Positions 1 to 64,000 of a DNA stretch of 64,000 bases are shown one piece after another. A program made the translations under genes and the position numbers. How positions within the stretch are numbered: the stretch's first letter is position 1; each line of letters starts with the position of its first letter. Location: the NCBI GenBank assembly GCA_016183775.1, contig JACPDY010000098.1, forward strand, positions 13,547 to 77,546. Direction: 5' to 3'. This DNA is from Bacteroidota bacterium. GTDB taxonomy: Bacteria > Bacteroidota > Bacteroidia > JABDFU01. The notes below the pieces were generated by a model. That model ran no database searches. It worked only from the letters and a program-made list of their open reading frames with translations, and was not told the DNA's origin.

Positions 1-280
1 AGGATGAGAGGAGCGAAGGGGGGCTTAGTTTTTAATAGACATCAGATTGAATAATTTCGGAAGGGGAAGTCTACGTTTGTTTTATTTTCGTTTCAAATTT
101 TTCGTAAATTTTTTCGGCGGTTTATATGCATCTTCTGTCACCTGTGTTTATCAAATCAGTATAAACAAGTAACGGATGTACTGCATTATCTCGTATCCTA
201 TTGCGCTCATAGAATTTCCTGTATACTTACATTTCTCTTCACTTCGTAACTGCTAAGAATAAATTTTAATGTAATAAAGG

Positions 281-294
281 ATGATTTTAATCAT
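281..294. promoter_or_regulatory. Candidate Crp/Fnr-family binding site ATGATTTTAATCAT (TGAT-N4-ATCA palindrome), ~48 bp upstream of the U32 gene.
   Basis: Perfect 14-bp palindrome seen in sequence. Same architecture recurs upstream of 8 other operons in the window. Confidence 0.45.
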
Positions 295-341
295 ATTCAT
301 TCTGCTTAATATCTGCCACATTAGAGTTCAAAAACTAAAAG

Positions 342-1577
342 ATGGGTAACATTGAACTGATGTCACCTGCAGGGTCATTTGAGTCATTGCATGCCGCTAT
401 TGAAGCAGGGGCTGATGCTGTTTATTTTGGTATAGAGCAATTGAATATGCGGGCCAGGTCAGGCAATAATTTTACTTTATATGATCTGGAAGAAATATAT
501 AAAATATGTTCCGGGAAAAAGGTAAAAACATACCTGACATTAAATACAATAATTTATGATCACGATATTTCTTTAATGAAGAAAATTGTAATGGCTGCAA
601 AGAAAAATCATATTAATGCCGTTATCGCCTGTGATCAGGCTGTTTTGGGATATGCAAAAAAGATTGGAATGCAGGTTCATATATCTACCCAGGCAAATGT
701 AAGTAACCTGGAAAGTGTACTATTCTACTCTGAATATGCTGATGCTGTTGTACTTGCCAGGGAATTAAGTTTGCGGCAGGTTGCAGATATTGTAAAGCAG
801 GTCAGAAGAAAAAACATCAAAGGCCCCTCAGGAGAGCTGATAAAAATAGAAGTATTTGTACATGGCGCGTTATGTATGGCTGTTTCCGGAAAATGCTATA
901 TGAGTTTGCATTCCCATTACGCTTCGGCAAACAGGGGAGCCTGTATTCAAAATTGCAGGAGAAGTTATATTGTAAAGGACAAGGAAGAGGAAATTGAATT
1001 TGAAATTGACAATGAGTATATCATGTCATCCAAAGATTTATGCACAATCGACTTTATTGATAAAATTATTGAGGCCGGCGTTAATATTATGAAAATTGAA
1101 GGGAGAGGACGCTCCGCTGATTATGTATATACTGCAACGAAGTGTTATCGTGAGGCCATTGATTCTTATATCAATGGAACATACAGCAAAACAGGAATTG
1201 ATAAATGGAAACATGAATTAGCCACAGTTTTTAACAGGGGCTTTTGGGAGGGCTATTACCTGGGGAAGAAAACCGGGGAATGGGCGGATACTTACGGTTC
1301 AAAAGCGACGAAAAGAAAAATATATATGGGAAAGGGAATAAAGTATTTCAGTAACAAAAAAGTCGGAGAATTTAAACTTGAGTCCGGGCAGCTATCTATA
1401 GGTAATAGTATAATGATAATAGGGCCGACAACAGGTATAATCCGCGATAAAGTAGCAGAATTACGTTTACAGGATACATCGGTTCAGTCGGTAAGCAAAG
1501 GAGCGGTTTTTTCTCTTCCGTTAAAGAAAAAAATACGTCCTTCTGATAAATTGTATAAAGTGGTTGAAGCCGAATGA
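342..1577 (+). CDS. Peptidase U32 family protein (collagenase-like, RlhA/TrhP/UbiU-type Fe-S protein).
   Basis: N-terminus MGNIELMSPAGSFESLHAAIEAGADAVYFG is typical of U32 (PrtC/YhbU/YegQ). Cys-rich segment ALCMAVSGKCYMS...CIQNCRR matches the Fe-S-binding region of this family. Confidence 0.8.
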   Translation: MGNIELMSPAGSFESLHAAIEAGADAVYFGIEQLNMRARSGNNFTLYDLEEIYKICSGKKVKTYLTLNTIIYDHDISLMKKIVMAAKKNHINAVIACDQAVLGYAKKIGMQVHISTQANVSNLESVLFYSEYADAVVLARELSLRQVADIVKQVRRKNIKGPSGELIKIEVFVHGALCMAVSGKCYMSLHSHYASANRGACIQNCRRSYIVKDKEEEIEFEIDNEYIMSSKDLCTIDFIDKIIEAGVNIMKIEGRGRSADYVYTATKCYREAIDSYINGTYSKTGIDKWKHELATVFNRGFWEGYYLGKKTGEWADTYGSKATKRKIYMGKGIKYFSNKKVGEFKLESGQLSIGNSIMIIGPTTGIIRDKVAELRLQDTSVQSVSKGAVFSLPLKKKIRPSDKLYKVVEAE

Positions 1578-1801
1578 TACGGATTATTCATCAGCGCGAT
1601 AAATGCATTGGATGTAATGCCTGCGTTGAAGCAGCCTGGTCAAGATGGAGAATGTCGCGGAAAGACGGGAAAAGTATTTTGATTGGCGGGATCAAAAAAA
1701 AATATATTTATTCGGCAGTTGTCGGCGATGACGAGCGAAGCGAAAATATTCAGGCATCCGTGAATTGCCCTGTAGGAATAATACAATTAATACAAATGTA
1801 A
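1574..1801 (+). CDS. Small ferredoxin-like protein with a single [4Fe-4S] motif (CIGCNAC...CP).
   Basis: CxxCxxC plus a distal CP, 75 aa. Start overlaps the U32 stop (ATGA), suggesting translational coupling. Confidence 0.45.
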   Translation: MIRIIHQRDKCIGCNACVEAAWSRWRMSRKDGKSILIGGIKKKYIYSAVVGDDERSENIQASVNCPVGIIQLIQM

Positions 1802-1802
1802 A

Positions 1803-2249
1803 ATGGGAATGGACAAAAAGATGGAATCCTTTATGGAAAGTCAGAAAAATTTAACCCTGTGTACGGCGGTTGATAATGCGCCTCATTGTGCAAGTTGTTT
1901 TTACGCTTATGTAAGCGAAGGCCATTTTGTTGTATTTAAATCTGATAAAAAAACACAACATGTATATAACGCATTTATTAATGATAAAGTTGCCGGCACA
2001 ATTATTCCGGATATTGATAAAACAGGAACCATAAAAGGCATTCAATTTATCGGAAAATTTATTGTGCCAACCGGAGCTTTTGCCGAACAGGTGAAAAAAA
2101 AGTATTATGGCAAATATCCTTTTGCCCTGGCGTTTGCCGGAGATTTATGGGGAATAGAATTGCAGTCGGTTAAAATGACCGACAATACGCTTGGATTTGG
2201 AAAAAAGCTGAGCTGGGAGAGATCAGTATCTGAAAAACAAACTTTATGA
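1803..2249 (+). CDS. Pyridoxamine 5'-phosphate oxidase-like FMN-binding protein (general stress protein 26 / YhbP-like).
   Basis: 148-aa protein. N-terminal LTLCT..D..PH..S.FYAY..EG.FVVF pattern is typical of the PNPOx-like split-barrel family. Confidence 0.5.
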   Translation: MGMDKKMESFMESQKNLTLCTAVDNAPHCASCFYAYVSEGHFVVFKSDKKTQHVYNAFINDKVAGTIIPDIDKTGTIKGIQFIGKFIVPTGAFAEQVKKKYYGKYPFALAFAGDLWGIELQSVKMTDNTLGFGKKLSWERSVSEKQTL

Positions 2250-2707
2250 AGAGAACGAAAAGTCCAAATGAATCGGAAACAATTATGACTGAAGTTGTTT
2301 TCCCAAATGACACTAATCCTATGGGAATTGTGCAGGGAGGAAGAATAATACAATTAATGGATATAGCTTGTGCCGTTTGCGCTCAAACACATTCGGGAAA
2401 GGTAGCTGTTACCGCTTCTATTGATAAAGTTTCCTTTAAGGAGTCTGCAAAATTAGGGGATATATTAACTGTGAAGGCGAAAATTACAAGGGCATTTACT
2501 ACTTCTATGGAGATTTATGCGGAAGTATGGGCCAAGCGCTTGCCGGATATGAAACCGTTCCTTGCAAATAAAGCCTTCTTTACATTTGTTGCTCTTGACG
2601 AGAACGCAAGGCCTACCGTCGTTATACCATTGAAACCCGTAACATCCCATGAAATAATACAATATGCCGAGGCATTGAAGAGAAGAAAGAGCAGAATAAA
2701 ACAATAA
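2246..2707 (+). CDS. Acyl-CoA thioesterase (hotdog fold, YciA-like).
   Basis: VVFPNDTNPMGIVQGGRIIQLMDIACAVCA motif is characteristic of the YciA/ACOT hotdog thioesterases. Confidence 0.75.
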   Translation: MKRTKSPNESETIMTEVVFPNDTNPMGIVQGGRIIQLMDIACAVCAQTHSGKVAVTASIDKVSFKESAKLGDILTVKAKITRAFTTSMEIYAEVWAKRLPDMKPFLANKAFFTFVALDENARPTVVIPLKPVTSHEIIQYAEALKRRKSRIKQ

Positions 2708-2718
2708 TAAACTTAACT

Positions 2719-4098
2719 ATGGAATTCAAAACGATAATAGAACCATTTAAAATAAAAATGGTTGAGCCGATTAAAATGACAACGCGTGAAGAGCGAAAGA
2801 TCTTTTTAGAACGGGCACACTATAATCCGTTTCTGCTAAGTTCGGAACAGGTAATGATTGATTTGCTTACGGACAGTGGTACATCGGCTATGAGCTCCAA
2901 TCAATGGGCCGGTATAATGATGGGTGACGAATCCTACGCAGGCGCTAAAAGCTGGCAAAGAATGGAAGCTGCAATCCATTCACTTACCGGATTGGAGTAT
3001 ATTTTTCCGACTCACCAGGGAAGGGCAGCCGAACGTATTTTGTATGGTTACCTCGGAGGCAAAGGAAAAACATTTATCAGTAATACACATTTTGACACCA
3101 CTCGTGCCAATATTGAATTTTCGGGTGCTGAAGCGATTGATATTCCAATTGCCGAAGGACTTAATCCGTCATTGATACATCCCTTTAAGGGAAATATGGA
3201 CTTGAAAAAATTAGAAAGGTTGATCAGGCAAAAAGGCCCGAAAAATATTGGAGGAGTTATACTTACGGTTACTAACAACAGTAGTGGTGGGCAGCCTGCA
3301 AGTATGGATAACGCGAAAGGCATAAGCCGGATATGCAAAAAATATAAGGTGAATTTTTTCCTTGATTGTTGCCGTATTGCCGAGAATGCCTACTTCATCA
3401 AACAGAGGGAGAGCGGCTTTGAAAAATATACTTACAAAGAAATCGCGCAGGAAATGTTTTCACTCACAGATGGAGCTATTATGAGCGCAAAGAAAGACGC
3501 ATTAGTGAATATGGGAGGATTCCTGGCGTTAAAAAATAAAAAGCTCGCAGATGCCTGTAGAAATCTTTTAATAATTACGGAAGGCTTCACAACATACGGA
3601 GGACTTTCAGGCAGGGATATGGAAGCTATCGCCATTGGCCTGGAAGAAGTTTTTGACGCCAATTATTTGCATTATAGAATAAGCAGTACGGCTTACCTTG
3701 GGAAAAGGCTTAATAAAATGGGTATTCCATTAATAATGCCTATTGGAGGACACGCGGTTTATATTGATGCGAAATCGCTTTATCCGCACATCCCGGTTAA
3801 TCAATACCCCGGACAAACCCTGGTATGTGAACTTTACCTGGCAGGAGGCATCCGTTCTGTAGAAATAGGTTCTGTAATGTTCGGTAAATATGACAAAAAG
3901 AAGGCACTCATTCCCGCATCAATGGAACTCGTTAGGCTGGCTATTCCAAGGAGAGTTTATACTCAAAGTCACATAGAATATGTAATAGAAATTTTTGAAA
4001 GGCTCTTGCTAAATCGAAAAAACACCAAAGGCTATAGGATTATTGAAGAACCTGAATTTTTAAGACATTTTACCGCTCATTTCATGCCGGCTTCCTGA
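2719..4098 (+). CDS. Tryptophanase / tyrosine phenol-lyase (PLP-dependent beta-eliminating lyase).
   Basis: N-terminus EPFKIKMVEPIKMTTREERK...FLLSSEQVMIDLLTDSGTSAMSSNQWAGIMMGDESYAG and C-terminal GGHAVYIDAK...ELVRLAIPRRVYTQSHIEYV closely resemble TnaA/TPL. TnaA cannot be distinguished from TPL by eye. Confidence 0.85.
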   Translation: MEFKTIIEPFKIKMVEPIKMTTREERKIFLERAHYNPFLLSSEQVMIDLLTDSGTSAMSSNQWAGIMMGDESYAGAKSWQRMEAAIHSLTGLEYIFPTHQGRAAERILYGYLGGKGKTFISNTHFDTTRANIEFSGAEAIDIPIAEGLNPSLIHPFKGNMDLKKLERLIRQKGPKNIGGVILTVTNNSSGGQPASMDNAKGISRICKKYKVNFFLDCCRIAENAYFIKQRESGFEKYTYKEIAQEMFSLTDGAIMSAKKDALVNMGGFLALKNKKLADACRNLLIITEGFTTYGGLSGRDMEAIAIGLEEVFDANYLHYRISSTAYLGKRLNKMGIPLIMPIGGHAVYIDAKSLYPHIPVNQYPGQTLVCELYLAGGIRSVEIGSVMFGKYDKKKALIPASMELVRLAIPRRVYTQSHIEYVIEIFERLLLNRKNTKGYRIIEEPEFLRHFTAHFMPAS

Positions 4099-4176
4099 CT
4101 TGCTTTATTTCAACGGATTTTAAGTTTCCCAGGCACAAGAATGACTTTTTCTCTACTCTTTTCCTATTATAAAAAT

Positions 4177-4190
4177 ATGATTCAAATCAT
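4177..4190. promoter_or_regulatory. Candidate Crp/Fnr-family site ATGATTCAAATCAT, ~28 bp upstream of the Crp/Fnr gene at 4218.
   Basis: Perfect palindrome, the same 14-mer as at 24363-24376. Confidence 0.45.
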
Positions 4191-4217
4191 ATTATATTAT
4201 GAGGAATAGTTACATCT

Positions 4218-4964
4218 TTGGGCATTCGATATCCGGTGCAGATGATAATTCCTTCAAACAAACAAAAAGAAGCACCTTCATGCGACAAGTGTGAATCTTC
4301 GCATAATTCTATTTTTTGTGTTTTAAACAAGGGAGAGTTAGCTGAGCTCTCAGAAAGCAAGTCATATATTTCATATAAAAAGGGGCAGATGATATTTTAT
4401 GAAGGGAATCATCCCCAGGGTTTGTATTGCATATATTCCGGAAAAGTAAAAATTCACAAGTTAGGACATGATGGGAAAGATCAGATCTTACGCCTTGCAA
4501 AAAAGGGGAATGTGATTGGGTATCGTGCATTGTTGGGCGATGATAGCTATCACGCATCGGCTACAGCAATGGAAGATTCAGTAATATGCTTCTTCCCTAA
4601 AGGGGTATATCAAAATCAAATCATTTCAAATGCCTCGCTTTCAATGCAGATTATAAGACTGCTCTCTGCCGACCTGAAATTAGCAGAACATAAAGCGATG
4701 AATATGGTACAAAAACAGGTGCGTGAACGAATTGCTGAAACTATTCTGATGTTAAAAGAGTTCTTCGGGCTTGAGTCTGATAATGCTACCATAAATACTG
4801 TTCTTACGCGGGAAAGTATCGGAAATATTGCAGGTACTACAACTGAAACTGCGATAAGAATTTTATCCGAGCTTAATAAAAATAAAACTATAGAGTTATT
4901 AGGAAAGAGAATAAAAATCCTGAATAGCAAGGAATTGATAAAAATTGCCAATATTAATGAGTAG
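4218..4964 (+). CDS. Crp/Fnr-family transcriptional regulator with an N-terminal Cys cluster (FNR-like).
   Basis: cNMP-binding-like beta-roll (FYEGNHPQGLYCIYSGKVKIHK) plus C-terminal HTH (TRESIGNIAGTTTETAIRIL). N-terminal CDKCESSHNSIFC cysteines. Confidence 0.8.
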   Translation: MGIRYPVQMIIPSNKQKEAPSCDKCESSHNSIFCVLNKGELAELSESKSYISYKKGQMIFYEGNHPQGLYCIYSGKVKIHKLGHDGKDQILRLAKKGNVIGYRALLGDDSYHASATAMEDSVICFFPKGVYQNQIISNASLSMQIIRLLSADLKLAEHKAMNMVQKQVRERIAETILMLKEFFGLESDNATINTVLTRESIGNIAGTTTETAIRILSELNKNKTIELLGKRIKILNSKELIKIANINE

Positions 4965-5113
4965 TATTCTCTATTCTTTTCGGCACCGAAGTAAAGTAGT
5001 TCGTTGGCATCTCTTCTCGTTGTATTGGTTAAATATGCCCGGTCAGCTCAATAAATCAGAAAGAGTAGAGTGGGTACGGCAGTCTGTTTTTTCGAATTTC
5101 CTATTTAAGTACT

Positions 5114-7081
5114 GTGAGTAAAAAGGAAAGAAAAGATAAATCTTCCAACACATCATCAGCCGGCTCCATTTCCGACAGAAAACTATATTTCTTCATTTTT
5201 GCTTTCTCTTTTTTACTCTATGGAAACACCATTAAGAATGGATTTTCTCTTGACGATGAATATGTTTCACGCAATCATGATCAGGTAAAGAAAGGCATAA
5301 GCGGTATAGCCGAAATTTTTTCGACGTATTATACGGCCGGTTCAAATACAACACATTTATATGGATATCGTCCAATTACAAAAGCAACTTATGCGATTGA
5401 ATATAGTTTGTTTGGAGAGAATCCTCATGTGAGCCATTTTATCAATATTATTATTTATGCTTTAATCGGAGTGGTTATTTTCCGTATGCTCAAAAAGTGG
5501 CTTACTAATTATAACATTGTTTTCCCCTTTTTAATTACGCTTTTATTCCTATCTCATCCCATACATACTGAAGTTGTCGCCTCTATAAAAAACCGGGATG
5601 TATTGTTAACATTTCTCGGAAGTTTTATTATGATATATTTCTCGCTCCGGTATATTGAATTAAACAAGTTTACCTATCTTCTGCTTTCAATTCTTTTTGC
5701 AGTTTTTGCTTTCCTCTCGAAACCGGAAACTGCTCCGGCCGCAGTTATTATTCCATTTGTCGTATATTTTTTCACAAATTCTTCGGTAAAGAAAGGTATT
5801 TGGATCGCGCTTCTCCTGACTGGTCTGGGGATATTGGTGCATTTAATGATAAGTGTTAATCTGCCATACCTCGGGAGACCAGAGAATACTATGGAGTTTC
5901 ACGATAATCCGCTATACTTTATAAAGGACTGGTCGATCCGGTTGGGTGTGGCTTTTAATTCACTCTATTACTACCTGCGGATGCTTATTGTACATTATCC
6001 ATTGCTTTATTTTTACGGATACAATACAATTCCTATTGAAAGTGTTTTTAATGTAGTTCCTCTTTTATCCTTGTTCATTCATCTCAGCATGGCGGTTTTT
6101 GCATTTCTGAATTTGAGAAAAAAAAGTATTCTTTCATTTGGAATTATTTGGTATCTCGTTTACGTTTCAATAATTGCAAATATTCTTATCCCGGCTGCAG
6201 GGATTGTAGCTGAGCGTTTTATTTTTGGCGCTTCATTCGGATTTTGTATTATACTTGCCTATTTCCTGTTGAAATTTTCAAAGGTGCATTTTGAATCAGT
6301 ATCCAAACGCTTTTCAGGGAATCCAACTTTTGTTTTTCTTTCAGGTATTATTCTTTTGCTATTTACGTGGCAAACAATTTCGCGAAACAATGACTGGAAG
6401 GACCAGCTCACACTTTTCCGCCACGACATACAATATCTGGACAATTCGGTAAAAGCGCATGAAACGCTAGGTGCTTCATTAATGAAAGAGAGTAATTTCG
6501 CAAAAAGTGAGGAAGAGCGTGCGCGGATAGTAGCCGAAGCCATAGGACACTATAAGCGCACATTGGAAATCTATCCGGACTTTGCAATGGGTAATAATAA
6601 TCTTGGAACCTTTTACGCTAATCTTTATAATGACTGCGAAAATGCCATTCCTCTTTTTATAAAAGCTATAGAAGTTGACAGTTCTTTCGGCGAGGCAATG
6701 ATCAATCTCGGATTGTGCTACACCCGTCAGTCAAGAATTGATGATGCGATCAGCATGCTGGAGCGCGGAATAACAATTGAACGGGGAAAATTCATGATCT
6801 CGTACACTACTTTAATAGCTTTATATTTTGAAAAAGGAAACTCAGAAAAGGGGATAAGATTATTTGAAGAAGCGGTGAAGTTTTTCCCGGATTCCGAAGT
6901 GCCATATAGGGAAATGGGAAATCAATATATCGCAAAAGGAGACACTCTTGAATCCGTAAAGTATTTTGGGTTATCCCTTAAGATTAAAGGCGACAGCCAG
7001 TTAAGTGATTTTGTTTCCAATTACTTTTACCGAAAAGGTGATACGCTCCGGGGGAAAGCGTATCAAATACAAAAAAGATAG
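5114..7081 (+). CDS. Polytopic membrane protein with C-terminal TPR repeats (PMT-like glycosyltransferase / DUF2723-type architecture).
   Basis: ~400 aa of hydrophobic TM segments, followed by TPR-like repeats (AxxxYxxAL pattern) in the last ~230 aa. Confidence 0.55.
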   Translation: MSKKERKDKSSNTSSAGSISDRKLYFFIFAFSFLLYGNTIKNGFSLDDEYVSRNHDQVKKGISGIAEIFSTYYTAGSNTTHLYGYRPITKATYAIEYSLFGENPHVSHFINIIIYALIGVVIFRMLKKWLTNYNIVFPFLITLLFLSHPIHTEVVASIKNRDVLLTFLGSFIMIYFSLRYIELNKFTYLLLSILFAVFAFLSKPETAPAAVIIPFVVYFFTNSSVKKGIWIALLLTGLGILVHLMISVNLPYLGRPENTMEFHDNPLYFIKDWSIRLGVAFNSLYYYLRMLIVHYPLLYFYGYNTIPIESVFNVVPLLSLFIHLSMAVFAFLNLRKKSILSFGIIWYLVYVSIIANILIPAAGIVAERFIFGASFGFCIILAYFLLKFSKVHFESVSKRFSGNPTFVFLSGIILLLFTWQTISRNNDWKDQLTLFRHDIQYLDNSVKAHETLGASLMKESNFAKSEEERARIVAEAIGHYKRTLEIYPDFAMGNNNLGTFYANLYNDCENAIPLFIKAIEVDSSFGEAMINLGLCYTRQSRIDDAISMLERGITIERGKFMISYTTLIALYFEKGNSEKGIRLFEEAVKFFPDSEVPYREMGNQYIAKGDTLESVKYFGLSLKIKGDSQLSDFVSNYFYRKGDTLRGKAYQIQKR

Positions 7082-7143
7082 GCTATAATATGGCCGTTAA
7101 TATTTAGAAGTGTTAAATACGCTGTGTTCAAATCCGGAGTATA

Positions 7144-8355
7144 TTAACTGCCGAAGCTTTTTTGATTTTTCGGTGTTTCAGAAAGAAGGTCTACCATGCA
7201 AACTGGAATTAACTTTCCGTTTCTGACAGTAATATCCGGACAATCTTTGCAGTACTCTATACTTCCTGATGCTGTCAAATTTGGGCCCTGCTGAAAACAG
7301 GTAAGCTTATATGTTATTTTAGATCCCGGCAATAATAGATTTAATAAGAACCCAATTGTATGAAATAAGGTAATAAAATTAAGACTGATAAAACCATACA
7401 GAAGGCAAACCGAAAATGTTTGAAATTCCGTCCAGACAACATCGAACGAATAAGTTCCGAATTTTTTTTGGTGAAGCATATTCCCTAAAATGGCAAGTCG
7501 CTTAAAGGAGGGCTTTACATGTAAAATTTTTGTTTTGCCATTTTTTTTACTGATGCTAAAAGAAAAATATATAAGCCATCGCATATCTTCTGAGTTTTCA
7601 CTTGAAGCGATGTATGCATAAGGAAGCATTTTGTAATTCCCGTATAAGCTGTGAAACACTTCCTTGTTAGTAACCTGCTGATGAACTAGGGATTCTTTGT
7701 TTGCTTCTGATTTGTAATGACGATCTTTCCCAAATTTTTCACTGATTTTTGATGAGTCGCAGCAGCAAGTGACAAGCAGCCATTGGTAGCCTGGCGATTT
7801 CAGGTAATACTCAAAAAAAGCGGGAAAGTCCTTTAAACTATCTTGATACAATGTAACTTCCAGGCCGCACTTAATCCCATGAGTTAAAATTCTATTTGAA
7901 ATTGTTTCGCGTAAAGTATTTAATTCATTTTCAGAAGCTCCGCTTTCAACATCAGGCCGTTGTTGCTGAGAATCAATATGGAGAAAGATTTTAAAAAGGC
8001 CCGCTTCTTTATATAGCTTCAACCTTTTATCTGTTAAGGCAAAACCATTGCTTAGCATTTGCACCATAACACCCTTTTGAGCAATGTATTTAATGACTTC
8101 AGGTAGTTTGGGATGCAGGCTGGGCTCGCCGCCTGCCAGTGTAATGACATGTAAATTTCTCCGGGAAACAGCGTAGTCAACTTCGGATTTAATTTCATCC
8201 AGCGGCTTGGTATAGTCGAATTTGGATTTATAACAAGCCCTGCAGGTTATATTGCATTTTTGATTTACCTCGATTATCAGGTGCGGCACATCTTTGCCTT
8301 CAAATGGCAGCATTACAGGATGATCTGTATTGTCTGGAATATCTTTGAATAGCAT
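7144..8355 (-). CDS. Radical SAM protein of unknown function, with an atypical Cys-rich C-terminal half.
   Basis: CNITCRACY is a CxxxCxxC motif, and GGEPSLHP matches the GGE SAM-binding motif. C-terminus carries CCC and CKDCPD...C clusters that do not match a canonical SPASM domain. Confidence 0.7.
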   Translation of the reverse strand: MLFKDIPDNTDHPVMLPFEGKDVPHLIIEVNQKCNITCRACYKSKFDYTKPLDEIKSEVDYAVSRRNLHVITLAGGEPSLHPKLPEVIKYIAQKGVMVQMLSNGFALTDKRLKLYKEAGLFKIFLHIDSQQQRPDVESGASENELNTLRETISNRILTHGIKCGLEVTLYQDSLKDFPAFFEYYLKSPGYQWLLVTCCCDSSKISEKFGKDRHYKSEANKESLVHQQVTNKEVFHSLYGNYKMLPYAYIASSENSEDMRWLIYFSFSISKKNGKTKILHVKPSFKRLAILGNMLHQKKFGTYSFDVVWTEFQTFSVCLLYGFISLNFITLFHTIGFLLNLLLPGSKITYKLTCFQQGPNLTASGSIEYCKDCPDITVRNGKLIPVCMVDLLSETPKNQKSFGS

Positions 8356-8502
8356 TAGGCGGGTGCTTGACTTAAATTTTTAAACCCAATAAGTAATTAA
8401 TAAACCTTGTAGTTTAGTTAGAATATTAGGGCACAGCCGTTAAAGTACAATAGATAACATTTACTCTACCCCATATTTAGCTTATGGAACAAATCCAACA
8501 GC

Positions 8503-8652
8503 TCACTTGAAGAGAACACTTAGCTCCATAAGCCCTATAATCATAAGAAGCAAAAACAGCATCAGGATAAAAAAAACACCGGACAATATCAATACTCCAG
8601 AGAAGACTTTTTTATTTACTTCCCTGTTATCTCCCTTTTTGCTTTCCAACAT
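8503..8652 (-). CDS. Possible 49-aa single-TM micro-protein (MLESKKGDNREVNKKVFSGVLILSGVFFILMLFLLLMIIGLMELSVLFK).
   Basis: Hand-translated minus-strand ORF, not in the supplied track. GGAG lies 5 nt upstream of its ATG. It sits between the 68-aa membrane gene and the radical SAM gene. Confidence 0.25.
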   Translation of the reverse strand: MLESKKGDNREVNKKVFSGVLILSGVFFILMLFLLLMIIGLMELSVLFK

Positions 8653-8699
8653 ACGTCTCCTTTTCCAAAATCTAATCGGTCCTCATCTACTCTATAATT

Positions 8700-8726
8700 C
8701 AATCACTCACCGATCCTGAGTGATTG
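8700..8726 (-). terminator. 10-bp perfect stem-loop (CAATCACTCA-ccgatcc-TGAGTGATTG) overlapping the stop of the 68-aa membrane gene.
   Basis: Inverted repeat seen directly. No clear U-tract on the minus strand, so it may be an attenuator or RNA-processing hairpin rather than a terminator. Confidence 0.3.
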
Positions 8727-8913
8727 AAACGCTGGTGCTGTTTTTATCCTGAATCCTTTTATCAATAGATGGTTTTACAACATTGATTAAAACCCAAAAC
8801 ATCACAAAAGTTATTGCGCCCCAAATAGTCAGAATAATTAACGCCCATAGTGGAGCCCTGAAAAGTAAGTCTTCCGTTATTGTCAATTTTAATTGTGCTC
8901 TGCTGATGGCCAT
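8707..8913 (-). CDS. Small single-TM membrane protein (68 aa).
   Basis: Hydrophobic core LWALIILTIWGAITFVMFWVLINVV. Sits 13 bp downstream of the hemerythrin-like gene in the same orientation. Confidence 0.4.
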   Translation of the reverse strand: MAISRAQLKLTITEDLLFRAPLWALIILTIWGAITFVMFWVLINVVKPSIDKRIQDKNSTSVSITQDR

Positions 8914-8925
8914 AATTACATGTTT

Positions 8926-9462
8926 TTATATCAAATTATTTTGTATTTCCCTTAATTGATCTTTGAATGCGGCTTTTTGTTGCTCACCAATTGCCCGGTC
9001 GCAATCTTCAAACCTGAAGTATATTTTTTCAAGTTCCTCTTTAGTCAGAAGGGTTTCTGCCATTTGAAATACTTCATCGTTTTCAACAGCAATATGATCA
9101 AGCAGCGCTTCTGTATAAATACGGAGTTGTTGTTGTACACGGAGGTAATCCTTTTTACCAAGAAACGCTTCAATATTCCTGATCAGACCGCGGAAGTCTT
9201 CGTGATTTTCAAACATTTCCTTTATTACACCGTCTGCCAACAACTCATTTTTTTTATTCATTTCCGGGAAAAGAATATCTTCTTCCTTACGGTGATGATA
9301 CTGATCCGCATAACATTTGAAAAACTTAATCAATTGACTAAGAATTGTTATATATCTTGTTTCGTCTTTTACAAGCAGCGAATCTAATTTCCCTGCTATA
9401 TCTATCGCAAGGACTATAGTTTCATGTTCATTGTACAGTGTCTTTATCGGATCCTTCATCAC
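8926..9462 (-). CDS. Hemerythrin HHE cation-binding domain protein.
   Basis: YADQYHHRKEEDILFPEM and HIAVENDEVF motifs are typical di-iron His/Glu ligands of hemerythrin-like domains. Confidence 0.7.
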   Translation of the reverse strand: MMKDPIKTLYNEHETIVLAIDIAGKLDSLLVKDETRYITILSQLIKFFKCYADQYHHRKEEDILFPEMNKKNELLADGVIKEMFENHEDFRGLIRNIEAFLGKKDYLRVQQQLRIYTEALLDHIAVENDEVFQMAETLLTKEELEKIYFRFEDCDRAIGEQQKAAFKDQLREIQNNLI

Positions 9463-9474
9463 CTAAAATTATTT

Positions 9475-10506
9475 CTATACTATCTGCCAGATTTTTTCTC
9501 CGGACAATATTTTGTTTAAGGGAAGCTTCCCCTTTTTGATTTTAGCATTTTCAACCTGAAGTCTCAATTCCTCTTCATAAATTGTCCTTTCCTCAGTGTA
9601 AACTACGCCAAATGGCCGCGGGAAATGAACTTCAGTACTATCTGAGAATCGTGCTATGATATTGGCTTTTGTTTTATTCCTTTCATCATGTATCCATAGA
9701 TCTTCAATAGATAGGCCGGCTTCTTTAATATTTACAATAACAGGTTTTAATCCGTCCAGCTTTATTCCTTTTTCTTCACTGTTGCCAAACACAAGCGGTT
9801 TCCCGTGATTGATATAAATCGCTTCTTCCTTTTTTGTTTCCTTTTCAGAAAACGGGAAAAAGGCGCCATCATTGAATATCGGGCAGTTCTGATATATTTC
9901 AACAAACGCTCCTCCTTTATGTTGATGAGCGCGCTTAATAACAGCTTGCATATGTTTCGGGTCCCTGTCGAGTGTGCGGGCTATAAATGTTGCTTTAGCA
10001 CCGAGCGCCAACTCTATCGGATTAAAGGGCTCTTCAATAGATCCATAGGGAGTTGTTTTAGTGATTTTACCTTTTTCTGAAGTCGGAGAATATTGTCCTT
10101 TTGTAAGGCTATATATCTGGTTATTGAACACAAGCATTTTGATATCAAAATTCTTTCTCATAAAATGGATAAAGTGATTCCCCCCGATAGATAGGGCATC
10201 TCCATCGCCGCTGATAATCCACACACTCAATTCGGGATTAGCCATCTTAACACCGGAGGCAATGGCCGCAGCTCTTCCATGAATACTGTGCATGCCAAAT
10301 GTATCCATGTAATATGTAAAACGCGAAGAGCAGCCAATACCGGAAATAAAAACGAAATTCTCTTTTGGAATTCCTAATTCCGGAAATACAGTTTGCACCT
10401 GTTTCAAAATGGAGTAATCTCCGCAGCCCGGACACCACTTCACATCCTGATCCGGGATAAAATCCCTGGGAATGAGTTTTGAACCTGTATTTGTAATACT
10501 GTTCAT
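9475..10506 (-). CDS. korB: 2-Oxoglutarate:ferredoxin oxidoreductase beta subunit (TPP-binding).
   Basis: WCPGCGDYSIL N-terminal motif and a TPP-binding GDG region (ISGDGDALSIGGNH). Confidence 0.9.
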   Translation of the reverse strand: MNSITNTGSKLIPRDFIPDQDVKWCPGCGDYSILKQVQTVFPELGIPKENFVFISGIGCSSRFTYYMDTFGMHSIHGRAAAIASGVKMANPELSVWIISGDGDALSIGGNHFIHFMRKNFDIKMLVFNNQIYSLTKGQYSPTSEKGKITKTTPYGSIEEPFNPIELALGAKATFIARTLDRDPKHMQAVIKRAHQHKGGAFVEIYQNCPIFNDGAFFPFSEKETKKEEAIYINHGKPLVFGNSEEKGIKLDGLKPVIVNIKEAGLSIEDLWIHDERNKTKANIIARFSDSTEVHFPRPFGVVYTEERTIYEEELRLQVENAKIKKGKLPLNKILSGEKIWQIV

Positions 10507-12395
10507 TTATCGTTTAGTGTTTTAATAATCTTGTCCTTCAATTCCCGTGTAGTAAAAGGCAACCCTTGTATTTTATTGAAGCCAGTAGCAGGAATAAGAT
10601 ATTTTGCCCGGATGAGTTGAATGAGCTGGCCTGAATTTATTTCGGGAATCAATACTTTTTTGAAATTTCTGAGAAGCTCACCGAGGTTTTTCGGGAATGG
10701 ATTAATATGCCGGAGATGTATATTCGCTACATCATATCCCTCTTCGGCCAGCTCAAGCACAGTGGTTTTAATTGTTCCGTATGTAGAGCCCCAGCTTAAT
10801 ACAACCACGCCGGCATTTTCACTGCCTGTGTCTACCTGGGCTAACGGAATATAATCGGCTATTTTTTGTATTTTTTCCGCACGCAGCTGTGTCATCAATT
10901 CGTGATTTTGGGGATCGTGGGAGACATTGCCTGTATCATTTTGTTTTTCCAGTCCACCAATGCGATGCTCAAGTCCTTTTGTGCCTGGCTTAATCCATGA
11001 GCGTGCGAGTTTCTCATTTCGCTTGTATGGGAGCAAGCCTTCTGCTTCTGAATGCGGTTTGGTGAGAAAACCTGCGTTAATTTCTCTGAGCCGATCTTCG
11101 GTAGGGAAACGCCAGGGCTCCGAGCCATTCGCGATGTATCCGTCACTTAAAAGAATCACCGGTGTCATGTGTTCAACCGCGATCCTGCATGCTTCATAAG
11201 CCGCATCAAAGCAATCGGAGGGGGAAGATGCAGCCAATACAGGGAGTGGAGATTCTCCATGTCTTCCATACATTGCCATTAAGAGGTCTGATTGTTCGGT
11301 TTTTGTAGGAAGTCCTGTTGAAGGTCCCCCTCGCTGAACATTAATAACAACCAAAGGAATCTCGAGCATTGCAGCCAGTCCGAGAGCTTCTGTTTTCAAC
11401 GAAAAACCGGGTCCCGATGTTGTGGTTACAGCCAGGTTTCCAGCGTAAGATGCGCCAATCGCTGAGCATATTCCGGATATCTCATCTTCTGCCTGGAACG
11501 TTAATACTCCGTTCGCTTTGTATTTTGAAAGCTCATGCAATATATCAGATGCCGGGGTAATTGGGTATGACCCAAGGAACAAAGGTAATCTGGCTTTTTC
11601 AGAAGCCGCAAGCAATCCAATAGCTGTAGCGTGGTTACCTGAAATGTTCCGGTAGTTCCCGGTTGGCAGCTTGGCTGAGGAGATTCTAAATCGGGTAGTA
11701 AAAATTTCCGTGTTTTCTCCGAAATTCCAACCTGCCTGCAGCGATTTGATATTCGCGTCAGCCATATCCTGATTTTTTCCAAACTTTTCCTTTATAAAAT
11801 TCAAAGTATAATCAAGCGGCTTATTAAACATCCAGAAAAGAATACCCAGAACAAACATGTTTTTACAACGTTCCCTTTCTTTTGTTCCAAGGCCTGTGCC
11901 CGAAAGCACTTCATTATTAAGCTTGCTTACTTCTACTTTATAAATGATGTAATTGTCAAGCGAGTTGTCTTCGAGGGGGTTAGTACCCGTCGTATAATTG
12001 GCCAGCTTTAAATTTTTAGCATCGAATCCGGATGTATTGGCTATCAGAATCCCGCCCATTTTTAATTTGGGGAAATCCACTTTTAATGCTGCGGCATTCA
12101 TGGCTACCAATACATCATATTGATCTCCCGGAGTAAAGATTTCTTTGCTCCCAAAGTGTACCTGAAAGCCTGAAACACCTGCCACTGTGCCGGCCGGCGC
12201 ACGAATCTCAGAAGGATAGTCCGGAAATGTATTCAGATCCTGGCCCAGAAAAGCTGCAGTGTCTGTAAATTGCATGCCTGTAAGCTGCATACCATCACCA
12301 GAATCGCCGGAAATGCGGATAACTATGCTTTCCGATTCCACACTATTTATGATTTTCTTTTCCTGTCCTTTCAATATGTCCACACTATCCTGCAA
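10503..12395 (-). CDS. korA: 2-Oxoglutarate:ferredoxin oxidoreductase alpha subunit (fused alpha/gamma).
   Basis: 630-aa pyruvate/2-oxoacid:ferredoxin oxidoreductase domains. 4-bp overlap with korB. Confidence 0.9.
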   Translation of the reverse strand: MQDSVDILKGQEKKIINSVESESIVIRISGDSGDGMQLTGMQFTDTAAFLGQDLNTFPDYPSEIRAPAGTVAGVSGFQVHFGSKEIFTPGDQYDVLVAMNAAALKVDFPKLKMGGILIANTSGFDAKNLKLANYTTGTNPLEDNSLDNYIIYKVEVSKLNNEVLSGTGLGTKERERCKNMFVLGILFWMFNKPLDYTLNFIKEKFGKNQDMADANIKSLQAGWNFGENTEIFTTRFRISSAKLPTGNYRNISGNHATAIGLLAASEKARLPLFLGSYPITPASDILHELSKYKANGVLTFQAEDEISGICSAIGASYAGNLAVTTTSGPGFSLKTEALGLAAMLEIPLVVINVQRGGPSTGLPTKTEQSDLLMAMYGRHGESPLPVLAASSPSDCFDAAYEACRIAVEHMTPVILLSDGYIANGSEPWRFPTEDRLREINAGFLTKPHSEAEGLLPYKRNEKLARSWIKPGTKGLEHRIGGLEKQNDTGNVSHDPQNHELMTQLRAEKIQKIADYIPLAQVDTGSENAGVVVLSWGSTYGTIKTTVLELAEEGYDVANIHLRHINPFPKNLGELLRNFKKVLIPEINSGQLIQLIRAKYLIPATGFNKIQGLPFTTRELKDKIIKTLNDK

Positions 12396-12646
12396 GTAAT
12401 GTCTTCTTTTTTAATTGGAGTTCTTCTTTCGATTCCATTCTTTCCTCATCCTGTATGCAACAATTAACAGGATACCGTAAAACATTGGGGTTCATCATAA
12501 AAGCCGGCACACTCAGTGCATTTTTCCGGAACAATGAAATAGATATTTTGGCTTAAGCCTGGTTGCGCGGTATCAGCATCCGCTGTAATTCCTAAATACC
12601 CTCCAATAAAACTTTGTAAATAAACTTGTTTCCGAAAATAATTACT

Positions 12647-12660
12647 ATGATGCAGGTCAT
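12647..12660. promoter_or_regulatory. Imperfect Crp/Fnr-like site ATGATGCAGGTCAT (7/8 core match) in the korA / polyferredoxin divergent region.
   Basis: One mismatch (GTCA vs ATCA). Resembles the site at 34021-34034 (ATGATGCACATCAT). Confidence 0.25.
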
Positions 12661-12927
12661 AGTTTATAATAGGCGCAAAAGATAAATTAACTTGTGCATA
12701 GCAGCATACAATGGTGAAATTCGTAATGTACTTTCATCGTTTGAGTTCAACTTATTGTGAATAATTATATCATGCGCATATGATGATATCCAGGAGATTG
12801 TATGGAGGACTATATGTTGAATTAAGGAGGAATGGCATACTTCATGAATCCATTCCCAATATTTTGCACACCGGAGAGTTCCGGAAATTTCGTTATAAAA
12901 AGAAATTATTAAATGAAATGTTGAGCA

Positions 12928-14907
12928 ATGCCTGATTACAGTCTTCGGCGATCAATAGTTCTTGGAAGTGTATACCTGTTAATTGGTCTGCATATTGCGC
13001 ACTGGAAAATTTCAGGCTGCTCCCTGGCACCACTGGAACTTAATGAAGTGTCGTATACGCTTCATTTAGGAATGATAACTGCCGGATTTATTTTTATGTC
13101 TGCTGCTGTTATTTCAACACTTATTGTGGGCCGTTTTTTTTGTTCCTGGGGATGTCATCTGCTCGCCCTACAGGATTTGTCATCATGGTTACTTTCTAAA
13201 GCCGGCATACGTCCGAAGCCTGTTCGATCCCGTATGTTATTGTGGATACCCATACTTGCCATGTTCAATCTTTTTATTTTTCCACTGGCAAAACGCCTAT
13301 GGGAAGGAAATGGATTGCCCGATTTTCATGTTGTTTCAGATGTACATCAATGGTCTTCATTTATTTCCAATAACCTTTGGAGAAATCTTCCCGGTCCCGG
13401 TATTACAGTATTAACTTTTGTGGTCTGTGGATTTCTGATGATTTACTTTTTGGGATCCAGAAGCTTTTGTAATTACGCATGTCCGTATGGCGCTATTTTC
13501 TCAGTTGTAGATCGCCTGGCTCCCGGCCGGATTGCACTTACCGGTGATTGTACTCAATGCGGGTTATGCACCGCCCGATGCCAGTCAGATATCAGGGTAC
13601 ATGAAGAAATTAACCGTTTTGGAATGGTAGTTAATCCTGCATGTCTGAAAGATCTTGATTGCGTGAGTGTTTGCAACGAACAAGCCATTCATTTCAGTTT
13701 TACCTCGCCTCCTTTATTTGGCAAAGATACCCAGGTAAAAAAATATTATTCTTACTCCCGTTTTGAGGATTTTGTAATCGGTATAATTTTTTTGCTGAGC
13801 CTGTTTATCCTCAGGGGACTTTATGAAACAATTCCGTTTCTGCTTGCAATTGCGATTTCTATTTTATTTGCCAGCTATTTCCTTTTCGCTTACCGGCTTA
13901 TAAAAGAAAAGGGGATCTGTCTTTTTAATAACAACACCCTGAAAAAAATGGGGAGATATACTTCTGTCGGCAAATTTTCGCTGATCATAGGGTTGTTTAT
14001 ATTATCTTTCATGTTACACAGTATATTTATCCGTTGGCATTATTATTCAGGAACACGGGCATATCTTTTAGTCAAAAAATATGCTGAAGTTTCGGCAGGG
14101 GGCTATATGTCGCCTCACCTGTTTAAAACTGCAGACCTGGCATTAGTACATTTTAAAAAAATTGACAGGTGGGGTTTACTGACGCCGGCGAGCATAAATC
14201 GTCAGCTGGCTTCCTTATATCTGATGCAGAGGGATTATCCGTTGGCTGTACAGCATTTGCAAAAAACCTTACTGCAATCACCCGCTGATAATGAGGCGCG
14301 GTTGCGGTTGGGAAATGCATATCACCTTTGGGGTAAAAGCGCTGAAGCTTCCGACGTATTTCGGAATCTGATCTCCGGATTTGGACAACTATTTTCGAAA
14401 CGAGATACAGCGATATTTGCGGGTGCAAATTCGCAATTGGGAGATATTTTAGTGTCTCAAAAAAAATACAGAAGTGCATTTCTTTGTTATTCTGCTGCTT
14501 TATCAATGGATTCCTGCAATGCTGTTCTGTGGCTTTCTTATGGATCCGCCCTGGTAAAAAACGGACAACTCTCCCGGGCAAAAGACTGCCTGATAAAAAG
14601 CCTGGAAATTGATCCCGGCTGTGCACCAGCACATTTTAACCTGGGAACAGTTTACGCGCTCATGAGTCAAACAGAAGATGCTGTACTGCATTACCGCTTG
14701 TCGGCTCAATTGAACCCTAAAAGGGCAGAAACATTCTGTAATCTCGGTATACTTTTTTTCAAACAGCACAAATTTAATGAAGCGGAAGTTGCTCTTGGCA
14801 AAGCAGGGGAATTGGATCCAAATTCAGCTATTATATATTCTTACATGGCCAAGGTGCTTGATGAAAAGAAGGAAAGCCACAGGTCGGATAATATTATTCA
14901 ACAGTAA
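12928..14907 (+). CDS. NapH/MauN-type membrane polyferredoxin (4Fe-4S) fused to C-terminal TPR repeats.
   Basis: N-terminal TM region with FCSWGCHLLALQDL, then CNYACPYGAIFS and CTQCGLCTARCQSD ferredoxin motifs. C-terminal ~300 aa are TPR-like (AxxYxxxG, LxPxxAxxxxNLG repeats). Confidence 0.65.
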   Translation: MPDYSLRRSIVLGSVYLLIGLHIAHWKISGCSLAPLELNEVSYTLHLGMITAGFIFMSAAVISTLIVGRFFCSWGCHLLALQDLSSWLLSKAGIRPKPVRSRMLLWIPILAMFNLFIFPLAKRLWEGNGLPDFHVVSDVHQWSSFISNNLWRNLPGPGITVLTFVVCGFLMIYFLGSRSFCNYACPYGAIFSVVDRLAPGRIALTGDCTQCGLCTARCQSDIRVHEEINRFGMVVNPACLKDLDCVSVCNEQAIHFSFTSPPLFGKDTQVKKYYSYSRFEDFVIGIIFLLSLFILRGLYETIPFLLAIAISILFASYFLFAYRLIKEKGICLFNNNTLKKMGRYTSVGKFSLIIGLFILSFMLHSIFIRWHYYSGTRAYLLVKKYAEVSAGGYMSPHLFKTADLALVHFKKIDRWGLLTPASINRQLASLYLMQRDYPLAVQHLQKTLLQSPADNEARLRLGNAYHLWGKSAEASDVFRNLISGFGQLFSKRDTAIFAGANSQLGDILVSQKKYRSAFLCYSAALSMDSCNAVLWLSYGSALVKNGQLSRAKDCLIKSLEIDPGCAPAHFNLGTVYALMSQTEDAVLHYRLSAQLNPKRAETFCNLGILFFKQHKFNEAEVALGKAGELDPNSAIIYSYMAKVLDEKKESHRSDNIIQQ

Positions 14908-16978
14908 TCTTGCCTGCTGCCAAAGTAGTTCTCTCTGAAAATATTTTGTAGAAATAAAGGCCATTTGTCAGACCCATCTTGCCAATAACTGTTGTACCGG
15001 AAGATATATTTGTCGCTGTCTTAACAATTCGTCCTGTAATATCATAAATTACAAGACGATAATTAATTACTGTACCCTCCTCAATTTTTATGTTTAATAC
15101 ATCTGTGAATAAATTACGGGTAAGCGTGTAATCTGGCATAGATTTATCAAAACGCTTTGCTCTTAGGAGGCAGGTTTTGTCAACAAATGCTGTCCCAGAT
15201 ACCCGGGCGCTTGCCGGATGAAAGTCGGCAGTTGTTATCTCCCAGTCATAAAGACAGGTATAATCACTTTTCCCTAATCCTGAAGTTTTTATTGATAAAA
15301 CACCGGGTATAGTATATGGATAGCTGAGGTTGGCGGTGTTTCCATAAAAGGCATGACCAGAATCGGCTTTAATGAAGAGCATATAATTAAATTCAGGAAT
15401 GACAGGAAATCCAAGTGGAATACGATTCTTTCCGGTAACCAGACTTACTCTTTTTGTATTAAGTTCATTGCCACTCCACTCCAACATTGACAGGGTAAAT
15501 GTTCCTGGATTTTTTGCATAAACTGTTATAGCCTCAAGTGTAAAGGGCGACATACAGTCAAATATCAAGTATGATGAACGTTTATAGTATTTCCCTTCAC
15601 CACTCGTATCTGATTTGCCAACATGACCCGACAGCCCTGGTATTGTTTTCACATTTTCTACAAAGAAGGTTGTTGAGTTTGTAAGAGAAGGGGTCATATA
15701 TGAATTTCCCTTTGCTACAACTCTCCCCCCGATTGGCTTATCGTACCATACAAGGCTTTCAGTGCCAAATGCCTTCAACAGCACAGAGTCACCTGAGCAA
15801 ATTGTATCGCCAATAGTTATGGGAGGAGCAGGTGGATCAAGCATATTCACAGTAAGCGGTGCTGATGTAGCGGTCCCACACGGGCTTGTAAGCGTCACAT
15901 AGTATATTCCTCCTGACTTCACTGTAATAAATGAAGTAGTATCACCGGTTGACCATTTGTAAGAATAGGCGGCTGTTGCAAGAAGTTTTAAACTGTCTCC
16001 CTGACAAATAGTAGTGGGCCCCTGGGGATAAATAATAGCCGTAGGATTTCCGACATTGTCCTGCCTGGACAAATTAACTGGTACTGTTATTATATTATTG
16101 CTCTTGTCCGATTCAAGAAAATGATTGTCAGGATCGATTTCTAATACCAGATAGTAATCATTTCCGTTACATGTTCCTGGTGGAATGTCTATCCACATAC
16201 CATAGAGATTTTTATCATATGTGTCAGTATAGCCGGGAGATATGCCCTGAAATCCCAAAGCACAGTCATAATATCCTTCCCTTCCGGAGTTGGGGAATTT
16301 ATCGTCAAGCAATATATTGTCTTTTGAATCCCGGCAGATACCGGGATAGGAGGAGCATTTTCGCTCATCATCTAAACAGAATGAATTTTTGTAGGCTCCT
16401 GCGACTATTGGCCATTTTTTAGGATTAGGCTCTTTCGGATTTTTAAGCCGTAAGCTCAGAAATTCAAAATTCCCAATATAAAAACTTGAGCTCAGCACGT
16501 TATATGGCATTGCACCCAATACGTGATCAAAATAAGAAACAGAATCCGATGTTTTTTGATAGATGCGCTGTATCACTATATGCTTGGGCTCAAGACCATC
16601 CGGGCATTTACCTATATACCCGGTAGAGAAGGTATCACTGCCGCATACCAAAAAATTTGTAGTACGTAATTCAAGAGGTCCTGATCCGATATTTGGTGTT
16701 GAAACAGAGAGCCTCAGCCTGCCATCATTCATACTAAAATCGGCGTTTTTTTGAGGATATTCAATATACCCTCCCGTATCCGTCAGAATTTGGCGGGAGA
16801 TAGTCATGTCAGGCAACAAATCGCAGTTTATAGTGGTTTCATTAATGCATTTGCTTCCTCTGGCGTCTTTAGTTGTGCAGGATTGGGAATACATAGCAAG
16901 TAATAAAGAAACATAACAAAGTAAAAAGGATATTGAACGTTTAACTAAATGTGAAAAATTTAATACGAATGAAAGCAT
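14894..16978 (-). CDS. Secreted T9SS cargo protein with a lysyl-oxidase-like domain, Ig-like beta repeats and a Por C-terminal sorting domain.
   Basis: Signal peptide. Segment KNSFCLDDERKC...GISPGYTDTYDKNLYGMWIDIPPG...YYLVLEIDPDNHFLESDKSNN parallels the LOX catalytic domain (ASFCLEDTSC...[33 protein letters not shown]...ESDYTNN). C-terminus GLYFYKIFSERTTLAAGKITVE is T9SS-CTD-like. Confidence 0.6.
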   Translation of the reverse strand: MLSFVLNFSHLVKRSISFLLCYVSLLLAMYSQSCTTKDARGSKCINETTINCDLLPDMTISRQILTDTGGYIEYPQKNADFSMNDGRLRLSVSTPNIGSGPLELRTTNFLVCGSDTFSTGYIGKCPDGLEPKHIVIQRIYQKTSDSVSYFDHVLGAMPYNVLSSSFYIGNFEFLSLRLKNPKEPNPKKWPIVAGAYKNSFCLDDERKCSSYPGICRDSKDNILLDDKFPNSGREGYYDCALGFQGISPGYTDTYDKNLYGMWIDIPPGTCNGNDYYLVLEIDPDNHFLESDKSNNIITVPVNLSRQDNVGNPTAIIYPQGPTTICQGDSLKLLATAAYSYKWSTGDTTSFITVKSGGIYYVTLTSPCGTATSAPLTVNMLDPPAPPITIGDTICSGDSVLLKAFGTESLVWYDKPIGGRVVAKGNSYMTPSLTNSTTFFVENVKTIPGLSGHVGKSDTSGEGKYYKRSSYLIFDCMSPFTLEAITVYAKNPGTFTLSMLEWSGNELNTKRVSLVTGKNRIPLGFPVIPEFNYMLFIKADSGHAFYGNTANLSYPYTIPGVLSIKTSGLGKSDYTCLYDWEITTADFHPASARVSGTAFVDKTCLLRAKRFDKSMPDYTLTRNLFTDVLNIKIEEGTVINYRLVIYDITGRIVKTATNISSGTTVIGKMGLTNGLYFYKIFSERTTLAAGKITVE

Positions 16979-17224
16979 CGCCTATGTTATTTGGTAAGTT
17001 GGGAATACAAATTATTTTTGATAAACATTTTAAGTATGTGAACTTTTCTGAAAAAACAGGCTTGCAAATCGCAGTTCAAAATAGCAGGTATGAGTACTTC
17101 CAGGGGAGGAAGAAATCGGCAAGTTGGTATAAAGATATTTGATGCAGGCCGAAAAAATTATGATCAAACGCAATAGAAGATTTTGTTTATGAACAGAAAC
17201 AAAATCAGATATGGGAACAGCCGA

Positions 17225-18451
17225 TCATCCTAAATTCATCTCCCTTTGACCTGAAGATATTACGCTTTCATTTAGATCAAATTTTATTATAAACGTAGTC
17301 CCCTCTCCAAGCTTGCTGGTAAAATCAATTTTCCCGTTCAATAGTTCCACATACTTTGCAACAATATTGAGTCCAAGGCCTGTCCCCTGTATGGCGGAAA
17401 CATTTTCTCCTCTGAAAAATCTTTCGAAAAGATGTACCTGGTCTTCATCAGAAATCCCCATTCCATTATCCTCAACTTTAAGAATTAAATTTGAATGGAG
17501 AGCTTCACTTTTAATGCTTATTCTGCAGTCTTCCTTCGAAAACTTAATTGAATTTGAGATAAGGTTTAATAAAATATGTTTTAATATCTTCTTATCAAGG
17601 ATAATTTCATCCTGGCCAAAGTGATGGTATTCGATTTTCTGCCCGGGTTGGGCCACTAAAAGCATTTCCCGGACAACGTCTGACACCGCATTGTATATCG
17701 AAAACTGCTCTAATGAGGTTGTCATTCCTCCTTCTTCGAGTTTACTAACAGAAAGGATATCATTTAATATATCAGTAAGATGGACTACAGCAGATTTTAT
17801 CCGGTCAATATGCCTGTTTTGTTTTGCTTTTTCGTTTTGTTCACCATATTTCGAGACCAGGGATAGCGAAGACAGAATGGTGGCAAGAGGTGTCCGGAAC
17901 TCATGGGACGCAGTTGAAACAAATCGTGTTTTAAGCTCATTTAATTCCTTTTCGTGCTCTAAAGATTTCTGCAGCTCTTCCTCCGACTTTTTAAGATTTT
18001 TAAGTGCATTTTCCAGAACAACAGTTCGTTCTTTAACACGCTCCTCAAGATAAAAATTTGACTCTTTAAGATCTGCTGTCAATTGCTGCAGGACTTCATG
18101 CTGCTCTATAGCTTTCCGTTCAATTTTTTTATACCTGACAATAACAATCGCGCATGTAATAACAACCATAATAGAAAGCAGACGATTGGCAATGGCTATA
18201 TAGGCAACCGCACCCACAGAAGCTGGCGGCGAAAAAAAATACCCGGAAATTATCAGTACAACTCCCGTCAGGGCAGAGATAACAATGTATCTCTTATCAT
18301 TAGCCCACATTGAAAGAAGCATAACACCTACATACCAGATGCCATCCGCAACACCAAGGGGTGTAAGCAGGTCAATAGCGAATATTATCAACGAGAGGGA
18401 TAGCCCTGTAATAAATATAAAATTCGAACTTGAATTTTTGTTAGGCGGCAT
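17225..18451 (-). CDS. Membrane-bound sensor histidine kinase (HisKA + HATPase_c).
   Basis: H-box ASHEFRTPLATI, plus N- and G-boxes (NLISNSIKFS, GTGLGLNIV). Four N-terminal TM segments without a periplasmic domain. Confidence 0.85.
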   Translation of the reverse strand: MPPNKNSSSNFIFITGLSLSLIIFAIDLLTPLGVADGIWYVGVMLLSMWANDKRYIVISALTGVVLIISGYFFSPPASVGAVAYIAIANRLLSIMVVITCAIVIVRYKKIERKAIEQHEVLQQLTADLKESNFYLEERVKERTVVLENALKNLKKSEEELQKSLEHEKELNELKTRFVSTASHEFRTPLATILSSLSLVSKYGEQNEKAKQNRHIDRIKSAVVHLTDILNDILSVSKLEEGGMTTSLEQFSIYNAVSDVVREMLLVAQPGQKIEYHHFGQDEIILDKKILKHILLNLISNSIKFSKEDCRISIKSEALHSNLILKVEDNGMGISDEDQVHLFERFFRGENVSAIQGTGLGLNIVAKYVELLNGKIDFTSKLGEGTTFIIKFDLNESVISSGQREMNLG

Positions 18452-18468
18452 TTTTTCAGATAATTTGC

Positions 18469-19401
18469 TTATAGCTGCAATTCCTTAAAACTCCTGTTGA
18501 GAAATACGGTTATCATTTCCTTCCGGTATTCCCGGGAGTACACGTCGTTATCCACAATCCTGGACTTTTTAACTGCTATCCGGATCATTTCCTCTTTATT
18601 ATCCGATTGATTTCCTTCAATAACAATTGGTCCGGGATCAATGCAGCCTAATACAATTTTAATTTTCCCCTGTTTATTAATGGTTACTGCGCTAGTTAAA
18701 GATCCAAAGTCCATGCTTTCCCGTGGCCTTAATTTTATAAACCGCGAACGGTGTTCTTCATGAAGCGGGAGGTAAATAGCCTTGATGAGTGATGTTCTTT
18801 TGATCTTGAGAGAATTAATTCCATTCCGGCTATAGATGTCTTCGAGACGAGACATATAGCCTTCGCTATATTCAATGACTTCTACACATGCGTTCATACT
18901 AATTAATGCAATAGCCATATCAGAAACGAACTTTGAAAAGCAATTCTTTTTCCCTCCTGTCGCAATACACGTATCTCCATTACATTTGAGACAATTACCG
19001 ACCGCATTTCTCCACCATTTGGTTTGATTGTAAAATGTACAGCGATTTTCACATAAAATATTCCCCCCGATAGTAGCTGTCTTTCGTATCACGGGCGTTG
19101 CCACTGCATTTGAGGTTTCTATCAGCAATGGGAATTCACTTACGATATCCGGATTCTCTTTTAAAGCATCTAAGGAAACGGCTGCGCCAATTTTCAGGTG
19201 TTTGCCGTTCCGGTTGATTTGTCTCATGTCATCAATATCAGATATATCAATCAGGCAGGATGATGAATTGTTACCGTGCAGCGTATTTACAATGACATCA
19301 GTTCCGCCTGCAATGAAACTAAAATCACTTCCGCATTCGTGAGCCAGTTTTACAGCTTCTTCAACTGTTTTTGGCCGGATATATTTTTCCATCGCAGTCA
19401 T
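18469..19401 (-). CDS. Xanthine-dehydrogenase-family FAD-binding medium subunit with a Cys-rich insertion (HcrB-like).
   Basis: CoxM/XdhB-type FAD domain (FSFIAGGTDVIVN, TIGGN). Has an extra CENRCTFYNQTKWWRNAVGNCLKCNGDTCIATGGKKNC loop like the 4Fe-4S insertion of 4-hydroxybenzoyl-CoA reductase beta subunit. Confidence 0.8.
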   Translation of the reverse strand: MTAMEKYIRPKTVEEAVKLAHECGSDFSFIAGGTDVIVNTLHGNNSSSCLIDISDIDDMRQINRNGKHLKIGAAVSLDALKENPDIVSEFPLLIETSNAVATPVIRKTATIGGNILCENRCTFYNQTKWWRNAVGNCLKCNGDTCIATGGKKNCFSKFVSDMAIALISMNACVEVIEYSEGYMSRLEDIYSRNGINSLKIKRTSLIKAIYLPLHEEHRSRFIKLRPRESMDFGSLTSAVTINKQGKIKIVLGCIDPGPIVIEGNQSDNKEEMIRIAVKKSRIVDNDVYSREYRKEMITVFLNRSFKELQL

Positions 19402-19402
19402 T

Positions 19403-22204
19403 TTACACTATAGCCCTTTTTTCAAGGCGCTTCTTCTTTATTTTGTTTAATACATCTTCAGCACTTATTGGCAAACGGGTTATCCTGACTCCTACTGCAT
19501 TAAATACAGCATTTGCTATGGCCGGAATTACCGGATGCAAAGCGCCTTCGCCGCATTCTTTTGCACCGAATGGGCCTTCCGGATCATTTGATTCAATAAT
19601 ATTTGTGTGAATATCAGGGGTGTCGAGCGTGGTGGGGATTTTATAATCAAGAAAATTGTTGTTCAGTAATAGGCCATTGAAATATTTCATTTGTTCAGAC
19701 ATTGCCTGTCCGATTCCCATGTGCCATGAGCCTTCCAATTGACCTTCCACAGCGAGCGGATTTATCGCCTTCCCGCAATCATGGGCTCCCCAAACATTTA
19801 ATACTTTTACAGATCCGGTTTCCACATCTACTTTTACTTCTGCCACACAAGCGCCAAAGGAATAGGATGGACTCAACCCCGCACCTGATCCTTTAAAATC
19901 GCCGCCGAGCTTTGGTGAGATATATTTGCCGCTCACACTTACCGCACCACGATGTGCTGTAAGAATATCAATCGCTTCATCCCAGGTTAAGTTAATTTCC
20001 CTGTTATTACTAAAAATCCGATTGCCGGAAAAATTCAACTCCTCAATTGCCACCCTGGTTTTTTTTGCAATTGCAGTACAAATTTCAGTCCTGAGATTTT
20101 CAGCAGCATTTTTTGCGGCATTTCCCGCCATAAATGTTACACGGCTTGAATAACTTCCTAAGTCAACAGGAGTAAGGAGTGTATCGGCGGAAAGGACAAA
20201 TATTTTATCAAAACTTATACCCAATACCTCAGCCACTATCATGGCAAGCATTGTATCGCTGCCCTGGCCTATGTCGCTTGCCCCGGAAGCGATCACTATG
20301 CGTCCATCAAAATCAACTTTAAGGTGAACCACTGATTGCGGTAATTCGTTCCATACAATAGGTAAAGCGCTTCCACTGATAAAGAAACCACAGCCTACTC
20401 CGAGACCATAACCATATTCCAGCTTTCCAAAGCGCTTCTTCCAATCGGACTGCTCCATGACTTTTAGCAGGGATTCCCGGCTTCCGTTCGAAGTAATGCG
20501 GTAATGGCCAACTGTAAGAGTGTTTGAGTCCAGAAAATTCTTCATTCTGAGTTCACAGGGGTCCATTTTAATTTCATGTGCCAGATCATCAATAACAGAC
20601 TCTACGGCAAACCGGGAATTTACAGCGCCGTGACCCCGCATTGCCCCGCATTGGGGTTTATTGGTATACACGCGAAAGGTCCGGAAACCAAAGTTGTTAA
20701 GCTTATAGGGAGCTTGCAGCAATACGCCATTGTAATAAGATGTAACTACTCCAAAGCTGCCATAAGCTCCGCCGTCAATCGCAATATCCGCATCAAGAGC
20801 CGTGAAGGTGCCATCTTTTGATAGTCCCATTTCTATTGTCATCTTTGAAGGATGTCGGCCATGATTCGTAATAAAAACTTCCTCGCGGGAAAGCCTTACG
20901 CGCACAGGACGTCCGATTTTTTTTGCCAGGTAAGAAATAATAATCTCGTGAGGAAAAGGATCACTTTTCCCGCCAAACCCGCCGCCAACATAAGGTTTAA
21001 TGACCCTGACGCGGCTTAGTGGCAGTTCCATAACCCTGGCGAGCGACCGATGAAGGTAATGAGGAACCTGAGTAGCTGATATTATTGTCAACCCGTTTTC
21101 ATTCCAAAAAGCCGTTGCAGCGTGAGGTTCGGTAAAGCCATGATTAATACCTTCAAATTCAAATGACATTTTACTTGTAACATCCGATTCACTCAGTCCT
21201 TGTTTCTGATTTCCAAAACGCAGTTCGGCTTTCTTATGTATGTTGTTATTAAACTTGCAATGTTCATGTATCTTCTCATTAGTTCCGACATCGTTCAAAG
21301 AGTCTTCAATGTGTAGAAATTCTTTAATGGTATTGTATTTAACCACGATCTTCCTGCATGCTTCAAGAGCCAGGGCCTCTGTATCAGCCGCCACTGCTGC
21401 AACAATTTCTCCAACATACCGTACTTTGTCAATTGCGAGTGCTGTTTCATCCTGTGAAATAGGCAGAACGCCGAACGTAACCGGCAACTCTTTTCCTGTT
21501 ACAATATAATGCACGCCTTCCATTCCCGCTGCTGCAGAAATATCAATGCTTTCAATTTTGGCATGAGGGTAAATACTTCTCAGAAATTTACAATGAAGGG
21601 CATTCTTAATCTCTATATCGTCTGCATATTCAGCTGTTCCCTTTACTTTCCTTTCAGATTCAATATAGGGCTTTCGTTTACCAATAACGTTCAAAGTATT
21701 TAACTCGGGTGTATCAATATTTTCCGATGGAACTATTCCTCCCGCTATTTCGGATGAATATTCAGCAACAGCCTCTATAATTTTCTTGTATCCCGTGCAG
21801 CGACATAAATTTCCTGAAAGAGCCGTCTTAATTTCTTCTGTTGACGGATTAACGGTTTTGCTGACAAATTCGAGTGCGGTAATTACCATACCGGGAGTAC
21901 AAAATCCGCACTGAATCGCACCCTTTTCAATAAATTTTTGCTGTAGTTTATGGAGTTCACCGTTTTTAGAGAGCGCTTCGATAGTTATTATTTCAGCGTT
22001 CCCGCAGCGGTGAGCCGGAGTTATGCAACTTAAGGCTGGTTTTCCATTAACTAATACCGTACATGCTCCGCAACTGCCTTGCTCACAACCAATTTTAGTC
22101 CCCGTTAATCTTACTTTCTCACGAATCACTTTCGAAAGCATTTCATGTTCCTCTGCAAGCAGGGTAATAAGACTTCCGTTTATTCTGAGTTGAAGTTCTT
22201 TCAT
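19403..22204 (-). CDS. Fused [2Fe-2S] small subunit plus molybdopterin-binding large subunit of a xanthine dehydrogenase/aldehyde oxidase-family molybdoenzyme.
   Basis: N-terminal GCEQGSCGACTV...CGFCTPGM...CRCTGY 2Fe-2S motifs, followed by ~770 aa of aldehyde oxidase/xanthine dehydrogenase Mo-binding domains. Confidence 0.9.
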   Translation of the reverse strand: MKELQLRINGSLITLLAEEHEMLSKVIREKVRLTGTKIGCEQGSCGACTVLVNGKPALSCITPAHRCGNAEIITIEALSKNGELHKLQQKFIEKGAIQCGFCTPGMVITALEFVSKTVNPSTEEIKTALSGNLCRCTGYKKIIEAVAEYSSEIAGGIVPSENIDTPELNTLNVIGKRKPYIESERKVKGTAEYADDIEIKNALHCKFLRSIYPHAKIESIDISAAAGMEGVHYIVTGKELPVTFGVLPISQDETALAIDKVRYVGEIVAAVAADTEALALEACRKIVVKYNTIKEFLHIEDSLNDVGTNEKIHEHCKFNNNIHKKAELRFGNQKQGLSESDVTSKMSFEFEGINHGFTEPHAATAFWNENGLTIISATQVPHYLHRSLARVMELPLSRVRVIKPYVGGGFGGKSDPFPHEIIISYLAKKIGRPVRVRLSREEVFITNHGRHPSKMTIEMGLSKDGTFTALDADIAIDGGAYGSFGVVTSYYNGVLLQAPYKLNNFGFRTFRVYTNKPQCGAMRGHGAVNSRFAVESVIDDLAHEIKMDPCELRMKNFLDSNTLTVGHYRITSNGSRESLLKVMEQSDWKKRFGKLEYGYGLGVGCGFFISGSALPIVWNELPQSVVHLKVDFDGRIVIASGASDIGQGSDTMLAMIVAEVLGISFDKIFVLSADTLLTPVDLGSYSSRVTFMAGNAAKNAAENLRTEICTAIAKKTRVAIEELNFSGNRIFSNNREINLTWDEAIDILTAHRGAVSVSGKYISPKLGGDFKGSGAGLSPSYSFGACVAEVKVDVETGSVKVLNVWGAHDCGKAINPLAVEGQLEGSWHMGIGQAMSEQMKYFNGLLLNNNFLDYKIPTTLDTPDIHTNIIESNDPEGPFGAKECGEGALHPVIPAIANAVFNAVGVRITRLPISAEDVLNKIKKKRLEKRAIV

Positions 22205-22205
22205 T

Positions 22206-22946
22206 TTAAATCATATTACTTCCAATACTTTTACCGCCATCCACATAAATTGTTTGACCTGTTATAAACTGTGTCGTTTCTGCAGCCAGGAAGGAAACTG
22301 CGGTTGCCACATCCTCCGGTTTTCCCATGGACTTTGTTGGCTGCGCTTCAATTAATTTTCCTAAAATTTCCTTTTCCAATTTTTGTGTAAGCGGTGTGTC
22401 AATTAGCCCCGGGGCTATTGCATTTACAAACACATTATATTTGCCGAGCTCGAGGGCTAAAGCTCGTGTAAGCGAAACAACACCTGCTTTGGATGCGGAG
22501 TAATTACTTTGTCCGCGATTCCCAAGCCATGCGCGTGAAGATATGTTAATGATTCGCCCCCCATTTTGCCTTTTCATAATTATTGCCGCTTCCCGGCACA
22601 TTAACCAGGTACCTTTCAGGTTTATATTTATTACTGTATCAAATTCGGCAGTAGTCATGTTCCAGATCAGGTTATCACGAATAACGCCGGCATTGTTTAC
22701 CAGTATATCAACCTGTTTGTGCTTCGAAATAATTTTCTGAAATAATTGTTGGATGATTTTCTCTTTGGTGATGTCGGCTTTGGCAAAGCTCAATTTGTCT
22801 TTGCCGAATTCAGCCAAAAGCTTTTTGCCGCCATTTTCATCTATATCAATCGCGATTACAAAACAGTTATCTGCAATGAGTTTCTTTACGATCGCTTTTC
22901 CAATACCTTTTCCTGCGCCGGTTACGAGTGCAATTCTTTTTCCCAT
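22206..22946 (-). CDS. SDR-family NAD(P)-dependent oxidoreductase.
   Basis: TGAGKGIGKAI Rossmann motif, NNAG, and YSASKAG catalytic triad region. Confidence 0.85.
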   Translation of the reverse strand: MGKRIALVTGAGKGIGKAIVKKLIADNCFVIAIDIDENGGKKLLAEFGKDKLSFAKADITKEKIIQQLFQKIISKHKQVDILVNNAGVIRDNLIWNMTTAEFDTVININLKGTWLMCREAAIIMKRQNGGRIINISSRAWLGNRGQSNYSASKAGVVSLTRALALELGKYNVFVNAIAPGLIDTPLTQKLEKEILGKLIEAQPTKSMGKPEDVATAVSFLAAETTQFITGQTIYVDGGKSIGSNMI

Positions 22947-23710
22947 TGTTTCACATTGTTTTTAACTAGTATTAATTTCGCCAAAATGCTAAACGCTATT
23001 TCATCCGGCCCTTCGGCTCCGATATTAATACCCATGGGCATATCAACTGTTTCCAGTTTTTCTTCCGGTATGTTTAGCCCCTGTACAAATATTTTTTTTG
23101 TCATTTCAACTTTCCGCCGGCTCCCGATCATGCCCAAATATGCGAATGGCTTTTTTAGGCAAAAGGCCAGAATATCTCTGTCCTTTGGATGACTGTGAGT
23201 CATAATACAGATAAAAGTGTTTTCATCGAATGGAAGCAGCTGCAATGCCTTTTGACAGGGTATATTCATTTTATTGACCTCCTCAGTAGTACATTGGTTA
23301 ATGTATTCTTTACGTTCATCAATTAAAACAATTTCGAAATTGAGATTGCTGGCATACCTAGCAAGTGCCTGGCCGGTATGCCCGGCACCAAAAATGTATA
23401 ATTTGTTCATTTTCATAATCGGCTCAATGTAAATGTCCACCGTTCCTCCACAACACATATTATGTTGGTTCAATAAATCATGCCGATAAAGCTTTGGCCT
23501 CTTCTCACTAATTGTCGACAATGCATTACCAATAACTTTTCTTTCTAATTCTCCTCCTCCTATGGTTCCGTAAATTTGACCATCGGAATAAACTATCATC
23601 TTTGCACCAATCTTTCTGGGAGTACTTCCATGTGTATTCACAACGGTGCATAGTGCCACTCCCTGATTAATTGCTTCAGCTTCAGCTATCTTTTTATATA
23701 AGTCCTTCAC
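22922..23710 (-). CDS. XdhC/CoxI-family molybdoenzyme maturation factor.
   Basis: Family-typical NAD-binding-like central region (KLYIFGAGHTGQALA). Sits in the Mo-enzyme operon. Confidence 0.75.
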   Translation of the reverse strand: MKDLYKKIAEAEAINQGVALCTVVNTHGSTPRKIGAKMIVYSDGQIYGTIGGGELERKVIGNALSTISEKRPKLYRHDLLNQHNMCCGGTVDIYIEPIMKMNKLYIFGAGHTGQALARYASNLNFEIVLIDERKEYINQCTTEEVNKMNIPCQKALQLLPFDENTFICIMTHSHPKDRDILAFCLKKPFAYLGMIGSRRKVEMTKKIFVQGLNIPEEKLETVDMPMGINIGAEGPDEIAFSILAKLILVKNNVKQWEKELHS

Positions 23711-24314
23711 TTATTTTTACTTTTTGCTCAATAGCCCTTTCGTAATCATCCGGAGTATTTATATTGGTCAATATATATTCGTCGTTAACAATAATGTTCC
23801 GCCTTGGAAACCCCGACAAAACACTTCTGAGATTTAAATCCTGATCAGGAATTACTGAACTCACATACCGTATAATATTTTTTGAGATTACGATAGGATG
23901 ACCGTTTTTGCCCTGGTAAGAAGGAATAGTGTATCCATATGAATTTCTGTTCTCCAGCAAATTTTTAATGGTTTCCATATTCACAAAGGGGTTATCAATA
24001 TTCTGAATGAAACAACAATCCATGTCCATCATCCTTTCCATCCCGAGTTTAATAGAATGAAATCTTCCGGCTTCACGTGCAGGGCTTCTGACTATTTCAG
24101 AAGTTGGCAGTACTTCGTCAATGTATTTGCTCCACTCATCACTGCAGAAATCTGAATTCAATACAACACAGATATTTTTTATTCCCGCATTCCAATATCT
24201 GTCAACAATTCTTTTCAGAAACGTTTCACCCTGGTACAAGAGATAGGCTTTCGGAAAATTCATCCGTTCTGATTTCCCTCCTGCCAAAATGAGTGCTCCG
24301 GTCATATTATTCAT
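23694..24314 (-). CDS. MobA/MocA-like molybdenum cofactor nucleotidyltransferase (probable cytidylyltransferase for the MCD cofactor).
   Basis: MTGALILAGGKSERM N-terminal signature. ORF opens at 24371, but the likely start is Met at 24314 or 24305, clear of the palindrome at 24363-24376. Confidence 0.75.
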   Translation of the reverse strand: MNNMTGALILAGGKSERMNFPKAYLLYQGETFLKRIVDRYWNAGIKNICVVLNSDFCSDEWSKYIDEVLPTSEIVRSPAREAGRFHSIKLGMERMMDMDCCFIQNIDNPFVNMETIKNLLENRNSYGYTIPSYQGKNGHPIVISKNIIRYVSSVIPDQDLNLRSVLSGFPRRNIIVNDEYILTNINTPDDYERAIEQKVKISEGLI

Positions 24315-24362
24315 TCTCAGTCCATTTATATACGAAAGTATTCTTATTCGCCTTTTAATATT

Positions 24363-24376
24363 ATGATTCAAATCAT
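24363..24376. promoter_or_regulatory. Candidate Crp/Fnr-family site ATGATTCAAATCAT in the divergent promoter region between the Mo-enzyme operon and the bcr/hgd-like operon.
   Basis: Perfect palindrome. 48 bp upstream of the 24424 ATG and ~50 bp upstream of the mobA-like start. Confidence 0.5.
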
Positions 24377-24423
24377 AGTATTTTCATTGGCATTGGAGTT
24401 ATTTTGTTTAAAATAAATTTGAA

Positions 24424-25587
24424 ATGAAATCTCTTGATGCCATACTGAAAGAATGCGAAGAGCTTGCTTTCGATTTAAATTTTTCACGTGCTAAAAAATG
24501 GAAAGCGGAACACAAGGATCGGATTTTAGTAGGGTATCTACCGATTTATATTCCGCGCGAGATCATACATGCCGCAAGTGGTCTTCCGGTTGGCATCATG
24601 GGGGCGGGCGACAGAAAACAAATAATCAAAGGCGACGCCTATTATCAGTCCTATATTTGCCATTTGCCCCGTGGCATTATTGAAATGGCACTCGATACTA
24701 ATTTAAGCGGGTTTGACGGGTTCCTGTTTCCTGCGATTTGCGATTGCGTAAGAAATCTTTCCGGAATGTTTAAGCTCTCTCATAAAGGAAAATTTCAAAG
24801 ATATTTTGATTACCCTCAAAACTTTGACGCTTTCGTTGGTGGAACTTTTTACGTTCAGGAAATGGAAAAAGTAATGGAAGACATGTATAATATTAACAAA
24901 GTTAAAGTTGCTGAAGAAAATATAAATAAGGCGATTATACTCTATAATAGAAATCGAAAGTTGATCGAAGAAATATATAATATCCGGCAACAATATCCCT
25001 GGAGGTTATCTGCGGTAGAAACATATTTCATCCTCCGGGCGGGAATCACAATACCTGTTGAAGAGCATAATAAAATACTAGATCAGGTATTGGTTTATAT
25101 TAATGAAGAACGGGGTGAACCAATGGATAATATTCGTGTTGTTGTTTCGGGCTCGTTTTGTGAACAACCTCCTGTCGGGTTAATAAAATCAATAGAAATG
25201 GCAGGATGTTATATTGTGGATGATGACTTTATGCTTGGGTCACGGTGGATACAGGGCGAAATTAATTCGGCTGCTGATAATCCTTTGAAATCCCTTGCGA
25301 ATGCGTATATCAATCAAAGTACATTTTCATCCGCGTATTATGATGTGGGAAATCCGAAGGGAAAACGATTGGTTGAATTGGCAAAAGCGAGAAATGCAGA
25401 CGGAATTATTTTTTCCGCGGCCAGCTTCTGTGATCCGGCTTTGCTCGATAGGCCGCAGATGCAGAAGGAATGTGATGAAGCGGGAATTCCCCATATCAAT
25501 TTTCAGTTTCATGAAAACACAGGACAGTTTAAGGTTATTAAAGAACAGGCAGGTACATTCTCAGATTCGATTAAACTATGGGCCTGA
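24424..25587 (+). CDS. 2-Hydroxyacyl-CoA dehydratase / benzoyl-CoA reductase family component (HgdB/BcrC-like).
   Basis: 387 aa, the size of BcrC (386 aa). Conserved Cys for the [4Fe-4S] cluster (ICDCVRN, SFCDPAL). HgdB-type N-terminus. Confidence 0.75.
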   Translation: MKSLDAILKECEELAFDLNFSRAKKWKAEHKDRILVGYLPIYIPREIIHAASGLPVGIMGAGDRKQIIKGDAYYQSYICHLPRGIIEMALDTNLSGFDGFLFPAICDCVRNLSGMFKLSHKGKFQRYFDYPQNFDAFVGGTFYVQEMEKVMEDMYNINKVKVAEENINKAIILYNRNRKLIEEIYNIRQQYPWRLSAVETYFILRAGITIPVEEHNKILDQVLVYINEERGEPMDNIRVVVSGSFCEQPPVGLIKSIEMAGCYIVDDDFMLGSRWIQGEINSAADNPLKSLANAYINQSTFSSAYYDVGNPKGKRLVELAKARNADGIIFSAASFCDPALLDRPQMQKECDEAGIPHINFQFHENTGQFKVIKEQAGTFSDSIKLWA

Positions 25588-25769
25588 AGCAAGTCAATAA
25601 TACCGGCTATTCTGCAATAATTTTCCATAAAGAGATTTTTGGATCGATGAAAATTGCCCTGATATCGGAATGTATAATTAAAGTCATTTCATTTGGTTAA
25701 AGGACTGTATTAAAAGCCGGGGTGATTAAATTTTTCTTCGGCAGTTATTTATTTTTTAAAAAACAGATA

Positions 25770-27071
25770 ATGGCAAATCCACAAGAGGCTATCAAGGAGA
25801 AAAGTATGAATCTCCAGAAGGAAATGCTGGCAAAGCAATTTCACGAGTTAAGTATGGCAAAAGAACTTGGGAAAAAAGTTGTATACACTTTTGTTCCCGG
25901 AAATCTTACTGAGCTGATTCTTTCATTTGATATGCTCCCTGTGTATCCTGAAATTAATGCACTTCAATCGGGAATGAGAAAAAAATCAGGTTCATTTATA
26001 AAGGATGCTGAAAAAATCGGGTTTTCGGAAGATGTGTGTACATATGTAAAATGCGACATAGGCATGATGTTGAATGGAAATATCGGACCTACAGGAGAAA
26101 AGCTTCCCAGTCCCGATTTACTTCTGCTCAGTTACACAGGCTGCTTTACTTTTCTCAAGTGGTTCGAAAACCTGGAGAGGCTTTATCCGGGAGTTCCGGT
26201 TGCTATGCTTCATACGCCCTACCAAGAGGACGGAAAGATAACCAAAGATCAGATCGAGTATATGGTAAAGCAGCTGAAGGAAGATGTAATTCCTAAAATG
26301 GAAAAGGTTTCAGGAAAAAAGTATGATCCTTCAAGATTGTCGAAAATGATGGAGAATTCGGTAAAGGCCGAAGATCTGCTTGTAAAAGTTCTGGAAAGTG
26401 CAAAAAATGTTCCTTCGCCAATTGATGCATATTTTGCCGGGGTGTATTATATAGGCCCCATATTCACTGCGTTTCGGGGAACGGAAGAATCGGTAAATTA
26501 TTATACAGAGCTTTGGAATGAGGTTCAGGATCGGATGAAACTTGGATTGGGACCGGTTACGCCGGAAGGCGAGATGAAAGAGCAAAAGTTTCGCTTAGTA
26601 GTGGAAGGCCCTCCAAACTGGACAAATTTTCGGGAATTTTGGAAAATATTTTACGACATGGGTGCAGTTATTGTGGCTTCTTCCTATACAAAAGTAGGGG
26701 GTGTTTATGACTTAGGATTCCGACATGATCCCAAAGAACCATTGGAAAGCTTATCCAGGTATTGTATGGGATGCTATACCAACATGAATTTACCGCAGCG
26801 TGTTGGCCTTCTTGAGAAATATGTGAAGGAGTATAAAGCGGATGGCTTCCTTATTAATTCCATTAAAAGTTGTAATTCCTTTTCGGCCGGACAGCTTATG
26901 ATTATGCGTGAAATTGAACAACGAACGGGAGTTCCGGTTGGCTTTATCGAAAGCGACCTGGTCGATCCGCGGTATTTCTCATATGCGAATATTAAAAACC
27001 GCCTGGAATCGTACTTCCAGATGCTGGAACAACGAAAAATTATTTTGAAGCAGGAAGGCATAGCTGCCTGA
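25770..27071 (+). CDS. 2-Hydroxyacyl-CoA dehydratase / benzoyl-CoA reductase family component (HgdA/BcrB-like).
   Basis: Track ORF opens at 25722, but the likely start is MANPQEA at 25770. ~433 aa, HgdA/BcrB-sized. Conserved Cys (CTYVKCD, GCFTF, SCNSFSAG). Confidence 0.75.
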   Translation: MANPQEAIKEKSMNLQKEMLAKQFHELSMAKELGKKVVYTFVPGNLTELILSFDMLPVYPEINALQSGMRKKSGSFIKDAEKIGFSEDVCTYVKCDIGMMLNGNIGPTGEKLPSPDLLLLSYTGCFTFLKWFENLERLYPGVPVAMLHTPYQEDGKITKDQIEYMVKQLKEDVIPKMEKVSGKKYDPSRLSKMMENSVKAEDLLVKVLESAKNVPSPIDAYFAGVYYIGPIFTAFRGTEESVNYYTELWNEVQDRMKLGLGPVTPEGEMKEQKFRLVVEGPPNWTNFREFWKIFYDMGAVIVASSYTKVGGVYDLGFRHDPKEPLESLSRYCMGCYTNMNLPQRVGLLEKYVKEYKADGFLINSIKSCNSFSAGQLMIMREIEQRTGVPVGFIESDLVDPRYFSYANIKNRLESYFQMLEQRKIILKQEGIAA

Positions 27072-27097
27072 TTAATAAATAAAAACTGTATACTAAA

Positions 27098-28516
27098 ATG
27101 AATAAATACTATCTCGGGGTTGATCTGGGATCTACTACCTCAAAAGCGGTCATCATCGACGAAAGGGATGAAATTATCGGACGTGGAATTACTAATACCC
27201 GCGCTAACTATGCAGTTGCTGCTGATATTGCCCGCGATGAAGCCCTTTATAACGCCCGATTCTTCGTGCTTCAAAAAAAATTGGAGGAAGAAATAAAAGC
27301 AAAACCTGAGTACAGGAAATACATCACCGACCTCGAAAGTGTTTTTCAATACGAGCAATTCAAAGTTCGCCTTGATAGATTGGGCTTGGAGTTATTGAAA
27401 ACGTGCAATACTTTTTTTAAAGATGAAAAACAGAAGGAAGAAATCATCGGCCACCTGAGAAATATCCGAAAGGCATTCAAGCCGGTAATCAAACGCGACT
27501 ATCTCTACAATAACCTGGGTTCTAAAAATCAATTCTTCAGGGATATTGTTTCGGAAAAATATAATGAAGAAGTGAATAAACTTGACATGTCTCTATTTGA
27601 GCCACTCATGACTGTATGGGACAAAAGTATTAGTCCCGCCGAAAATGAGCGTATTCAATTCAACTTTCAGGAACTTGTTCACAAAGCGATGGGAGAACTG
27701 AAGGATAAGTATAAAAATCTTCCTGATACGGTTGCGGATAACACAAGTGTAAATTTTGACGCGGAAATGAATTTACTTAAGGGTAATTTCAACCATGTTT
27801 CAGAAACGCTTCGCGAACATATTGATGAGATCGCTGAGATCGAATTCAACATTACCAGCATGACCGGAACAGGTTATGGTCGTGCGCTATTACCTTTTCC
27901 ACAGGATTGTATTCGGTCCGAAATTTTGTGTCATGCCTTTGGCGCGCACGCAGTTTTCCCGGAAACCAGAACAGTACTTGATATTGGCGGGCAGGATACC
28001 AAAGCTATACAAGTTGATAAATATGGCCTTGTTACAAGTTTCCAGATGAACGACAGATGCGCGGCAGGATGCGGAAGATACCTGGGCTACATTGCTGATG
28101 AAATGAGCATTTCACTGAATGAGCTTGGTCCCATGGCCATGAAGGCAGAAAAGGAAGTGACCATTTGTTCTACCTGTACCGTATTTGCCGGAGCAGAATT
28201 GCGTGAACTTACCAATCTTGGAGAGAAACGGGAAGACATACTTGGAGGATTGCACAAGGCAATAATCATGCGTGCTATGTCCTTAATTGCACGCTCCGGA
28301 GGAGTATTTAATGAATTTACATTTACAGGCGGAGTTGCACGGAATCCGGCAGTTATAAAATACCTGGGTCAGCTTGTAAAAGAAAATTACGGAGATGGCA
28401 TAAAAATAAATATTCATGCTGATTCCATATTCATGGGAGCCCTTGGCGGTGCAATGTTTGCCAGAAGAAATATTCAGGCAGATTTACCAATTGTGAAAAA
28501 AGAAAAGGTAATATAA
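27098..28516 (+). CDS. BadF/BadG/BcrA/BcrD-type ATPase (electron-transfer activase) with a ~200-aa internal insertion (BcrA-like large ATPase).
   Basis: LGVDLGSTTSKAVI N-terminal ATPase motif, TGYGR, and DRCAAGCGRYLG cluster-bridging Cys. Insertion between residues ~45 and ~250 is absent from HgdC. Confidence 0.8.
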   Translation: MNKYYLGVDLGSTTSKAVIIDERDEIIGRGITNTRANYAVAADIARDEALYNARFFVLQKKLEEEIKAKPEYRKYITDLESVFQYEQFKVRLDRLGLELLKTCNTFFKDEKQKEEIIGHLRNIRKAFKPVIKRDYLYNNLGSKNQFFRDIVSEKYNEEVNKLDMSLFEPLMTVWDKSISPAENERIQFNFQELVHKAMGELKDKYKNLPDTVADNTSVNFDAEMNLLKGNFNHVSETLREHIDEIAEIEFNITSMTGTGYGRALLPFPQDCIRSEILCHAFGAHAVFPETRTVLDIGGQDTKAIQVDKYGLVTSFQMNDRCAAGCGRYLGYIADEMSISLNELGPMAMKAEKEVTICSTCTVFAGAELRELTNLGEKREDILGGLHKAIIMRAMSLIARSGGVFNEFTFTGGVARNPAVIKYLGQLVKENYGDGIKINIHADSIFMGALGGAMFARRNIQADLPIVKKEKVI

Positions 28517-28582
28517 ATAAAATACTTTCCTTTCCGTTTCATCATAGTTTATGGGGTATTCAAGATATACCTTCGCTGAAAA

Positions 28583-29407
28583 GTGCCATTGCAAAACATC
28601 AGACAAATAGACGTTGAAGATATTATTGCGAGTAAAAACCCCGTACTGCTCAGGCTTCTCCCTCTACCGGTTTTACAATACATTAAACGAATTGTTCACC
28701 AGGAAGAATTCAACCGGTTCCTGCGGCTCACAAGGAATGAATATGCACACGATTTTGTAAATGCCGCGCTTGCAAACTTCCAGATACAGGTGATTACTGA
28801 AGGGTTGGAGAATATACCCGGGGAAGGAGGGTGCATTGTTGCCTGCAACCACCCTCTTGGCGGAATTGATGGAATTGCAGTGATGAAAGAAATAGGAAGA
28901 GTGAGAAAAGATATTAAAGCATTGGTGAATGATATATTAATGAATCTTGAAAATCTGAATAGCTTATTAGTTCCGATAAACAAGCACGGGAAAAACAACG
29001 CCGACAATGTAAGGCATATAGACCATGTGTATGCATCAAATGAGTGCGTCATTGTATTCCCGGCCGGGCTTGTTTCACGCAGGCAAAATGGAATAATCAA
29101 AGATCTTGATTGGAAAAAGAGTTTTGTTACCAAGGCCATAAAATATAAACGTAACGTCATTCCTGTGCACATTGATGCCTGCAACAGCAATTTTTTTTAT
29201 ACCCTGGCATCTATTCGCAGGATAGTTGGGATAAAAGCGAACCTGGAGATGTTTTACCTTGTTGACGAAGTCTACAAGCAAAAGGGAAAATTTATCAAAC
29301 TAACTATCGGCAAGCCTATTTCATACACCACATTTACAAAAATGCACACAGATCTTTATTGGGCCGGGAAAGTAAAAGAACATGTATATAATTTAAAAGA
29401 AAGTTAG
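28583..29407 (+). CDS. Lysophospholipid acyltransferase-family protein.
   Basis: NHPLGGIDG (H..D block I-like) and FPAG block. 274 aa. Confidence 0.55.
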   Translation: MPLQNIRQIDVEDIIASKNPVLLRLLPLPVLQYIKRIVHQEEFNRFLRLTRNEYAHDFVNAALANFQIQVITEGLENIPGEGGCIVACNHPLGGIDGIAVMKEIGRVRKDIKALVNDILMNLENLNSLLVPINKHGKNNADNVRHIDHVYASNECVIVFPAGLVSRRQNGIIKDLDWKKSFVTKAIKYKRNVIPVHIDACNSNFFYTLASIRRIVGIKANLEMFYLVDEVYKQKGKFIKLTIGKPISYTTFTKMHTDLYWAGKVKEHVYNLKES

Positions 29408-29451
29408 AGTAAAATACGGTTTAATTTATACTCCCCATATATCACGAAAAC

Positions 29452-30195
29452 ATGCAATATATTGTAGCGCCCTTTCGTATCATTTATAAAATATACTACT
29501 TCATCTTTTTTGCGCTCTCGCTCATTATTCTATTTCCCTTCTTCTATTTCCTGTTGTCAGACTCAAAGCGATTTCCCAAAGCCTTTATATTAATGAGACT
29601 TCATGCATTTGTATTACTGCTTTTCGCGGGAGTTTTTATGAAAATCAAGGGCGCCGGCAACATTCCAAAAAATGGAGCATATATTATTTGTCCGAATCAC
29701 AGTTCATTTTTTGATACTTTTTGTCTTTATAGCATATTTGATCAGTACTTTGTTTTTATAGGAAAGAAAGAAATTGAAAAATGGCCGCTCTTCCATATCT
29801 TTTATACATCCGGAATGAATATTTTGGTAGATAGACAGAATGCTGCAGGATCTGTTAGCGCCTTACGCAAAATGTGTACCGAGATTGATAAAGGACATCC
29901 CCTTGCAATATTCCCTGAAGGTACAATATCCAAAGAGGCCCCAAAACTTGGCCCTTTTAAATCAGGCGCCTTTGCTATTGCAATTCAAAAACAGGTACCT
30001 GTCCTTCCTGTTACATTCGTTACCAATTATAAACTGCTTGAGCGCGGAGGTATCTGGAAGGGCCGGGCAAGGCCTGGAATAGCTGAGATCATTATCCATA
30101 AACCAATCAATACAACTGGATTAAATAAGAAAAGCATTAACCGGCTTCAAATGGATGTACAGGCGATAATTAATACTCCACTATCAGTTAGTTGA
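29452..30195 (+). CDS. 1-Acyl-sn-glycerol-3-phosphate acyltransferase (PlsC family).
   Basis: NHSSFFD (HX4D), FPEGT, and an N-terminal TM anchor. Confidence 0.75.
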   Translation: MQYIVAPFRIIYKIYYFIFFALSLIILFPFFYFLLSDSKRFPKAFILMRLHAFVLLLFAGVFMKIKGAGNIPKNGAYIICPNHSSFFDTFCLYSIFDQYFVFIGKKEIEKWPLFHIFYTSGMNILVDRQNAAGSVSALRKMCTEIDKGHPLAIFPEGTISKEAPKLGPFKSGAFAIAIQKQVPVLPVTFVTNYKLLERGGIWKGRARPGIAEIIIHKPINTTGLNKKSINRLQMDVQAIINTPLSVS

Positions 30196-30870
30196 AATGG
30201 AAATGCCTGATGTGCCGATGAGATTTTCCCGAATCGCAAACATTACAAGTGATGCCCTGTTGTTAACATTGAGTTTACTCATGAGGTTCTTTCTGTGAGT
30301 TGTTACAGTATGCACACTTATAAAAAGCTTATCGGCGATTTGCTTGCTTGGAAGCCCATCTGCAATAAGTTGCAATATCTGAATCTCGCGCTCTGAAATT
30401 TTAACTCCGCTGCAGGAAACATTTGATGAAATGAGCATACTCTGCTCCATTAGCAGATCAACAATTTTCCCGCACAGAAATTTTTTACTCATTGAAGTAC
30501 TGTAAATAGATTCTATGATTTCTTCTTTCCCACAATCATTCCATAAATGGCTCGTAATTCCATATTCAATTGACTTTGAAACTATAGATTTAGGCTGAAG
30601 GGACGTGATGGCCAAAATATTTACCATTGGAAAATGTTCCCGGATAATAGAGATGTCATCTAAACAAAAATAGCGTGATGAGTAGTCCATTATAAGTACA
30701 TCCGGGCTATTGAGCAACAATTTTTCACTAAGTTCCTCCGCCTTTTCCGCCTCGCCTACTATAGAAAAATCTTCAACCTGGTCAATAATGGATTGAAGTC
30801 CTTTACGGATCAGGTAGCTATTATCAGCAATAAGTATTTTTATTTTTCTCATAAAACAATCCATATTCAT
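30184..30870 (-). CDS. LuxR/NarL-family response regulator (receiver + HTH_LuxR).
   Basis: KILIADNSYLIRKGL, then DVLIMD receiver region. C-terminal LSEREIQILQLIADGLPSKQIADKLFISVHTVTTHRKNLMSKL. Confidence 0.85.
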   Translation of the reverse strand: MNMDCFMRKIKILIADNSYLIRKGLQSIIDQVEDFSIVGEAEKAEELSEKLLLNSPDVLIMDYSSRYFCLDDISIIREHFPMVNILAITSLQPKSIVSKSIEYGITSHLWNDCGKEEIIESIYSTSMSKKFLCGKIVDLLMEQSMLISSNVSCSGVKISEREIQILQLIADGLPSKQIADKLFISVHTVTTHRKNLMSKLNVNNRASLVMFAIRENLIGTSGISISTN

Positions 30871-30922
30871 CCGCTACGAAGCTAATGTCATGCTAAACTG
30901 CACTTTATTACTTTTAAAAAAT

Positions 30923-30936
30923 ATGATATAAATCAT
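30923..30936. promoter_or_regulatory. Candidate Crp/Fnr-family site ATGATATAAATCAT between the luxR-like gene and the TonB-dependent receptor gene.
   Basis: Perfect TGAT-N4-ATCA palindrome in a divergent intergenic region. Confidence 0.4.
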
Positions 30937-31139
30937 CTCCTTCTCATGAATTGGCTTAAACCTTAGCAAACCTAACAGAAGTCAGTGTATACAAGCATAT
31001 TATCCGAACAAACTATAAATACCTTGTTATGGGTATTGTAATTCCATTTGTTTTCTCATTAATTTGATCCGGAAAATATAATTGCCGCATTTCATTTTCA
31101 CTTGTGACTAGAGTAAAGCGATTAAAGAGAATCCGTAAT

Positions 31140-33821
31140 ATGAAAAAAAGCAGAGTAATATTTTGGTACATGATCATTTCAGTGACAGCCTTTGCACAGC
31201 ATGCCGTTATTAGAGGTGTTGTAAGAAACGAAAGCGATGGGGCGTTAATGTCAGATGTTGCTGTAATAATTAACGGGACAGCAAATACAAATACAGATTC
31301 AAAAGGCGTATTTCAATTTTCCGAAGTCGCAATAGGAACGCATAAATTGTCCATAACTCTTTTGGGATATGAAAAGGCCGAGCGTATAATCAATATTATT
31401 TCAGAACTTGAAGTGGTTGAAATCCCGGAAATAAAATTAAAATCAAGTGCGATTCAATTTCCGGAGATCGTTATTTCTGAAAGCCTCTCCAATTATTCAT
31501 ATAAATACCAGGGCTCTAATATTATAATCTCTTCCAGGGATATTGAACTTAGCAAGCCTGTTGGAACAGAAGAGATTTTAAAAAAGGTTTCCGGGATCAA
31601 TGTTTCCGGAGATATGGGAATTTCCAACCGGTTAAATGTAGGCATCAGAGGTTCTTATCCCCGTCGCTCGGTCAATATACTGTTGATGGAAGATGGAACG
31701 CCAATTGCCCCTGCTCCTTATTTGGCTCCTGAAGCATATTATAATCCTCCGGCCGACCGGCTGGATGGAATTGAAATAATGAAGGGAACTGATATATTGG
31801 CTTATGGCAGTAATACTATGTACGGAACAATAAATTATATAACCAAGAAACCACCGTTAAAACCAACCTTGGGAGTTAATCTGTCCGGTGGCGAAAATGG
31901 GTATCACTCCGAGTATGTTACCTATGGCGGAACCTGGGATAAAGTTGGAGCTGAGCTACAGGTGTTGAACAAATATTTTGATGGATTTCAGGATAATTCC
32001 CAATCATCCATCTTTAACACTACTGCAAAATTACATTCTGAATTAACTGCGCGTTCATCCGTGTATATGAAATTAAATTATCACCAGGAGGAATCAAAAG
32101 CAAGTTATAGCGCGCTTACGCCATATACATTTAAGATGGATCCATGGCAGAATCCATTTGATGCTGATGACCTGACCACCAAACGCTATGGCGTTGATCT
32201 GTCATACAATTACAAGCTTAGCAACAACTTTATTCTGTCTTCGAAAATTTACGTATCTCAATTTCAGCGCGACTGGTGGAGACAGGAAAATACATTGATC
32301 AAAGCGTCGACTGCTAAAGCGTACCTTGGAAATAATTTATACAATGAAAGATATTCGTACCTGGATGGCCAATCTTTTGGGATTAACGATTACATAAGAG
32401 TTGGGAAAGTAACCGGAGGTAAGGAAAGTACAAGGGCCCGTAATCGTTTGTTCAGAGTAGGAGGAGCCCAGCAAACATTAAGGTATAATGTAGATAAGGA
32501 AAAGTTTAAAATGAACCTGGAAGGAACAATAAAGGGCCACTGGGAATCATTCGCTAATGTTGAAATAAAAAATGACTCTTCACGCTTTGCCAGAAGCGGG
32601 ACAATTGACAGGGACCAATATTATGAATTGGCGGCTTACTCAGGGTTTATTAAGGATAAATTAACCTATAGCAAAATAGCTTTTACGCCATCTATACGCT
32701 ATGAATTTGTAAAAATGTATGGCTTCGATAAATTGGCCATTTCCAAAATGAGCGGTAATGATGGCAGCAAATATTTCGGAAGTCAAAAAAATACTTACAC
32801 AAGTTTTATTCCGGGTGCTGCGATCGCGTATGATCTGATAAACAAACCTTCGAATAAATTAAATATTTTTGGAGGTATTTACAAGGGCTATACCGCGCCG
32901 ATAGCCGACTTTGCCTTTTTAAACGTTGAAGACGGTATTGTTTCTTCCCCAACCACTTCCAAGCCGATAAACCGTGAGCCTGAAGTAAGTTTAAATTTTG
33001 AGGTCGGGATCAGGAGTGATCTATTGAATAAGTTTGCGAATGTTCAATTAACATATTTTAATAACAACGTTAAGAATTATTATTCCGCAGGAAGGAATGA
33101 GGCTTTTCAGACATTAGGTGCTGTAAATATTAACGGAATTGAATCATCAATAAATCTGTATTTGCATAAGCTTTTTAATGCCGAGAACCATGAGTTGGTT
33201 TTAAATCTGTCGGGGACACTGATGAACGGGACAATTTTAAGCGGGTTACTTAAAGATGCAGACTTGTTGAAAGCCAAGCATACTGACGCTACAAAAGCTG
33301 AGCTTATTACTAAGATCAATTCAGAACGAAAAGGGTTTGATGTTTATTTTTCGAATGTTGCTGGACAGGATAGTTTGATAACAAGTAATTTGTCGGTGGT
33401 CGATTTCGGTAAAATAAAGCGTCTTGATTTTATTTTTGGCGAGTCGGGAATTTCAAATAATTCGATCCCATATTTACCGCCATTTATTTTAAATGCTGGA
33501 TTTACCTATGCATTCAAGGGTCTAAGTATTAGCGCTAATATAAATTATGTGGCAAGTCAATACACCGACTATTTGAATTTTGATAGTGAGACAGCAGAGG
33601 GTGCCATTGGAAAGTTACAGGCATTTAAAACTATTGATGCGAATATTGCCTATTCATTTGAAAGACATAATGCAAAATACTTAAATGGATTAAGTCTTTT
33701 TGTGGCTGCAAAAAACATTACAGATGAAGTGTATCAGGCTTCCCGATTACACAGGCTTTCTTCCGGAATTATGCCCGGCGGATTCAGACAAATTAACGCC
33801 GGCCTTAAATTCAAATTTTAA
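31140..33821 (+). CDS. TonB-dependent outer-membrane receptor (CarboxypepD_reg N-terminal domain + plug + beta-barrel).
   Basis: Signal peptide MKKSRVIFWYMIISVTAFAQ, and VIRGVVRNESDGALMSDVAVII carboxypeptidase-regulatory-like domain. C-terminal ...NAGLKFKF with terminal Phe. Track ORF opens at 31104. Confidence 0.85.
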   Translation: MKKSRVIFWYMIISVTAFAQHAVIRGVVRNESDGALMSDVAVIINGTANTNTDSKGVFQFSEVAIGTHKLSITLLGYEKAERIINIISELEVVEIPEIKLKSSAIQFPEIVISESLSNYSYKYQGSNIIISSRDIELSKPVGTEEILKKVSGINVSGDMGISNRLNVGIRGSYPRRSVNILLMEDGTPIAPAPYLAPEAYYNPPADRLDGIEIMKGTDILAYGSNTMYGTINYITKKPPLKPTLGVNLSGGENGYHSEYVTYGGTWDKVGAELQVLNKYFDGFQDNSQSSIFNTTAKLHSELTARSSVYMKLNYHQEESKASYSALTPYTFKMDPWQNPFDADDLTTKRYGVDLSYNYKLSNNFILSSKIYVSQFQRDWWRQENTLIKASTAKAYLGNNLYNERYSYLDGQSFGINDYIRVGKVTGGKESTRARNRLFRVGGAQQTLRYNVDKEKFKMNLEGTIKGHWESFANVEIKNDSSRFARSGTIDRDQYYELAAYSGFIKDKLTYSKIAFTPSIRYEFVKMYGFDKLAISKMSGNDGSKYFGSQKNTYTSFIPGAAIAYDLINKPSNKLNIFGGIYKGYTAPIADFAFLNVEDGIVSSPTTSKPINREPEVSLNFEVGIRSDLLNKFANVQLTYFNNNVKNYYSAGRNEAFQTLGAVNINGIESSINLYLHKLFNAENHELVLNLSGTLMNGTILSGLLKDADLLKAKHTDATKAELITKINSERKGFDVYFSNVAGQDSLITSNLSVVDFGKIKRLDFIFGESGISNNSIPYLPPFILNAGFTYAFKGLSISANINYVASQYTDYLNFDSETAEGAIGKLQAFKTIDANIAYSFERHNAKYLNGLSLFVAAKNITDEVYQASRLHRLSSGIMPGGFRQINAGLKFKF

Positions 33822-34020
33822 TTTTAAACGGAGACAGGACTTCGTTAAAATACTAATGCAGGGAAATGGCGCCGGTAGGATCCGACATAAAAACCCCCAT
33901 TACAACTCATAATAGGAGTCTGTAATCAGTCTCATTCTTCTCAGATAATTGTTGCCCAAAGGATATTAACAGTGCTGCGGCAGAGCTGTATTCCTCGGTA
34001 ATATTCATCCCTTATAAAAT

Positions 34021-34034
34021 ATGATGCACATCAT
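34021..34034. promoter_or_regulatory. Candidate Crp/Fnr-family site ATGATGCACATCAT, ~125 bp upstream of the BcrD-like ATPase operon.
   Basis: Perfect TGAT-N4-ATCA palindrome in a 336-bp intergenic region. Confidence 0.45.
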
Positions 34035-34157
34035 AGAATAACTGTGCATTTCAGCGTTTCTTTATTACACCTAATTGGTCATTTTCCCCAGAATGAAATA
34101 TTTCATTCGCAACACGATTGATACAAATAGCATATTAACCTCAATATATTAAAGACT

Positions 34158-34997
34158 ATGGTAAAATCTTTTTATACACTGGGAGTCGACGTAGGAAGTA
34201 ATTTTATAAAGGTGGCTCTTGTGGACTACTCTGAGAGTCCAAAAATCATCGACAAGCATACAGAAAAGATACGAAAACGGAATCCTACAACTGTTGCAGA
34301 TGAGATGATTCAAACAATCCTTCAGAAAAACGGATTGAAGGATTGTGATATTGCATATTTGGCTTCAACCGGTGAGGGAGATTTAGTAAAGCGTAAACGC
34401 GGTCATTTTTATGGAATGACGACACATTCCAAGGGCGCAAACTTTTTTTTTCCTGACGCAAAGTCTGTGGTAGATATGGGGGCATTATATGTCCGTGCAG
34501 TAAAAGTTGCAGAAGATGCGAGGGTACTGGATTATAAGATGACCGGTCAATGCGCATCCGGGTCTGGTCAATTCGTTGAAAACATTTCCCGCTATCTGGG
34601 TTTATCTATTGAGGAAGTGGGAGATGTTTCTCTCATGGCCGATGAAGCTGAAGTTTCATCAGGGATTTGCGCGGTACTCGCGGAAACAGATGTTATCAAC
34701 ATGGTTTCACGTGGTATAACTACTCCTAATATTATTAAAGGAATTCATATTTCTATAGCAGGAAGAATTATCAAGCTTCTGAGTTCACTCAAGGCAGAAT
34801 CGCCTATAATCCTGACGGGGGGTATGTCTCTTAACAAAGGAATGATTCAGGCTATCGAAGAGCAATTAAAGGAGACGGGGAAGAAATTTGTCATTAAAAC
34901 TCATTCCGATGCTATTTATGCAGGGGCCATTGGTGCTGCATTATGGGGAGGATTCAGACATATTAAACTGAAAGAAAAGCAAGCTGTAATATCATAA
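34158..34997 (+). CDS. BadF/BadG/BcrA/BcrD-type ATPase (small activase, BcrD/HgdC-sized).
   Basis: LGVDVGSNFIKVALV, then MTGQCASGSGQF cluster-binding Cys pair. 279 aa. Confidence 0.85.
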   Translation: MVKSFYTLGVDVGSNFIKVALVDYSESPKIIDKHTEKIRKRNPTTVADEMIQTILQKNGLKDCDIAYLASTGEGDLVKRKRGHFYGMTTHSKGANFFFPDAKSVVDMGALYVRAVKVAEDARVLDYKMTGQCASGSGQFVENISRYLGLSIEEVGDVSLMADEAEVSSGICAVLAETDVINMVSRGITTPNIIKGIHISIAGRIIKLLSSLKAESPIILTGGMSLNKGMIQAIEEQLKETGKKFVIKTHSDAIYAGAIGAALWGGFRHIKLKEKQAVIS

Positions 34998-36742
34998 TGC
35001 AATATTTAAGGTCAGAAAAAGATTTAGGAGATGTGATTCCGAATATCGCATTGATGCTGGAAAGGAATGTTGTCCATTTTCCGGACAACATCGTTTATGC
35101 GGAGAAACAAAATGGGAGCTATAATGGCATTACCTGGAAGATCTTTTTTGAGCAAATTCAGAATATTGCAGTCAACCTGACCAATATCGGATTTAAAAAG
35201 GGAGATAAAATGGTTATGTTTTCTCCAAACAGACTTGAGATGCTTGAGCTTGAATTGGCAGTTATGGCCAGTGGGGGGATAAGTGTTCCTATTTTTGCAT
35301 TCTTTCATAAGGAAACAGCGGAATTTCTTATAAAACATTCCAGCGCGCGGTTTTTAGCTGTAGCCGGGGAATTACAACTAAGCAGGACTGGTTCCGGAAT
35401 TCCTCTTCATAAAATTATTTCCTTCGATAAACTTGAAAAGCATAATCGCCGAAATCTTATTCCCTTTAGTGAACTGCTATCCCCTCAAAGCGAGGCTACA
35501 TCCTCTTTATTATTTAATGCGCCGGCCAATGATATTTGTCTGAACATGTATACTTCCGGTACCATGGGAACTCCGAAATGTGTGCAGCTGACTCACCAAA
35601 ATATACTATCTCAGCAAGCCGCGCTGAAAAAGATATGGGAAGTAAATGAAAAAGATCGCTTTCTCTCCTATTTACCATGGCATCACAGCTTTGGAGGCAT
35701 TTTTGAGCGATTCTCTGCACTTTATAATGGGGCTGCTATATACCAGGAATCGGGGTATGGGAAAGATTCAAAGGTTATAATGGAAAACTGGAAACTCGTT
35801 CAGCCCAACTTATTTTTTAGTGTTCCTAAAGTATACCAATCACTTGTGGATCTCACTAAAGCAGATAAAGAAGCTGAAAAGTTATTTTTTCATTCCGGCT
35901 TAAAATTCATTTTTACAGCCGCTGCCGCCCTTCCTCAAAAAATTTCTGAAGAGTTTGAACGCAAAAGAATTCCGGTGATAGAAGGGTGGGGCCTGACAGA
36001 AACTTCACCCTGCTGCACACTTACCGATCCTGCCCTGAAAAGAGAAAATGGTATAGTTGGAAAACCCATTCCCGGAGTTTGTTTGCGGATAACTGATGAT
36101 GGAGAAATCCAGGTAAAGGGGCCCAATGTAATGAAGGGATATTATAATAATGATGAAGCAAACAAAGAAGCCTTTACTGATGACGGCTGGTATTGCACAG
36201 GCGACATAGGAAAATTTACCCCCACCGGATTAAAACTTATATCACGCAAGGACAGGATTTTTAAACTGACTAATGGAGAAAAGGTTATTCCATCGGAAGT
36301 GGAGGAGCTTATTCAAACTAAATGTCATTATATCACTTTTGCTGTCATTTGTGGAAAGGGCAAAGAATATCCGGTCGCACTGTTGTTTCCAAACAAAAGG
36401 GCTCTGGATAATCCCAGTTATGAAATCTCACCGGACGAGGGCTGTTTTTGTCCCAAAAGCATGAATGAATTAGGAAAATGTCTTCAAGGTTGTTTGCACG
36501 ATGTTAATTGCGGGCTCACACAAAAATTTTCTAAAGTAAAATATGCAATGATTATTGATGATGAGTTGACAATCGAAAATAATACACTTACTCCATCAAT
36601 GAAAGTGGCACCCAATAAGTTAATGGAAACATATAAAGCTCACATCGAAAATCTTTATGGTGGGAAAAACTTCCTGAGCGGGGATGTTTATATCATAAAA
36701 CTGGAGACAGAAGGAGTGATGAAGGAAAAACACAGCATGTAA
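34997..36742 (+). CDS. AMP-dependent acyl-CoA synthetase/ligase.
   Basis: YTSGTMGTPKCV AMP-binding motif, and GWGLTETS and GDIGKF motifs. 581 aa, FadD-like in size. Confidence 0.85.
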   Translation: MQYLRSEKDLGDVIPNIALMLERNVVHFPDNIVYAEKQNGSYNGITWKIFFEQIQNIAVNLTNIGFKKGDKMVMFSPNRLEMLELELAVMASGGISVPIFAFFHKETAEFLIKHSSARFLAVAGELQLSRTGSGIPLHKIISFDKLEKHNRRNLIPFSELLSPQSEATSSLLFNAPANDICLNMYTSGTMGTPKCVQLTHQNILSQQAALKKIWEVNEKDRFLSYLPWHHSFGGIFERFSALYNGAAIYQESGYGKDSKVIMENWKLVQPNLFFSVPKVYQSLVDLTKADKEAEKLFFHSGLKFIFTAAAALPQKISEEFERKRIPVIEGWGLTETSPCCTLTDPALKRENGIVGKPIPGVCLRITDDGEIQVKGPNVMKGYYNNDEANKEAFTDDGWYCTGDIGKFTPTGLKLISRKDRIFKLTNGEKVIPSEVEELIQTKCHYITFAVICGKGKEYPVALLFPNKRALDNPSYEISPDEGCFCPKSMNELGKCLQGCLHDVNCGLTQKFSKVKYAMIIDDELTIENNTLTPSMKVAPNKLMETYKAHIENLYGGKNFLSGDVYIIKLETEGVMKEKHSM

Positions 36743-36744
36743 TT

Positions 36745-37962
36745 ATGTATGAGATAAAAGCCACACAGGAATTAAAAAAGGTAATGCGCGATTATTTTCT
36801 GTCGCTTGATAGCGGTGAAAATAAAATTGCGTGGTGTACAAGCGTGGGTCCTGCAGAATTACTCAGGTCATTTGGCTTTGAGGTTTATTTTCCTGAAAAT
36901 CATGGAGCGCTTTTAGGTGCAACACGTACTGCAATGGATCTTATTCCTGAATCCGCCAAACTAGGCTATTCCAATCATATATGCTCATATACTACTGCTG
37001 ATATTGGCTCGTACCTGGCAAAAATATCTCCGCTTAAAAATCAATATGGGATGAAAGGTGTACCAAAGCCGGATTTGATTGTATACAATACCAATCAGTG
37101 CCGTGAGGTTCAGGATTGGTTCGGTTTTTTTGCAAAAGAATTTAATTGCCCTATTGTTGGAATTCACCCTCCGAGATATATAGATGACGTGTCAAAAGAA
37201 GAGATAGCGCTTGTTGTTGACCAGCATAAAAAAATAATTACACTATGTGAAAAAGTCAGTGGTAATAAATTTGATATTGACAGGTTCCGTGAAACGCTGA
37301 GATTAAGTAAAGAAGCGACCCATCTTTGGCAGGAGGTCCTTAAAACTTCCACGGCATCACCTGCGCCAATCAGCTTTTTTGACGGAGTGATTCACATGGG
37401 TCCCATTGTAGTGATGCGGGGAACAGAACAAGCAATAGATTATTACACTTTACTTCTGAAGGAGCTGAAAGAGAATGTGATGAACAAGAATGGGGTCGTA
37501 AAAAACGAACAATTACGTATTTTTTGGGAGGGAATGCCAATTTGGGGAAAAATCCGGATGCTTTCAGATTTATTTGTTCAGAATAATACCGCTGTTGTTG
37601 CTTCCACATATTGCAGCAGTTGGGTGTTTGATGAGTTTGATGAAAGGAACCCATTCGAATCGTCAGCACTTGCGTATACAAAAATTTTTATAAACAGAAG
37701 TGAGAAGGCAAAATTAAAAATGTTAAAACTCTGGCTTGACGAATACAAGTGTGATGGTATTTTATTTCATGATACGAAAACATGCTTTAATAATTCGAAT
37801 GCAAAATTCGGAATGCCATTACGTTTAAAGGAAGAAACAGGTATGCCCTACCTTATTATAGAAGGAGATTTATGTGATTTGAGATTTTTCTCGGAAGGAC
37901 AAAGCATCACAAAAATTGAAACGTTTATTGAGCAAATTGAATCTTCAAAAATACATTCGTGA
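36745..37962 (+). CDS. Second 2-hydroxyacyl-CoA dehydratase / benzoyl-CoA reductase family component (HgdB/BcrC-like paralogue).
   Basis: 405 aa, with the same architecture as the 24424 gene. WCTSVGP N-terminal region and conserved Cys (HICSYT, YCSSW, TKTCFN). Confidence 0.7.
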   Translation: MYEIKATQELKKVMRDYFLSLDSGENKIAWCTSVGPAELLRSFGFEVYFPENHGALLGATRTAMDLIPESAKLGYSNHICSYTTADIGSYLAKISPLKNQYGMKGVPKPDLIVYNTNQCREVQDWFGFFAKEFNCPIVGIHPPRYIDDVSKEEIALVVDQHKKIITLCEKVSGNKFDIDRFRETLRLSKEATHLWQEVLKTSTASPAPISFFDGVIHMGPIVVMRGTEQAIDYYTLLLKELKENVMNKNGVVKNEQLRIFWEGMPIWGKIRMLSDLFVQNNTAVVASTYCSSWVFDEFDERNPFESSALAYTKIFINRSEKAKLKMLKLWLDEYKCDGILFHDTKTCFNNSNAKFGMPLRLKEETGMPYLIIEGDLCDLRFFSEGQSITKIETFIEQIESSKIHS

Positions 37963-39788
37963 GTAACAAACAAAAAATAAAAGCAGGTGTTATAGGCTTA
38001 GGTCCTGTGGGGATGATACTGGCTGTTCATTTACAGGAATCGGGATGTGATGTCCTGATTTGCGACAATGACAGGATCAAGATTAATCAGATAAAGAATG
38101 AGGGAATTAAACTTGAAAATATAATTCAAAAGAGAGAAAAATTTGAACACATTTATGCTTCCACTTCAGAATTGCTTGATCAAAATCCTGATTATGTTTT
38201 TATTGCTTTGAAATCCTACCAGGTGGAAAGTGTTCTTAAAGATCTCCCGGAAGATAATACTTCCATTTTCATTAGTGCCCAAAATGGAATTGACATAGAG
38301 AATATAATTGCGGAAAAGGTAGGGGCCGCCAGGACTATGCGATTAGTTATCAATTTCGCAGGTAATTCACTGTCGCCTAATTGTGTTAAAGTAACTTTTT
38401 TTAATCCCCCAAATTATCTGGCTTGCCTTGACGACAATAAAAAAGAAAGCTCCGAAGTTATTTCCGATTTGTTTAATAAAGTGGGTCTTCAAACAAAGGC
38501 AATTACTCCTTTCGAATTGACCAGGTGCGCATGGGAGAAGACCATTTTAAATGCTTCCCTCAGTCCGCTCTGCGGAATCGGGCGATTTACGATGGCTGAG
38601 GCAATGGCATTTCCGGATACAATTGAACTTGTGGAACAAATTATTGAAGAAGCCATTGAAGTGGCGGAAGCCGAAAAAATCCGCTTCCCTGATGATTTTA
38701 TCCGAAATTGCCTTCGCTATCTGAAAAATGGCGGAAATCACTATCCATCACTCGCCGGCGATTTAATGAACAAGCGACAAACAGAGATTGATTATATGAA
38801 TGGAAAAATTGTAGAGTACGGAAGGAAGCATTATATCCGGACTTCGCTCAATCTTTCGATGGTGAATATGGTAAAAGCCATGACACATAAAACGCTTCTT
38901 TCCCAATTTTCATCCAGGCCGTCAATCTCACAGAAGCCGATACTGAATATACAAAACAAAATCAACCCTAAAGGAAGTTGTTTCCTTGGCATTGATTTAG
39001 GTTCTGCATATACAAAGTTGACAGTTATTGATGAAAATAAAAATGTTGTATTCCGCTATACATTAAAGACGCTAAACCGTGATAAAATAGCCTCCAGGCA
39101 TATTATTAATGCTATACACGAGGAATTTCCCGTCAAATATAGTTGTGCTACCGGTTACGGAAGAAAAACATTTACAGATGCTGATATTGTAAAGACCGAG
39201 ATTAATTGTGCGGCCCTGGGGGCTAATGAATTTGTACCCGGAGAAAAGAACATACTTGATATTGGAGGTGAAGATATTAAGATGATTCATTGCGACACTC
39301 AGGGACGGGTGGAAAATTTTTATCTCAACGATAAATGTGCTGCCGGAACAGGTGTTTTTCTGATTGAAATTGCAGAACGTGCAGGAATCGACATAAACGA
39401 GATGAGTCGCCTCGCAGCGCAGTCAGAATACAAACAGGAATTAAACAGTTTTTGTACTGTATTTGCAAAAACTGAAATCATGAAATGGATTTTTGACGGG
39501 CAGCCGATTGAGAATCTCGCGAAAGGAATCTATCTCTCTATCGGGAATCGCATAGCCAAAATGAGAATACATCCTTCTGTACCTATTGTCATGATTGGCG
39601 GGGTAGTTGCATACCATCCATATTTAAAAATATTACTGGAGGAAAAGTTGGGAAGGCAGATTGTCGTCTTGGAGCATCCTCAGCATATTGTTTCATTCGG
39701 AGCAGCACTTATTGCCCGCGAACAGCTTCTGATGCAGACCAAACAGGAATCATTCTCAGAATCACAAAAAATAATTAAAAAATTATGA
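37959..39788 (+). CDS. Fusion protein: N-terminal 2-dehydropantoate 2-reductase (ApbA/PanE)-like NAD(P)H oxidoreductase plus C-terminal BcrAD/HgdC-type activase ATPase.
   Basis: N-terminus AGVIGLGPVGMILAVHL (GxGxxG), then a KPR C-terminal domain. Linker is followed by LGIDLGSAYTKLTVI ... NDKCAAGTGVF activase motifs. Confidence 0.8.
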   Translation: MSNKQKIKAGVIGLGPVGMILAVHLQESGCDVLICDNDRIKINQIKNEGIKLENIIQKREKFEHIYASTSELLDQNPDYVFIALKSYQVESVLKDLPEDNTSIFISAQNGIDIENIIAEKVGAARTMRLVINFAGNSLSPNCVKVTFFNPPNYLACLDDNKKESSEVISDLFNKVGLQTKAITPFELTRCAWEKTILNASLSPLCGIGRFTMAEAMAFPDTIELVEQIIEEAIEVAEAEKIRFPDDFIRNCLRYLKNGGNHYPSLAGDLMNKRQTEIDYMNGKIVEYGRKHYIRTSLNLSMVNMVKAMTHKTLLSQFSSRPSISQKPILNIQNKINPKGSCFLGIDLGSAYTKLTVIDENKNVVFRYTLKTLNRDKIASRHIINAIHEEFPVKYSCATGYGRKTFTDADIVKTEINCAALGANEFVPGEKNILDIGGEDIKMIHCDTQGRVENFYLNDKCAAGTGVFLIEIAERAGIDINEMSRLAAQSEYKQELNSFCTVFAKTEIMKWIFDGQPIENLAKGIYLSIGNRIAKMRIHPSVPIVMIGGVVAYHPYLKILLEEKLGRQIVVLEHPQHIVSFGAALIAREQLLMQTKQESFSESQKIIKKL

Positions 39789-41047
39789 AAGGGTATCATC
39801 ATAAACAAAAGGGAGTCGGAATAATCTTTGATAATATTTTTCTGGTAAATGGAGCCCGTACTCCGTTCGGAAGGTATTGTGGGACACTTTCACATGTTTC
39901 TCCGACCGATTTGGGTATATATGCAAGCCGTGGAGCCCTCGACAGGTGCACCTTATCGCCTAATGACATTGATCAAATAATTGTTGCCAACATCGGTCAA
40001 AGTTCCTGCGATGCCTATTTTCTGCCCCGACACATTGGATTATTCACCGGTATTCCCACTGAAGTACCGGCGCTGATGGTGCAAAGAATTTGTGGATCCG
40101 GATTTGAGGTGATTATAACCGCATCGGAACAGATTACTCTTAATAAAGCACAGGCCGTGTTATGCACAGGAACCGAAAATATGTCATTGGCACCTACTGT
40201 AAGTTTTGGAAACAGGATGGGATATCCTTTAGGGCGCCCGGTATTTAAAGACATGCTTTGGGAAGCTCTTGATGATACTGCTGCAGGCTATCCAATGGGA
40301 TATACAGCAGAAAATGTAGCTAAAAAGTATAATATTACCAGGAAAGACACGGATGAGTACGCGAAGCTTTCGTTTGACAGGGCAGTTATTGCTTCCGAAA
40401 GAGGAGTTTTTAAAGAAGAGATTGTTCCCATACAAAATTCCGTATTTGAAATCGAGGGATTAAAATCAAGGAAAATAACTCTTCCAAAAGGAATTGCTTC
40501 ATTGGCTTCTGATGAACACATCCGGGCCACAACCTTTGAAGCATTGTCGAAACTTCCTTCTGTTTTTAGTGATGTCGGCGTTCTTACTGCAGGAAATTCA
40601 AGTGGGATTGTTGATGGAGCTGCATCGGTTATTATCGCGGATCGTTTATTCATAGAGAACCGGGCATTAAAACCAATTTCAAGAGTTGTTGCCGCTGCAA
40701 GTTGTGGGATTGATCCGAAAATTATGGGACTCGCACCTGTTCCTGCTATCAGGCTCCTGCTTGAGATGACAGGGTTGAAGATAGATGACATAGGTCTTTT
40801 TGAGATTAACGAAGCGTTCTCAGCTCAGGTTATTGGATGCGAACGCGAACTGAATATAGACAGGAGTATACTTAATGTTAACGGAGGAGCAATTGCCATA
40901 GGTCACCCGCTGGCAGCTACTGGCGGACGCTTATCACTTACAATTTCAAAAGAAATGACCCGGAGGAAAGTGAAATATGGCATTGCCTCAGCCTGTATCG
41001 GCGGTGGACAAGGAACAGCCCTACTATTTGAAAATGTAAATTATTGA
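39785..41047 (+). CDS. Acetyl-CoA C-acyltransferase (thiolase).
   Basis: Thiolase motifs NGARTPFGRY, RICGSGFE (active Cys) and C-terminal GIASACIGGGQGTAL. Confidence 0.9.
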   Translation: MKGYHHKQKGVGIIFDNIFLVNGARTPFGRYCGTLSHVSPTDLGIYASRGALDRCTLSPNDIDQIIVANIGQSSCDAYFLPRHIGLFTGIPTEVPALMVQRICGSGFEVIITASEQITLNKAQAVLCTGTENMSLAPTVSFGNRMGYPLGRPVFKDMLWEALDDTAAGYPMGYTAENVAKKYNITRKDTDEYAKLSFDRAVIASERGVFKEEIVPIQNSVFEIEGLKSRKITLPKGIASLASDEHIRATTFEALSKLPSVFSDVGVLTAGNSSGIVDGAASVIIADRLFIENRALKPISRVVAAASCGIDPKIMGLAPVPAIRLLLEMTGLKIDDIGLFEINEAFSAQVIGCERELNIDRSILNVNGGAIAIGHPLAATGGRLSLTISKEMTRRKVKYGIASACIGGGQGTALLFENVNY

Positions 41048-41050
41048 GAA

Positions 41051-41242
41051 ATGAGCCGTTGGAAATACCCATTTAATACAAAGGCGCATGCTGAGAAATA
41101 CCTGAAACAGGCAGAGCAGGAGACAGGAAAAAGATGTTTCATTCGCCAGGTTTCAACCAGAGCGCATGTGTTTAAAATATTTTCATCTGAGACTGAATAT
41201 ATAGAATATCAAAAGAAAAAAAGTACAGGACATGGGCACTAA
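41051..41242 (+). CDS. Small hypothetical protein (63 aa) filling the thiolase-ADH gap.
   Basis: Fits exactly between neighbouring genes and overlaps the next start by 11 bp. No recognisable motif. Confidence 0.3.
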   Translation: MSRWKYPFNTKAHAEKYLKQAEQETGKRCFIRQVSTRAHVFKIFSSETEYIEYQKKKSTGHGH

Positions 41243-42296
41243 TCGATTATATCAATGGCAAATGGTGGAAACCGATCAGGAATTTCGCTTAATAGAAAGC
41301 AATTTACCTGAAGTGAAAAACGGAGAGGTGCTTGTAAAAGTTTCCGGATGCGGGGTCTGCCACACTGATTTAAGCTTTTGGCACTCGGGTGTTCAAACCA
41401 AGCATGCATTGCCACTTACACTCGGACACGAAATCAGTGGAGTAGTGATTGCCGGCAATAAAAACTGGCTAAAGAAAAAAATAATCATTCCGGCCGTTCT
41501 ACCCTGCGGAGAATGCGAATTATGTAAAAAGGGCCGAAGCAATATTTGTCGCAACCAGCTAATGCCTGGAAATGATTTTCATGGAGGCTTTGCTTCACAC
41601 ATTAAGGTTCCTTCAAAGTTTTTGTGTCCTGTTTCTGAAAATATTTTAAAAAAGTATTCGCTCGAACAATTAGCAGTAATTGCGGATGCTATATCAACTC
41701 CTTACCAGGTAGTGGAAAAATCTGAACTGGAAGCGGGCGACCTGGCTATTGTAATCGGGGTTGGCGGAGTCGGTTTGTATGGGGCGTTGATTGCAAAGAT
41801 ATTCGGAGCAAAAGTTATCGCTCTTGATCTCAGTGACGAGAAGCTGAACATTGCTTTGAATAACGGGGTAGATGCCATTCTTAATATAAAAGGAATGGAC
41901 ATAAAAGCGATTAAGGAAAGGGTGAAAGAAATTGCAAAGAGTATCAAAGCCCCGAAGATTGGCTGGAAGATATTTGAGATAAGCGGTACAAAGGCCGGTC
42001 AGGATCTTGCATTTAATCTGATCACTTTTACTTCAACGCTTTCTATAGTTGGTTTCACAATGGATAAAGTAGAAGTAAGACTGAGTAATTTAATGGCTTT
42101 CGATGCGAAACTAATCGGAACATGGGGATGCAGAGCTGAATTATATCCTAAAGTTCTGGACCTAATTGAAAGCGGGAAACTTGAAATTTCCGGATTTGTT
42201 CAGACATTCCCTATGTCAAAAATAAATGAAGTATTTAAAAATACATTGGAGCACAAATACAATAAGCGTTCCGTCCTTGTCCCTGATTTTAATTAA
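41232..42296 (+). CDS. Zinc-dependent MDR alcohol/hydroxyacyl-CoA dehydrogenase (Had-like).
   Basis: GHEISGVV catalytic Zn motif, CGECELCKKGRSNIC structural Zn Cys, and GVGGVGLYGALIA Rossmann fold. Confidence 0.85.
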   Translation: MGTNRLYQWQMVETDQEFRLIESNLPEVKNGEVLVKVSGCGVCHTDLSFWHSGVQTKHALPLTLGHEISGVVIAGNKNWLKKKIIIPAVLPCGECELCKKGRSNICRNQLMPGNDFHGGFASHIKVPSKFLCPVSENILKKYSLEQLAVIADAISTPYQVVEKSELEAGDLAIVIGVGGVGLYGALIAKIFGAKVIALDLSDEKLNIALNNGVDAILNIKGMDIKAIKERVKEIAKSIKAPKIGWKIFEISGTKAGQDLAFNLITFTSTLSIVGFTMDKVEVRLSNLMAFDAKLIGTWGCRAELYPKVLDLIESGKLEISGFVQTFPMSKINEVFKNTLEHKYNKRSVLVPDFN

Positions 42297-42312
42297 ATAA
42301 AAAATATACAAA

Positions 42313-43413
42313 ATGGAAAATTTAAAAAGTCACAAACTTGTTGATGTAAATTACAAGGAAATTATTTTTGAAAAAAGGGCTTGCCTGGATAAGGAAGGGA
42401 TACCTGTCAAAGATTTATACAACGCATGGATAGTTCTGAACAATCCAAAGCAATTCAATTCGTATACTACACAGGCCATAAAGGAAGTAATTCTTGCATT
42501 CGGAGAGGCTTCAAATGACAGAAGTATTGTTGCGGTAGTATTTACATCCGTTGGTGATAAAGCATTTTGCACAGGAGGAAATACAAAAGAGTACGCGGAA
42601 TACTATTCCGGAAATCCACAGGAATATTCACAATACATGCGCCTCTTTAATGATATGGTGAGTGCCATTTTAAAATGTGAGAAGCCGGTTATATGTCGCG
42701 TAAACGGAATGCGTATAGGTGGTGGACAAGAAATTGGAATGGCCTGCGATTTCAGTATTGCGGGCGATATGGCACGATTCGGCCAGGCAGGACCCAAACA
42801 TGGAAGCGCACCTATCGGGGGTGCTACTGATTTTCTTCCTCTTTTTATAGGTGTGGAACGTGCTATGATGTCGCTTACATTATGTGAGCCATGGAGTGCG
42901 CATCAGGCATATTATTATGGAGTTATCAGTGAAATAGTACCTGTACTCAGGCATAATGGAAAATTTATTTCTAATCCAATGGTGGTCACGGATAGGATCG
43001 TTGATGAATTCGGACGGCTTGTTTTTGGTACATCCAAAACAGGTGACGCATTAAAAGCGGCGAAGGAAATTATAGCAGCATCGGAAATAGATTTAAGTAT
43101 GCTGGATTCGGCAGTGAATAAACTCATAGCTAAACTCCTGAATACGTTCCCCAATTGTACGAATAAAACTATTTCGGAAGTACGTAAGTTCAAATTGGAG
43201 CATTGGGATAAAAACAAGGAAAGCAGCAGGGAATGGCTCGCATTAAATATGATGACCGAAGCAAAAGCCGGCTTTAAAGCATTTAATGAGGGGCCTAAAG
43301 AAAACCGCGAAGTTGATTTTATTAAACTCCGGCAATTGCTTGCCAATGGCCATGAATGGAATGAAGAATTACACAGAATAATTTCTCCACAATATCAAAA
43401 AGTAAATTCTTGA
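42313..43413 (+). CDS. Crotonase-superfamily enzyme with a long C-terminal extension (candidate ring-hydrolysing 6-oxocyclohex-1-ene-1-carbonyl-CoA hydrolase, Oah/BamA-like; MenB-like alternative).
   Basis: Enoyl-CoA hydratase core (FCTGGN...GGGQEIGMACDFSIA). At 366 aa it is ~100 aa longer than ordinary ECH, matching Oah size. Confidence 0.6.
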   Translation: MENLKSHKLVDVNYKEIIFEKRACLDKEGIPVKDLYNAWIVLNNPKQFNSYTTQAIKEVILAFGEASNDRSIVAVVFTSVGDKAFCTGGNTKEYAEYYSGNPQEYSQYMRLFNDMVSAILKCEKPVICRVNGMRIGGGQEIGMACDFSIAGDMARFGQAGPKHGSAPIGGATDFLPLFIGVERAMMSLTLCEPWSAHQAYYYGVISEIVPVLRHNGKFISNPMVVTDRIVDEFGRLVFGTSKTGDALKAAKEIIAASEIDLSMLDSAVNKLIAKLLNTFPNCTNKTISEVRKFKLEHWDKNKESSREWLALNMMTEAKAGFKAFNEGPKENREVDFIKLRQLLANGHEWNEELHRIISPQYQKVNS

Positions 43414-44189
43414 ATATGGAAAAGATAAAAATTGAATTTAAAAATGATAATTCTGTCGCACGGATAATTCTCGATGACGGCAAAGGGAATGTGTTGGACC
43501 ATGTTATGATGGAAGAGTTAAAACAGATTCTGAATTCATTTAAGAGCAGTTCTCAAATAAAGCTGATTACCATGGAAGGAAATGGAAAGCATTTCTCATT
43601 TGGAGCCAGTATTGAGGAGCATAAGAGGGAATTCGCCGCGACAATGATTCGCGAATTTCATCAATTGTTTTATATTATTCGTGATTTAACAATACCTATG
43701 GCTGCCAAAATCAGCGGAAGTTGTTTAGGAGGAGGGTTAGAACTCGCGCTCATGTGCAACTTCATGTTTGCCGACAAGACTGCCAGGCTTGGACAGCCCG
43801 AGATTTCGCTGGGAGTATTTCCTCCTCCCGCTTCCATACTTCTTCCGGAGAAAATCGGATTGGCAAAAGCCGAGGATCTGCTTATTACCGGAAGAATAAT
43901 TACCGCTGAGGAGGCAAAGTCAATCGGGCTTGTAAATGAATTATTTGATACGAGAGATACTATGGATTCAGGGGTTGAAAAATGGGTGGAGAGTTATATC
44001 CTTCCCAAAAGCGCGTCTTCGCTTCATTTTGCTGTAAAAGCTGTAAGAATAAAATTTAATCATGTTATCAGTAATTTCTTACCGCAGTTAGAATCAATCT
44101 ATGCAAATCAACTGATGCAAACACATGATGCGAATGAAGGCATCAATTCCTTTTTGGAGAAGAGAAAACCGGTTTGGAGCAATAATTAA
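43410..44189 (+). CDS. Enoyl-CoA hydratase (Dch-sized, 259 aa).
   Basis: Crotonase motifs GNGKHFSFGASIEE and GGGLELALMCNFMFA. Confidence 0.85.
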   Translation: MNMEKIKIEFKNDNSVARIILDDGKGNVLDHVMMEELKQILNSFKSSSQIKLITMEGNGKHFSFGASIEEHKREFAATMIREFHQLFYIIRDLTIPMAAKISGSCLGGGLELALMCNFMFADKTARLGQPEISLGVFPPPASILLPEKIGLAKAEDLLITGRIITAEEAKSIGLVNELFDTRDTMDSGVEKWVESYILPKSASSLHFAVKAVRIKFNHVISNFLPQLESIYANQLMQTHDANEGINSFLEKRKPVWSNN

Positions 44190-44200
44190 ATTATTTTATT

Positions 44201-46213
44201 ATGAAAACTATTAAAACAGTTGGTGTTGTTGGTGCAGGAACTATGGGTTCCGCCCTTGCACAAAAATTCTTACAGGAAGGGTTCAAAGTAATTCTTGCCG
44301 ATCGCGCTATAAATTTCGCTGAAAAAGGATTGGAAATGATCAGGAGCTCGCTTAATCAGGGCTTGCAGAAATACATTTTTACATATGAACAGCTAAGTGA
44401 ATACTTGTCCAATTTAAAAATAACAGATACGCTTACAGATTTAAAAGGATGTGATTTGATTGTTGAAGCAATTTATGAAAACTTCAACGCTAAAACTACA
44501 CTATTTAAAGAACTTTGTGTCATAATTCCTCCCGACACAATTCTTGCGACTAACACATCTTCATTTTCTGTTACGGAATTATCCGCTGCCGTAAGCCACC
44601 CGGAAAGATTTATCGGACTGCATTATTTTTATCATGCAGCCAAAAACCGGTTGGTGGAAATTATTCCGGGCGATAAAACGTCTGAAGAGACTACCCAAAC
44701 GGCATACCGGTTTTCTATCTTGTCGGGTAAAGATCCTATCTATAGCCGGGATGCTTATGGATTTGTAGTCAACAGGTTTTTTGTTCCATGGCTGAATGAA
44801 GCAGTTCGCTTATACGAAGAAAATGTAGCATCCATTGAACAAATTGAAACTGTTTGTAAAGAGCTCTTTGGAATAACAATGGGTCCATTTGAATTGATGA
44901 ATGTGACCGGAATCCCAGTCGCATATCATGCGGAAAAGACTCTTGAAGTATTCGGTAATTTATATAAAGTTGCGAAAGCACTGGAGAAACAAACCAAAGA
45001 AAATCAACTATGGACATTGAAAATTGCCGGCGAAGAAGCTGATAAGACCATTCCCATTAAAGTGAAGCAGGAAATTAAAGATAGAATGCTGGGTGTTATA
45101 TTTTTTATCTGCTCACAAATTCTGGATGAAAAAATATGCAGTGCGGCAGAGATAGATCGGGGTGCTAAAATCGGGCTAAAATGGAAAAAGGGTCCTATTG
45201 AATTGATGAAAGAACAGGGCGAAGACGAAGTGACATGTATCATAGTTAAATTAATTGACCGGTATAATATGAAATTACCGGATTCAATCGGGAAGAAATA
45301 CTGGACACCAAATTATGTAAAACTAAAAAGCAAAGGAACCATTGCAGTTATTACAATGGATCAGCCCGAAAATCTGAATGCTTTAAGCGAAGAAACTGTT
45401 AAGCAGTTGGGAGAATGTTTCAATAAAGCCGAAAGGAATCCGCTTGTTAAAACTGTTTTTATAACCGGCTCCGGAAAGGCATTTGTTGCAGGGGCGGACA
45501 TTAAATTCTTTGTTAAGAATATAAAAAAAGAAAGGATTTGCGACATAGAGACGTTTACCGAATTCGGCCAGAAAATTTTTGACAACATTGATAATTCAAG
45601 CAAAAAAGTAGTTGCCATTATTAATGGATTGGCATTGGGTGGAGGACTTGAGCTTGCGCTTTGTGCTGATGTAATACTTGCGTTGCCAAAGGCCCAAATG
45701 GCATTTCCTGAAACAGGTATAGGAATTTATCCAGGTCTTGGAGGCACACAACGTTCTGTGAGGAAAATTGGGAGAGGGCTAAGTAAATACCTTATTCACA
45801 CCGGTAAAATGCTTTCTGCCACAGAAGCAGAAGAAATAGGACTTGTTGACAAAATTATTTCAAGAGAAGAAATGTTTTCTATACTATCAGGTGAGATAGA
45901 CGCTCCACTAATCAATAAGAAAAATATGAAGTCAGAATGGATAGCTATAAGAGATTTCTTCGAGAAAAATTCCCTGAAGGCAATTCTTGATAAAAACTAT
46001 TCCGATGCTGGATTGACTTCTGAATATGCCGAAAAGCTTGCGAAAACAGTTCGATTCAAGGCGCCAATTGCGTTAAAACTTGCCGATCAACTTATTGATG
46101 AAGCGAAAGGTTGCACGTCAGAACTGGAACACTTGCGTGAAATATTTTCGACATCCGATGCTTTATTGGGGCTTACCTCCATTGGTGAAAAAGTAAATTA
46201 CCTCGGAAAATAA
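44201..46213 (+). CDS. Bifunctional 3-hydroxyacyl-CoA dehydrogenase (N-terminal) / enoyl-CoA hydratase (C-terminal).
   Basis: VGVVGAGTMGSALAQ NAD-binding N-terminus. C-terminal crotonase (ITGSGKAFVAGADI, GGGLELALCADV). Confidence 0.9.
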   Translation: MKTIKTVGVVGAGTMGSALAQKFLQEGFKVILADRAINFAEKGLEMIRSSLNQGLQKYIFTYEQLSEYLSNLKITDTLTDLKGCDLIVEAIYENFNAKTTLFKELCVIIPPDTILATNTSSFSVTELSAAVSHPERFIGLHYFYHAAKNRLVEIIPGDKTSEETTQTAYRFSILSGKDPIYSRDAYGFVVNRFFVPWLNEAVRLYEENVASIEQIETVCKELFGITMGPFELMNVTGIPVAYHAEKTLEVFGNLYKVAKALEKQTKENQLWTLKIAGEEADKTIPIKVKQEIKDRMLGVIFFICSQILDEKICSAAEIDRGAKIGLKWKKGPIELMKEQGEDEVTCIIVKLIDRYNMKLPDSIGKKYWTPNYVKLKSKGTIAVITMDQPENLNALSEETVKQLGECFNKAERNPLVKTVFITGSGKAFVAGADIKFFVKNIKKERICDIETFTEFGQKIFDNIDNSSKKVVAIINGLALGGGLELALCADVILALPKAQMAFPETGIGIYPGLGGTQRSVRKIGRGLSKYLIHTGKMLSATEAEEIGLVDKIISREEMFSILSGEIDAPLINKKNMKSEWIAIRDFFEKNSLKAILDKNYSDAGLTSEYAEKLAKTVRFKAPIALKLADQLIDEAKGCTSELEHLREIFSTSDALLGLTSIGEKVNYLGK

Positions 46214-46291
46214 CAGTAAATGATTCAAAAAAAGCATAAAAGACTTTTTAAGATCTAGATGATTTTTTACCGTTTAATTTGACTAACAATA

Positions 46292-46669
46292 TCATGCCCC
46301 GAATTTCACCGCATAAATGATTCCAGCCAGCACTAGCAATGCTATCATGATGGCAACTGTTTTCTCGTTATTGGCCATCTTTCTGATTATGGGAAAATTA
46401 AACTCAATCGTCCTGCCATTTTCATGAAGAACATTTATCGCACGGCTAAAAACATAAATAACACTTCCAATGAAGATTACTGCAAATCCACCCCAAAACC
46501 AATAAGCCAATAAATCATTTATAGGTATTTCACTAGCTGCATTTTGTGCAATTGCACTCTTGTTGCCAAGTAGTAAAAGCAACAGAAGGAATAGAGAAAT
46601 CTGTTTCGCAGTTTTGTTTTGTTTGTTCCCTGATTTCAGGAATTCAAACTTATGTCTGACAGTTTTCAT
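46292..46669 (-). CDS. Small membrane protein (125 aa), paralogous at its C-terminus to the 92-aa protein at 47207-47485.
   Basis: Signal/TM region, and C-terminus VAIMIALLVLAGIIYAVKFGA resembling IMILIVLSGIIMAIRFGV. Confidence 0.4.
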   Translation of the reverse strand: MKTVRHKFEFLKSGNKQNKTAKQISLFLLLLLLLGNKSAIAQNAASEIPINDLLAYWFWGGFAVIFIGSVIYVFSRAINVLHENGRTIEFNFPIIRKMANNEKTVAIMIALLVLAGIIYAVKFGA

Positions 46670-46795
46670 AATGATTAATGTTATATGTTAATTTATATCA
46701 ACTCCCATGTTGTAATCGTGCTATAAACAAATAATCAGAGCGAATACACAAAAAACACCCTTATAATGCAACAGGTGCTTCAAAAATTCGCTTTT

Positions 46796-47092
46796 TCATG
46801 CCTTCATATTTATATCCGGATCTTTGTCATCGTCAATTTTATGCCTGCCCCATTCAATCTTAATCCAGGCCCGTTCATGTAAATAATAAAGGATCATTTT
46901 TGTTACCACTTCAATTCCTCCTATACTCAAAGCCAAACCCATCTCTCTGCTTAAAATAAATGCGATTAAGATTGTATCTATTGTTCCTGTAATTCTCCAT
47001 GTAATTCCTTTAATTATACTTCTAAAATGATATTCTTTCATCACTATCAATTCCCCATTACGAATGGCCTGATAACATTTAAGATGAACCAA
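46796..47092 (-). CDS. Small membrane protein (DUF2061-like, 98 aa).
   Basis: Two predicted TM helices (ITWRITGTIDTILIAFIL, GLALSIGGIEVVTKMILYYL), a pattern typical of DUF2061. Confidence 0.4.
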   Translation of the reverse strand: MVHLKCYQAIRNGELIVMKEYHFRSIIKGITWRITGTIDTILIAFILSREMGLALSIGGIEVVTKMILYYLHERAWIKIEWGRHKIDDDKDPDINMKA

Positions 47093-47206
47093 ATAAATAA
47101 GGAGGCAACTCCTCCCGTTAGCTGTGTCCTTGCTTGAGTAAGCCTGGGCTTTTCTGTAATAATATTTTCCATTGGTTATTTATTGACGACTTTTATGATG
47201 AATAAA

Positions 47207-47485
47207 TTACACTCCAAATCTAATTGCCATTATAATTCCAGATAAGACGATAAGAATCATTATTACTCCGGTTTTAGTTTGATGCACAGACGTCCACTTA
47301 AAAATATTTGCAAAAGGGTTGCCAAATAAACTATATGATAATTGAATTCCTTCACCTTTCAGGATTCGGGTCGTAGTAATGATTTCCCGAACTGATATTA
47401 GTATAACAAGTAATATCACTCCGAAAAAATAGGTTAGCGGACTACTTAAGGTTAGTACATCGCCAAGGTATACATTGCTTGACAT
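47207..47485 (-). CDS. Small membrane protein (92 aa), paralogue of 46292-46669, immediately downstream of narI.
   Basis: Two TM segments. C-terminal GVIMILIVLSGIIMAIRFGV. Confidence 0.4.
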   Translation of the reverse strand: MSSNVYLGDVLTLSSPLTYFFGVILLVILISVREIITTTRILKGEGIQLSYSLFGNPFANIFKWTSVHQTKTGVIMILIVLSGIIMAIRFGV

Positions 47486-47498
47486 GATATTGGTTTTA

Positions 47499-48224
47499 TT
47501 AGTTATTCTTTGATTTATGCCCCTCAGAATGAGCCCTTGATACGCGTATATGTTTCCTTGGCCAGTTCCAGATCACCTGTTGGTAGCTTCTCCATAAATA
47601 ATCCACGGGATAAACCAGGAAGTGAATAAACCTTGTGAAAGGAATCAGGCCAATCAATAAAAATGCAGAGATCACATGGACTTTCAGTGACAATGAATTC
47701 ACACTTGAAACAGCGTCGATCTGCGGATCAAAAACAAATATAGAGCGCAGGTATGGTGAAAGGAATGCTGCAAACCATGATGATCCCCAACGGCTGTGGT
47801 ATGCCACCAATAAACCGGAAATGATCTGGATAAGCAAAACAAGAAATACAACCACATCCATTTTACTGGTTACCATTTGTACTCTTCTTGTAGTGAGCCT
47901 TCTGTATACAAGCATAATCAATCCAAGACAGGCCGATAAGCCAAAGGCAAAGGCTGTGATTTCAAGGATTAGTAATCGCACCGGCTGTCCATTCCATGCA
48001 ATTATAGCACGGGGGAAAAGGAAAGCGACAAGGTGTCCAAAAAACAGGAAGAACAATCCCCAGTGAAACGGCTGGCTTCCAATGAATAACTTTCTTCCTT
48101 CAAGAAATTGCGTTGAAAGTGAAGAAACGGTAAAACCTTTATTTATGTATCGGTAAATTGAACCGATCAGAAAGATAGCCAAACATGCGTAAGGCAAAAC
48201 GACGTACAAGAGAATATTTGTCAT
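47499..48224 (-). CDS. narI: Respiratory nitrate reductase gamma subunit (dihaem cytochrome b).
   Basis: Five TM helices with conserved His (FHWGLFFLF.GHL, HSRWG, HFLVYP). 241 aa. Confidence 0.9.
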   Translation of the reverse strand: MTNILLYVVLPYACLAIFLIGSIYRYINKGFTVSSLSTQFLEGRKLFIGSQPFHWGLFFLFFGHLVAFLFPRAIIAWNGQPVRLLILEITAFAFGLSACLGLIMLVYRRLTTRRVQMVTSKMDVVVFLVLLIQIISGLLVAYHSRWGSSWFAAFLSPYLRSIFVFDPQIDAVSSVNSLSLKVHVISAFLLIGLIPFTRFIHFLVYPVDYLWRSYQQVIWNWPRKHIRVSRAHSEGHKSKNN

Positions 48225-48226
48225 AA

Positions 48227-48931
48227 TTAATCGAGTTTAAGTTCATTAACTAATTTATTTACTTCAATATTTACACTTTGTTTTGCAAAAAATGAGTTGT
48301 GATGCTGTATATCTACTACAGGATCGGGAACTCCGCTAAAACTCACATTTTCAAAATCTTTCTTTAGTACAATCAGCAACGCAGAGAAAACATTCCTGTA
48401 TACATTGCCTTGATTCAACTCCGGCTGAATAATGGCTCTGTGAAGCTTTTTTAAGATTTTCATTTTCAATTCCACTCTCGCTTGCTTAAATTCACCGATC
48501 ATTTTTTCCAAACCAGGAATAAGAATTTTTACTGCGAGTTCATCTAATAACGACTGGTCGCTTGTTTTTGTGTAAAGGGTTAGCATATTGCAAATGTTAT
48601 CTGAAAGATCAGTTCCGCAATCATTTCCGGCCCGCAATTGCTCTTCCTGCATATGCAACAAGAAAGCGCCTCTTTTATAATCTTCCCCGAAGATTACAAA
48701 CCCAAGATCGAGATAGCAGATAGGCTGCACATCAAATGTCCTTGTATACAACTCTTCTCGTTCATCCTGGCTGTGAGCAGACATATAGTCAACAAAAGGC
48801 TTTAATTCGAGCGCTGCATCGGGATAATATTCCTCCAGTATTGCCATGCATTTATTTGCCATTTCAGTGTAGTCCTTGTTTGGATACCTTAGCAGATCAG
48901 CAAAAGCAATATAGTGCTTATAGTTTCTCAT
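48227..48931 (-). CDS. narJ: Nitrate reductase molybdenum cofactor assembly chaperone (NarJ/TorD family).
   Basis: Position between narH and narI. NarJ-like acidic helical protein (LYTRTFDV.P...YLDLGF). Confidence 0.8.
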   Translation of the reverse strand: MRNYKHYIAFADLLRYPNKDYTEMANKCMAILEEYYPDAALELKPFVDYMSAHSQDEREELYTRTFDVQPICYLDLGFVIFGEDYKRGAFLLHMQEEQLRAGNDCGTDLSDNICNMLTLYTKTSDQSLLDELAVKILIPGLEKMIGEFKQARVELKMKILKKLHRAIIQPELNQGNVYRNVFSALLIVLKKDFENVSFSGVPDPVVDIQHHNSFFAKQSVNIEVNKLVNELKLD

Positions 48932-48933
48932 AT

Positions 48934-50424
48934 TTATAGCCCCCTTGCAGGTGTTTCTTTAAATCCAAATCCTGTGTTACCTTTTACGTCAGCTGTATTT
49001 TCAAGCATTTCGATAGATTCCTCGCGGTGTGCAGGAGGAATAACAAAGCGTTCGTCAAAAGTTGCCAGCGCTGTTAGCCTGAAAATCGCGTCAGCAGTTT
49101 CTTTATCCATGTTCACCTCATTCATCGCCATTGAAATTTCCGCGGCATTTAAATCACCTACAGTAACTCCTCTTCTATGTAATCTCACTGCCATCAATCT
49201 CTTCATAACATCTACCACCTGTCCGGTATTTCCTGCAGAGAATAGAGACGCAAGGTATTTCATCGGTAAACGATTACTTTCTACCCCGTTCCAAAGTGAT
49301 TTGGACGTTGTATTATAAACTCCATCTGATACTGTTGCCATTGTTGGCAACAAAGCCGGCACATAGAATAGATTAGGTAATGTTCTGAACTCAGGGTGCA
49401 ATGGCAAAGCGAGTTTCCATACTTTAACAAATTTGTACACGGGAGAGTTTTGCGCCGCGGTAATTGTTGAATCGGCAATCCCATTTAGCTTAGCTTGTTT
49501 GATCACTTCCGGATCAAACGGATCAAGATATATATCCATTTGTGCGTTTACCAATTGGTCTTCCGGAGCTGCTGCCGCTGCTTCAATTTTATCCGCATCA
49601 TATAACATTACTCCTAAGTAACGAATGCGGCCTACACAAGAGTGGAAGCATGCAGGAGCTTGACCTGATTCTAACCTCGGATAGCACAATACACATTTTT
49701 CCGATTTGCCGGTATTCCAGTTGTAATAGCTTTTTTTGTAAGGACAAGCTGTTACACACATTCTCCATGCGCGGCAACGTTCCTGATTAATAAGTACGAT
49801 CCCGTCTTCACCTCTTTTGTAAAGAGCCCCCGATGGACAAGAAGCTACGCAGGCCGGATTTAAACAGTGATTGCATATTCTTGGTAAATAATGGAATGTC
49901 ATTCTTTCCAATTGAAACATTGCTTCTTGTTCAGCAGAACTAAGCTTTTGAAGATTTACATCCTGACGGGCATAGTCAATTGAACCACCCATATCATCAT
50001 CCCAATTCGGACCTGATTGCACATCCATATGCTCACCCGTAACAAGAGAAACAGCTGTTGCAGTAGGTTGATCATCACCCTCCGGAGCTGTGAACAGATC
50101 CTGATACTTGTATGTCCACGGCTCATAATAGTCGTCAAGTACAGGCATATGTGGGTTGTGAAAAATATTTTTCAAACCTTTGAACTTGCCGGCCCCTTTC
50201 AGGGAAACGGTATCTCCGTTTTTTTCCCAACCACCTTTGTATATATCCTGGTTTTCCCACTTGGTAGGATAACCGGTTCCTGGCTTTGTTTCCACATTGT
50301 TCCACCACATGTATTCGGCACCTTTCCTGTCAGTCCAGATATTTTTGCAGGCAATAGAACAAGTATGACACCCGATACATTTATCAAGGTGAAAAACCAT
50401 TGAGACTTGAGATCTTACGTCCAT
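48934..50424 (-). CDS. narH: Respiratory nitrate reductase beta subunit (Fe-S).
   Basis: Four Cys clusters (CIGCHTCSIACKN, CNHCLNPACVASCP, CRAWRMCVTACPY, CVLCYPR...C) and the canonical NarH N-terminus. Confidence 0.95.
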   Translation of the reverse strand: MDVRSQVSMVFHLDKCIGCHTCSIACKNIWTDRKGAEYMWWNNVETKPGTGYPTKWENQDIYKGGWEKNGDTVSLKGAGKFKGLKNIFHNPHMPVLDDYYEPWTYKYQDLFTAPEGDDQPTATAVSLVTGEHMDVQSGPNWDDDMGGSIDYARQDVNLQKLSSAEQEAMFQLERMTFHYLPRICNHCLNPACVASCPSGALYKRGEDGIVLINQERCRAWRMCVTACPYKKSYYNWNTGKSEKCVLCYPRLESGQAPACFHSCVGRIRYLGVMLYDADKIEAAAAAPEDQLVNAQMDIYLDPFDPEVIKQAKLNGIADSTITAAQNSPVYKFVKVWKLALPLHPEFRTLPNLFYVPALLPTMATVSDGVYNTTSKSLWNGVESNRLPMKYLASLFSAGNTGQVVDVMKRLMAVRLHRRGVTVGDLNAAEISMAMNEVNMDKETADAIFRLTALATFDERFVIPPAHREESIEMLENTADVKGNTGFGFKETPARGL

Positions 50425-50489
50425 AATTTTAAAATTTAGATTTTAGATTTGAGCGGGAGGTTTTGTCTCACATCTCACATCTATTTATA

Positions 50490-53400
50490 TTAAAATTCTA
50501 CTTTCTCCATTCTTCTTACTAAAACATGTGTGTCACGGTTTACTCCTACCGGTCCCCAGTAATTGAAGTGGTAAGAAAACTGTCCATAACCACCAGCCAT
50601 TAAACTTGGTTTTAAGTGAATGCGGGTAAAGCTATTGTGCCCTCCGGCTCTTCTCCCGCCACGTTCTTGCGATTTTGGAACAGTATATGTCCTTTCGGGT
50701 GAGTGATAAACAATACAAACACCGTTCGGAATACGAGCACTTACACAAGCCCGGGTACAATAAACACCATGGTCGTTATAAACTTCAACCCAATCGTTAT
50801 CTTTTACTCCAATTGATGCTGCATCTTCTTCACTCATCCAACAAGGTTCCATACCACGGGATAGAGTTAACATACGCAATGTATCCCCGTAAGTTGAGTG
50901 AATGTGCCATTTACCGTGAGGTGTTAACACATTAAACATTTTTGCTTTCCCATCATTAATTGTCTTTCTTAAATCACCATACGCTTTTGGTGTTGGGGAT
51001 GGTTTATAAGTTGGAAGGTGTTCTCCAAACGCAATATACATATCGTGATCAAGATAAAATGCCTGACGTCCGGTTAGTGTTCTCCATGGAACCCAGCAAT
51101 CCACATTATAAGTGTATGCACAATATGCTCTTCCATTGTCCATTAACCCTGACCAAAGCGGTGAGTTATTGTAACGTCTTGGCTGCGATTGTAAATCCTT
51201 ATAATCGATACGAACATCTTTGCTTCCGATACCATGTTGAACGATTGGCATGCCTATTTTTTTCTCCATGTTCTCATAAGCACGAACCGTCAACTTTCCA
51301 TTTGTTAAAGAAGAAAGCCTCAATACTGCATTCACTGCTTCAACATCTTCCTTCAAAGAAGGATATTCAACACCATTAACTTTTTGCACATGACGCTTGT
51401 CCTCTCCCATTTCCTTGTATACATCATCCGCCATAAAGTTTACACCATGAGCTCCCAATGTATTGGTATTCAGATTCGGACCTAAAGCAATATATTTGTT
51501 ATAAATCTGAGTATAATCTCTTTCAACAATTGCAATTTTGTGCATTGTTTTTCCAGGAATAGGCTCACACTCCCCTTTATACCAATCCAGTAATTTTGGT
51601 TGTGAAATCTCATCCACACTATCATGTGACAACGGTATGTTCACAACATCTTTTACAGGAGTTGGCATATAACCTTTTGCCATTTCACTTACTGTTTTTG
51701 CAAGCAATTGAAATATCTGCCAGTCGCTTTTCGACTCCCACACCGGTGCAACTGCGGCTGATAACGGGTGAATGAAGGAATGCATATCAGTAGAATTGAT
51801 ATCTGCCTTCTCGTACCACGATGCTGTTGGAAGAACTATGTCAGAATATAGTGCAGAAGTATCCATTCGGAAATTGATATCCACAATCAGATCCATTTTT
51901 CCCTTTGGTGCTTCCCTCCATAATATTTCTGTTACTTTATCCTGAGCAACTTCATCCGCAATTTTATTTGTGTGCGTACCTAAATAGTGGTCCAGCATAT
52001 ACTCATGTCCTTTTGCGCTGGCCATTAACGCATTTCCTCTCCAGATAAACCAGTTACGAGGAAAATTCACTTCGTTGTCCGGGTCAGCACAGGAATACTT
52101 TATTTCCCTTGATTTCAGTTTTTCAACTACATAATTTTTAATCTCATCATCCGTCTTGGCTCCAACTGCTGCTGCATCCGTAGCTATTGTTAAATTATTT
52201 TTATCATACTGTGGATAAAAAGGCATCCAACCATTGCGAACCGCCATTGCAACCATATCTGCTGTGTGCAAATTTCCCAATTTACTTCCCGCAGGAATGC
52301 TGTTGTATTCAGCCTGGTTACCATCATACCTCCATTGGTCGGAATTCATGTAGTGCCATATAGGAGCCTGCTGCAAACGATTGGCGCCTTGCCAGTCTTT
52401 AGCTGCCATAATTGTTCCCCATGAATCAACCGGTGCAAGTTTTTCCTGGCCTACATAGTGATTCATCCCGCCCCCATTTACACCATTGCAGCCGGTAAGC
52501 ATTTGGGTCATAATTGCAGAACGATACATCAGGTTATTATGGAACCAGTGGCAAATTGCAGCACCAACAATCACCATACATTTTCCTTTTGTAATTTCTG
52601 CGGTGCTACCCCACTCGCGTGCAAGTTGAAGAACTGTTTCCTGGCCAATTCCGGTAAATATTTCCTGCCATGCCGGAGTGTATGCCTGATTTTTGTCGTT
52701 ATAATCTTTAGGGTATTCTCCAGGCAATCCACGACCTACGCCATATTGGCCAAAAGTCAAGTCGTAAACGGTAACAGTCGGAATTCTTTTGCCATCAGCA
52801 GTTTCCACATACTTAACAGGAACTCCGCGTACTGATTTTTTATTTAAACCGAATTCAGTAAACTCAACTTGTAACACATCATCACTTTTTCCAAGGAAAG
52901 TTAATGTTGGGTCAAATTCTTCATTTGTTTCCCCATCTTCGAATTTAAGGTTCCAGTTACCTATTTTACCTTTATCCCAGCGTTGACCCATTGAACCTTT
53001 TGGCATGACCGGCTTTCCGGTTTTACTATCAACATTCAGAAATTTCCAATCACCATTCTCTGTATTTTTATATTTTGCAAGTCGGTTAGCTCTTACCAGT
53101 TTCATTGGAAGATAATGATCGCCCTGCTTTTCCAATTCAACAAGGAACGGACAATCTGTGTAACGCTTTACATAATCAATAAAGTAAGGCACCTGCCTGT
53201 CGGCATGGAATTCTTTAAGAATTACATGAGTAACTGCCATCCAGAATGCGCCATCGCTGCCGGCATGTACCGGAATCCACTGGTCAGCATGCTTAGCCAC
53301 CATACTAAAGTCCGGCGACATAACCACTGTTTTAGTTCCATTGTGTTTTGATTCAGAGAAAAAGTGAATATCTGGTGTACGTGTCATACCAAGGTTAGCA

Positions 53401-54113
53401 CCCATAGACACACAGAATTTAGAGTTGTACCAATCCGCACTTTCGCAAACATCTGTTTGCTCTCCCCAGATTTCAGGATAAGCAGTTGGCAAGTCGCAGT
53501 ACCAATCATAAAAACTAAGGTTAACTCCGCCTAACAATTGCAGGTATCGTGCTCCTGAAGCATAGCTCAACATTGACATTGCTGGAATCGGCGAAAATCC
53601 GATCACTCGGTCAGGTCCATATTTTTTAATTGTATATAAATTAGCAGCAGCGATAAGTTCAACGGCTTCTTCCCATCTTACCCGTCTGAATCCGCCTTTG
53701 CCTCTTGCGCGTTGGTATCTTTTTCTTTTTTCGGGATTGCTTTGTAAACTTTCCCAGGCCTTTATAGGGTCGCCCCCTACAGCTCTTTTTTCATTTTGAA
53801 AAAGGTCAAGCAAAGCGCCACGCATCAGCGGGTACTTAACACGGATAGGGCTGTATAGGTACCAGGAATAGGATATACCTCTTTGACACCCCCTCGGCTC
53901 ATAGGGTGGGAGAGAAGCTTCAAGCAAAGGGTAATCCAGTGCCTGCGTTTCCCATACTACTATGCCATCTTTTACGTGGATATTCCAGGAACATCCACCT
54001 GTACAATTTACACCGTGTGTACTGCGTACAACTTTATCATATTGCCAGCGATTACGGTAAAACTCTTCCCATTTACGGGTTTGCGGTGATATTATATCTT
54101 CGATCCAGCTCAT
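50490..54113 (-). CDS. narG: Respiratory nitrate reductase alpha subunit (Mo-bisMGD). No Tat signal, so cytoplasm-facing nNar type.
   Basis: 1207 aa. N-terminal [13 protein letters not shown]0-cluster motif is typical of NarG. Confidence 0.95.
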
Positions 54114-54141
54114 AGTTATTTGATTTTAATATTCGTTACGA

Positions 54142-55008
54142 TTAGATTGATTTGATCTGCCTGTTATAAATGTCTTTTTTTACAGTGAATCTTTTTCTGC
54201 TATACCATAGAATGAAAATCATAATGAGGATTCCCCCTAACCCCAAAACACCTCCGTACAATAATGGATTTGTGGTGCTTACCAGCTGATTCGGTTTATC
54301 TTTATCAATTTTATTAAGGAATGCTATAAGAGCCGCAATTTCCGTTTCCGTCAACGGCTTTTCTTTATAGGATTGCGTCATTGCCGGAAAAGGGGGTGCT
54401 CCTAAAATTCCTTGCAATCCGGCATCTCCGCCTAAGCGGCTATACGAAGCAGTTAAATCCTTTGCAAGCAAGCCGCCAGGCATAACACCGTTGTAATTAA
54501 CATTGTGACAGGAGATACAAGCAGGACCGCCATTTGCGAGCGCATAACTTCCAATGAAAATATTCTTACCTGTTTCAATTTGTTCCGGGGTGGCATTAGC
54601 TGATGCATCAGGGAGTGCTTCCTTTTTAGTGGTGTCGGCGGATGCACTTGCCGGTTCCGGAGTGCTCCTGCCAGCGATAAACGCATAAATTGACTTGATA
54701 TCAGCATCAGGAAGATGAGCCTGATCGGGCATCACAATCCCGCCAAACTCATCAAAAATTGCCTTTGCATCGGCATCTCCGCTCTTGATAAATTCTTGTG
54801 AGGATTTTGTCCATTTCAATAGCCACTCCTCAGAGCGTTTGGTCGTCACACCCATAAGATCAGGCCCTACCATTCGTCCCCCTCCCACTTTGTGACAAAC
54901 TCCGCAGTTTTGTTTGAATATCGCTTCTCCGTTTTGAGCACTCACCCCGTCGGTAAAAAGCATGAAGCACAGAGATATTGAAGCTAAATATTTTTTTATT
55001 TTTTCCAT
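54142..55008 (-). CDS. Membrane-anchored dihaem cytochrome c immediately upstream of narG (NarC-like).
   Basis: Signal peptide MEKIKKYLASISLCFMLFTDGVSAQ. Two CxxCH motifs (CGVCH, CISCH) and a C-terminal TM helix. Start taken at internal Met 55008; the ORF opens at 55125. Confidence 0.75.
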   Translation of the reverse strand: MEKIKKYLASISLCFMLFTDGVSAQNGEAIFKQNCGVCHKVGGGRMVGPDLMGVTTKRSEEWLLKWTKSSQEFIKSGDADAKAIFDEFGGIVMPDQAHLPDADIKSIYAFIAGRSTPEPASASADTTKKEALPDASANATPEQIETGKNIFIGSYALANGGPACISCHNVNYNGVMPGGLLAKDLTASYSRLGGDAGLQGILGAPPFPAMTQSYKEKPLTETEIAALIAFLNKIDKDKPNQLVSTTNPLLYGGVLGLGGILIMIFILWYSRKRFTVKKDIYNRQIKSI

Positions 55009-55134
55009 GTTATACATGTTTGAAAGTTTCATATTTCTTTTATCTGTCTTCATAGTAATTGAGATATTATCTTTTAAAGAACCTGTGAATAACATTACCT
55101 GCAACAAATGTATTTGCGATAACAATATTCAACT

Positions 55135-55148
55135 ATGATTAATATCAT
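55135..55148. promoter_or_regulatory. Candidate Crp/Fnr-family site ATGATTAATATCAT, ~127 bp upstream of the narC-like/narGHJI operon (divergent from the crp/fnr gene at 55644).
   Basis: Perfect TGAT-N4-ATCA palindrome, an FNR-box-like position for an anaerobically induced nar promoter. Confidence 0.5.
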
Positions 55149-55643
55149 ATTTTTAAAAGACATTGATCACGTGCACAAAATAGCTTCTGGAATTCAGTGT
55201 GGACCAGCATTTGGCAGGTTTCATCAAAAAGAATTAAAATCGTTCAATTCTATACATTTATTGATCCCTGAATGCAGTATTATTCTCAACAGAAAAGGTA
55301 AAATGGAGAAGTGTGCTAATCGCATGGAATTATTACAATACACGAAGGCACAAAATTGTTAGAACTGACAAGTGTTCTCAATGATAAACTCATCTATACC
55401 TGGCGGGTTTTTATAATACGATACGGACAGCTATATTATGATTGCGGTCATTGTACTGCTTTTTACACTCATTTACTTTTGAGCAAAAGATAACAAACAT
55501 GTATCGGAACGGCTTAAAAAAATAATGAATAAAGGGGCTGTGCATTCCCGATACCTGATCTCTGAGGCATAGCTTATACGTACCAGCGCTTGGTTAAATA
55601 TTGAGATAATTACAAATCCTGAGAAGTGAACTGACCAAAAAAG

Positions 55644-56387
55644 ATGAAACTCGATTGCACGAATTGTTCCCCTGAAGAATGCTATATTAATAAATACTGT
55701 AACAGTCAGTCGATCGGAATAATGGCGCAAGCAAAAAGTGTTATTCGGTATAAAAAGAATCAATATATCTTTCGTGAAGGGAATCCGGTGCAAGGCATGT
55801 ACATCATATATTCCGGGAAAGTAAAAGTGCTCAGTACCGGCTTTAATGATAAGGCTCAGATAATACGTATCGCAAGACCGGGATACCTGTTAGGGCATAG
55901 GGGATTTGGCGATAAGTTTTATCAGATATCGGCCGTGGCGATTGAGGATTCTACTATTTGTTTTATTGAAGCAGGCATTTTCACTAAGCTTCTTAAAAGC
56001 GACCCGGAGTTAACCTATCAGCTGATGCTCTTCTACGCCAACGAACTGCGGTTGGCTGAGTCAAGAATGAAAAACCTTGCTCAAATGACAGTGATGGAAA
56101 AATCAGCGGAATCTCTTTTGCTTTTGATCCAGATCTTTGGGGTAAGAAAGGGAAACGATGTTGTTCTGAATACTGTTTTAACCCGAAAAGACATGGCCGA
56201 GTTGGCCGGGTTGAGTCCCGAACAATTAACAAGATGCTTCTCGGAGCTCAGGGAGGAAAAGATAATTCGCATAGACGGGAAAACAATAACGATTCTGCAA
56301 CCGCAAATTTTGTTCAAACTTATTTCACCATATTATACAGTACAAAATTTAAAAGAAGGTCAGTCTTCCGATGTCTTTTCTCTTTAG
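55644..56387 (+). CDS. Crp/Fnr-family transcriptional regulator with an N-terminal Cys cluster (FNR-like oxygen/redox sensor candidate).
   Basis: N-terminal CTNCSPEECYINKYC, a cNMP-binding-like domain, and HTH (TRKDMAELAGLSPEQLTRCFSELR). Confidence 0.8.
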   Translation: MKLDCTNCSPEECYINKYCNSQSIGIMAQAKSVIRYKKNQYIFREGNPVQGMYIIYSGKVKVLSTGFNDKAQIIRIARPGYLLGHRGFGDKFYQISAVAIEDSTICFIEAGIFTKLLKSDPELTYQLMLFYANELRLAESRMKNLAQMTVMEKSAESLLLLIQIFGVRKGNDVVLNTVLTRKDMAELAGLSPEQLTRCFSELREEKIIRIDGKTITILQPQILFKLISPYYTVQNLKEGQSSDVFSL

Positions 56388-56404
56388 TAATTCTGAAGTT
56401 ATTT

Positions 56405-56418
56405 ATGATTTAGATCAT
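56405..56418. promoter_or_regulatory. Candidate Crp/Fnr-family site ATGATTTAGATCAT upstream of narK.
   Basis: Perfect palindrome ~100 bp upstream of the narK-usp ATG. Confidence 0.45.
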
Positions 56419-56448
56419 AAATAATACTTACAAAATTCAAATTTAGTG

Positions 56449-56462
56449 TGATTAATATCATT
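56449..56462. promoter_or_regulatory. Second candidate site GTGATTAATATCAT upstream of narK.
   Basis: TGAT-N4-ATCA core ~60 bp upstream of the ATG. Tandem sites spaced ~44 bp centre to centre. Confidence 0.4.
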
Positions 56463-56520
56463 CTTTCCCTCGCAAATCTGAACGTCCTTTGACGTGAAAT
56501 AGTAGTGTAGCTGTTAATTC

Positions 56521-58260
56521 TTGGAACTTATGGCAAACTTTAAAACATTTCTAAAAGCAGGTCACCCTCCCACTTTGTTTTCTGCCTTCATTTATTTTGA
56601 TTTTTGTTTTGCAATATGGGTGCTTAACGGAGCGATGGCTCCATTTATCAGCGAGGAGTTCCATTTAACTCCGGCTCAAAAAGGATTTATGATCTCTGTT
56701 CCCATACTTGCAGGAGCGATCATGAGATTTCCTTTAGGTGTGTTGTCGCAATATATAGGAAGAAAATGGGCGGCTATGGTTGAGATGTCTTTAATATTCA
56801 TGGCGCTCGTTTATGGCTATTTTATGGTTGATACCTATTCCGAGGTCATTAATATGGGAATTCTGTTAGGTATCGCCGGGGCAAGTTTTGGTGTTGCGCT
56901 TTCGTTAGGGTCCGGATGGTTTCCCCCCAAATATAAGGGATTAGCAATGGGGATAGCCGGAGCCGGAAATAGCGGTACCGTATTGGCAATGCTTTTTGCT
57001 CCGCCATTAGCCGTTAAATATGGATGGCAGGCTGTGTATGGTTTTGGCGCCGCATTTATGCTGCTTCCAATGGTAGTGATGTTAATTTTTGCAAAAGAAC
57101 CTCCGGATAGAGAAAAGCAATCATTGAAAGAACATTTAGCTTGCCTGTTTGAACGCGATGGATGGACATTTAATTTGATATACATCATCACATTCGGTGG
57201 TTTTATTGGGTTGTCAAATTTTTTACCAACATATTACTACGATCAGTTTCATGTATCAAAAGTAGAAGCGGGCCAACTAACCATGCTGGCCGCTTTAATG
57301 GGAAGCGCAATAAGAGTTGTGGGAGGGTGGGCGTCTGACAGATGGGGAGGCATTAATACACTTACCGCAATATTTGGGTTTGTTATTTTAACAATGGTGT
57401 TGGCAAGTTTCCAGCCTTCTATCGGAATATCAACCGCTTTATTCATGTTTTGTTTTGCCGCGTTGGGCGCCGGTAATGGCGCCTTGTTCCAATTAGTTCC
57501 GTTACGCTGGCCATTAACCACGGCTGTTGCGGGAAGTATGATCGGGGAGATCGGCGCGTTAGGAGGCAGCTTCATTCCCAACGCCATGGGGATATCAAAA
57601 CAAAGCACCGGTACTTTTGCCTGGGGTTTCATCGCCTTCGCTGTTTTAGGTGTAGTTGCGTTCGTCATACTGAGGATTGCGCAAAAAAAATGGACAAAAA
57701 CCTGGGTTGACAAAGGCGGCAAAGCCCGTATACGAAAAGAAGAAATTGAGTTTGAAATTCACACTCACATAGCGGAAGAAGGCGTTGAAATAATAAAACC
57801 AACTTATGCTAAAGGGGAATTTGCATACAGAACAATTATATACCCGGTAGGCAATTCGGAGCTGGCTGATAAGGCACGGGAACAAGCGGCATACTTAGCT
57901 AAATCGACCGGTTCTAAATTGCTACTATTATATGTAAATGAAAAATTTCACAGTACAGGATTGCTTGCATCGGACTCGCCGGAATGGTCGAAGATCAGGG
58001 AAGCATGGATCGATGAAGGGAAGGAATTACTTATTAACGAAGCAAAAAAATTAAAAAAATTGAATGTAAGCAATATTGAAGCCGTATTTGGCCAGGGAGA
58101 TGTGGCATCCGAAATAATTACCATAGCGAAAGAAAGAAGTGCGGAACTTATTATTCTTGCCAGTCATATTGCATCTCCTTTAGGAAAACTATTGATGGGA
58201 AGCCGAACATATAGCGTATTTAAAGAAGCGCCTTGTCCTGTATTAAGAATTGTACGATAA
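56521..58260 (+). CDS. narK: Nitrate/nitrite porter (MFS, NNP family) fused to a C-terminal universal stress protein (UspA) domain.
   Basis: 12-TM MFS with NNP signature-like GIAGAGNSGT. C-terminal ~150 aa (TIIYPVGNSELADKA...LLLLYVN...ILASH...GSRTYSV) is UspA-like. Confidence 0.8.
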   Translation: MELMANFKTFLKAGHPPTLFSAFIYFDFCFAIWVLNGAMAPFISEEFHLTPAQKGFMISVPILAGAIMRFPLGVLSQYIGRKWAAMVEMSLIFMALVYGYFMVDTYSEVINMGILLGIAGASFGVALSLGSGWFPPKYKGLAMGIAGAGNSGTVLAMLFAPPLAVKYGWQAVYGFGAAFMLLPMVVMLIFAKEPPDREKQSLKEHLACLFERDGWTFNLIYIITFGGFIGLSNFLPTYYYDQFHVSKVEAGQLTMLAALMGSAIRVVGGWASDRWGGINTLTAIFGFVILTMVLASFQPSIGISTALFMFCFAALGAGNGALFQLVPLRWPLTTAVAGSMIGEIGALGGSFIPNAMGISKQSTGTFAWGFIAFAVLGVVAFVILRIAQKKWTKTWVDKGGKARIRKEEIEFEIHTHIAEEGVEIIKPTYAKGEFAYRTIIYPVGNSELADKAREQAAYLAKSTGSKLLLLYVNEKFHSTGLLASDSPEWSKIREAWIDEGKELLINEAKKLKKLNVSNIEAVFGQGDVASEIITIAKERSAELIILASHIASPLGKLLMGSRTYSVFKEAPCPVLRIVR

Positions 58261-58286
58261 TAATTAATTAACTAAATAATAAAATT

Positions 58287-59630
58287 ATGGCAACATGGCT
58301 AGAAAAATGGACACCTGAAGACAATAGTTTTTGGGAAGCACAAGGCAGTAAGATCGCCTGGCGAACACTTACAGTAACAACATTTGCTCTGATACTTTCA
58401 TTTGCCACCTGGTTTATGATGAGCGCCATAGTAACAAAACTTCCCGGCATTGGTTTTAAATTTGATAAGGATCAATTATTCTGGCTGGCTGCTATGCCTG
58501 GATTAGCGGCAGGCTTATTGCGGATAGTGCATACGTTTTTGCTCCCGATCTTCGGATCGCGACACGTAATTACAATCTCAACGATCATTAAACTAATTCC
58601 TGCTGTTGGACTGGGCTTGGCGGTTATGGATCCCGCAACTCCTTTTTGGGTATTTATGATCATTGCGTTTACGGCCGGCTTCGGCGGCGGGGATTTTTCT
58701 TCGTACATGCCAAGCACTAGTTTATACTTTCCGAAAAGATTACAGGGAACAGCCTTAGGTATCCAGGCCGGAATTGGAAATTTTGGGGTTAGCGTTGCTC
58801 AATTTATGACTCCTGCAATGCTTGGCATTGCAACATATGGCGCGGCACAAGTATTCACTAAAGTAAATCCTAAAACAAAAGAAATAGTTGGCACCTCAGA
58901 AATATTTCTTCAAAGTGCGGCATTCTGGTACGTTCCCTTATTGATTATTTTGGCAATCGCGTCATGGTTTTTAATTAAAAGTATCCCGGTAAAAGCCTCA
59001 TTTAAAGAACAGCTTGATATTTTTTCGGACAAACATACCTGGTTTTGTACAATAACATACGTGATGACCTTCGGCGGTTTTTCGGGATTAGCCGCTATTT
59101 TTCCGTTGATGATTAAAACAGTTTACGGCGATTTTGCTAATGCTCCGGATCCTTTAAAATATGCGTTTCTTGGACCATTGATCGGCGCCGGCAGCCGGGT
59201 TTTATTTGGATTTATTGCCGATAAAGTAGGTGGAGCCGTATTAACAACATTAACGGGTATAGCATTGATCGCAGGTTGCGTTGCTATGGTTCAAATGGGA
59301 TTGCTGACACCAACATCCGTTGAACAATTTCCAACCTTTCTGTATTTAATGCTTTTCTTGTTCTTCATTACCGGCATGGGCAATGCGGCTACTTTCCGTC
59401 AATACCCCATCATTTTTGGCCACAACCCACGCCAGGCCGCCGGTGTAATTGGCTTTTCGGCTGCCATAGCCGCATTTGGCCCTTTTATTTTCGCAACTTC
59501 TGTTAGCAGTATAATAAAAAGTACAGGGAATGCAAATGGATTTTTTTATGCAATAGCGGCATTTTTTGTACTGGCAACTATAATTAACTGGTGGTATTAC
59601 AATAGAAAAGGATGTGAAAGGCCAAGCTGA
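58287..59630 (+). CDS. narK: Nitrate/nitrite porter (MFS, NNP family), second tandem copy.
   Basis: 12-TM MFS. GFGGGDFSS and GIQAGIGNFGVS resemble NNP signatures. Confidence 0.85.
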   Translation: MATWLEKWTPEDNSFWEAQGSKIAWRTLTVTTFALILSFATWFMMSAIVTKLPGIGFKFDKDQLFWLAAMPGLAAGLLRIVHTFLLPIFGSRHVITISTIIKLIPAVGLGLAVMDPATPFWVFMIIAFTAGFGGGDFSSYMPSTSLYFPKRLQGTALGIQAGIGNFGVSVAQFMTPAMLGIATYGAAQVFTKVNPKTKEIVGTSEIFLQSAAFWYVPLLIILAIASWFLIKSIPVKASFKEQLDIFSDKHTWFCTITYVMTFGGFSGLAAIFPLMIKTVYGDFANAPDPLKYAFLGPLIGAGSRVLFGFIADKVGGAVLTTLTGIALIAGCVAMVQMGLLTPTSVEQFPTFLYLMLFLFFITGMGNAATFRQYPIIFGHNPRQAAGVIGFSAAIAAFGPFIFATSVSSIIKSTGNANGFFYAIAAFFVLATIINWWYYNRKGCERPS

Positions 59631-59665
59631 TTTTCGTAAAATATGATTCTAAAAAAACACTAACT

Positions 59666-60949
59666 ATGAAAACAAAATTAAAAGGCGCAGTGCTTACAGC
59701 TTTGATAGCAACAACAGCACTAACAGCAAATGCACAAATGACATTGACTGGAGAAATAAGGCCCAGGTTTGAATACAGGCACGGATTTAAAGCCCTCTCC
59801 GACTCCGCGATGGATGCGGCCATGTTTGTTTCTCAGCGTACACGTATAAACTTTGGATATAGTAATGATAATTTTAAAACGAAAGTTGTCTTTCAGGATG
59901 TACGTATCTGGGGCAGCCAATCTCAATTGAATTCCACGGATGGATTGACTGCCATACATGAAGCCTGGGCTGAATACAATTTTTCCAAGAAAGTGGCGGC
60001 TAAATTTGGCCGTCAGGAAATCGTTTATGATGATGAACGAATTTTCGGGGGATTGGGATGGGCACAGCAAGGCAGAAAGCATGATGCGGCTTTGTTTAAA
60101 TACAATGACAGCACGTTCATATTACATGTGGGATTTGCATATAATCAGGATATGGAACAATTTAAAACAACCAAATATACTATTGCAAGCAGCTATAAAG
60201 CCATGCAATATTTATGGCTAAACAAAAAATGGCCGAAACTTGAATTAAGCTACCTGGCTCTTACAAATGGACAGCAGTCTTCTGTGACAAATAGTGTTTC
60301 AAGGTATAGTTTTATGACCGGGCCGCATATACAATATAAATCAGGTAAATTAAGTTTGGTTGGAAAGGGATATTACATGGGTGGAATGGATGTCGCGTTA
60401 AATGATATGCAGGCTTACCTGGCAGGAATAGATGTCTCCTACTCAATAACTCCAAAGGTGTCAGCTACATTAGGCTATGAACTTCAGTCAGGACAAAGTC
60501 AAACCGATACCACAAAAGCGTATAAAAAAATCAACCATTCATTCAATCCGCTATTCGGAACGAATCACGCTTTCAATGGCTATATGGATTACTTTTATGT
60601 TGGAAATCATATTAATAGTGTCGGATTACAGGATATATGGCTCAGATTAAAATACAAAACCGAAAAATGGTGGATTACCGCGGATGCCCATATGTTTAAT
60701 GCCGCCGCCGATATTCTTGATACAAAAGAATTTGCGAAATCAGGAAAATATACGGCCATGAATGCCAATTTGGGAACAGAGCTTGATGTTACATTCGCGT
60801 ATAATCTGGCTCCTAATGTTGTGCTGCAGGGAGGTTATTCTCAAATGTTTGGAACAGATAGCATGAAAGCTATAAGGGGTGGAAAAACAAATACCCCAAG
60901 TAATTGGGCATATCTCATGCTCACCTTCAGGCCCAATTTCTTAAAATAA
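59666..60949 (+). CDS. Outer-membrane beta-barrel protein (porin-like) following narK genes.
   Basis: Signal peptide ...ALTANAQ. Alternating amphipathic beta-strand pattern and aromatic-rich C-terminus (LMLTFRPNFLK). Confidence 0.5.
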   Translation: MKTKLKGAVLTALIATTALTANAQMTLTGEIRPRFEYRHGFKALSDSAMDAAMFVSQRTRINFGYSNDNFKTKVVFQDVRIWGSQSQLNSTDGLTAIHEAWAEYNFSKKVAAKFGRQEIVYDDERIFGGLGWAQQGRKHDAALFKYNDSTFILHVGFAYNQDMEQFKTTKYTIASSYKAMQYLWLNKKWPKLELSYLALTNGQQSSVTNSVSRYSFMTGPHIQYKSGKLSLVGKGYYMGGMDVALNDMQAYLAGIDVSYSITPKVSATLGYELQSGQSQTDTTKAYKKINHSFNPLFGTNHAFNGYMDYFYVGNHINSVGLQDIWLRLKYKTEKWWITADAHMFNAAADILDTKEFAKSGKYTAMNANLGTELDVTFAYNLAPNVVLQGGYSQMFGTDSMKAIRGGKTNTPSNWAYLMLTFRPNFLK

Positions 60950-60966
60950 CTCAGCCGAAACTGATT

Positions 60967-60998
60967 AAATAGCCTATTTATCCGGGGGCTATTTTTAT
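60967..60998 (+). terminator. Rho-independent terminator candidate after the porin-like gene (AAATAGCC-loop-GGCTATTT followed by TTT).
   Basis: 8-bp perfect inverted repeat with a 12-nt loop and a T-run, 18 bp after the stop codon. Confidence 0.45.
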
Positions 60999-61002
60999 AA
61001 TA

Positions 61003-61016
61003 TGATTGATATCATT
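61003..61016. promoter_or_regulatory. Candidate Crp/Fnr-family site ATGATTGATATCAT upstream of the hemerythrin-moaA operon.
   Basis: Perfect palindrome ~47 bp upstream of the probable hemerythrin start at 61063. Confidence 0.45.
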
Positions 61017-61062
61017 TTTTGTTTATTTGCACTTACCGTTATTTGCATTAAAACATAACGCT

Positions 61063-61731
61063 ATGATTGATTTGAAACAACTTTCCAAAAGTGATCCTGT
61101 AAAAAGGAACGTGGACAAAGGACTTGAACAGGTAGAACATACACCTATGGATCCGCCTTCGGCATATGAACAGCCGGGAAAAATGAAAGTCGATTTTGAA
61201 AACATGGATAAGCCGCTTCAAACATTTGTTGAAGAACATAAAATAGCGGCGCAGCAGGTTGAAGCATTTGAAAGAGCGCTTGTGCAGTTTAAAACAAGCG
61301 ACTATAAAGTGGATCAAAAGATAAATGAAATATTCGCAACTTTCTTTAGGTATTTTGATTCCGAACTCCTTCCGCATAACGACAAAGAAGAGAAGGCACT
61401 ATTTCCACTCCTCAACAAAAGATTGATTGAAGCGGGAGAGCATAGTACAGGCGAAACTAAATTAACGGCCATTGATGTAATGGAAGACGACCATGTGAAA
61501 TTTATTCAGTTGGGTGCTTTGTCTTTTAATTTTTTCGGACTCGCGACCAGGATTAAAGATGAAGGATCAAAAATGTTCATTCTTGACACAGCCTACGAAA
61601 CGGCCCGTGAATTGATCGAACTTCTTAAACTTCATATATACCGGGAGGATTACACATTGTTTCCACTGGCTCAAAAATACCTGAGCAAGGATGAATTTGA
61701 TGCCATTGAAAAAGAAATGCACAGCCACTAA
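61063..61731 (+). CDS. Hemerythrin-like HHE cation-binding domain protein.
   Basis: LPHNDKEEKALFPLL and HIYREDYTLFPLA repeats match the hemerythrin H-x-x-x-E ... LFP pattern. Start moved to the internal Met because the ORF's N-terminal 19 aa overlap the palindromic site. Confidence 0.65.
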   Translation: MIDLKQLSKSDPVKRNVDKGLEQVEHTPMDPPSAYEQPGKMKVDFENMDKPLQTFVEEHKIAAQQVEAFERALVQFKTSDYKVDQKINEIFATFFRYFDSELLPHNDKEEKALFPLLNKRLIEAGEHSTGETKLTAIDVMEDDHVKFIQLGALSFNFFGLATRIKDEGSKMFILDTAYETARELIELLKLHIYREDYTLFPLAQKYLSKDEFDAIEKEMHSH

Positions 61732-62735
61732 TGAGCAAAGATCAAATTATACTCACTGATCAGTTCGGAAGAGTTCATGATTACCTCCGGATATCACTCA
61801 CCGAACGATGTAATCTGCGGTGCTTTTATTGTATGCCGGAAGAAGGAATCCCGCTTCGCCCCCGTTCAGAATTCATGAGCAAAGATGAGATAGTGAGTAT
61901 CACGAATACTTTCGTTGGTTTGGGTGTAAAAAAAATACGGCTTACCGGAGGTGAACCGCTTGTAAGAAGTGACGCGAATGAAATTATCCATGAATTATCA
62001 AAGCTTCCGGTAGAACTTGCTATCACAACAAATGGCATCCTTGTGGATAAATTTATTGCTACATTCAAATCGAATCGGATGAACTCTATTAATGTTAGCC
62101 TTGATTCATTACAGGAAGAGAAATTAAATAAAATTACGCGGCGAAATTATTTTAAAAGTATCTTTTCAAATATTCAAACATTAATAAAGGAAAATTTCCA
62201 TGTGAAACTCAATGCGGTAATTATGAGAGGAGTGAATGATGATGAAATTATTGATTTCATTGAATTTACAAAGGATAACAATGTGCATTTCCGGTTTATT
62301 GAATTTATGCCTTTTGATGGTAATAAGTGGAACTGGAGCAAAGGGCTTTCGTATAAGGAAATGATGGGGATTATAAATGGCGGGTATAAAACAAAAGTGT
62401 CAAAAATTGAGGATAAGAAGAACGATACGGCAAAAAATTATCAAATAAATGGCTACAAAGGAACGTTCGCTGTAATTTCATCCGTTACCAACCCATTTTG
62501 TGATAACTGTAATAGAATACGGCTTACAGCCGATGGGAAATTAAAAAATTGCTTATTTTCGGGTTTCGAAACGGATTTGCTTACTCCACTTCGTGAGGGT
62601 ATTGATATACGGCCATTAATAGCAGAATCGATTTGGAAAAAAAAGGCAAAACGGGCCGGAATGAATACCATTAATCAATTCTCAGCTTCTGCTATATATA
62701 ACAATAACCGGTCAATGGTTGCGATAGGGGGGTAA
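61731..62735 (+). CDS. moaA: GTP 3',8-cyclase (molybdenum cofactor biosynthesis protein A, radical SAM).
   Basis: CNLRCFYCMPEE radical SAM motif, GGEPLVR, and C-terminal CDNCNRIRLTADGKLKNCLF second cluster. Start overlaps the hemerythrin stop (ATGA). Confidence 0.9.
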   Translation: MSKDQIILTDQFGRVHDYLRISLTERCNLRCFYCMPEEGIPLRPRSEFMSKDEIVSITNTFVGLGVKKIRLTGGEPLVRSDANEIIHELSKLPVELAITTNGILVDKFIATFKSNRMNSINVSLDSLQEEKLNKITRRNYFKSIFSNIQTLIKENFHVKLNAVIMRGVNDDEIIDFIEFTKDNNVHFRFIEFMPFDGNKWNWSKGLSYKEMMGIINGGYKTKVSKIEDKKNDTAKNYQINGYKGTFAVISSVTNPFCDNCNRIRLTADGKLKNCLFSGFETDLLTPLREGIDIRPLIAESIWKKKAKRAGMNTINQFSASAIYNNNRSMVAIGG

Positions 62736-62791
62736 GGCCAGTTTTATAATTTAGTTAGTCATATACATTATAAAAAGCCAGTCCAATTAAA

Positions 62792-63451
62792 ATGCAGCAT
62801 ATGTTATACGAGTATTGTTCGGAGGAATGGTATCCGATTATAAACATTAACCAGGTGCTTTATTCCATAAAAGAAGGGGATAAGATATTTTCTCAAGGCG
62901 AGAAGGTTAATGGTATCTATTTCATAAATGACGGATATGTTAAAGTAGTTTCACTATATGATAAAAATAAAGAACGGATATTAAGACTTGCCGGGAAAGG
63001 CAAATTATTGGGGCATAGGGGATTTGCAACTTCTCAATATCCTATATCAGCTATAGCTCTTACGAATACAACGGTTACATTTATTCCAAATAATATTTTC
63101 AGAATCCTGATTAAATCCAATCCGCCATTAAGTATTTATTTAATTGATTTTCTCGCAGGTGAACTTAGGGAATCTGAAGAAAGAATGAAAAGCCTGATGT
63201 ATTCCGACATTAAAAAGCGTATTGCAAAAATACTGATCAAGCTTATTGAATCATTTGGATATGACAAACAGACTCCCCGAAAATTAGCCTATACCTTATC
63301 CAGAAAAGATTTTGCGAATATGGCAGGAACAACGTATGAAACGGTGATCCGGACTTTGGCGCATTTTCAAAAGAAAAAATATATTAAACTCGAGGGGAAA
63401 GCTATTCTCATTGTTAATGCCAAAGAGCTGATAGCTATCAGCGAATTATAA
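62792..63451 (+). CDS. Crp/Fnr-family transcriptional regulator (third paralogue, no N-terminal Cys cluster).
   Basis: cNMP-binding-like domain (FSQGEKVNGIYFINDGYVKV) and HTH (SRKDFANMAGTTYETVIRTL). Confidence 0.8.
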   Translation: MQHMLYEYCSEEWYPIININQVLYSIKEGDKIFSQGEKVNGIYFINDGYVKVVSLYDKNKERILRLAGKGKLLGHRGFATSQYPISAIALTNTTVTFIPNNIFRILIKSNPPLSIYLIDFLAGELRESEERMKSLMYSDIKKRIAKILIKLIESFGYDKQTPRKLAYTLSRKDFANMAGTTYETVIRTLAHFQKKKYIKLEGKAILIVNAKELIAISEL

Positions 63452-63638
63452 GTTGCGGAGAAATATATTTAACGACCGGCAACCACCACACACATTTTCA
63501 CTTCTGTACTTCCCGTTGTAATTTTTCTCCAATTATTTCTCCTTTCGATCCCTCCCATTCACCTTGCTTACAAATTATGACCCCCATCATGTTATTTGAG
63601 AATAAATCAATGCTTCTTTGATAAAAGCAACTGTTATT

Positions 63639-64000
63639 ATGAATGAGATCCATTTACTTTCGGGAGCCGGGGTAACCCGCTCATATAATGAATATAAAGC
63701 CATGGTAGTCCGCTGCTCGGAAACGGGGAGGACAACAGGAAGAGAGGCGCTGCCTGAGCGCATTGAGGCCACCAAAATTAATGTGCAACGGATGAAGCGC
63801 ATTGACAAGCAAATTAAAATCAATGACGTGTTAAGGTTCGCACTCGAAAATATTAATAATAAGTGGACGTGGATTTTAATTGCGGAATCGTGGTGTGGCG
63901 ACGGGGCTCAAAACATTCCGCTTATTGCAATGATGGCCAAACACTCAGTCAATATTGAATTAAAAATAATATTGAGAGATGAAAATCCGGATATTATAGA
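63639..64000 (+). CDS. Thioredoxin-like fold protein (WCGDG motif), 5' partial, runs off the window end.
   Basis: Hand-translated MNEIHLLSGAGVTRSYNEYKAMVV...WTWILIAESWCGDGAQNIPLIAMMAKH. The Cys-x-x-x-(Gly) WCGDG pattern resembles thioredoxin-family proteins. Not in the ORF track because no stop is reached. Confidence 0.4.
   Translation, partial: MNEIHLLSGAGVTRSYNEYKAMVVRCSETGRTTGREALPERIEATKINVQRMKRIDKQIKINDVLRFALENINNKWTWILIAESWCGDGAQNIPLIAMMAKHSVNIELKIILRDENPDII

Follow-up and report, generated by a model that had tools for sequence, protein, structure and literature searches.

Perfect copies of the palindrome ATGAT-N4-ATCAT recur between the genes of the 64,000-nt stretch of DNA analysed here (the window), which comes from an uncultured Bacteroidota bacterium, raising the question of whether they form a common operator and, if so, for which regulator. 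A sequence-only reading had proposed a Crp/Fnr-family anaerobic regulon. Our analysis points in the same direction: (t)ATGAT-N4-ATCAT(a) is, with good probability, the operator at which a dimeric activator of the Crp/Fnr family binds, and it would define an anaerobic regulon.

Palindromes in the intergenic DNA

After correction of the start codons, 5443 of the 64000 bases (8.5%) were classed as intergenic. The core TGAT-N4-ATCA was present in 13 copies in the window, compared to 2.38 on average and at most 7 in dinucleotide shuffles, and the extended ATGAT-N4-ATCAT in 8 copies versus 0.24 expected. Nine cores were intergenic, where dinucleotide-preserving shuffles of the intergenic segments gave 0.21 (Poisson P ~2e-12), as were eight extended sites (0.02 expected). 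The sequence-only reading had warned that copies might also occur inside genes, and this caution was justified by four perfect cores at 4541 (Crp1), 57176 (narK), 58463 (second MFS gene) and 63429 (Crp3). Their number corresponds to chance level (1.9 expected) and the A...T flanks were absent from all four. The difference between intergenic and coding DNA (odds ratio 24, p = 1e-7, Fisher's test) confirmed that the enrichment is real. One-mismatch sites showed no overall intergenic enrichment in the window (7 intergenic, 50 coding), so that either the binding protein is strict or some of the weak sites are noise.

All nine perfect sites listed previously exist, and their coordinates and flanks were correct apart from two small slips: one narK site lies at 56448-56461, with flanks G...T and not A...T, and the hemerythrin site at 61002-61015. 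The 14-mer reported to occur twice is ATGATTCAAATCAT, at 4177 and 24363, and the imperfect copy at 12647-12660, ATGATGCAGGTCAT, carries one mismatch. The resemblance to classical FNR half-sites held for the core, which is identical to that of FNR, but not for the outer base, a T in the E. coli box and an A here (T in 0 of 41 sites). The conserved positions comprise the half-sites and one flanking base; longer flanks are variable.

Table 1. Palindromes, regulator genes and putative target operons in the window (distances in bp from palindrome centre to ATG)
Feature	Position	Strand	Context or annotation	Distance; ATG	8-mer at the −7 position
TGATTTTAATCA	282..293 (14-mer 281-294)	.	5′ of U32 / ferredoxin-like / YhbP / thioesterase / beta-eliminating-lyase genes	54.5; U32, 342	CACATTAG, 317-324, weak
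TGATTCAAATCA	4178..4189	.	5′ of crp1; predicted autoregulatory site	58.5; crp1, 4242	CATCTTTG, 4213-4220
TGATGCAGGTCA (degenerate)	12648..12659	.	between 2-oxoacid:ferredoxin oxidoreductase operon and Fer4/TPR gene	>250 from either start codon	TTTA-type only
TGATTCAAATCA	24364..24375	.	midway between divergent MobA-like/XdhC/4-hydroxybenzoyl-CoA-reductase-like operon and bcrCBA	54.5; bcrC, 24424. 55.5; MobA-like, 24314	TTATTTTG, 24399-24406 (+). TACTTTCG, 24340-24333 (-)
TGATATAAATCA	30924..30935	.	between LuxR-type response regulator (-) and TonB-dependent receptor (+)	59.5; LuxR, 30870	CAGTTTAG, 30900-30893, imperfect
TGATGCACATCA	34022..34033	.	5′ of bcrD, CoA ligase, dehydratase-like gene, thiolase, had, oah, dch operon	130.5; 34158	TTTCTTTA, 34057-34064, imperfect
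TGATTAATATCA	55136..55147	.	5′ of narC-narGHJI (minus strand)	88.5; narC, 55053	TACATTTG, 55112-55105, consensus
TGATTGCGGTCA (degenerate, one mismatch)	55439..55450	+	5′ of crp2; block conserved in L001		TACTTTTG, 55474-55481, good
TGATTTAGATCA	56406..56417	.	distal narK-promoter palindrome, ~−84.5; 43 bp 5′ of proximal one
TGATTAATATCA	56449..56460	.	proximal palindrome, narK(-Usp) promoter	narK, 56530	GTCCTTTG, 56484-56491
TGATTGATATCA	61003..61014	.	5′ of hemerythrin-moaA	54.5; 61063	GTTATTTG, 61038-61045
ferredoxin-like ORF, 75 aa	1574-1801		paired with U32
crp1	4242..4964	+	Pfam cNMP_binding + HTH_Crp_2; FNR-like regulator
MobA-like, XdhC, SDR, Mo-hydroxylase (4-hydroxybenzoyl-CoA-reductase-like alpha/gamma fusion), FAD subunit	18469..24314	-	Pfam
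bcrC, bcrB, bcrA	24424..28516	+	class I benzoyl-CoA reductase; NCBIfam
bcrD, CoA ligase, dehydratase-like, ApbA-activase fusion, thiolase, had, oah, dch, 3-hydroxyacyl-CoA dehydrogenase	34158..46213	+	NCBIfam, Pfam
narC (cytochrome c) + narGHJI	47499..55053	-	respiratory nitrate reductase; Pfam
crp2	55644..56387	+	Cys-cluster Crp/Fnr paralogue, between narC and narK
narK-Usp fusion, second NarK-family transporter, porin	56530..60949	+
crp3	62792..63451	+	Crp/Fnr paralogue without Cys cluster, adjoins moaA

Target operons and promoter geometry

The genes assigned to the sites by the sequence-only reading (U32/ferredoxin, Mo-hydroxylase/bcr, LuxR/TonB, BcrD, narC-narGHJI, narK and hemerythrin-moaA) are correct, except that the narC site is not shared with crp2 but serves narC, because it lies 88.5 bp from the narC start and 502 bp from crp2. 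The site between the LuxR and receptor genes probably serves LuxR, since the receptor gene is 210 bp away, and the site 5′ of crp1 is likely autoregulatory. The two degenerate sites in Table 1 can be regarded as a candidate only for a cascade link to crp2 (55439..55450) and as a weak candidate for a functional site (12648..12659). The aromatic-CoA cluster, recognized earlier, is on the basis of its profile matches a genuine class I benzoyl-CoA pathway, because BcrC (461 bits, cut-off 421), BcrB (697, cut-off 487), Had (445, cut-off 339) and Oah (591, cut-off 464) exceed the NCBIfam cut-offs. BcrA (436, cut-off 578), BcrD (308, cut-off 313) and Dch (224, cut-off 292) scored below theirs, as did the Mo-hydroxylase against TIGR03194 (819, cut-off 995).

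On the gene side of the palindrome, an 8-mer ending in TTTG begins exactly 29.5 bp from the centre. TTTG started at +33.5 from the centre in 18 of 44 gene-facing orientations, with at most 3 at other offsets, and in none of the 22 orientations facing away from the gene. In independently fetched loci the same offset was found in 23 of 156 orientations, with at most 5 at every other one. Its sequence identifies the 8-mer as the sigma-A −7 box of Bacteroidetes, TAnnTTTG, located at −12 to −5 (PMC9723704). Because of this position of the box and the fixed spacing, we infer that at most target promoters the centre of the palindrome falls at −41.5, where class II FNR/CRP activators classically bind. 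It would replace the −33 element, with its centre 29.5 bp 5′ of the point where the −7 box begins; in such a geometry an FNR/CRP-type protein would contact RNA polymerase directly. For narC, transcription would start around 55100. The distances between site centre and ATG in the window clustered at 54.5-59.5 bp for six promoters, in keeping with Bacteroidetes leaders, which are typically short. Only imperfect −7 boxes were seen at four window promoters, those of U32, LuxR, bcrD and the MobA-like side (ATTAG, TTTAG, CTTTA, TTCG).

The regulators and their conservation in relatives

The window encodes three Crp/Fnr paralogues, and two of them, Crp1 and Crp2, carry FNR-like Cys clusters, as read earlier; Fnr is the best NCBIfam match of all three. 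Crp1 contains a CxxC-x8-C motif and a further Cys that aligns with Cys122 of FNR, and its recognition helix reads TTETAIR. A. fischeri FNR is its second-best solved structure (E = 3e-21), and its score against the NCBIfam Fnr model is 105 bits (cut-off 228). Crp1 is thus no canonical FNR, and it also has its third N-terminal Cys three residues away from the usual position and Ile in place of Ser212; the residues equivalent to Glu209 and Arg213, which contact DNA in the FNR helix, are kept. Throughout the Crp1 family (>120 clusters at at least 57% identity) the Cys aligned to FNR Cys20 and Cys23 and the third N-terminal Cys are near-invariant, Cys122 is invariant and the helix is conserved as T-T-E-T-x-I-R. 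This clade is widespread in Bacteroidota and 'Chlorobi'-labelled sequences. Crp2, with Cx2Cx4Cx5C, a Cys122 equivalent and the helix PEQLTR, belongs to a narrow family whose members vary at the positions equivalent to FNR Glu209/Arg213, with EQLIK in P0002 and AQITK in P0014 (encoded in L012). The Crp3 helix, YETVIR, is of the same E-T-x-I-R type as that of Crp1.

An independent sample of 80 fetched loci (921 kb, 8.3% of bases outside ORFs of at least 120 aa) contained 52 of its 79 unique sites outside these ORFs (odds ratio 21, p = 7e-37); A...T-flanked sites were found 39 times outside and 4 times inside. Palindromes lie 5′ of narC, narK and hemerythrin-moaA (or moaA) across L001, L004, L006, L008 and L010, where regulator identity is 52-86%; the diverged relatives that keep sites 5′ of the narC, narK, hemerythrin-moaA and bcrC orthologues have regulators of just 52-64% identity. 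Between the window and L001, the closest relative, site substitutions are confined to the N4 spacer and the half-sites are unchanged. L001, L004 and L010 share the same narC site and −7 box as well as the narK tandem pair (43-44 bp spacing), and the hemerythrin-moaA arrangement of site and box recurs in L006 (GTAATTTG) and 5′ of moaA in L008 (GTTATTTG). In L096 and L100, one-mismatch sites precede the Crp1 orthologues at a position equal to that in the window. Conservation is nevertheless partial: the perfect narC site is absent in L012, which retains a site 5′ of an MFS transporter gene, and L014 lacks intergenic sites altogether. Of 79 metagenome loci with a bcrC homologue, about 20 carry a perfect site in the 160 bp preceding that gene; chance would presumably, by our own estimate from base composition, account for ~0.4 of the 79. 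The bcrC site of the closest relatives lies 54.5-62.5 bp from the ATG, like that of the window, and most of the 79 homologues lack a perfect site.

Proposed control and alternative readers

Since enrichment, conservation, geometry, regulators and targets agree, the reading as a Crp/Fnr-family regulon is supported, and what it predicts in silico was largely found; the exceptions are the partial conservation, the weak −7 boxes and the unenriched one-mismatch sites. Crp1 is predicted to be the most likely binder and the master regulator. Its N-terminal CxxC-x8-C and central Cys may hold an oxygen-labile [4Fe-4S] cluster, so that Crp1 would dimerize and bind DNA only without oxygen, oxygen being the putative signal. 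The genes activated in that state would be those for nitrate respiration (narC-narGHJI, narK), for molybdenum-cofactor supply (hemerythrin-moaA), for the benzoyl-CoA reductase pathway, which is oxygen-sensitive, and for the 4-hydroxybenzoyl-CoA-reductase-like enzyme, together with the oxygen-independent hydroxylase locus of U32 type, the gene of the LuxR-type response regulator, crp1 itself and probably also crp2. This would be familiar FNR-type control logic, here in a phylum where it is uncharacterized. A precedent exists in AcpR, an FNR-family protein which activates the Azoarcus benzoyl-CoA reductase promoter from −41.5 (PMC6678401). Crp3 probably shares the palindrome with Crp1, a situation that would be akin to that of ANR and DNR in pseudomonads.

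The sequences do not tell Crp1, Crp3 and Crp2 apart as binders of the palindrome. It is conceivable, if rather unlikely, that Crp3 or Crp2 is the main reader and that the signal is nitric oxide, nitrite or nitrate and not oxygen directly, similar to DNR, NnrR, or NarR encoded beside narK-narG in Paracoccus. The Crp1-type helix of Crp3, which has no Cys cluster, and the position of its gene next to moaA, seen also for a crp3 gene with the same helix in L008, would agree with this, as would the location of crp2, flanked by the promoters of narC and narK, at which three of the nine sites lie. That placement is syntenic in L001, L004, L006, L010 and L012, and FNR and DNR proteins use very similar boxes (PMC8510549). 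However, the Crp2 helix varies in P0002 and P0014, yet L012 keeps its MFS-transporter site; in L101 the two perfect sites of the narC promoter region accompany a Crp1 orthologue adjoining narGHJI-narC, not Crp2; and the palindrome is found as well in front of genes (bcr, U32, LuxR) that have nothing to do with nitrogen oxides. Use of the palindrome by several paralogues is compatible with Crp1 as the principal activator.

A repressor or dual regulator in place of a class II activator, acting for example by aerobic repression, appears improbable. FNR-family proteins do repress some promoters, and BT4338 of Bacteroides, whose box is experimentally supported, both activates and represses (PMC6989115); the second narK site ~43 bp upstream and the three clustered sites in the narC region of L004 could be viewed in the same way. 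The palindrome, however, lies 5′ of the −7 box without overlap and at a single fixed spacing, and it stands in for the −33 element, a signature of activator-dependent promoters. Even less credit can be given to an element foreign to the Crp/Fnr family, be it part of a promoter for an alternative sigma factor, the operator of a dimeric regulator from another family, a remnant of a repeat or mobile element, or an artefact of AT composition. The intergenic DNA of the window is indeed AT-rich (66% A+T), but the shuffles that preserve its dinucleotides yield 0.21 cores against 9 observed. No RNA family was found in Rfam. The palindrome is no repeat element either, since conservation stops at the half-sites plus a single flanking base. 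An inverted repeat of 12 bp with 4 bp between its halves, centred at −41.5, is typical for a Crp/Fnr dimer, and the sequence, with the FNR core, differs from the BT4338 box by one base per half-site.

Placement of the palindrome and the genes behind it

A pattern search for TGAT-N4-ATCA returned 13 copies in the 64-kb window, whereas dinucleotide-preserving shuffles averaged 2.38 copies and never exceeded 7, and the extended form ATGAT-N4-ATCAT was found 8 times versus 0.24 expected. Genes were mapped as ORFs with Pfam matches, and five starts were corrected where a TTG- or GTG-started ORF overran the promoter. After this correction the intergenic share of the window amounted to 5443 bases (8.5%), which held 9 of the 13 cores against 0.21 expected when each intergenic segment was shuffled (Poisson probability ~2e-12). 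For the intergenic extended sites the segment shuffles gave an expectation of 0.02 and a Poisson probability of ~2e-18. The comparison of intergenic with coding DNA that the sequence-only reading had proposed was run within the window and gave an odds ratio of 24 for the core (p = 1e-7). All nine perfect sites listed in that reading were present, with two coordinates shifted by one position, those of the narK-proximal and hemerythrin 14-mers. Its caveat that coding matches might exist was justified in that four copies lie in coding DNA, at chance level (1.9 expected) and none of them with A...T flanks. Intergenic enrichment together with this chance-level coding count thus confirmed the palindrome observation. 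One-mismatch sites as a class showed no intergenic enrichment in the window (7 intergenic versus 50 coding), and only those at 55439 and 12648 were kept as candidates, for their flanks or -7 box. One and the same 12-mer, the full palindrome TGATAGCTATCA, is found in both crp1 and crp3, where it encodes the unrelated protein positions GDDSYHA and ELIAISE; this is probably a coincidence, though one spacer is common to two of the four intragenic matches.

Sites, target promoters and neighbouring features of the window (columns left empty where nothing applies)
Feature	Position	Corrected ATG	8-mer at -7 position	Remark
U32-family gene related to TrhP and UbiU, then 75-aa ferredoxin-like ORF				site target; weak box
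crp1	4242-4964 (+)	4242	CATCTTTG	site target
MobA/XdhC/4-hydroxybenzoyl-CoA-reductase-like operon		24314	TACTTTCG	site target, divergent from bcrCBA; weak box (MobA-like side)
bcrCBA			TTATTTTG	site target, divergent from MobA-like operon
LuxR-type response regulator				site target; weak box
Operon bcrD, CoA ligase ... had, oah, dch				site target; weak box
narC-narGHJI		55053	TACATTTG	site target
narK	56530-58260	56530	GTCCTTTG	site target, two sites
hemerythrin-moaA		61063	GTTATTTG	site target
narK-proximal 14-mer	56448-56461			corrected position; flanks G...T
hemerythrin 14-mer	61002-61015			corrected position
TGATAGCTATCA in crp1	4541-4552			coding copy of core
Core	57176			coding copy
Core	58463			coding copy
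TGATAGCTATCA in crp3	63429-63440			coding copy of core
One-mismatch site	12648			candidate
One-mismatch site upstream of crp2	55439-55450			candidate
-7 box upstream of crp2	55474-55481			good box
crp2	55644-56387 (+)
crp3	62792-63451 (+)
Beta-eliminating lyase gene	2719-4098
Lysyl-oxidase-domain protein gene	14894-16978
Benzoyl-CoA pathway genes	18469-46213
HGD-D-type subunit gene, then ApbA/activase fusion gene	36745-39788
Conserved narK upstream stretch	56461-56530			L001 10819-10888

The organism belongs to the Bacteroidota: the window carries a T9SS sorting domain and a SusC-like TonB receptor, has 39% G+C, and is most closely related to MAGs of Bacteroidia. Scores above the NCBIfam equivalog cut-offs were reached by BcrC, BcrB, Had and Oah; BcrA, BcrD and Dch had the models of their own names as best matches, at scores below the cut-off. 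What had been called an aromatic-CoA cluster from the sequence alone is therefore a genuine class I (Thauera-type) benzoyl-CoA pathway. In addition to BcrCBAD, Had, Oah and Dch, the region contains a 4-hydroxybenzoyl-CoA-reductase-like Mo enzyme with fused alpha and gamma subunits. Benzoyl-CoA genes with adjacent narGHJI in a Bacteroidota genome suggest a nitrate-respiring aromatic degrader; no nir, nor or nos genes were found in the window.

Several features of these genes are unusual. A gap of ~5.6 kb separates bcrD from bcrCBA. The 472-residue BcrA matches the 271-position BcrAD_BadFG Pfam profile over residues 6-455, a span that suggests a large insertion. A second HGD-D-type dehydratase or reductase subunit is followed by a gene for a 609-residue protein, found also in the relative's locus L008, that joins a ketopantoate-reductase-like (ApbA) domain to a BcrAD-type activase ATPase. 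The NarK-family transporter bears a C-terminal universal stress protein (Usp) domain, a fusion kept in the relatives' loci L001, L004, L006 and L010. A beta-eliminating lyase of the tyrosine phenol-lyase/tryptophanase family lies directly upstream of the Cys-cluster Crp gene both in the window and in L008 (8398-9777); it is possible that this enzyme feeds phenolic compounds into the 4-hydroxybenzoyl-CoA/benzoyl-CoA route. Amid the anaerobic genes, and with no relation to the motif, there is also a secreted protein (T9SS C-terminal domain) with lysyl-oxidase and Ig-like domains.

Promoter geometry and conservation in relatives

Most palindromes are followed, towards the gene, by an 8-mer that ends in TTTG and begins exactly 29.5 bp from the centre. 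When the window and the loci obtained with Crp2 were taken together, TTTG was found at +33.5 in 18 of 44 gene-facing and 0 of 22 away-facing orientations, with at most 3 at other offsets. The independent bcrC loci described below showed the same preference (23 of 156 orientations, every other offset at most 5), and the genes downstream of this TTTG included bcrC, hemerythrin, NarK-type transporters and Mo-hydroxylase. Since the Bacteroidetes sigma-A -7 box, TAnnTTTG, spans -12 to -5 (PMC9723704), the fixed spacing places the palindrome centre at -41.5 from the predicted transcription start, i.e. the class II position of FNR and CRP, in place of the -33 element. This geometry of palindrome and -7 box is new here. 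From site centre to ATG we found 54.5-59.5 bp for U32, crp1, bcrC, MobA-like, LuxR and hemerythrin, which translates into predicted leaders of 13-18 nt. The second narK site lies 43-44 bp further upstream (~-84.5) and is kept in L001, L004 and L010. The stretch that separates the proximal narK site from the start codon, CAAATCTGAAC.T.CTTTGACGTGAAATA.TAGTGTA, is almost identical in the window and in L001 and better conserved than the intergenic DNA on either side; a second operator could lie here, e.g. that of a regulator of nitrate or nitrite response.

Loci for comparison were obtained by protein searches and contig look-ups, plus one metagenome scan. A search of genome contigs with Crp2 gave three loci, one of them close, and the syntenic nar loci reached through Crp2 homologues encode regulators 86 to 56% identical to it; a further locus reached in this way, L008, has a different arrangement and its regulator is 52% identical. 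In L001, the closest relative, all three sites are kept and substitutions within them are confined to the N4 spacer. Perfect sites precede narC, narK, hemerythrin-moaA (or moaA) and other genes in L004, L006, L008 and L010, with intergenic/coding counts of 6/2, 4/0, 5/0 and 5/2, respectively. L012 retained one intergenic site, upstream of an MFS transporter gene, along with two coding copies. The non-syntenic loci L002, L003, L014 and L015 were uninformative (the Crp homologue of L014 and L015 is 43% identical to Crp2): matches were counted in the first three, with one core match in L002, two in L003 and no intergenic site in L014. Conservation of the sites among relatives is thus only partial. 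In L004 the narC-crp2 intergenic region contains three TGAT-N4-ATCA sites (9748-9800), spaced 19 and 22 bp apart, in place of the single site of the window; of the three, the middle one alone has the narC -7 box at the distance that corresponds to -41.5.

The metagenome scan with BcrC yielded 80 loci at 59-85% identity. In ~20 of 79 loci the 160 bp preceding the bcrC homologue contained a perfect site, against ~0.4 expected by our own base-composition estimate, and in the nearest relatives its distance to the ATG was 54.5-62.5 bp, as in the window. Over the 921 kb of bcrC loci, in which ORFs of at least 120 aa leave 8.3% of bases uncovered, 52 of 79 unique sites were outside such ORFs (odds ratio 21, p = 7e-37); for A...T-flanked sites the numbers were 39 outside and 4 inside. 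The base frequencies at 41 unique promoter-type sites gave the consensus tATGAT-N4-ATCAT. The base preceding TGAT was mostly A (32 sites), otherwise C (6) or G (3) and never T, and the base following ATCA was T in 39.

Other origins of the palindrome were considered. An RNA element was rejected, as no Rfam family and no tRNA was detected in the window, and the stem of only 4-5 bp with no T-run does not correspond to a terminator. A repeat or mobile element was rejected because conservation ends one to two bases beyond the half-sites. The Fur box was dismissed because of its different half-site spacing.

The three Crp/Fnr paralogues

All three paralogues have the Crp/Fnr architecture in Pfam, a cNMP-binding-like sensor domain followed by a C-terminal HTH_Crp_2 domain, and they match solved FNR, CRP and DNR structures. 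With cysteine clusters in Crp1 and Crp2, the earlier count of three paralogues, two of them with such clusters, holds. The best NCBIfam match of each was Fnr (PRK11161), at 105, 74 and 87 bits for a cut-off of 228, and the best solved-structure match of each was CrpPg (PG0396, PDB 2GAU) of Porphyromonas gingivalis. For Crp1 the second-best structure was Aliivibrio fischeri FNR, with the N-terminal region included in the alignment.

Crp1 was aligned with E. coli FNR. Its cysteines align with Cys20, Cys23 and Cys122, and the third N-terminal cysteine comes three residues later than that of FNR (CxxC-x8-C versus CxxC-x5-C). The recognition helix reads TTETAIR where FNR has TVETISR, so that Glu209 and Arg213 are kept and Ser212 is replaced by Ile. 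The family comprises more than 120 clusters with identities of 57% or more, which come from MAGs of Bacteroidota and MAGs labelled 'Chlorobi', and a protein identical to Crp1 is deposited as 'Bacteroidetes bacterium'. Within this family the Cys122 equivalent is invariant, the equivalents of Cys20 and Cys23 and the third N-terminal Cys are nearly so, and the helix T-T-E-T-x-I-R is invariant or nearly so. The site of crp1 itself lies 58.5 bp upstream of its ATG; upstream of its orthologues, sites with one mismatch were found at 65.5 bp in L096 and at 60.5 bp in L100, the latter with a perfect box. In a further locus, L101, the Crp1 orthologue adjoins narGHJI-narC, whose narC promoter region contains two perfect sites. 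Among the three paralogues, Crp1 is the most likely candidate for the master regulator.

Crp2 has the cysteine pattern Cx2Cx4Cx5C plus a Cys122 equivalent and belongs to a narrow family in which the Glu209- and Arg213-equivalent positions vary among orthologues; its deposited gene call is 26 residues shorter. The one-mismatch site and good box upstream of crp2 are conserved in L001, and this degenerate site hints at a putative regulatory cascade. Crp3 showed no Cys cluster in the sequence alignment and matched the solved DNR structure weakly (E = 1.5e-7). Its helix, ETVIR, is of the same E--IR type as that of Crp1, and crp3 adjoins moaA both in the window and in L008; it probably reads the same box as Crp1.

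The proposal of a Crp/Fnr-family anaerobic regulon is supported by the enrichment, by the conserved sites in relatives and by the fixed spacing to the -7 box. The sites probably make up a conserved regulon of the FNR type, with an operator that is slightly shifted (outer A; Ile for Ser212) and with Bacteroidetes promoter architecture. This regulon would tie nitrate respiration and the supply of molybdenum cofactor to the anaerobic catabolism of aromatics.

Comparison with known Crp/Fnr systems

To our knowledge the characterised Bacteroidota Crp/Fnr proteins are HcpR, PgRsp, CrpPg and BT4338, none of which is an Fe-S oxygen sensor. Literature searches gave no description of a Bacteroidota FNR box, although one may have been published elsewhere. 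A related box is that of BT4338 (MalR/Cur) of Bacteroides thetaiotaomicron, wwwTATGTTnTAnAACATAwww (PMC6989115). Both share the 16-bp layout TATGxT-N4-AxCATA, with its outer TA and the A preceding TG, and differ by one base per half-site (TATGTT-N4-AACATA versus TATGAT-N4-ATCATA, i.e. TGTT versus TGAT). BT4338 also has phylum and protein family in common with Crp1, but its signal is carbon limitation and its targets are genes of sugar utilisation and not of respiration. The BT4338-type helix was taken from relatives that stand in for BT4338 itself and are assigned by their JGI label, 'polysaccharide utilization system' (homologous proteins P0037, P0051, P0056, P0059 and P0114, ~40% identical to Crp1). 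They have TTSNAIR where Crp1 and its close homologues have TTETxIR, the A-I-R end being common to both. The shared A-I-R would pair with the shared outer A, and Glu-Thr versus Ser-Asn with TGAT versus TGTT. CrpPg is ligand-independent, stands outside the named subfamilies and has no defined box (PMC12040651); unlike Crp1, it has an S-N-A-I-R-type helix and no Cys cluster.

In a metagenome study, Crp/Fnr homologues of Ignavibacteria, Flavobacteriales and Saprospiraceae were modelled as MalR-like, with no evidence for denitrification control (PMC8510549). Our results suggest that a distinct FNR-like clade has been overlooked. It is quite possible, if not quite probable, that Crp1 represents a Bacteroidota-specific clade of FNR proteins that truly sense oxygen (with NCBI 'Chlorobi bacterium' MAGs among its sources), marked by CxxC-x8-C...C and an E-T-x-I-R helix, with an operator that is ATGAT and never TTGAT. 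Such a protein would act at -41.5 together with the unusual sigma-A of these bacteria, its site replacing the -33 element, and would stand atop a three-paralogue cascade (from Crp1 to Crp2 and Crp3) through which nitrate respiration and the anaerobic breakdown of aromatics are coupled. If true, this would correct the practice of annotating and modelling these proteins as MalR-like carbon sensors. The control logic is already textbook, so the gain is one of reach and annotation, not of principle. For Bacteroidota and related uncultured lineages the results provide a concrete, testable operator and promoter model of anaerobic control, tATGAT-N4-ATCATa 29.5 bp from TAnnTTTG, usable for predicting anaerobic regulons in metagenome-assembled genomes. 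Several Crp1 homologues are labelled 'polysaccharide utilization system transcription regulator' by JGI, a label that the model could correct on Crp1-type proteins. It also suggests how an uncultured member of the Bacteroidota could bring nitrate respiration, the supply of molybdenum cofactor and the oxygen-sensitive benzoyl-CoA pathway under joint control.

With E. coli FNR (box TTGAT-N4-ATCAA, class II promoters such as those of narG and narK) the system shares the TGAT-N4-ATCA core, the predicted -41.5 position, the domain architecture of Crp1 and the target logic of nitrate reductase, nitrate transporter, molybdenum-cofactor synthesis and U32-type anaerobic hydroxylases. The match to FNR half-sites claimed in the sequence-only reading is thus correct for the core and fails for the outer T, which none of the 41 sites has. 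Of the FNR motif E--SR, Glu and Arg are kept and Ser is not (E--IR in Crp1 and Crp3, E--TR in Crp2), and the promoter partner is the Bacteroidetes -7 box instead of the sigma-70 -10 box. This points to a class II activator geometry that has been retained despite a sigma factor and promoter elements unlike those of Proteobacteria.

FNR-type control of benzoyl-CoA reductase genes has precedents. AadR of Rhodopseudomonas palustris is an FNR-family activator of such genes. In Azoarcus sp. CIB, the benzoyl-CoA reductase operon depends for its anaerobic expression on the FNR-type protein AcpR, which binds at -41.5 (PMC6678401). As in the AcpR system, an FNR-type box precedes the reductase genes here, upstream of both bcrCBA and the bcrD operon; the phylum is another one, the reductase is of the Thauera bcr and not the bzd type, and the box here also serves the nitrate-respiration genes of the same locus. 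Several Crp/Fnr paralogues per organism, with and without an Fe-S Cys cluster, are likewise found in Pseudomonas aeruginosa (ANR/DNR) and Paracoccus (FnrP/NNR/NarR), and the paralogues of the window probably also recognise closely similar boxes in front of genes for nitrogen-oxide respiration. Here, however, two of the three carry Cys clusters, and the hierarchy between them is a predicted one throughout. Among relatives, Crp1 orthologues are often directly followed by a second Crp/Fnr gene, and in L100 also preceded by one (L099 10001-13902, L100 9000-11551). The Crp1 neighbourhood in L099 and L100 contains haem-copper oxidase or NorB-like genes and cytochrome c genes, and it seems to be a recurrent trait of the Crp1 clade that paralogous regulators cluster around genes of respiration.

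Follow-up and report, generated by a model that had tools for sequence, protein, structure and literature searches.

What kind of molecule does a radical SAM protein of unusual build modify, and why does its gene stand behind those of a ferredoxin-reducing enzyme and a hemerythrin? The question is raised by a string of genes on the minus strand of a Bacteroidota contig, within a window of 64,000 nucleotides that is the whole stretch of DNA analysed. As claimed in an earlier note on this DNA, the order is korA (10503-12395, 630 amino acids), korB (9475-10506, 343 amino acids), a hemerythrin-domain protein (8926-9462, 178 amino acids), a 68-aa ORF (8707-8913), a 49-aa ORF (8503-8652), and last the radical SAM gene (7144-8355, 403 amino acids), whose product is a member of an uncharacterised family related to Tes/GDGT-MAS. 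The successive spacings from korA to the radical SAM gene are -4, 12, 12, 54, and 147 nucleotides, and the last gap of about 350 bp in the earlier note corresponds to the 351 nucleotides between the stop of the 68-aa ORF and the radical SAM start. An apparently frameshifted ferredoxin remnant (12388-12592) precedes the string on the same strand.

The protein belongs to the radical SAM superfamily (PF04055, 56.8 bits with a cut-off of 29.5); this apart, no curated family cut-off was reached in Pfam and NCBIfam searches. The CxxxCxxC and GGE motifs described before are present as C34-x3-C38-x2-C41 (minus strand, 8233-8256) and residues 75-77, and C34, C38, C41, G75, and E77 are the same in all 66 family members. 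Conservation counts in this family refer to these 66 diverse members, and neighbourhood counts to 78 loci, some of them redundant. The enzyme had been called atypical, and rightly so: models match its N-terminal core only, and neither a SPASM or twitch domain nor a B12 domain is present. Two further cysteine clusters had been pointed out, CCC (197-199) and CKDCPD...C (369-386). Both are found, but the first is not conserved, its columns being mostly L, Y, or R (n = 66). The second forms, in the alignment of the same members, the putative auxiliary-cluster motif C369-x2-C372-P-D-x11-C386-x2-D389 (minus strand, 7189-7251). C372 and C386 are invariant, while C369 is kept in 59 of the 66 and the remaining seven carry a cysteine one residue earlier. 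The protein is one of a conserved, unannotated family with a distinctive CX2CX13C site. The family is also rare, with about 293 clusters at 50% identity, and in the 185,579 species genomes that were scanned it turned up in uncultured organisms only. No description of it, or of a korAB-hemerythrin-radical SAM unit, was found in the literature.

Several known groups of radical SAM enzymes were considered. SPASM/twitch enzymes (anSME, PqqE, SuiB, Gms) likewise combine a radical SAM core with a C-terminal Fe-S domain, and Gms forms a C-C bond in lipids, as is proposed here. Such enzymes are recognised by a C-terminal multi-cysteine motif of the CX2CX5CX3C type that fully ligates one or two auxiliary clusters; the present protein matches no SPASM model and has only three conserved C-terminal cysteines, in CX2CX13C spacing. 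A B12-binding type was rejected as well, there being no match to PF02310 and the radical SAM motif beginning already at residue 34. For HemN, anSME, NirJ/Ahb, and MoaA only the core matched, with scores far under the cut-offs. The check for housekeeping families proposed with the earlier note (HemN-like enzymes, anaerobic sulfatase maturase) accordingly gave scores below the cut-offs and no full-length fold match. The tungsten-cofactor oxidoreductase radical SAM maturase model also covers the core alone (residues 22-225; 62.6 bits, cut-off 380), and the same is true of prokaryotic viperin (pVip, NF038283; 54.8 bits, cut-off 180), the PADLOC match spanning profile positions 6-125 of 257. Because the pVip models match only the core, a viperin or defence reading was rejected.

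The best match in sequence, profile, and fold is Tes/GDGT-MAS, the tetraether lipid synthase of archaea (PDB 7TOL, 7TOM; NF045702), with an E-value of 3e-9 for 7tol, the best solved relative by sequence, and of 6.6e-17 in the profile search. It is also the sole match for the C-terminal half. Both proteins have a C-terminal F-Q/M-x-x-x-N...C...P-x-C motif that is homologous between them, a hydrophobic helical region at the equivalent place, and a C-terminal site of three cysteines with no fourth cysteine ligand; the C-terminal domain is homologous to the [Fe4S4]C domain of GDGT-MAS. In the hhalign and 7tol alignments C369 is placed on C455 of GDGT-MAS and C386 on C470, the GDGT-MAS numbering being anchored by the recovery of Met439 and Tyr459. 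However, just two of the three cysteines have a counterpart in GDGT-MAS, the third coming from the family-specific CxxC. The labile ligand Met439 and Tyr459 are strictly conserved in Tes/GDGT-MAS. In the present family the position aligned with Met439 is I, F, L, V, or M, though the M439A variant of GDGT-MAS is still active (PMC9433317). The Tyr459 column is occupied by P373, and Y368, which precedes C369, varies (H, I, Y, C, F).

At the N-terminus the present protein is about 100 residues shorter, only 33 residues preceding the radical SAM motif, and the 7tol alignment begins at chain residue 112. The rubredoxin-like zinc ribbon of GDGT-MAS (CX2C...CX2H; PF23545) is missing, with no match found, and so is the [Fe4S4]N domain (three Cys and one His). 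Identity is only 18%, the protein is bacterial and not archaeal, and the Tes model NF045702 gives 43.5 bits against a cut-off of 450, over residues 27-138 only. Judged by its sequence, the family is a distant, N-terminally truncated relative of archaeal Tes/GDGT-MAS. In the AF2 model three helices, 282-299, 310-323, and 327-341, lie within residues 282-341 (minus strand, 7333-7512), with a block mean pLDDT of 91-98. Of these, the second and third (310-341) are markedly hydrophobic, a character kept throughout the family, and by analogy with GDGT-MAS (PMC9433317) they may form a lipid pocket for the substrate. Since the closest characterised relative couples archaeal lipid tails, the radical SAM protein probably modifies a lipid.

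Two other relatives of Tes deserve comparison. TrsS (NF045646), a radical SAM (seleno)protein, was the only named relative that searching by sequence brought up (P0050, E 4.5e-6). In profile-profile comparison the present protein aligns with TrsS across the core as well as the C-terminal motif; with a TrsS/Tes-like alignment as target, hhalign gave a probability of 99% and an E-value of 3e-18 over residues 25-388. Used alone, P0050 aligned with the core only, and the C-terminus was reached only with the TrsS sequence alignment. TrsS differs in keeping the N-terminal zinc-ribbon and Cys-rich domains and a Cys/Sec-rich insert, and it scores 576 bits with its own model, against 56.9 for the present protein. 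Mss is the bacterial membrane-spanning lipid synthase of Thermotoga and Thermoanaerobacter, a strictly anaerobic radical SAM enzyme that is described as remotely related to Tes, has hydrophobic regions near its C-terminus, and works alongside Ger (PMC13159169). Homologues of Mss are defined by an E-value of at most 1e-50 and at least 30% identity to WP_129545148.1 / Tmari_0825 (PMC13159169). No member of the present family was found in Thermotogae or Clostridia among the scanned species genomes, which argues against orthology with Mss without proving the point, Mss being compared here by its description only.

The neighbourhoods of the family contain several genes that may be connected with lipids. 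B12-radical SAM genes are found in 29 of the 78 loci, MMPL exporters in 12, and GH3 genes, weakly OlsH-like, in 10. At L011 and L052 a family member stands in a gene string with an ether-lipid enzyme of the Ger/PlsA architecture (as described in PMC13159169), the architecture of the Mss partner Ger. L001 has KAS III, SDR, and GT2 genes near the family member, and L003 PLD, UbiA, and an acyl-AMP ligase. At loci from PVC, Spirochaetota, Omnitrophota, and Bdellovibrionales the gene is found among two to seven B12-radical SAM genes, together with GH3, GNAT-like, amidohydrolase, and PLP-enzyme genes. In the window itself no lipid gene stands next to the radical SAM gene. The neighbourhoods vary from locus to locus, and B12-radical SAM partners are also known from non-lipid pathways.

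Judging from KorA (TIGR03710, 651.4 bits, cut-off 482.75) and KorB (TIGR02177, 262.0 bits, cut-off 261.9; PF02775), whose NCBIfam matches are the basis of the assignment, KorAB is a 2-oxoacid:ferredoxin oxidoreductase, specified at the 2-oxoacid level only. The hemerythrin matches PF01814 in Pfam (60.3 bits, cut-off 25.3) and is weakly similar to the RIC/YtfE di-iron domain, with an E-value of about 3e-4 that is far under the cut-off. The ferredoxin remnant was found by tblastn with a 116-aa Fer4 query from L004, which matched in two segments that differ in reading frame (12592-12473 and 12480-12388). The ORF list contains no intact ferredoxin ORF at 12388-12592, and relatives have a ferredoxin gene before korA.

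A link of the radical SAM protein to korAB and hemerythrin had been proposed, and it recurs in two Bacteriovoracaceae MAGs with the order rubrerythrin-ferredoxin-korA-korB-hemerythrin-radical SAM. In the Bacteriovoracaceae loci the hemerythrin stop overlaps the radical SAM ORF. A hemerythrin occupies the equivalent position in L039 and L041, and the korA of the window is 53% identical to that of L039. The recurrence is more than a local coincidence and supports a functional link, but the arrangement is not obligatory: korA is within reach in only six of the 78 family loci, from two lineages, and there is no korAB or hemerythrin near the 70%-identical homologue at L013 or at most other family loci. 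Where it exists, the link probably serves to supply electrons and to protect against oxygen.

The two small ORFs each have one predicted TM helix. The GGAG mentioned in the earlier note lies 6 nucleotides upstream of the 49-aa ATG. In L004 this ORF is unchanged in length and ends, with 85% nucleotide identity compared to 68-70% in the flanks, and the substitutions fall 4/3/16 by codon position (binomial p = 4e-4), while in L078 its frame is shifted by the loss of one nucleotide from a T8 run. It is probably a genuine small gene, though one restricted to this lineage. Gene calling recovers the 68-aa ORF in L004, L005, and L078, with substitutions of 6/6/14 relative to L004. Its product has no Pfam, NCBIfam, or PADLOC match, a metagenome scan with it as query returned no relatives, and only three clusters among 5.8 billion contain it (100, 84, and 82% identity), all from close relatives. 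Both ORFs are missing at L013 and in the Bacteriovoracaceae loci, L039 included. When their conservation was checked, as had been suggested, they thus turned out to be lineage-restricted and not part of a conserved system.

Our explanation, to which we give a probability of about 0.45, is that the protein is a Tes-like enzyme with two clusters that acts on a hydrophobic, most likely lipid, chain, is fed by KorAB, and is protected by the hemerythrin. The cluster bound by C34, C38, and C41 would cleave SAM to give the 5'-deoxyadenosyl radical, which would abstract hydrogen from an unactivated carbon of the chain held by helices 310-341. A C-terminal cluster, bound by C369, C372, and C386 and with one open iron site, would then hold or oxidise the substrate radical and in this way allow a C-C (or C-X) bond to form, as in GDGT-MAS. 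KorAB and ferredoxin would provide low-potential electrons for the radical SAM enzyme. The clusters are sensitive to oxygen, and the di-iron hemerythrin would shield or repair them.

Other explanations have to be weighed against this. The hydrophobic substrate might be a natural product and not a lipid, tailored as one step of a biosynthetic cluster, for instance by C-C cross-linking of a heavily C-methylated metabolite. B12-radical SAM, GH3, GNAT-like, amidohydrolase, and PLP neighbours are indeed typical of secondary-metabolite clusters, but lipids are suggested by the MMPL exporters, by KAS III, and by the Ger/PlsA-like and OlsH-like (GH3) enzymes, and here and at several other loci the gene lies outside any such cluster; we consider this unlikely, though it should be kept in mind. 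The adjacency of korAB and hemerythrin would also be explained if the protein matured, activated, or repaired KorAB or another metalloenzyme. The order fdx-korAB-hemerythrin-radical SAM is found in two phyla, and the tungsten-cofactor maturase gives the longest NCBIfam match. Its score is, however, a small part of the cut-off, the linkage to korA is confined to the few loci mentioned above, L013 manages without korAB, and no 2-oxoacid:ferredoxin oxidoreductase is known to require a radical SAM maturase, all of which makes such a role distinctly improbable.

Roles as a peptide, cofactor, or haem maturase had been put forward for the protein; nothing points there, its best relative being Tes/GDGT-MAS. 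A RiPP maturase acting on the 49-aa or 68-aa product might be suspected from the small ORFs directly upstream, from the many peptide maturases among radical SAM enzymes with C-terminal Fe-S domains, and from weak N-terminal matches to several peptide maturase models. The protein nevertheless has no SPASM/twitch domain and only the three conserved C-terminal cysteines, and the ORFs are single-TM orphans with relatives of at least 82% identity only, missing at L013 and L039 and in one case frameshifted in L078; the probability of this is very low. It is lower still, and close to negligible, for a viperin-like (antiviral) nucleotide-modifying, haem, or anaerobic-repair enzyme, for which the matches are limited to the common radical SAM core, whereas the C-terminal half fits GDGT-MAS only and the adjacent genes include none for defence or haem.

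Palaeoclimate studies make wide use of bacterial membrane-spanning and branched tetraether lipids as proxies, yet the enzymes and producers of these lipids are only partly known. Homologues of Tes, together with Mss, leave some of the producers unaccounted for (PMC13159169, PMC11868695). A compact Tes-like family in uncultured anaerobes, in some genomes chained to Ger/PlsA-like, B12-radical SAM, and MMPL genes, would be a concrete candidate open to testing. More speculatively, and in our view rather improbably, it could represent a third, so far unrecognised class of lipid C-C-forming radical SAM enzymes beside Tes and Mss, a minimal two-cluster 'mini-Tes' that makes membrane-spanning, macrocyclic, or cross-linked lipids with Ger/PlsA-like enzymes and B12-dependent methylases in uncultured anaerobes. 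The host groups would be Bacteroidota, Planctomycetota, Myxococcota, PVC, and Aminicenantes. If so, it would be a candidate source of those branched GDGT-type lipids of anoxic settings that have no assigned producer. A compact Tes-like family would also offer a minimal two-cluster scaffold for the enzymology of cluster-assisted C(sp3)-C(sp3) coupling. Even if the lipid idea is wrong, the family and its recurring tie to a ferredoxin-reducing enzyme stand.

As to transcription, the hairpin claimed between the small ORFs does not stand out from chance: it folds with -3.8 kcal/mol (z = +0.83), and 159 of 200 shuffled sequences fold equally well or better. The terminator scan found no terminator-like site between these ORFs, and motif scans found no terminator or promoter motif in the 147-nt spacer before the radical SAM gene. 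The Bacteroidetes -7 motif TAnnTTTG is missing upstream of the radical SAM gene and korA, but also at L013, where a promoter must exist, and the promoter and terminator scans are therefore uninformative. An FNR-box search gave no hit near the radical SAM or korAB genes and overall counts not above chance, and no Rfam family was found within 6900-13000. Downstream of the radical SAM gene, the hairpin region has a folding z of -2.65, and the terminator-like hairpin itself (7039-7065, minus strand), with an 11-bp stem and a T-rich tail, falls within the 3' end of the convergent gene.

The radical SAM protein of 403 amino acids encoded at 7144-8355 on the minus strand is best modelled as a Tes-like two-cluster radical SAM enzyme that acts on a hydrophobic (lipid) chain. 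This reading is tentative, with a probability of about 0.45. The earlier note was largely right in what it observed, while the chemistry it proposed (maturation of a peptide or cofactor, oxidative repair or a haem-related reaction) is probably wrong. It had also called the protein atypical, and this is borne out: every NCBIfam score is below the cut-off (the best is 62.6 bits against 380), and the Pfam match is confined to the core, residues 29-129. Neither SPASM, twitch nor B12 domains were found in the Pfam and NCBIfam scans. Of the 50 relatives obtained in a sequence search, nearly all are of full length (about 385-425 aa) and none has an informative name.

At every level compared, the closest solved structure is that of the archaeal tetraether lipid synthase GDGT-MAS (7TOL/7TOM), with E-values of 3e-9 by sequence and 6.6e-17 by profile. 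The AlphaFold model of the 403-aa protein is confident (pLDDT 90.5, pTM 0.90), and the sole Foldseek match spanning the whole protein is again GDGT-MAS (about 450 columns, TM 0.58). When the family was compared by hhalign with an alignment of Tes-related TrsS proteins, retrieved using the TrsS-type protein P0050, residues 25-388 were aligned with a probability of 99% (E 3e-18). The TrsS profile could be aligned with 7tol over the whole length (E 1e-106), and since Met439 and Tyr459 are recovered at chain positions 459 and 479, the GDGT-MAS numbering is fixed. Residue correspondences between the family and GDGT-MAS were obtained by chaining these two alignments.

Lloyd et al. (PMC9433317) report that three cysteines and a labile methionine ligate the C-terminal cluster of GDGT-MAS, that this cluster traps the first of the substrate radicals as a C-S adduct, and that the M439A variant is still active. 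Like GDGT-MAS, the 403-aa protein has a radical SAM core as well as a C-terminal site with three cysteines, which aligns with the region of this cluster. C369 corresponds to C455 and C386 to C470, while C372 aligns on H458. F354-Q355...N359 correspond to F441...N446, and the position of Met439 is occupied by a variable hydrophobic residue in the family. In an alignment of 66 diverse members, with identity down to 24%, C34, C38, C41, G75, E77, H126, Q131, C372, and C386 are invariant, and D389 and P373 nearly so. C369 is kept in 59 members, and the remaining seven have a cysteine one position earlier. The 'CCC' motif at residues 197-199, to which the earlier note drew attention, is not conserved among the 66. 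Unlike GDGT-MAS, the protein is entirely without the rubredoxin-like and [Fe4S4]N domains, as only 33 residues precede the CxxxCxxC motif. Membership of the Tes equivalog was ruled out by a score of 43.5 bits against 450. The protein is regarded as a distinct minimal variant. We are much more confident that this is a distinct Tes-related family, in a comparison that covered GDGT-MAS and TrsS, than we are in the functional claim.

The family is small: when 1.84 billion representative proteins were searched with its profile, only 293 clusters came up at E <= 1e-30. A scan of 185,579 species, each represented by one genome, gave 63 loci, all from uncultured organisms. The main hosts are Bacteroidia, Planctomycetota, Myxococcota, Bdellovibrionota, Spirochaetota, and Aminicenantes, and further hosts are Verrucomicrobiota, Kiritimatiellae, Lentisphaerae, Omnitrophota, Hydrogenedentota, and one Woesearchaeota bin. 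This bin (L044), labelled Candidatus Woesearchaeota (archaeon), carries the family gene together with B12-radical SAM genes and two uncharacterised partners; it reflects either transfer between domains or a binning error.

In the window the radical SAM gene is the last in a row of six ORFs on the minus strand, all recovered at the positions first reported. korA (10503-12395) and korB (9475-10506) score above the NCBIfam cut-off and the hemerythrin-domain protein (8926-9462) above that of Pfam; they are followed by single-TM ORFs of 68 aa (8707-8913) and 49 aa (8503-8652). The spacings from korA to the radical SAM gene are, in order, -4, 12, 12, 54, and 147 nt. A scan of the same strand between these two genes found no terminator-like site except one inside korA, and a terminator-like hairpin lies 3' of the radical SAM gene. 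The hairpin suggested between the 68-aa and 49-aa ORFs, at -3.8 kcal/mol and z = +0.83, lacks significance. A ferredoxin gene precedes korA in L004, L015, and L039, while the window keeps only a split remnant (12388-12592, minus strand; two tblastn pieces in different frames), which is either a frameshifted pseudogene or a sequencing error. The window comes from a Bacteroidota MAG, and for both the radical SAM protein and the 68-aa protein there is an entry with 100% identity in a MAG labelled 'Bacteroidetes bacterium'.

The order korAB, hemerythrin, 68-aa ORF, 49-aa ORF, and radical SAM gene is common to the close relatives L004, L005, L015, and L078 (87% identity). The whole block upstream of the radical SAM gene is missing in L013, which has a 70%-identical homologue; there the gene is divergent beside a NapH-like/TPR gene, showing that it can stand alone. 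In two Bacteriovoracaceae MAGs (L039 and L041), where the family protein is only about 40% identical to the 403-aa protein, the order is rubrerythrin, ferredoxin, korA, korB, hemerythrin, and radical SAM gene, the last being overlapped by the hemerythrin stop. Because the same order occurs in two phyla, gene order supports a functional link, as the earlier note had held, though the arrangement is found in just 6 of the 78 family loci compared. In the simplest reading, KorAB and ferredoxin would supply electrons to the radical SAM enzyme, and the di-iron proteins would shield or repair oxygen-labile clusters.

The two micro-proteins had been given more importance than they appear to deserve. 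Among 5.8 billion sequences the 68-aa protein forms three clusters only, all with at least 82% identity. The 49-aa ORF has its length and ends unchanged in L004, the flanks are less conserved, and the substitutions fall mostly in third positions (4/3/16 by codon position, p = 4e-4), which argues that it is translated. Its homologue in L078 (2173-2321) has lost 1 nt from a T8 run and with it the reading frame, yet the residues thereafter are still conserved in the shifted frame; the break may come from slippage, recent decay or an assembly error. Neither ORF was found alongside the family outside the window's lineage in the loci compared. They are lineage-specific additions, not part of a conserved system and very unlikely to be a peptide substrate.

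Genes within about 10 kb of the family gene were counted in 78 loci, some redundant and many truncated. B12-binding radical SAM genes are found in 29, MMPL/RND exporters in 12, and a GH3 enzyme weakly similar to the lyso-ornithine-lipid synthetase OlsH in 10. Three uncharacterised proteins also recur: c4, which is weakly GNAT-like (15/78), c5 (11/78), and one of 574 aa (9/78, mostly Aminicenantes). L001 has KAS III (twice), SDR, GT2, and acetyltransferase genes as neighbours, and L003 has PLD, UbiA, and acyl-AMP ligase. In the marine and sediment loci L006-L009 there are one or two tandem family paralogues, accompanied by a further radical SAM gene and a B12-radical SAM gene as well as by genes for an MMPL exporter, a ferredoxin, and LolA-like and DUF1302 proteins. 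L011 (1-10950) and L052, the latter labelled Myxococcales, share a string of MMPL, radical SAM (369 aa), a 1415-aa protein, B12-radical SAM, family gene, and carbamoyltransferase. The 1415-aa protein has BcrAD_BadFG/DUF2229/HGD-D domains, the architecture described for the ether-lipid enzyme Ger/PlsA (Sahonero-Canavesi et al., PMC13159169). In these uncultured bacteria the string is a candidate for a cluster that makes modified ether lipids. The neighbourhoods are heterogeneous, yet they repeatedly point to hydrophobic or lipid metabolism.

A block beside the radical SAM gene is conserved in all three Bacteroidia lineages (window 342-4964, plus strand; L004 11366-16086; L013 7517-12114). It encodes a U32 peptidase, a small ferredoxin, a 148-aa uncharacterised protein, a 4HBT thioesterase, a beta-eliminating lyase, and a Crp-family regulator. 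A PMT_2/TMTC-like membrane glycosyltransferase with C-terminal TPRs (5114-7081, plus strand) is encoded convergently with the radical SAM gene; a similar protein is encoded 2.7 kb from the family gene in L001 (3277-5283), a 51%-identical Bacteroidetes relative. The gene at 12928-14907 (plus strand) encodes a fusion of a NapH/MauN-like membrane ferredoxin domain with a long TPR region. The NapH-like/TPR gene adjoins the radical SAM gene in L013 (4024-6045), and in the window only the korAB block intervenes. The region 14894-24371 (minus strand) encodes a lysyl-oxidase-like T9SS-sorted protein and a histidine kinase, and also a xanthine-dehydrogenase-family molybdoenzyme with FAD subunit, an SDR, XdhC, and a MobA-like protein. 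L004 has the molybdoenzyme immediately ahead of ferredoxin-korAB, which implies a three-gene insertion at that point in the window.

Two or three tandem paralogues are frequent (L006 6925-10475; L009 5695-9239, 405 aa and 412 aa; L031, L053, L064, and L069), often with an extra 358-aa radical SAM gene directly upstream. In L055-L060, L065, L070, and L077, mostly from Aminicenantes, a protein of about 575 aa, in which no Pfam match was found, is encoded immediately upstream of the family gene and is sometimes duplicated. Six loci (L040, L046, L054, L073, L074, and L075) have two to seven B12-binding radical SAM genes together with a family member, the weakly OlsH-like GH3, and conserved uncharacterised proteins of about 365 and 242 aa, and some of them add an amidohydrolase, a PLP enzyme or MMPL.

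Follow-up and report, generated by a model that had tools for sequence, protein, structure and literature searches.

A T9SS-tailed, lysyl oxidase-fold probable pseudoenzyme from a Bacteroidota genome

INTRODUCTION

Lysyl oxidase (LOX) enzymes need His-bound copper for activity and for the self-processing of a tyrosine and a lysine into the cofactor LTQ, and LOX chemistry requires O2. Among animal lysyl oxidases, the catalytic domain of human LOXL2 (PDB 5ZE3) is, to our knowledge, the only one for which a structure has been solved. The copper-binding histidines of human LOX are H292, H294, and H296, and all three are treated as essential in the literature (PMC4448552).

LOX-like proteins also occur outside animals. 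The secreted LOXL of the red alga Cyanidium caldarium and the LOX-like protein of Cyanidioschyzon merolae keep the LTQ lysine and tyrosine and the cysteines but not the His core (PMC6508830, PMC4448552). HTU-LOX of Haloterrigena turkmenica, which has the three histidines, is a BAPN-sensitive amine oxidase with a broad substrate range, and the presence of Cu2+ during refolding raised its activity (PMC6452851). LOX was reported in Bacteroidetes in 2015 (PMC4448552). Bacterial LOX-domain proteins are catalogued, but their native function is not established; a literature search for LOX and T9SS together returned no relevant report, and the searchable literature apparently holds no experimentally characterised member of the Bacteroidota family of LOX-domain T9SS cargo proteins.

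Here we describe one member of this family, encoded in a 64,000-nucleotide stretch of Bacteroidota DNA that was analysed as a whole (the window). We put the probability at roughly 0.65 that it is a T9SS-exported, catalytically dead LOX-fold pseudoenzyme with a binding, adhesive, or structural role.

RESULTS

Domain layout and export signals

The features of the gene, by window position, are as follows.

14894..16978, minus strand: whole gene, 694 aa plus stop codon
16886..16978, minus strand: predicted Sec signal peptide, residues 1 to 31 (sequence inspection and hydropathy)
16064..16873, minus strand: LOX-fold domain, residues 36 to 305
16463..16504, minus strand: degenerate ex-copper loop YNVLSSSFYIGNFE, residues 159 to 172 (family and LOXL2 alignment)
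16367..16405, minus strand: Lys block VAGAYKNSFCLDD, residues 192 to 204 (K197 codon, 16388-16390)
16217..16234, minus strand: Tyr block GYTDTY, residues 249 to 254 (Y254 codon, 16217-16219)
15836..16042, minus strand: first post-LOX module, residues 313 to 381 (family consensus C.GDS..L.A....Y.WS.G.T)
15647..15835, minus strand: Ig_7 (CHU_C-associated Ig-like) domain, residues 382 to 444 (PF19081, E=4.9e-15, 56 bits)
15224..15643, minus strand: jelly-roll beta-sandwich, residues ~446 to 585 (AF2 model and Foldseek)
14897..15106, minus strand: T9SS type-A C-terminal sorting domain, residues 625 to 694 (PF18962 and TIGR04183)

From Met29 onward, the window protein is 100% identical to NCBI MBI2271171.1, a protein of Bacteroidota MAG origin that NCBI labels "T9SS type A sorting domain-containing protein." In the public record the gene is called from Met29, which would exclude the predicted signal peptide; the peptide is included when the ORF is started at 16978. 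Inspection and hydropathy gave this peptide an n-region with K13 and R14, a hydrophobic core at residues 15 to 28, and a probable cleavage site before Q32; the N termini of relatives are equivalent, ending in A/QC (the slash marks the junction). A lipoprotein reading of C34 was set aside, as the preceding YSQS is unlike a lipobox and the relatives have a signal-peptidase-I-like A/Q junction.

At the other end of the protein, the sorting domain scored 27.3 bits against PF18962 Por_Secre_tail (cutoff 27) and 28.3 bits against TIGR04183 (cutoff 23; residues 628 to 691). Both scores exceed their cutoffs and support the predicted status of the window protein as T9SS type-A cargo, as which a preliminary description made from the sequence alone had already classed it. 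C-terminal domains of type A are normally cleaved after export, and the cargo is attached to the surface or released. The scanned ORFs of the window contained no T9SS components.

Everything outside the LOX domain had been described as Ig-like repeats plus a Por domain. The Ig_7 domain and the type-A Por tail bear this out, but residues ~446 to 585 form a separate jelly-roll domain that carries YPY and FYDWE, two motifs of the family, and was modeled by AF2 at a pLDDT of 92.1. Neither Pfam nor PDB sequence searches with this domain returned a significant match, so that attempts to name it from sequence failed and the fold search alone was informative. Its top Foldseek matches were the PHR domains 3NO8 (E=6.5e-4, TM 0.50) and 3GBW (TM 0.53), with weaker matches to CBM and lectin structures ranked after them. 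The first post-LOX module is presumed to be Ig-like; residues 305 to 385 had no Pfam match when scanned alone, and their assignment to Ig_7 was dropped.

A LOX fold with a degenerate copper loop

The N-terminal domain matched PF01186 Lysyl_oxidase at 42 bits (E=1.1e-10; cutoff, 20.4), and a family profile of 62 sequences aligned co-linearly with LOXL2 5ZE3 (E=1.8e-10). Of 32 family-invariant positions, the window protein keeps 28, three of the four lost being copper histidines, and it retains all but one of the disulfide cysteines. These results support a true LOX-fold domain, in agreement with the lysyl-oxidase-like domain first seen by eye. The PF01186 match spans profile positions 112 to 194 only; because the intact relatives P0155 and P0122 show equally partial coverage (~112 to 197), Pfam alone is uninformative on the copper site, and its coverage was dropped as a test of that site.

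In the profile alignment, K197 in AYKNSFCLDD pairs with the lysine of LOXL2 GHKASFCLED, and Y254 in GYTDTY pairs with the tyrosine of GCWDMY, so the by-eye placement of both LTQ residues was right. Their equivalents in human LOX are K320 and Y355, respectively (PMC4448552 numbering). Across the family, the lysine is conserved in 99% of members and the tyrosine in 100%.

Among more than 200 relatives, nearly all show the pattern H..HxHxH. Aligned with the family block YHPxHGHMHVDDWG and with LOXL2 WHDCHRHYHSMEVF, the window loop YNVLSSSFYIGNFE has N160, S163, S165, and Y167 at the His columns, of which the first (N160) is nonessential and the other three are the copper-ligand columns. The mature N-terminal domain contains only three histidines, all elsewhere (H133, H152, and H286). 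An HxHxH motif hidden by compensating frameshifts was excluded: both other frames are closed by stops, and there is therefore no concealed copper motif. By this alignment, the canonical copper site is truly absent, which confirms the earlier observation that it was missing.

A large family and a clade with altered copper sites

In an exhaustive search with a profile, the number of cluster representatives was 3247 at E<=1e-3, falling to 991 at E<=1e-10 and to 180 at E<=1e-30. Among the full-length representatives (n=59), Pfam LOX was found in 59, Por_Secre_tail in 52, and Ig_7 in 44. Bacterial LOX proteins, and T9SS-delivered ones in particular, had been presumed rare; with 991 representatives at E<=1e-10 and T9SS tails on 52 of 59, this was wrong. 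The window protein is about 44 to 47% identical to family members and shares their order of LOX, Ig_7, YPY-FYDWE jelly-roll, and Por tail, and the middle domain can be aligned across 23 members. Some members are already named "lysyl oxidase family protein" by NCBI. The size of the family and its nearly constant link to T9SS suggest that the active members work at the cell surface.

The two closest relatives are tandem paralogs (L001) in an independently assembled MAG, with ~61% identity to the window protein and conserved synteny. Both have degenerate copper sites, and together with the window protein they form one exclusive clade. Across the three members the copper-ligand columns read S/G/S, S/N/S, and Y/H/-; one paralog (L001a) still has histidine in two of the four His columns, a point against the pseudoenzyme reading, and no histidine is invariant in the clade. 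Outside the copper loop, the window protein is as divergent as its intact sister P0155, with no rate acceleration, and the rest of the LOX-fold domain is under purifying selection. Loss of catalytic residues common to paralogs, combined with purifying selection on the remaining domain, is the pattern of a pseudoenzyme. Copper-site loss has occurred in the family in at least three independent events, one of them in the P0165 lineage. The acidic residues E172 (in the ex-copper loop), D220, D225, and D284 are invariant in the clade, albeit across three sequences, and are found in 2 to 12% of the wider family.

K197 and Y254 are kept in the window protein, in both L001 paralogs, and in the six members of the P0165 cluster. 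Such retention, in the clade and in an independently degenerate lineage, could mean that cofactor chemistry is still needed; it can also be explained by structural constraint, because both blocks hold conserved cysteine and glycine residues as well.

A scan of genome contigs found L001 and an Ig-only match (L002) and nothing else. Metagenome contigs yielded no relatives with either the single protein or the clade alignment as the query, which left the clade at three sequences, and a six-frame HMM scan found no second LOX-like copy in the window. Neighboring genes encode a Fer4/TPR membrane protein, a histidine kinase, an XDH-type molybdoenzyme cluster, and a 2-oxoacid:ferredoxin oxidoreductase. 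They included no copper chaperone, amine metabolism, or T9SS parts and gave no functional clue. The host appears to be adapted to anaerobic or nitrate-respiring life.

DISCUSSION

We postulate that the Sec signal peptide would bring the window protein to the periplasm and that the type-A C-terminal domain would direct its passage through the T9SS, followed by attachment to the surface or release. In the mature protein, the LOX-fold domain would come first, followed by a pair of small beta modules, of which one is Ig_7, and then by the jelly-roll beta-sandwich. Because the copper histidines that LOX enzymes require are replaced, here and in the two closest relatives, the LOX-fold domain, judging from its sequence, has most likely lost both LTQ formation and amine oxidase activity. 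The surface amine oxidase or cross-linking enzyme initially envisaged is likewise unlikely, since all three essential histidines are replaced and the clade conserves no substitute. The preliminary description had offered a noncatalytic LOX-fold adhesin in the event that the ligands were missing, and with the copper ligands indeed absent, this is the version we favor. The LOX-fold module may have been kept on the cell surface for ligand binding, adhesion, or structure; the domain architecture makes a binding or adhesin role the most plausible, although it indicates no ligand.

Could the protein still be an amine or lysyl oxidase, with copper or another metal held by noncanonical ligands (Y167, N160, or carboxylates such as E172) and LTQ formed from K197 and Y254? 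The strict retention of these two residues throughout the clade and in the six P0165-cluster proteins, the purifying selection on the domain, and the clade-specific E172, D220, D225, and D284 are all consistent with such an enzyme. We nevertheless judge it improbable: all three histidines held to be essential are gone (PMC4448552), the clade has no invariant histidine, and the residues now in the His columns vary among its three members, as would hardly be expected of a newly acquired, defined set of ligands. LOX chemistry also depends on O2, and the host is apparently anaerobic or nitrate-respiring. The same four acidic residues, so infrequent in the wider family, may instead mark an active-site region remodeled for a nonoxidative purpose, for example, a carboxylate-rich pocket for a cationic ligand or a different metal such as Ca2+ in a neofunctionalised binder or enzyme. 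Retention of the lysine and tyrosine without general rate acceleration would fit this, and at least three independent site losses suggest that forms without copper can persist and be of use. However, invariance means little with three clade sequences, and the loop differs among the clade members, so we regard this kind of remodeling as unlikely, if somewhat easier to entertain than a working oxidase.

We also speculate, at long odds, that, in a Bacteroidota lineage living anaerobically or by nitrate respiration, the LOX cleft of the clade was repurposed as an O2-independent binding site or a site for another metal that kept K197 and Y254 and gained carboxylates. If so, its targets at the cell surface might be lysine- or amine-bearing polymers, and the three independent His-core losses would trace a path taken repeatedly from oxidase to receptor or adhesin. 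Decay of the gene after loss of function, or a sequencing or assembly artifact at the degenerate site, is less credible still and already largely refuted. In favor of this reading, the sequence comes from a metagenome-assembled genome, clustering at 90% identity leaves the protein a singleton, and public data contain very few members of the clade. Against it, all 694 aa are encoded in one unbroken ORF with every domain and all but one disulfide cysteine in place, alternative frames are closed, and divergence outside the loop is the same as that of the intact sister. Moreover, a second MAG, assembled independently, contains two more intact copies that share the degenerate loop and the synteny.

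We therefore return to a noncatalytic, surface-delivered LOX-fold protein as the preferred reading, and the window protein is most likely an inactive relative in a bacterial family that is large and already catalogued. No activity should be read into automatic "lysyl oxidase" labels in its case, and its public annotation could be improved, given the generic sorting-domain name and the start codon that cuts off the signal peptide. As a natural copper-site knockout, the clade forms with intact P0155 a pair for testing the fold with and without its cofactor.

Compared with animal LOX, the window protein has S163, S165, and Y167 where the human enzyme has H292, H294, and H296; it is extended at the N terminus, has ~20 extra residues inserted behind the Lys block, lacks SRCR domains and a propeptide, has Ig_7, jelly-roll, and T9SS modules, and belongs to a bacterial host. 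HTU-LOX is, like it, a prokaryotic LOX-domain protein with conserved lysine and tyrosine, but retains the histidines, whereas the window protein is without them and is predicted to be inactive. It is a member of the Bacteroidota LOX T9SS cargo proteins, which include its sister P0155, P0180 (also 694 aa), and P0091 of Fibrella aquatica; the block YHPxHGHMHVDDWG is kept by members of this family but is degenerate in the window protein and its two nearest relatives. The red-algal LOX-like proteins share both its pattern of degeneration and its predicted secretion, although they are eukaryotic, single-domain, and N-glycosylated, and their His loss was an independent event. The red-algal pattern, with the His core lost and the lysine and tyrosine kept, thus recurs independently in bacteria, and this recurrent retention raises the question of whether the two residues do more than form LTQ.

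Gene and domain architecture

The public counterpart of the window protein, MBI2271171.1 (NCBI; Bacteroidota MAG, 90,949-bp contig), is identical to it from Met29 on and is named "T9SS type A sorting domain-containing protein," with no mention of the LOX domain. That gene call (666 aa) begins at Met29 and hence lacks the signal peptide that T9SS cargo requires. Starting at 16978 instead adds a putative signal peptide of typical form, and the N-termini of relatives are equivalent.

Features of the window protein
14894 to 16978, minus strand: intact ORF, 694 aa
16886 to 16978, minus strand (residues 1 to 31): putative signal peptide (K13, R14, hydrophobic core 15 to 28, ending in MYS before Q32)
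Residues 313 to 381, minus strand: family-conserved module of ~70 residues, no Pfam match when taken alone
Residues 382 to 444, minus strand: Ig_7 (Pfam, 56 bits)
15224 to 15643, minus strand (residues 446 to 585): domain of ~140 residues, jelly-roll β-sandwich in the predicted model (pLDDT 92.1)
Residues 625 to 691, minus strand: Por_Secre_tail (Pfam, 27.3 bits; cutoff, 27)

The type-A CTD was also recognized by TIGR04183 (NCBIfam, T9SS type-A sorting domain; 28.3 bits versus a cutoff of 23). A preliminary description had read the region downstream of the LOX domain as Ig-like repeats plus a Por tail; Ig_7 and the type-A CTD are present, but residues 446 to 585 are a predicted jelly-roll. This domain, which is family-wide and carries YPY and FYDWE motifs, had no match by sequence in Pfam or PDB. 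Its nearest folds were the PHR domains 3NO8 (E = 6.5e-4, TM 0.50) and 3GBW (TM 0.53), followed by weaker matches to CBM and lectin folds. It is a candidate for a novel family of domains among T9SS cargo.

Lysyl oxidase domain and its family

A search with PF01186 (Lysyl_oxidase), proposed in the preliminary description as a check, gave a significant match (E = 1.1e-10, 42 bits; Pfam cutoff, 20.4) spanning residues 220 to 303, which covers only profile positions 112 to 194 of 204. Because the model likewise matched the intact relatives P0155 and P0122 only at positions ~112 to 197, partial coverage is a family-wide trait and is uninformative on the copper site. A family profile (62-sequence alignment) matched the sequence of 5ZE3, the human LOXL2 catalytic domain, in one co-linear stretch (E = 1.8e-10), pairing YhpsHgHfH.vddW with WHDCHRHYHsMEVF, GaKlsFCLmD with GHKASFCLED, and GytDiY with GCWDMY; these LOXL2 blocks are defined in the LOX literature as the copper site, LTQ lysine, and LTQ tyrosine (PMC4448552). 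The co-linear pairing identifies K197 and Y254 as the LTQ-equivalent residues, in agreement with the earlier by-eye assignment, which had quoted the peptides VAGAYKNSFCLDD (residues 192 to 204) and GYTDTY (residues 249 to 254).

The preliminary description took bacterial LOX-like proteins to be rare, which the family size contradicts: of 3247 cluster representatives that an exhaustive profile search returned with E ≤ 1e-3, 991 had E ≤ 1e-10 and 180 had E ≤ 1e-30. Full-length representatives carried Pfam LOX (59/59), Por_Secre_tail (52/59), and Ig_7 (44/59), and some members are named "lysyl oxidase family protein" by NCBI. LOX domains were reported in Bacteroidetes in 2015, with prokaryotic LOX described as mostly single-domain (PMC4448552); we found no paper in the literature that links the LOX domain to T9SS.

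Loss of the copper site in a small clade

The canonical copper site, noted as missing in the preliminary description, is indeed absent: YNVLSSSFYIGNFE replaces the YHPxHGHMHVDDWG loop of close relatives (H163S, H165S, H167Y), and the mature N-domain contains only three His residues, H133, H152, and H286. We surveyed ~100 matches from a word-indexed search and ~125 domains from an exhaustive search (50%-identity representatives); two short, apparently frameshifted fragments aside, HxHxH was universal save in three lineages, represented by the window protein, P0165, and P0253. The window protein retains 28 of the 32 family columns that are ≥95% conserved, the other four being the three His positions and one N-terminal Cys. 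Both alternative frames through this stretch carry stops, which rules out an HxHxH hidden by a frameshift. A fourth His, at the column of residue 160, is conserved in the Bacteroidota family with the spacing of human LOX H289 (YH..HxHxH); according to a 2015 survey, bacterial LOX sequences lack this first His (PMC4448552).

The species-representative genome collection held one close relative, the Bacteroidia MAG contig JAEUTS010000398.1 (L001).

Feature of L001
73 to 4096: two copies of the copper-less LOX-like gene in tandem (paralogs with products of 702 aa and at least 636 aa), the upstream copy cut by the contig end

The paralogs share 61% and 62% identity with the window protein and 59% with one another. 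Their loops are YHNMGSNFHIGRFE, with two of the four His residues, and FNPLSTSSIKRFE, with none, and both retain the Lys block (KNSYCLED, KNSFCLED) and the Tyr (GYTDTY, GYADTY). Neighbor joining on 119 LOX domains placed the three proteins in an exclusive clade whose sister, P0155 (701 aa, same architecture), has an intact site, YHSLHSHFHVDDW. P0165 and P0253 were placed elsewhere, so their losses are independent. The P0165 loop reads YSN--TSMYVDDWG, and this degenerate form recurs, with K and Y retained, in all six members of its 90%-identity cluster (P0165 and P0262 to P0266; 91 to 100% identical). P0253 has lost the LTQ Tyr along with its His residues. Metagenome scans yielded no further members of the copper-less clade, which, at three proteins from two MAGs, is rare.

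Gene decay or artifact might also leave a degenerate copper site. Against this, the L001 paralogs are intact, were assembled independently, and are syntenic, sharing a convergent Fer4/TPR membrane-protein neighbor homologous to that at window positions 12928 to 14907. The evolutionary rate is normal as well, mean identity to 112 outgroup domains outside the loop being 0.424 for the window protein versus 0.440 for P0155. Among 72 family columns that are ≥80% conserved, only eight are altered in every clade member, including four in the copper loop (H163, H165, D169, and W171) and two that reflect alignment-edge or gap effects. Judged from these sequences, the loss is a feature of the clade, not artifact or decay, and conservation indicates that the metal site was selectively lost under continuing purifying selection on the fold.

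Gene neighborhood and host metabolism

Features of the neighborhood
12928 to 14907, convergent with the LOX-like gene: Fer4/TPR gene; 3' ends overlap by 14 bp (14894 to 14907)
17225 to 18451: histidine kinase, flanking the LOX-like gene
18469 to 24371, minus strand, directly upstream of the kinase: xanthine-dehydrogenase-family molybdoenzyme (FAD subunit and fused 2Fe-2S/MoCo subunit, 933 aa) with SDR, XdhC, and a MobA-like gene
24424 to 28516 and 34997 to 46213: clusters typical of anaerobic acyl-CoA or aromatic-compound degradation, with three HGD-D dehydratase-type subunits, two BcrAD/BadFG ATPases (one fused to an ApbA/ketopantoate-reductase-like domain, 37959 to 39788), AMP-ligase, thiolase, ADH, enoyl-CoA hydratases, and 3-hydroxyacyl-CoA dehydrogenase
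48934 to 55125, minus strand: Nar-type respiratory nitrate reductase (1207-aa molybdopterin subunit and Fer4/Nitr_red_bet_C beta subunit), adjoined by a cytochrome c gene

In L001, the LOX-like and Fer4/TPR genes are also adjacent, 61 bp apart without overlap; we know of no functional link between them. The window encodes oxygen-sensitive, anaerobic-type enzymes, among them 2-hydroxyacyl-CoA-dehydratase-type (HGD-D) subunits with BcrAD/BadFG activator ATPases, a 2-oxoacid:ferredoxin oxidoreductase, and a radical-SAM protein, in addition to the nitrate reductase. The Nar-type reductase and the cytochrome c gene suggest that the host may respire nitrate.

Probable function

In 5ZE3, the metal is presumably coordinated by the three His residues and the LTQ Tyr. 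In LOX enzymes, these His residues bind the copper on which both activity and the formation of LTQ depend (PMC4448552; PMC6452851). The window protein has S, S, and Y in their place, and no alternative ligand is conserved. It should therefore lack canonical copper binding and LTQ maturation, which makes amine oxidase activity unlikely. Strict retention of K197 and Y254 speaks for residual activity via noncanonical ligands, but the residues substituting for His differ among the three clade members and no His is invariant anywhere across them, which argues against it. Four acidic residues that are clade specific and invariant (E172, D220, D225, and D284) hint at a repurposed active-site pocket, although three sequences are too few to carry that reading.

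Given the conserved fold and its predicted T9SS display with β-sandwich modules, a noncatalytic role in binding, adhesion, or structure is most likely. The preliminary description had offered both an amine oxidase and, should the copper ligands be missing, a noncatalytic protein; the replaced His triad disfavors the former and favors the latter. An oxidase that depends on O2 and Cu would bring little benefit in an anaerobic-type lifestyle, which may plausibly explain why the copper site was lost.

Comparison with known systems

Fold and sequence place the window protein in the LOX domain family, and its architecture places it in the Bacteroidota LOX/T9SS family. Because it lacks the His triad, one defining feature of catalytically competent LOX enzymes, it does not merit annotation as a lysyl oxidase enzyme. 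The nearest precedent for this pattern is provided by red-algal LOX-like proteins, in which K, Y, and Cys are retained and the His core is absent (PMC6508830; PMC4448552); like them, the window protein keeps K and Y without the His core.
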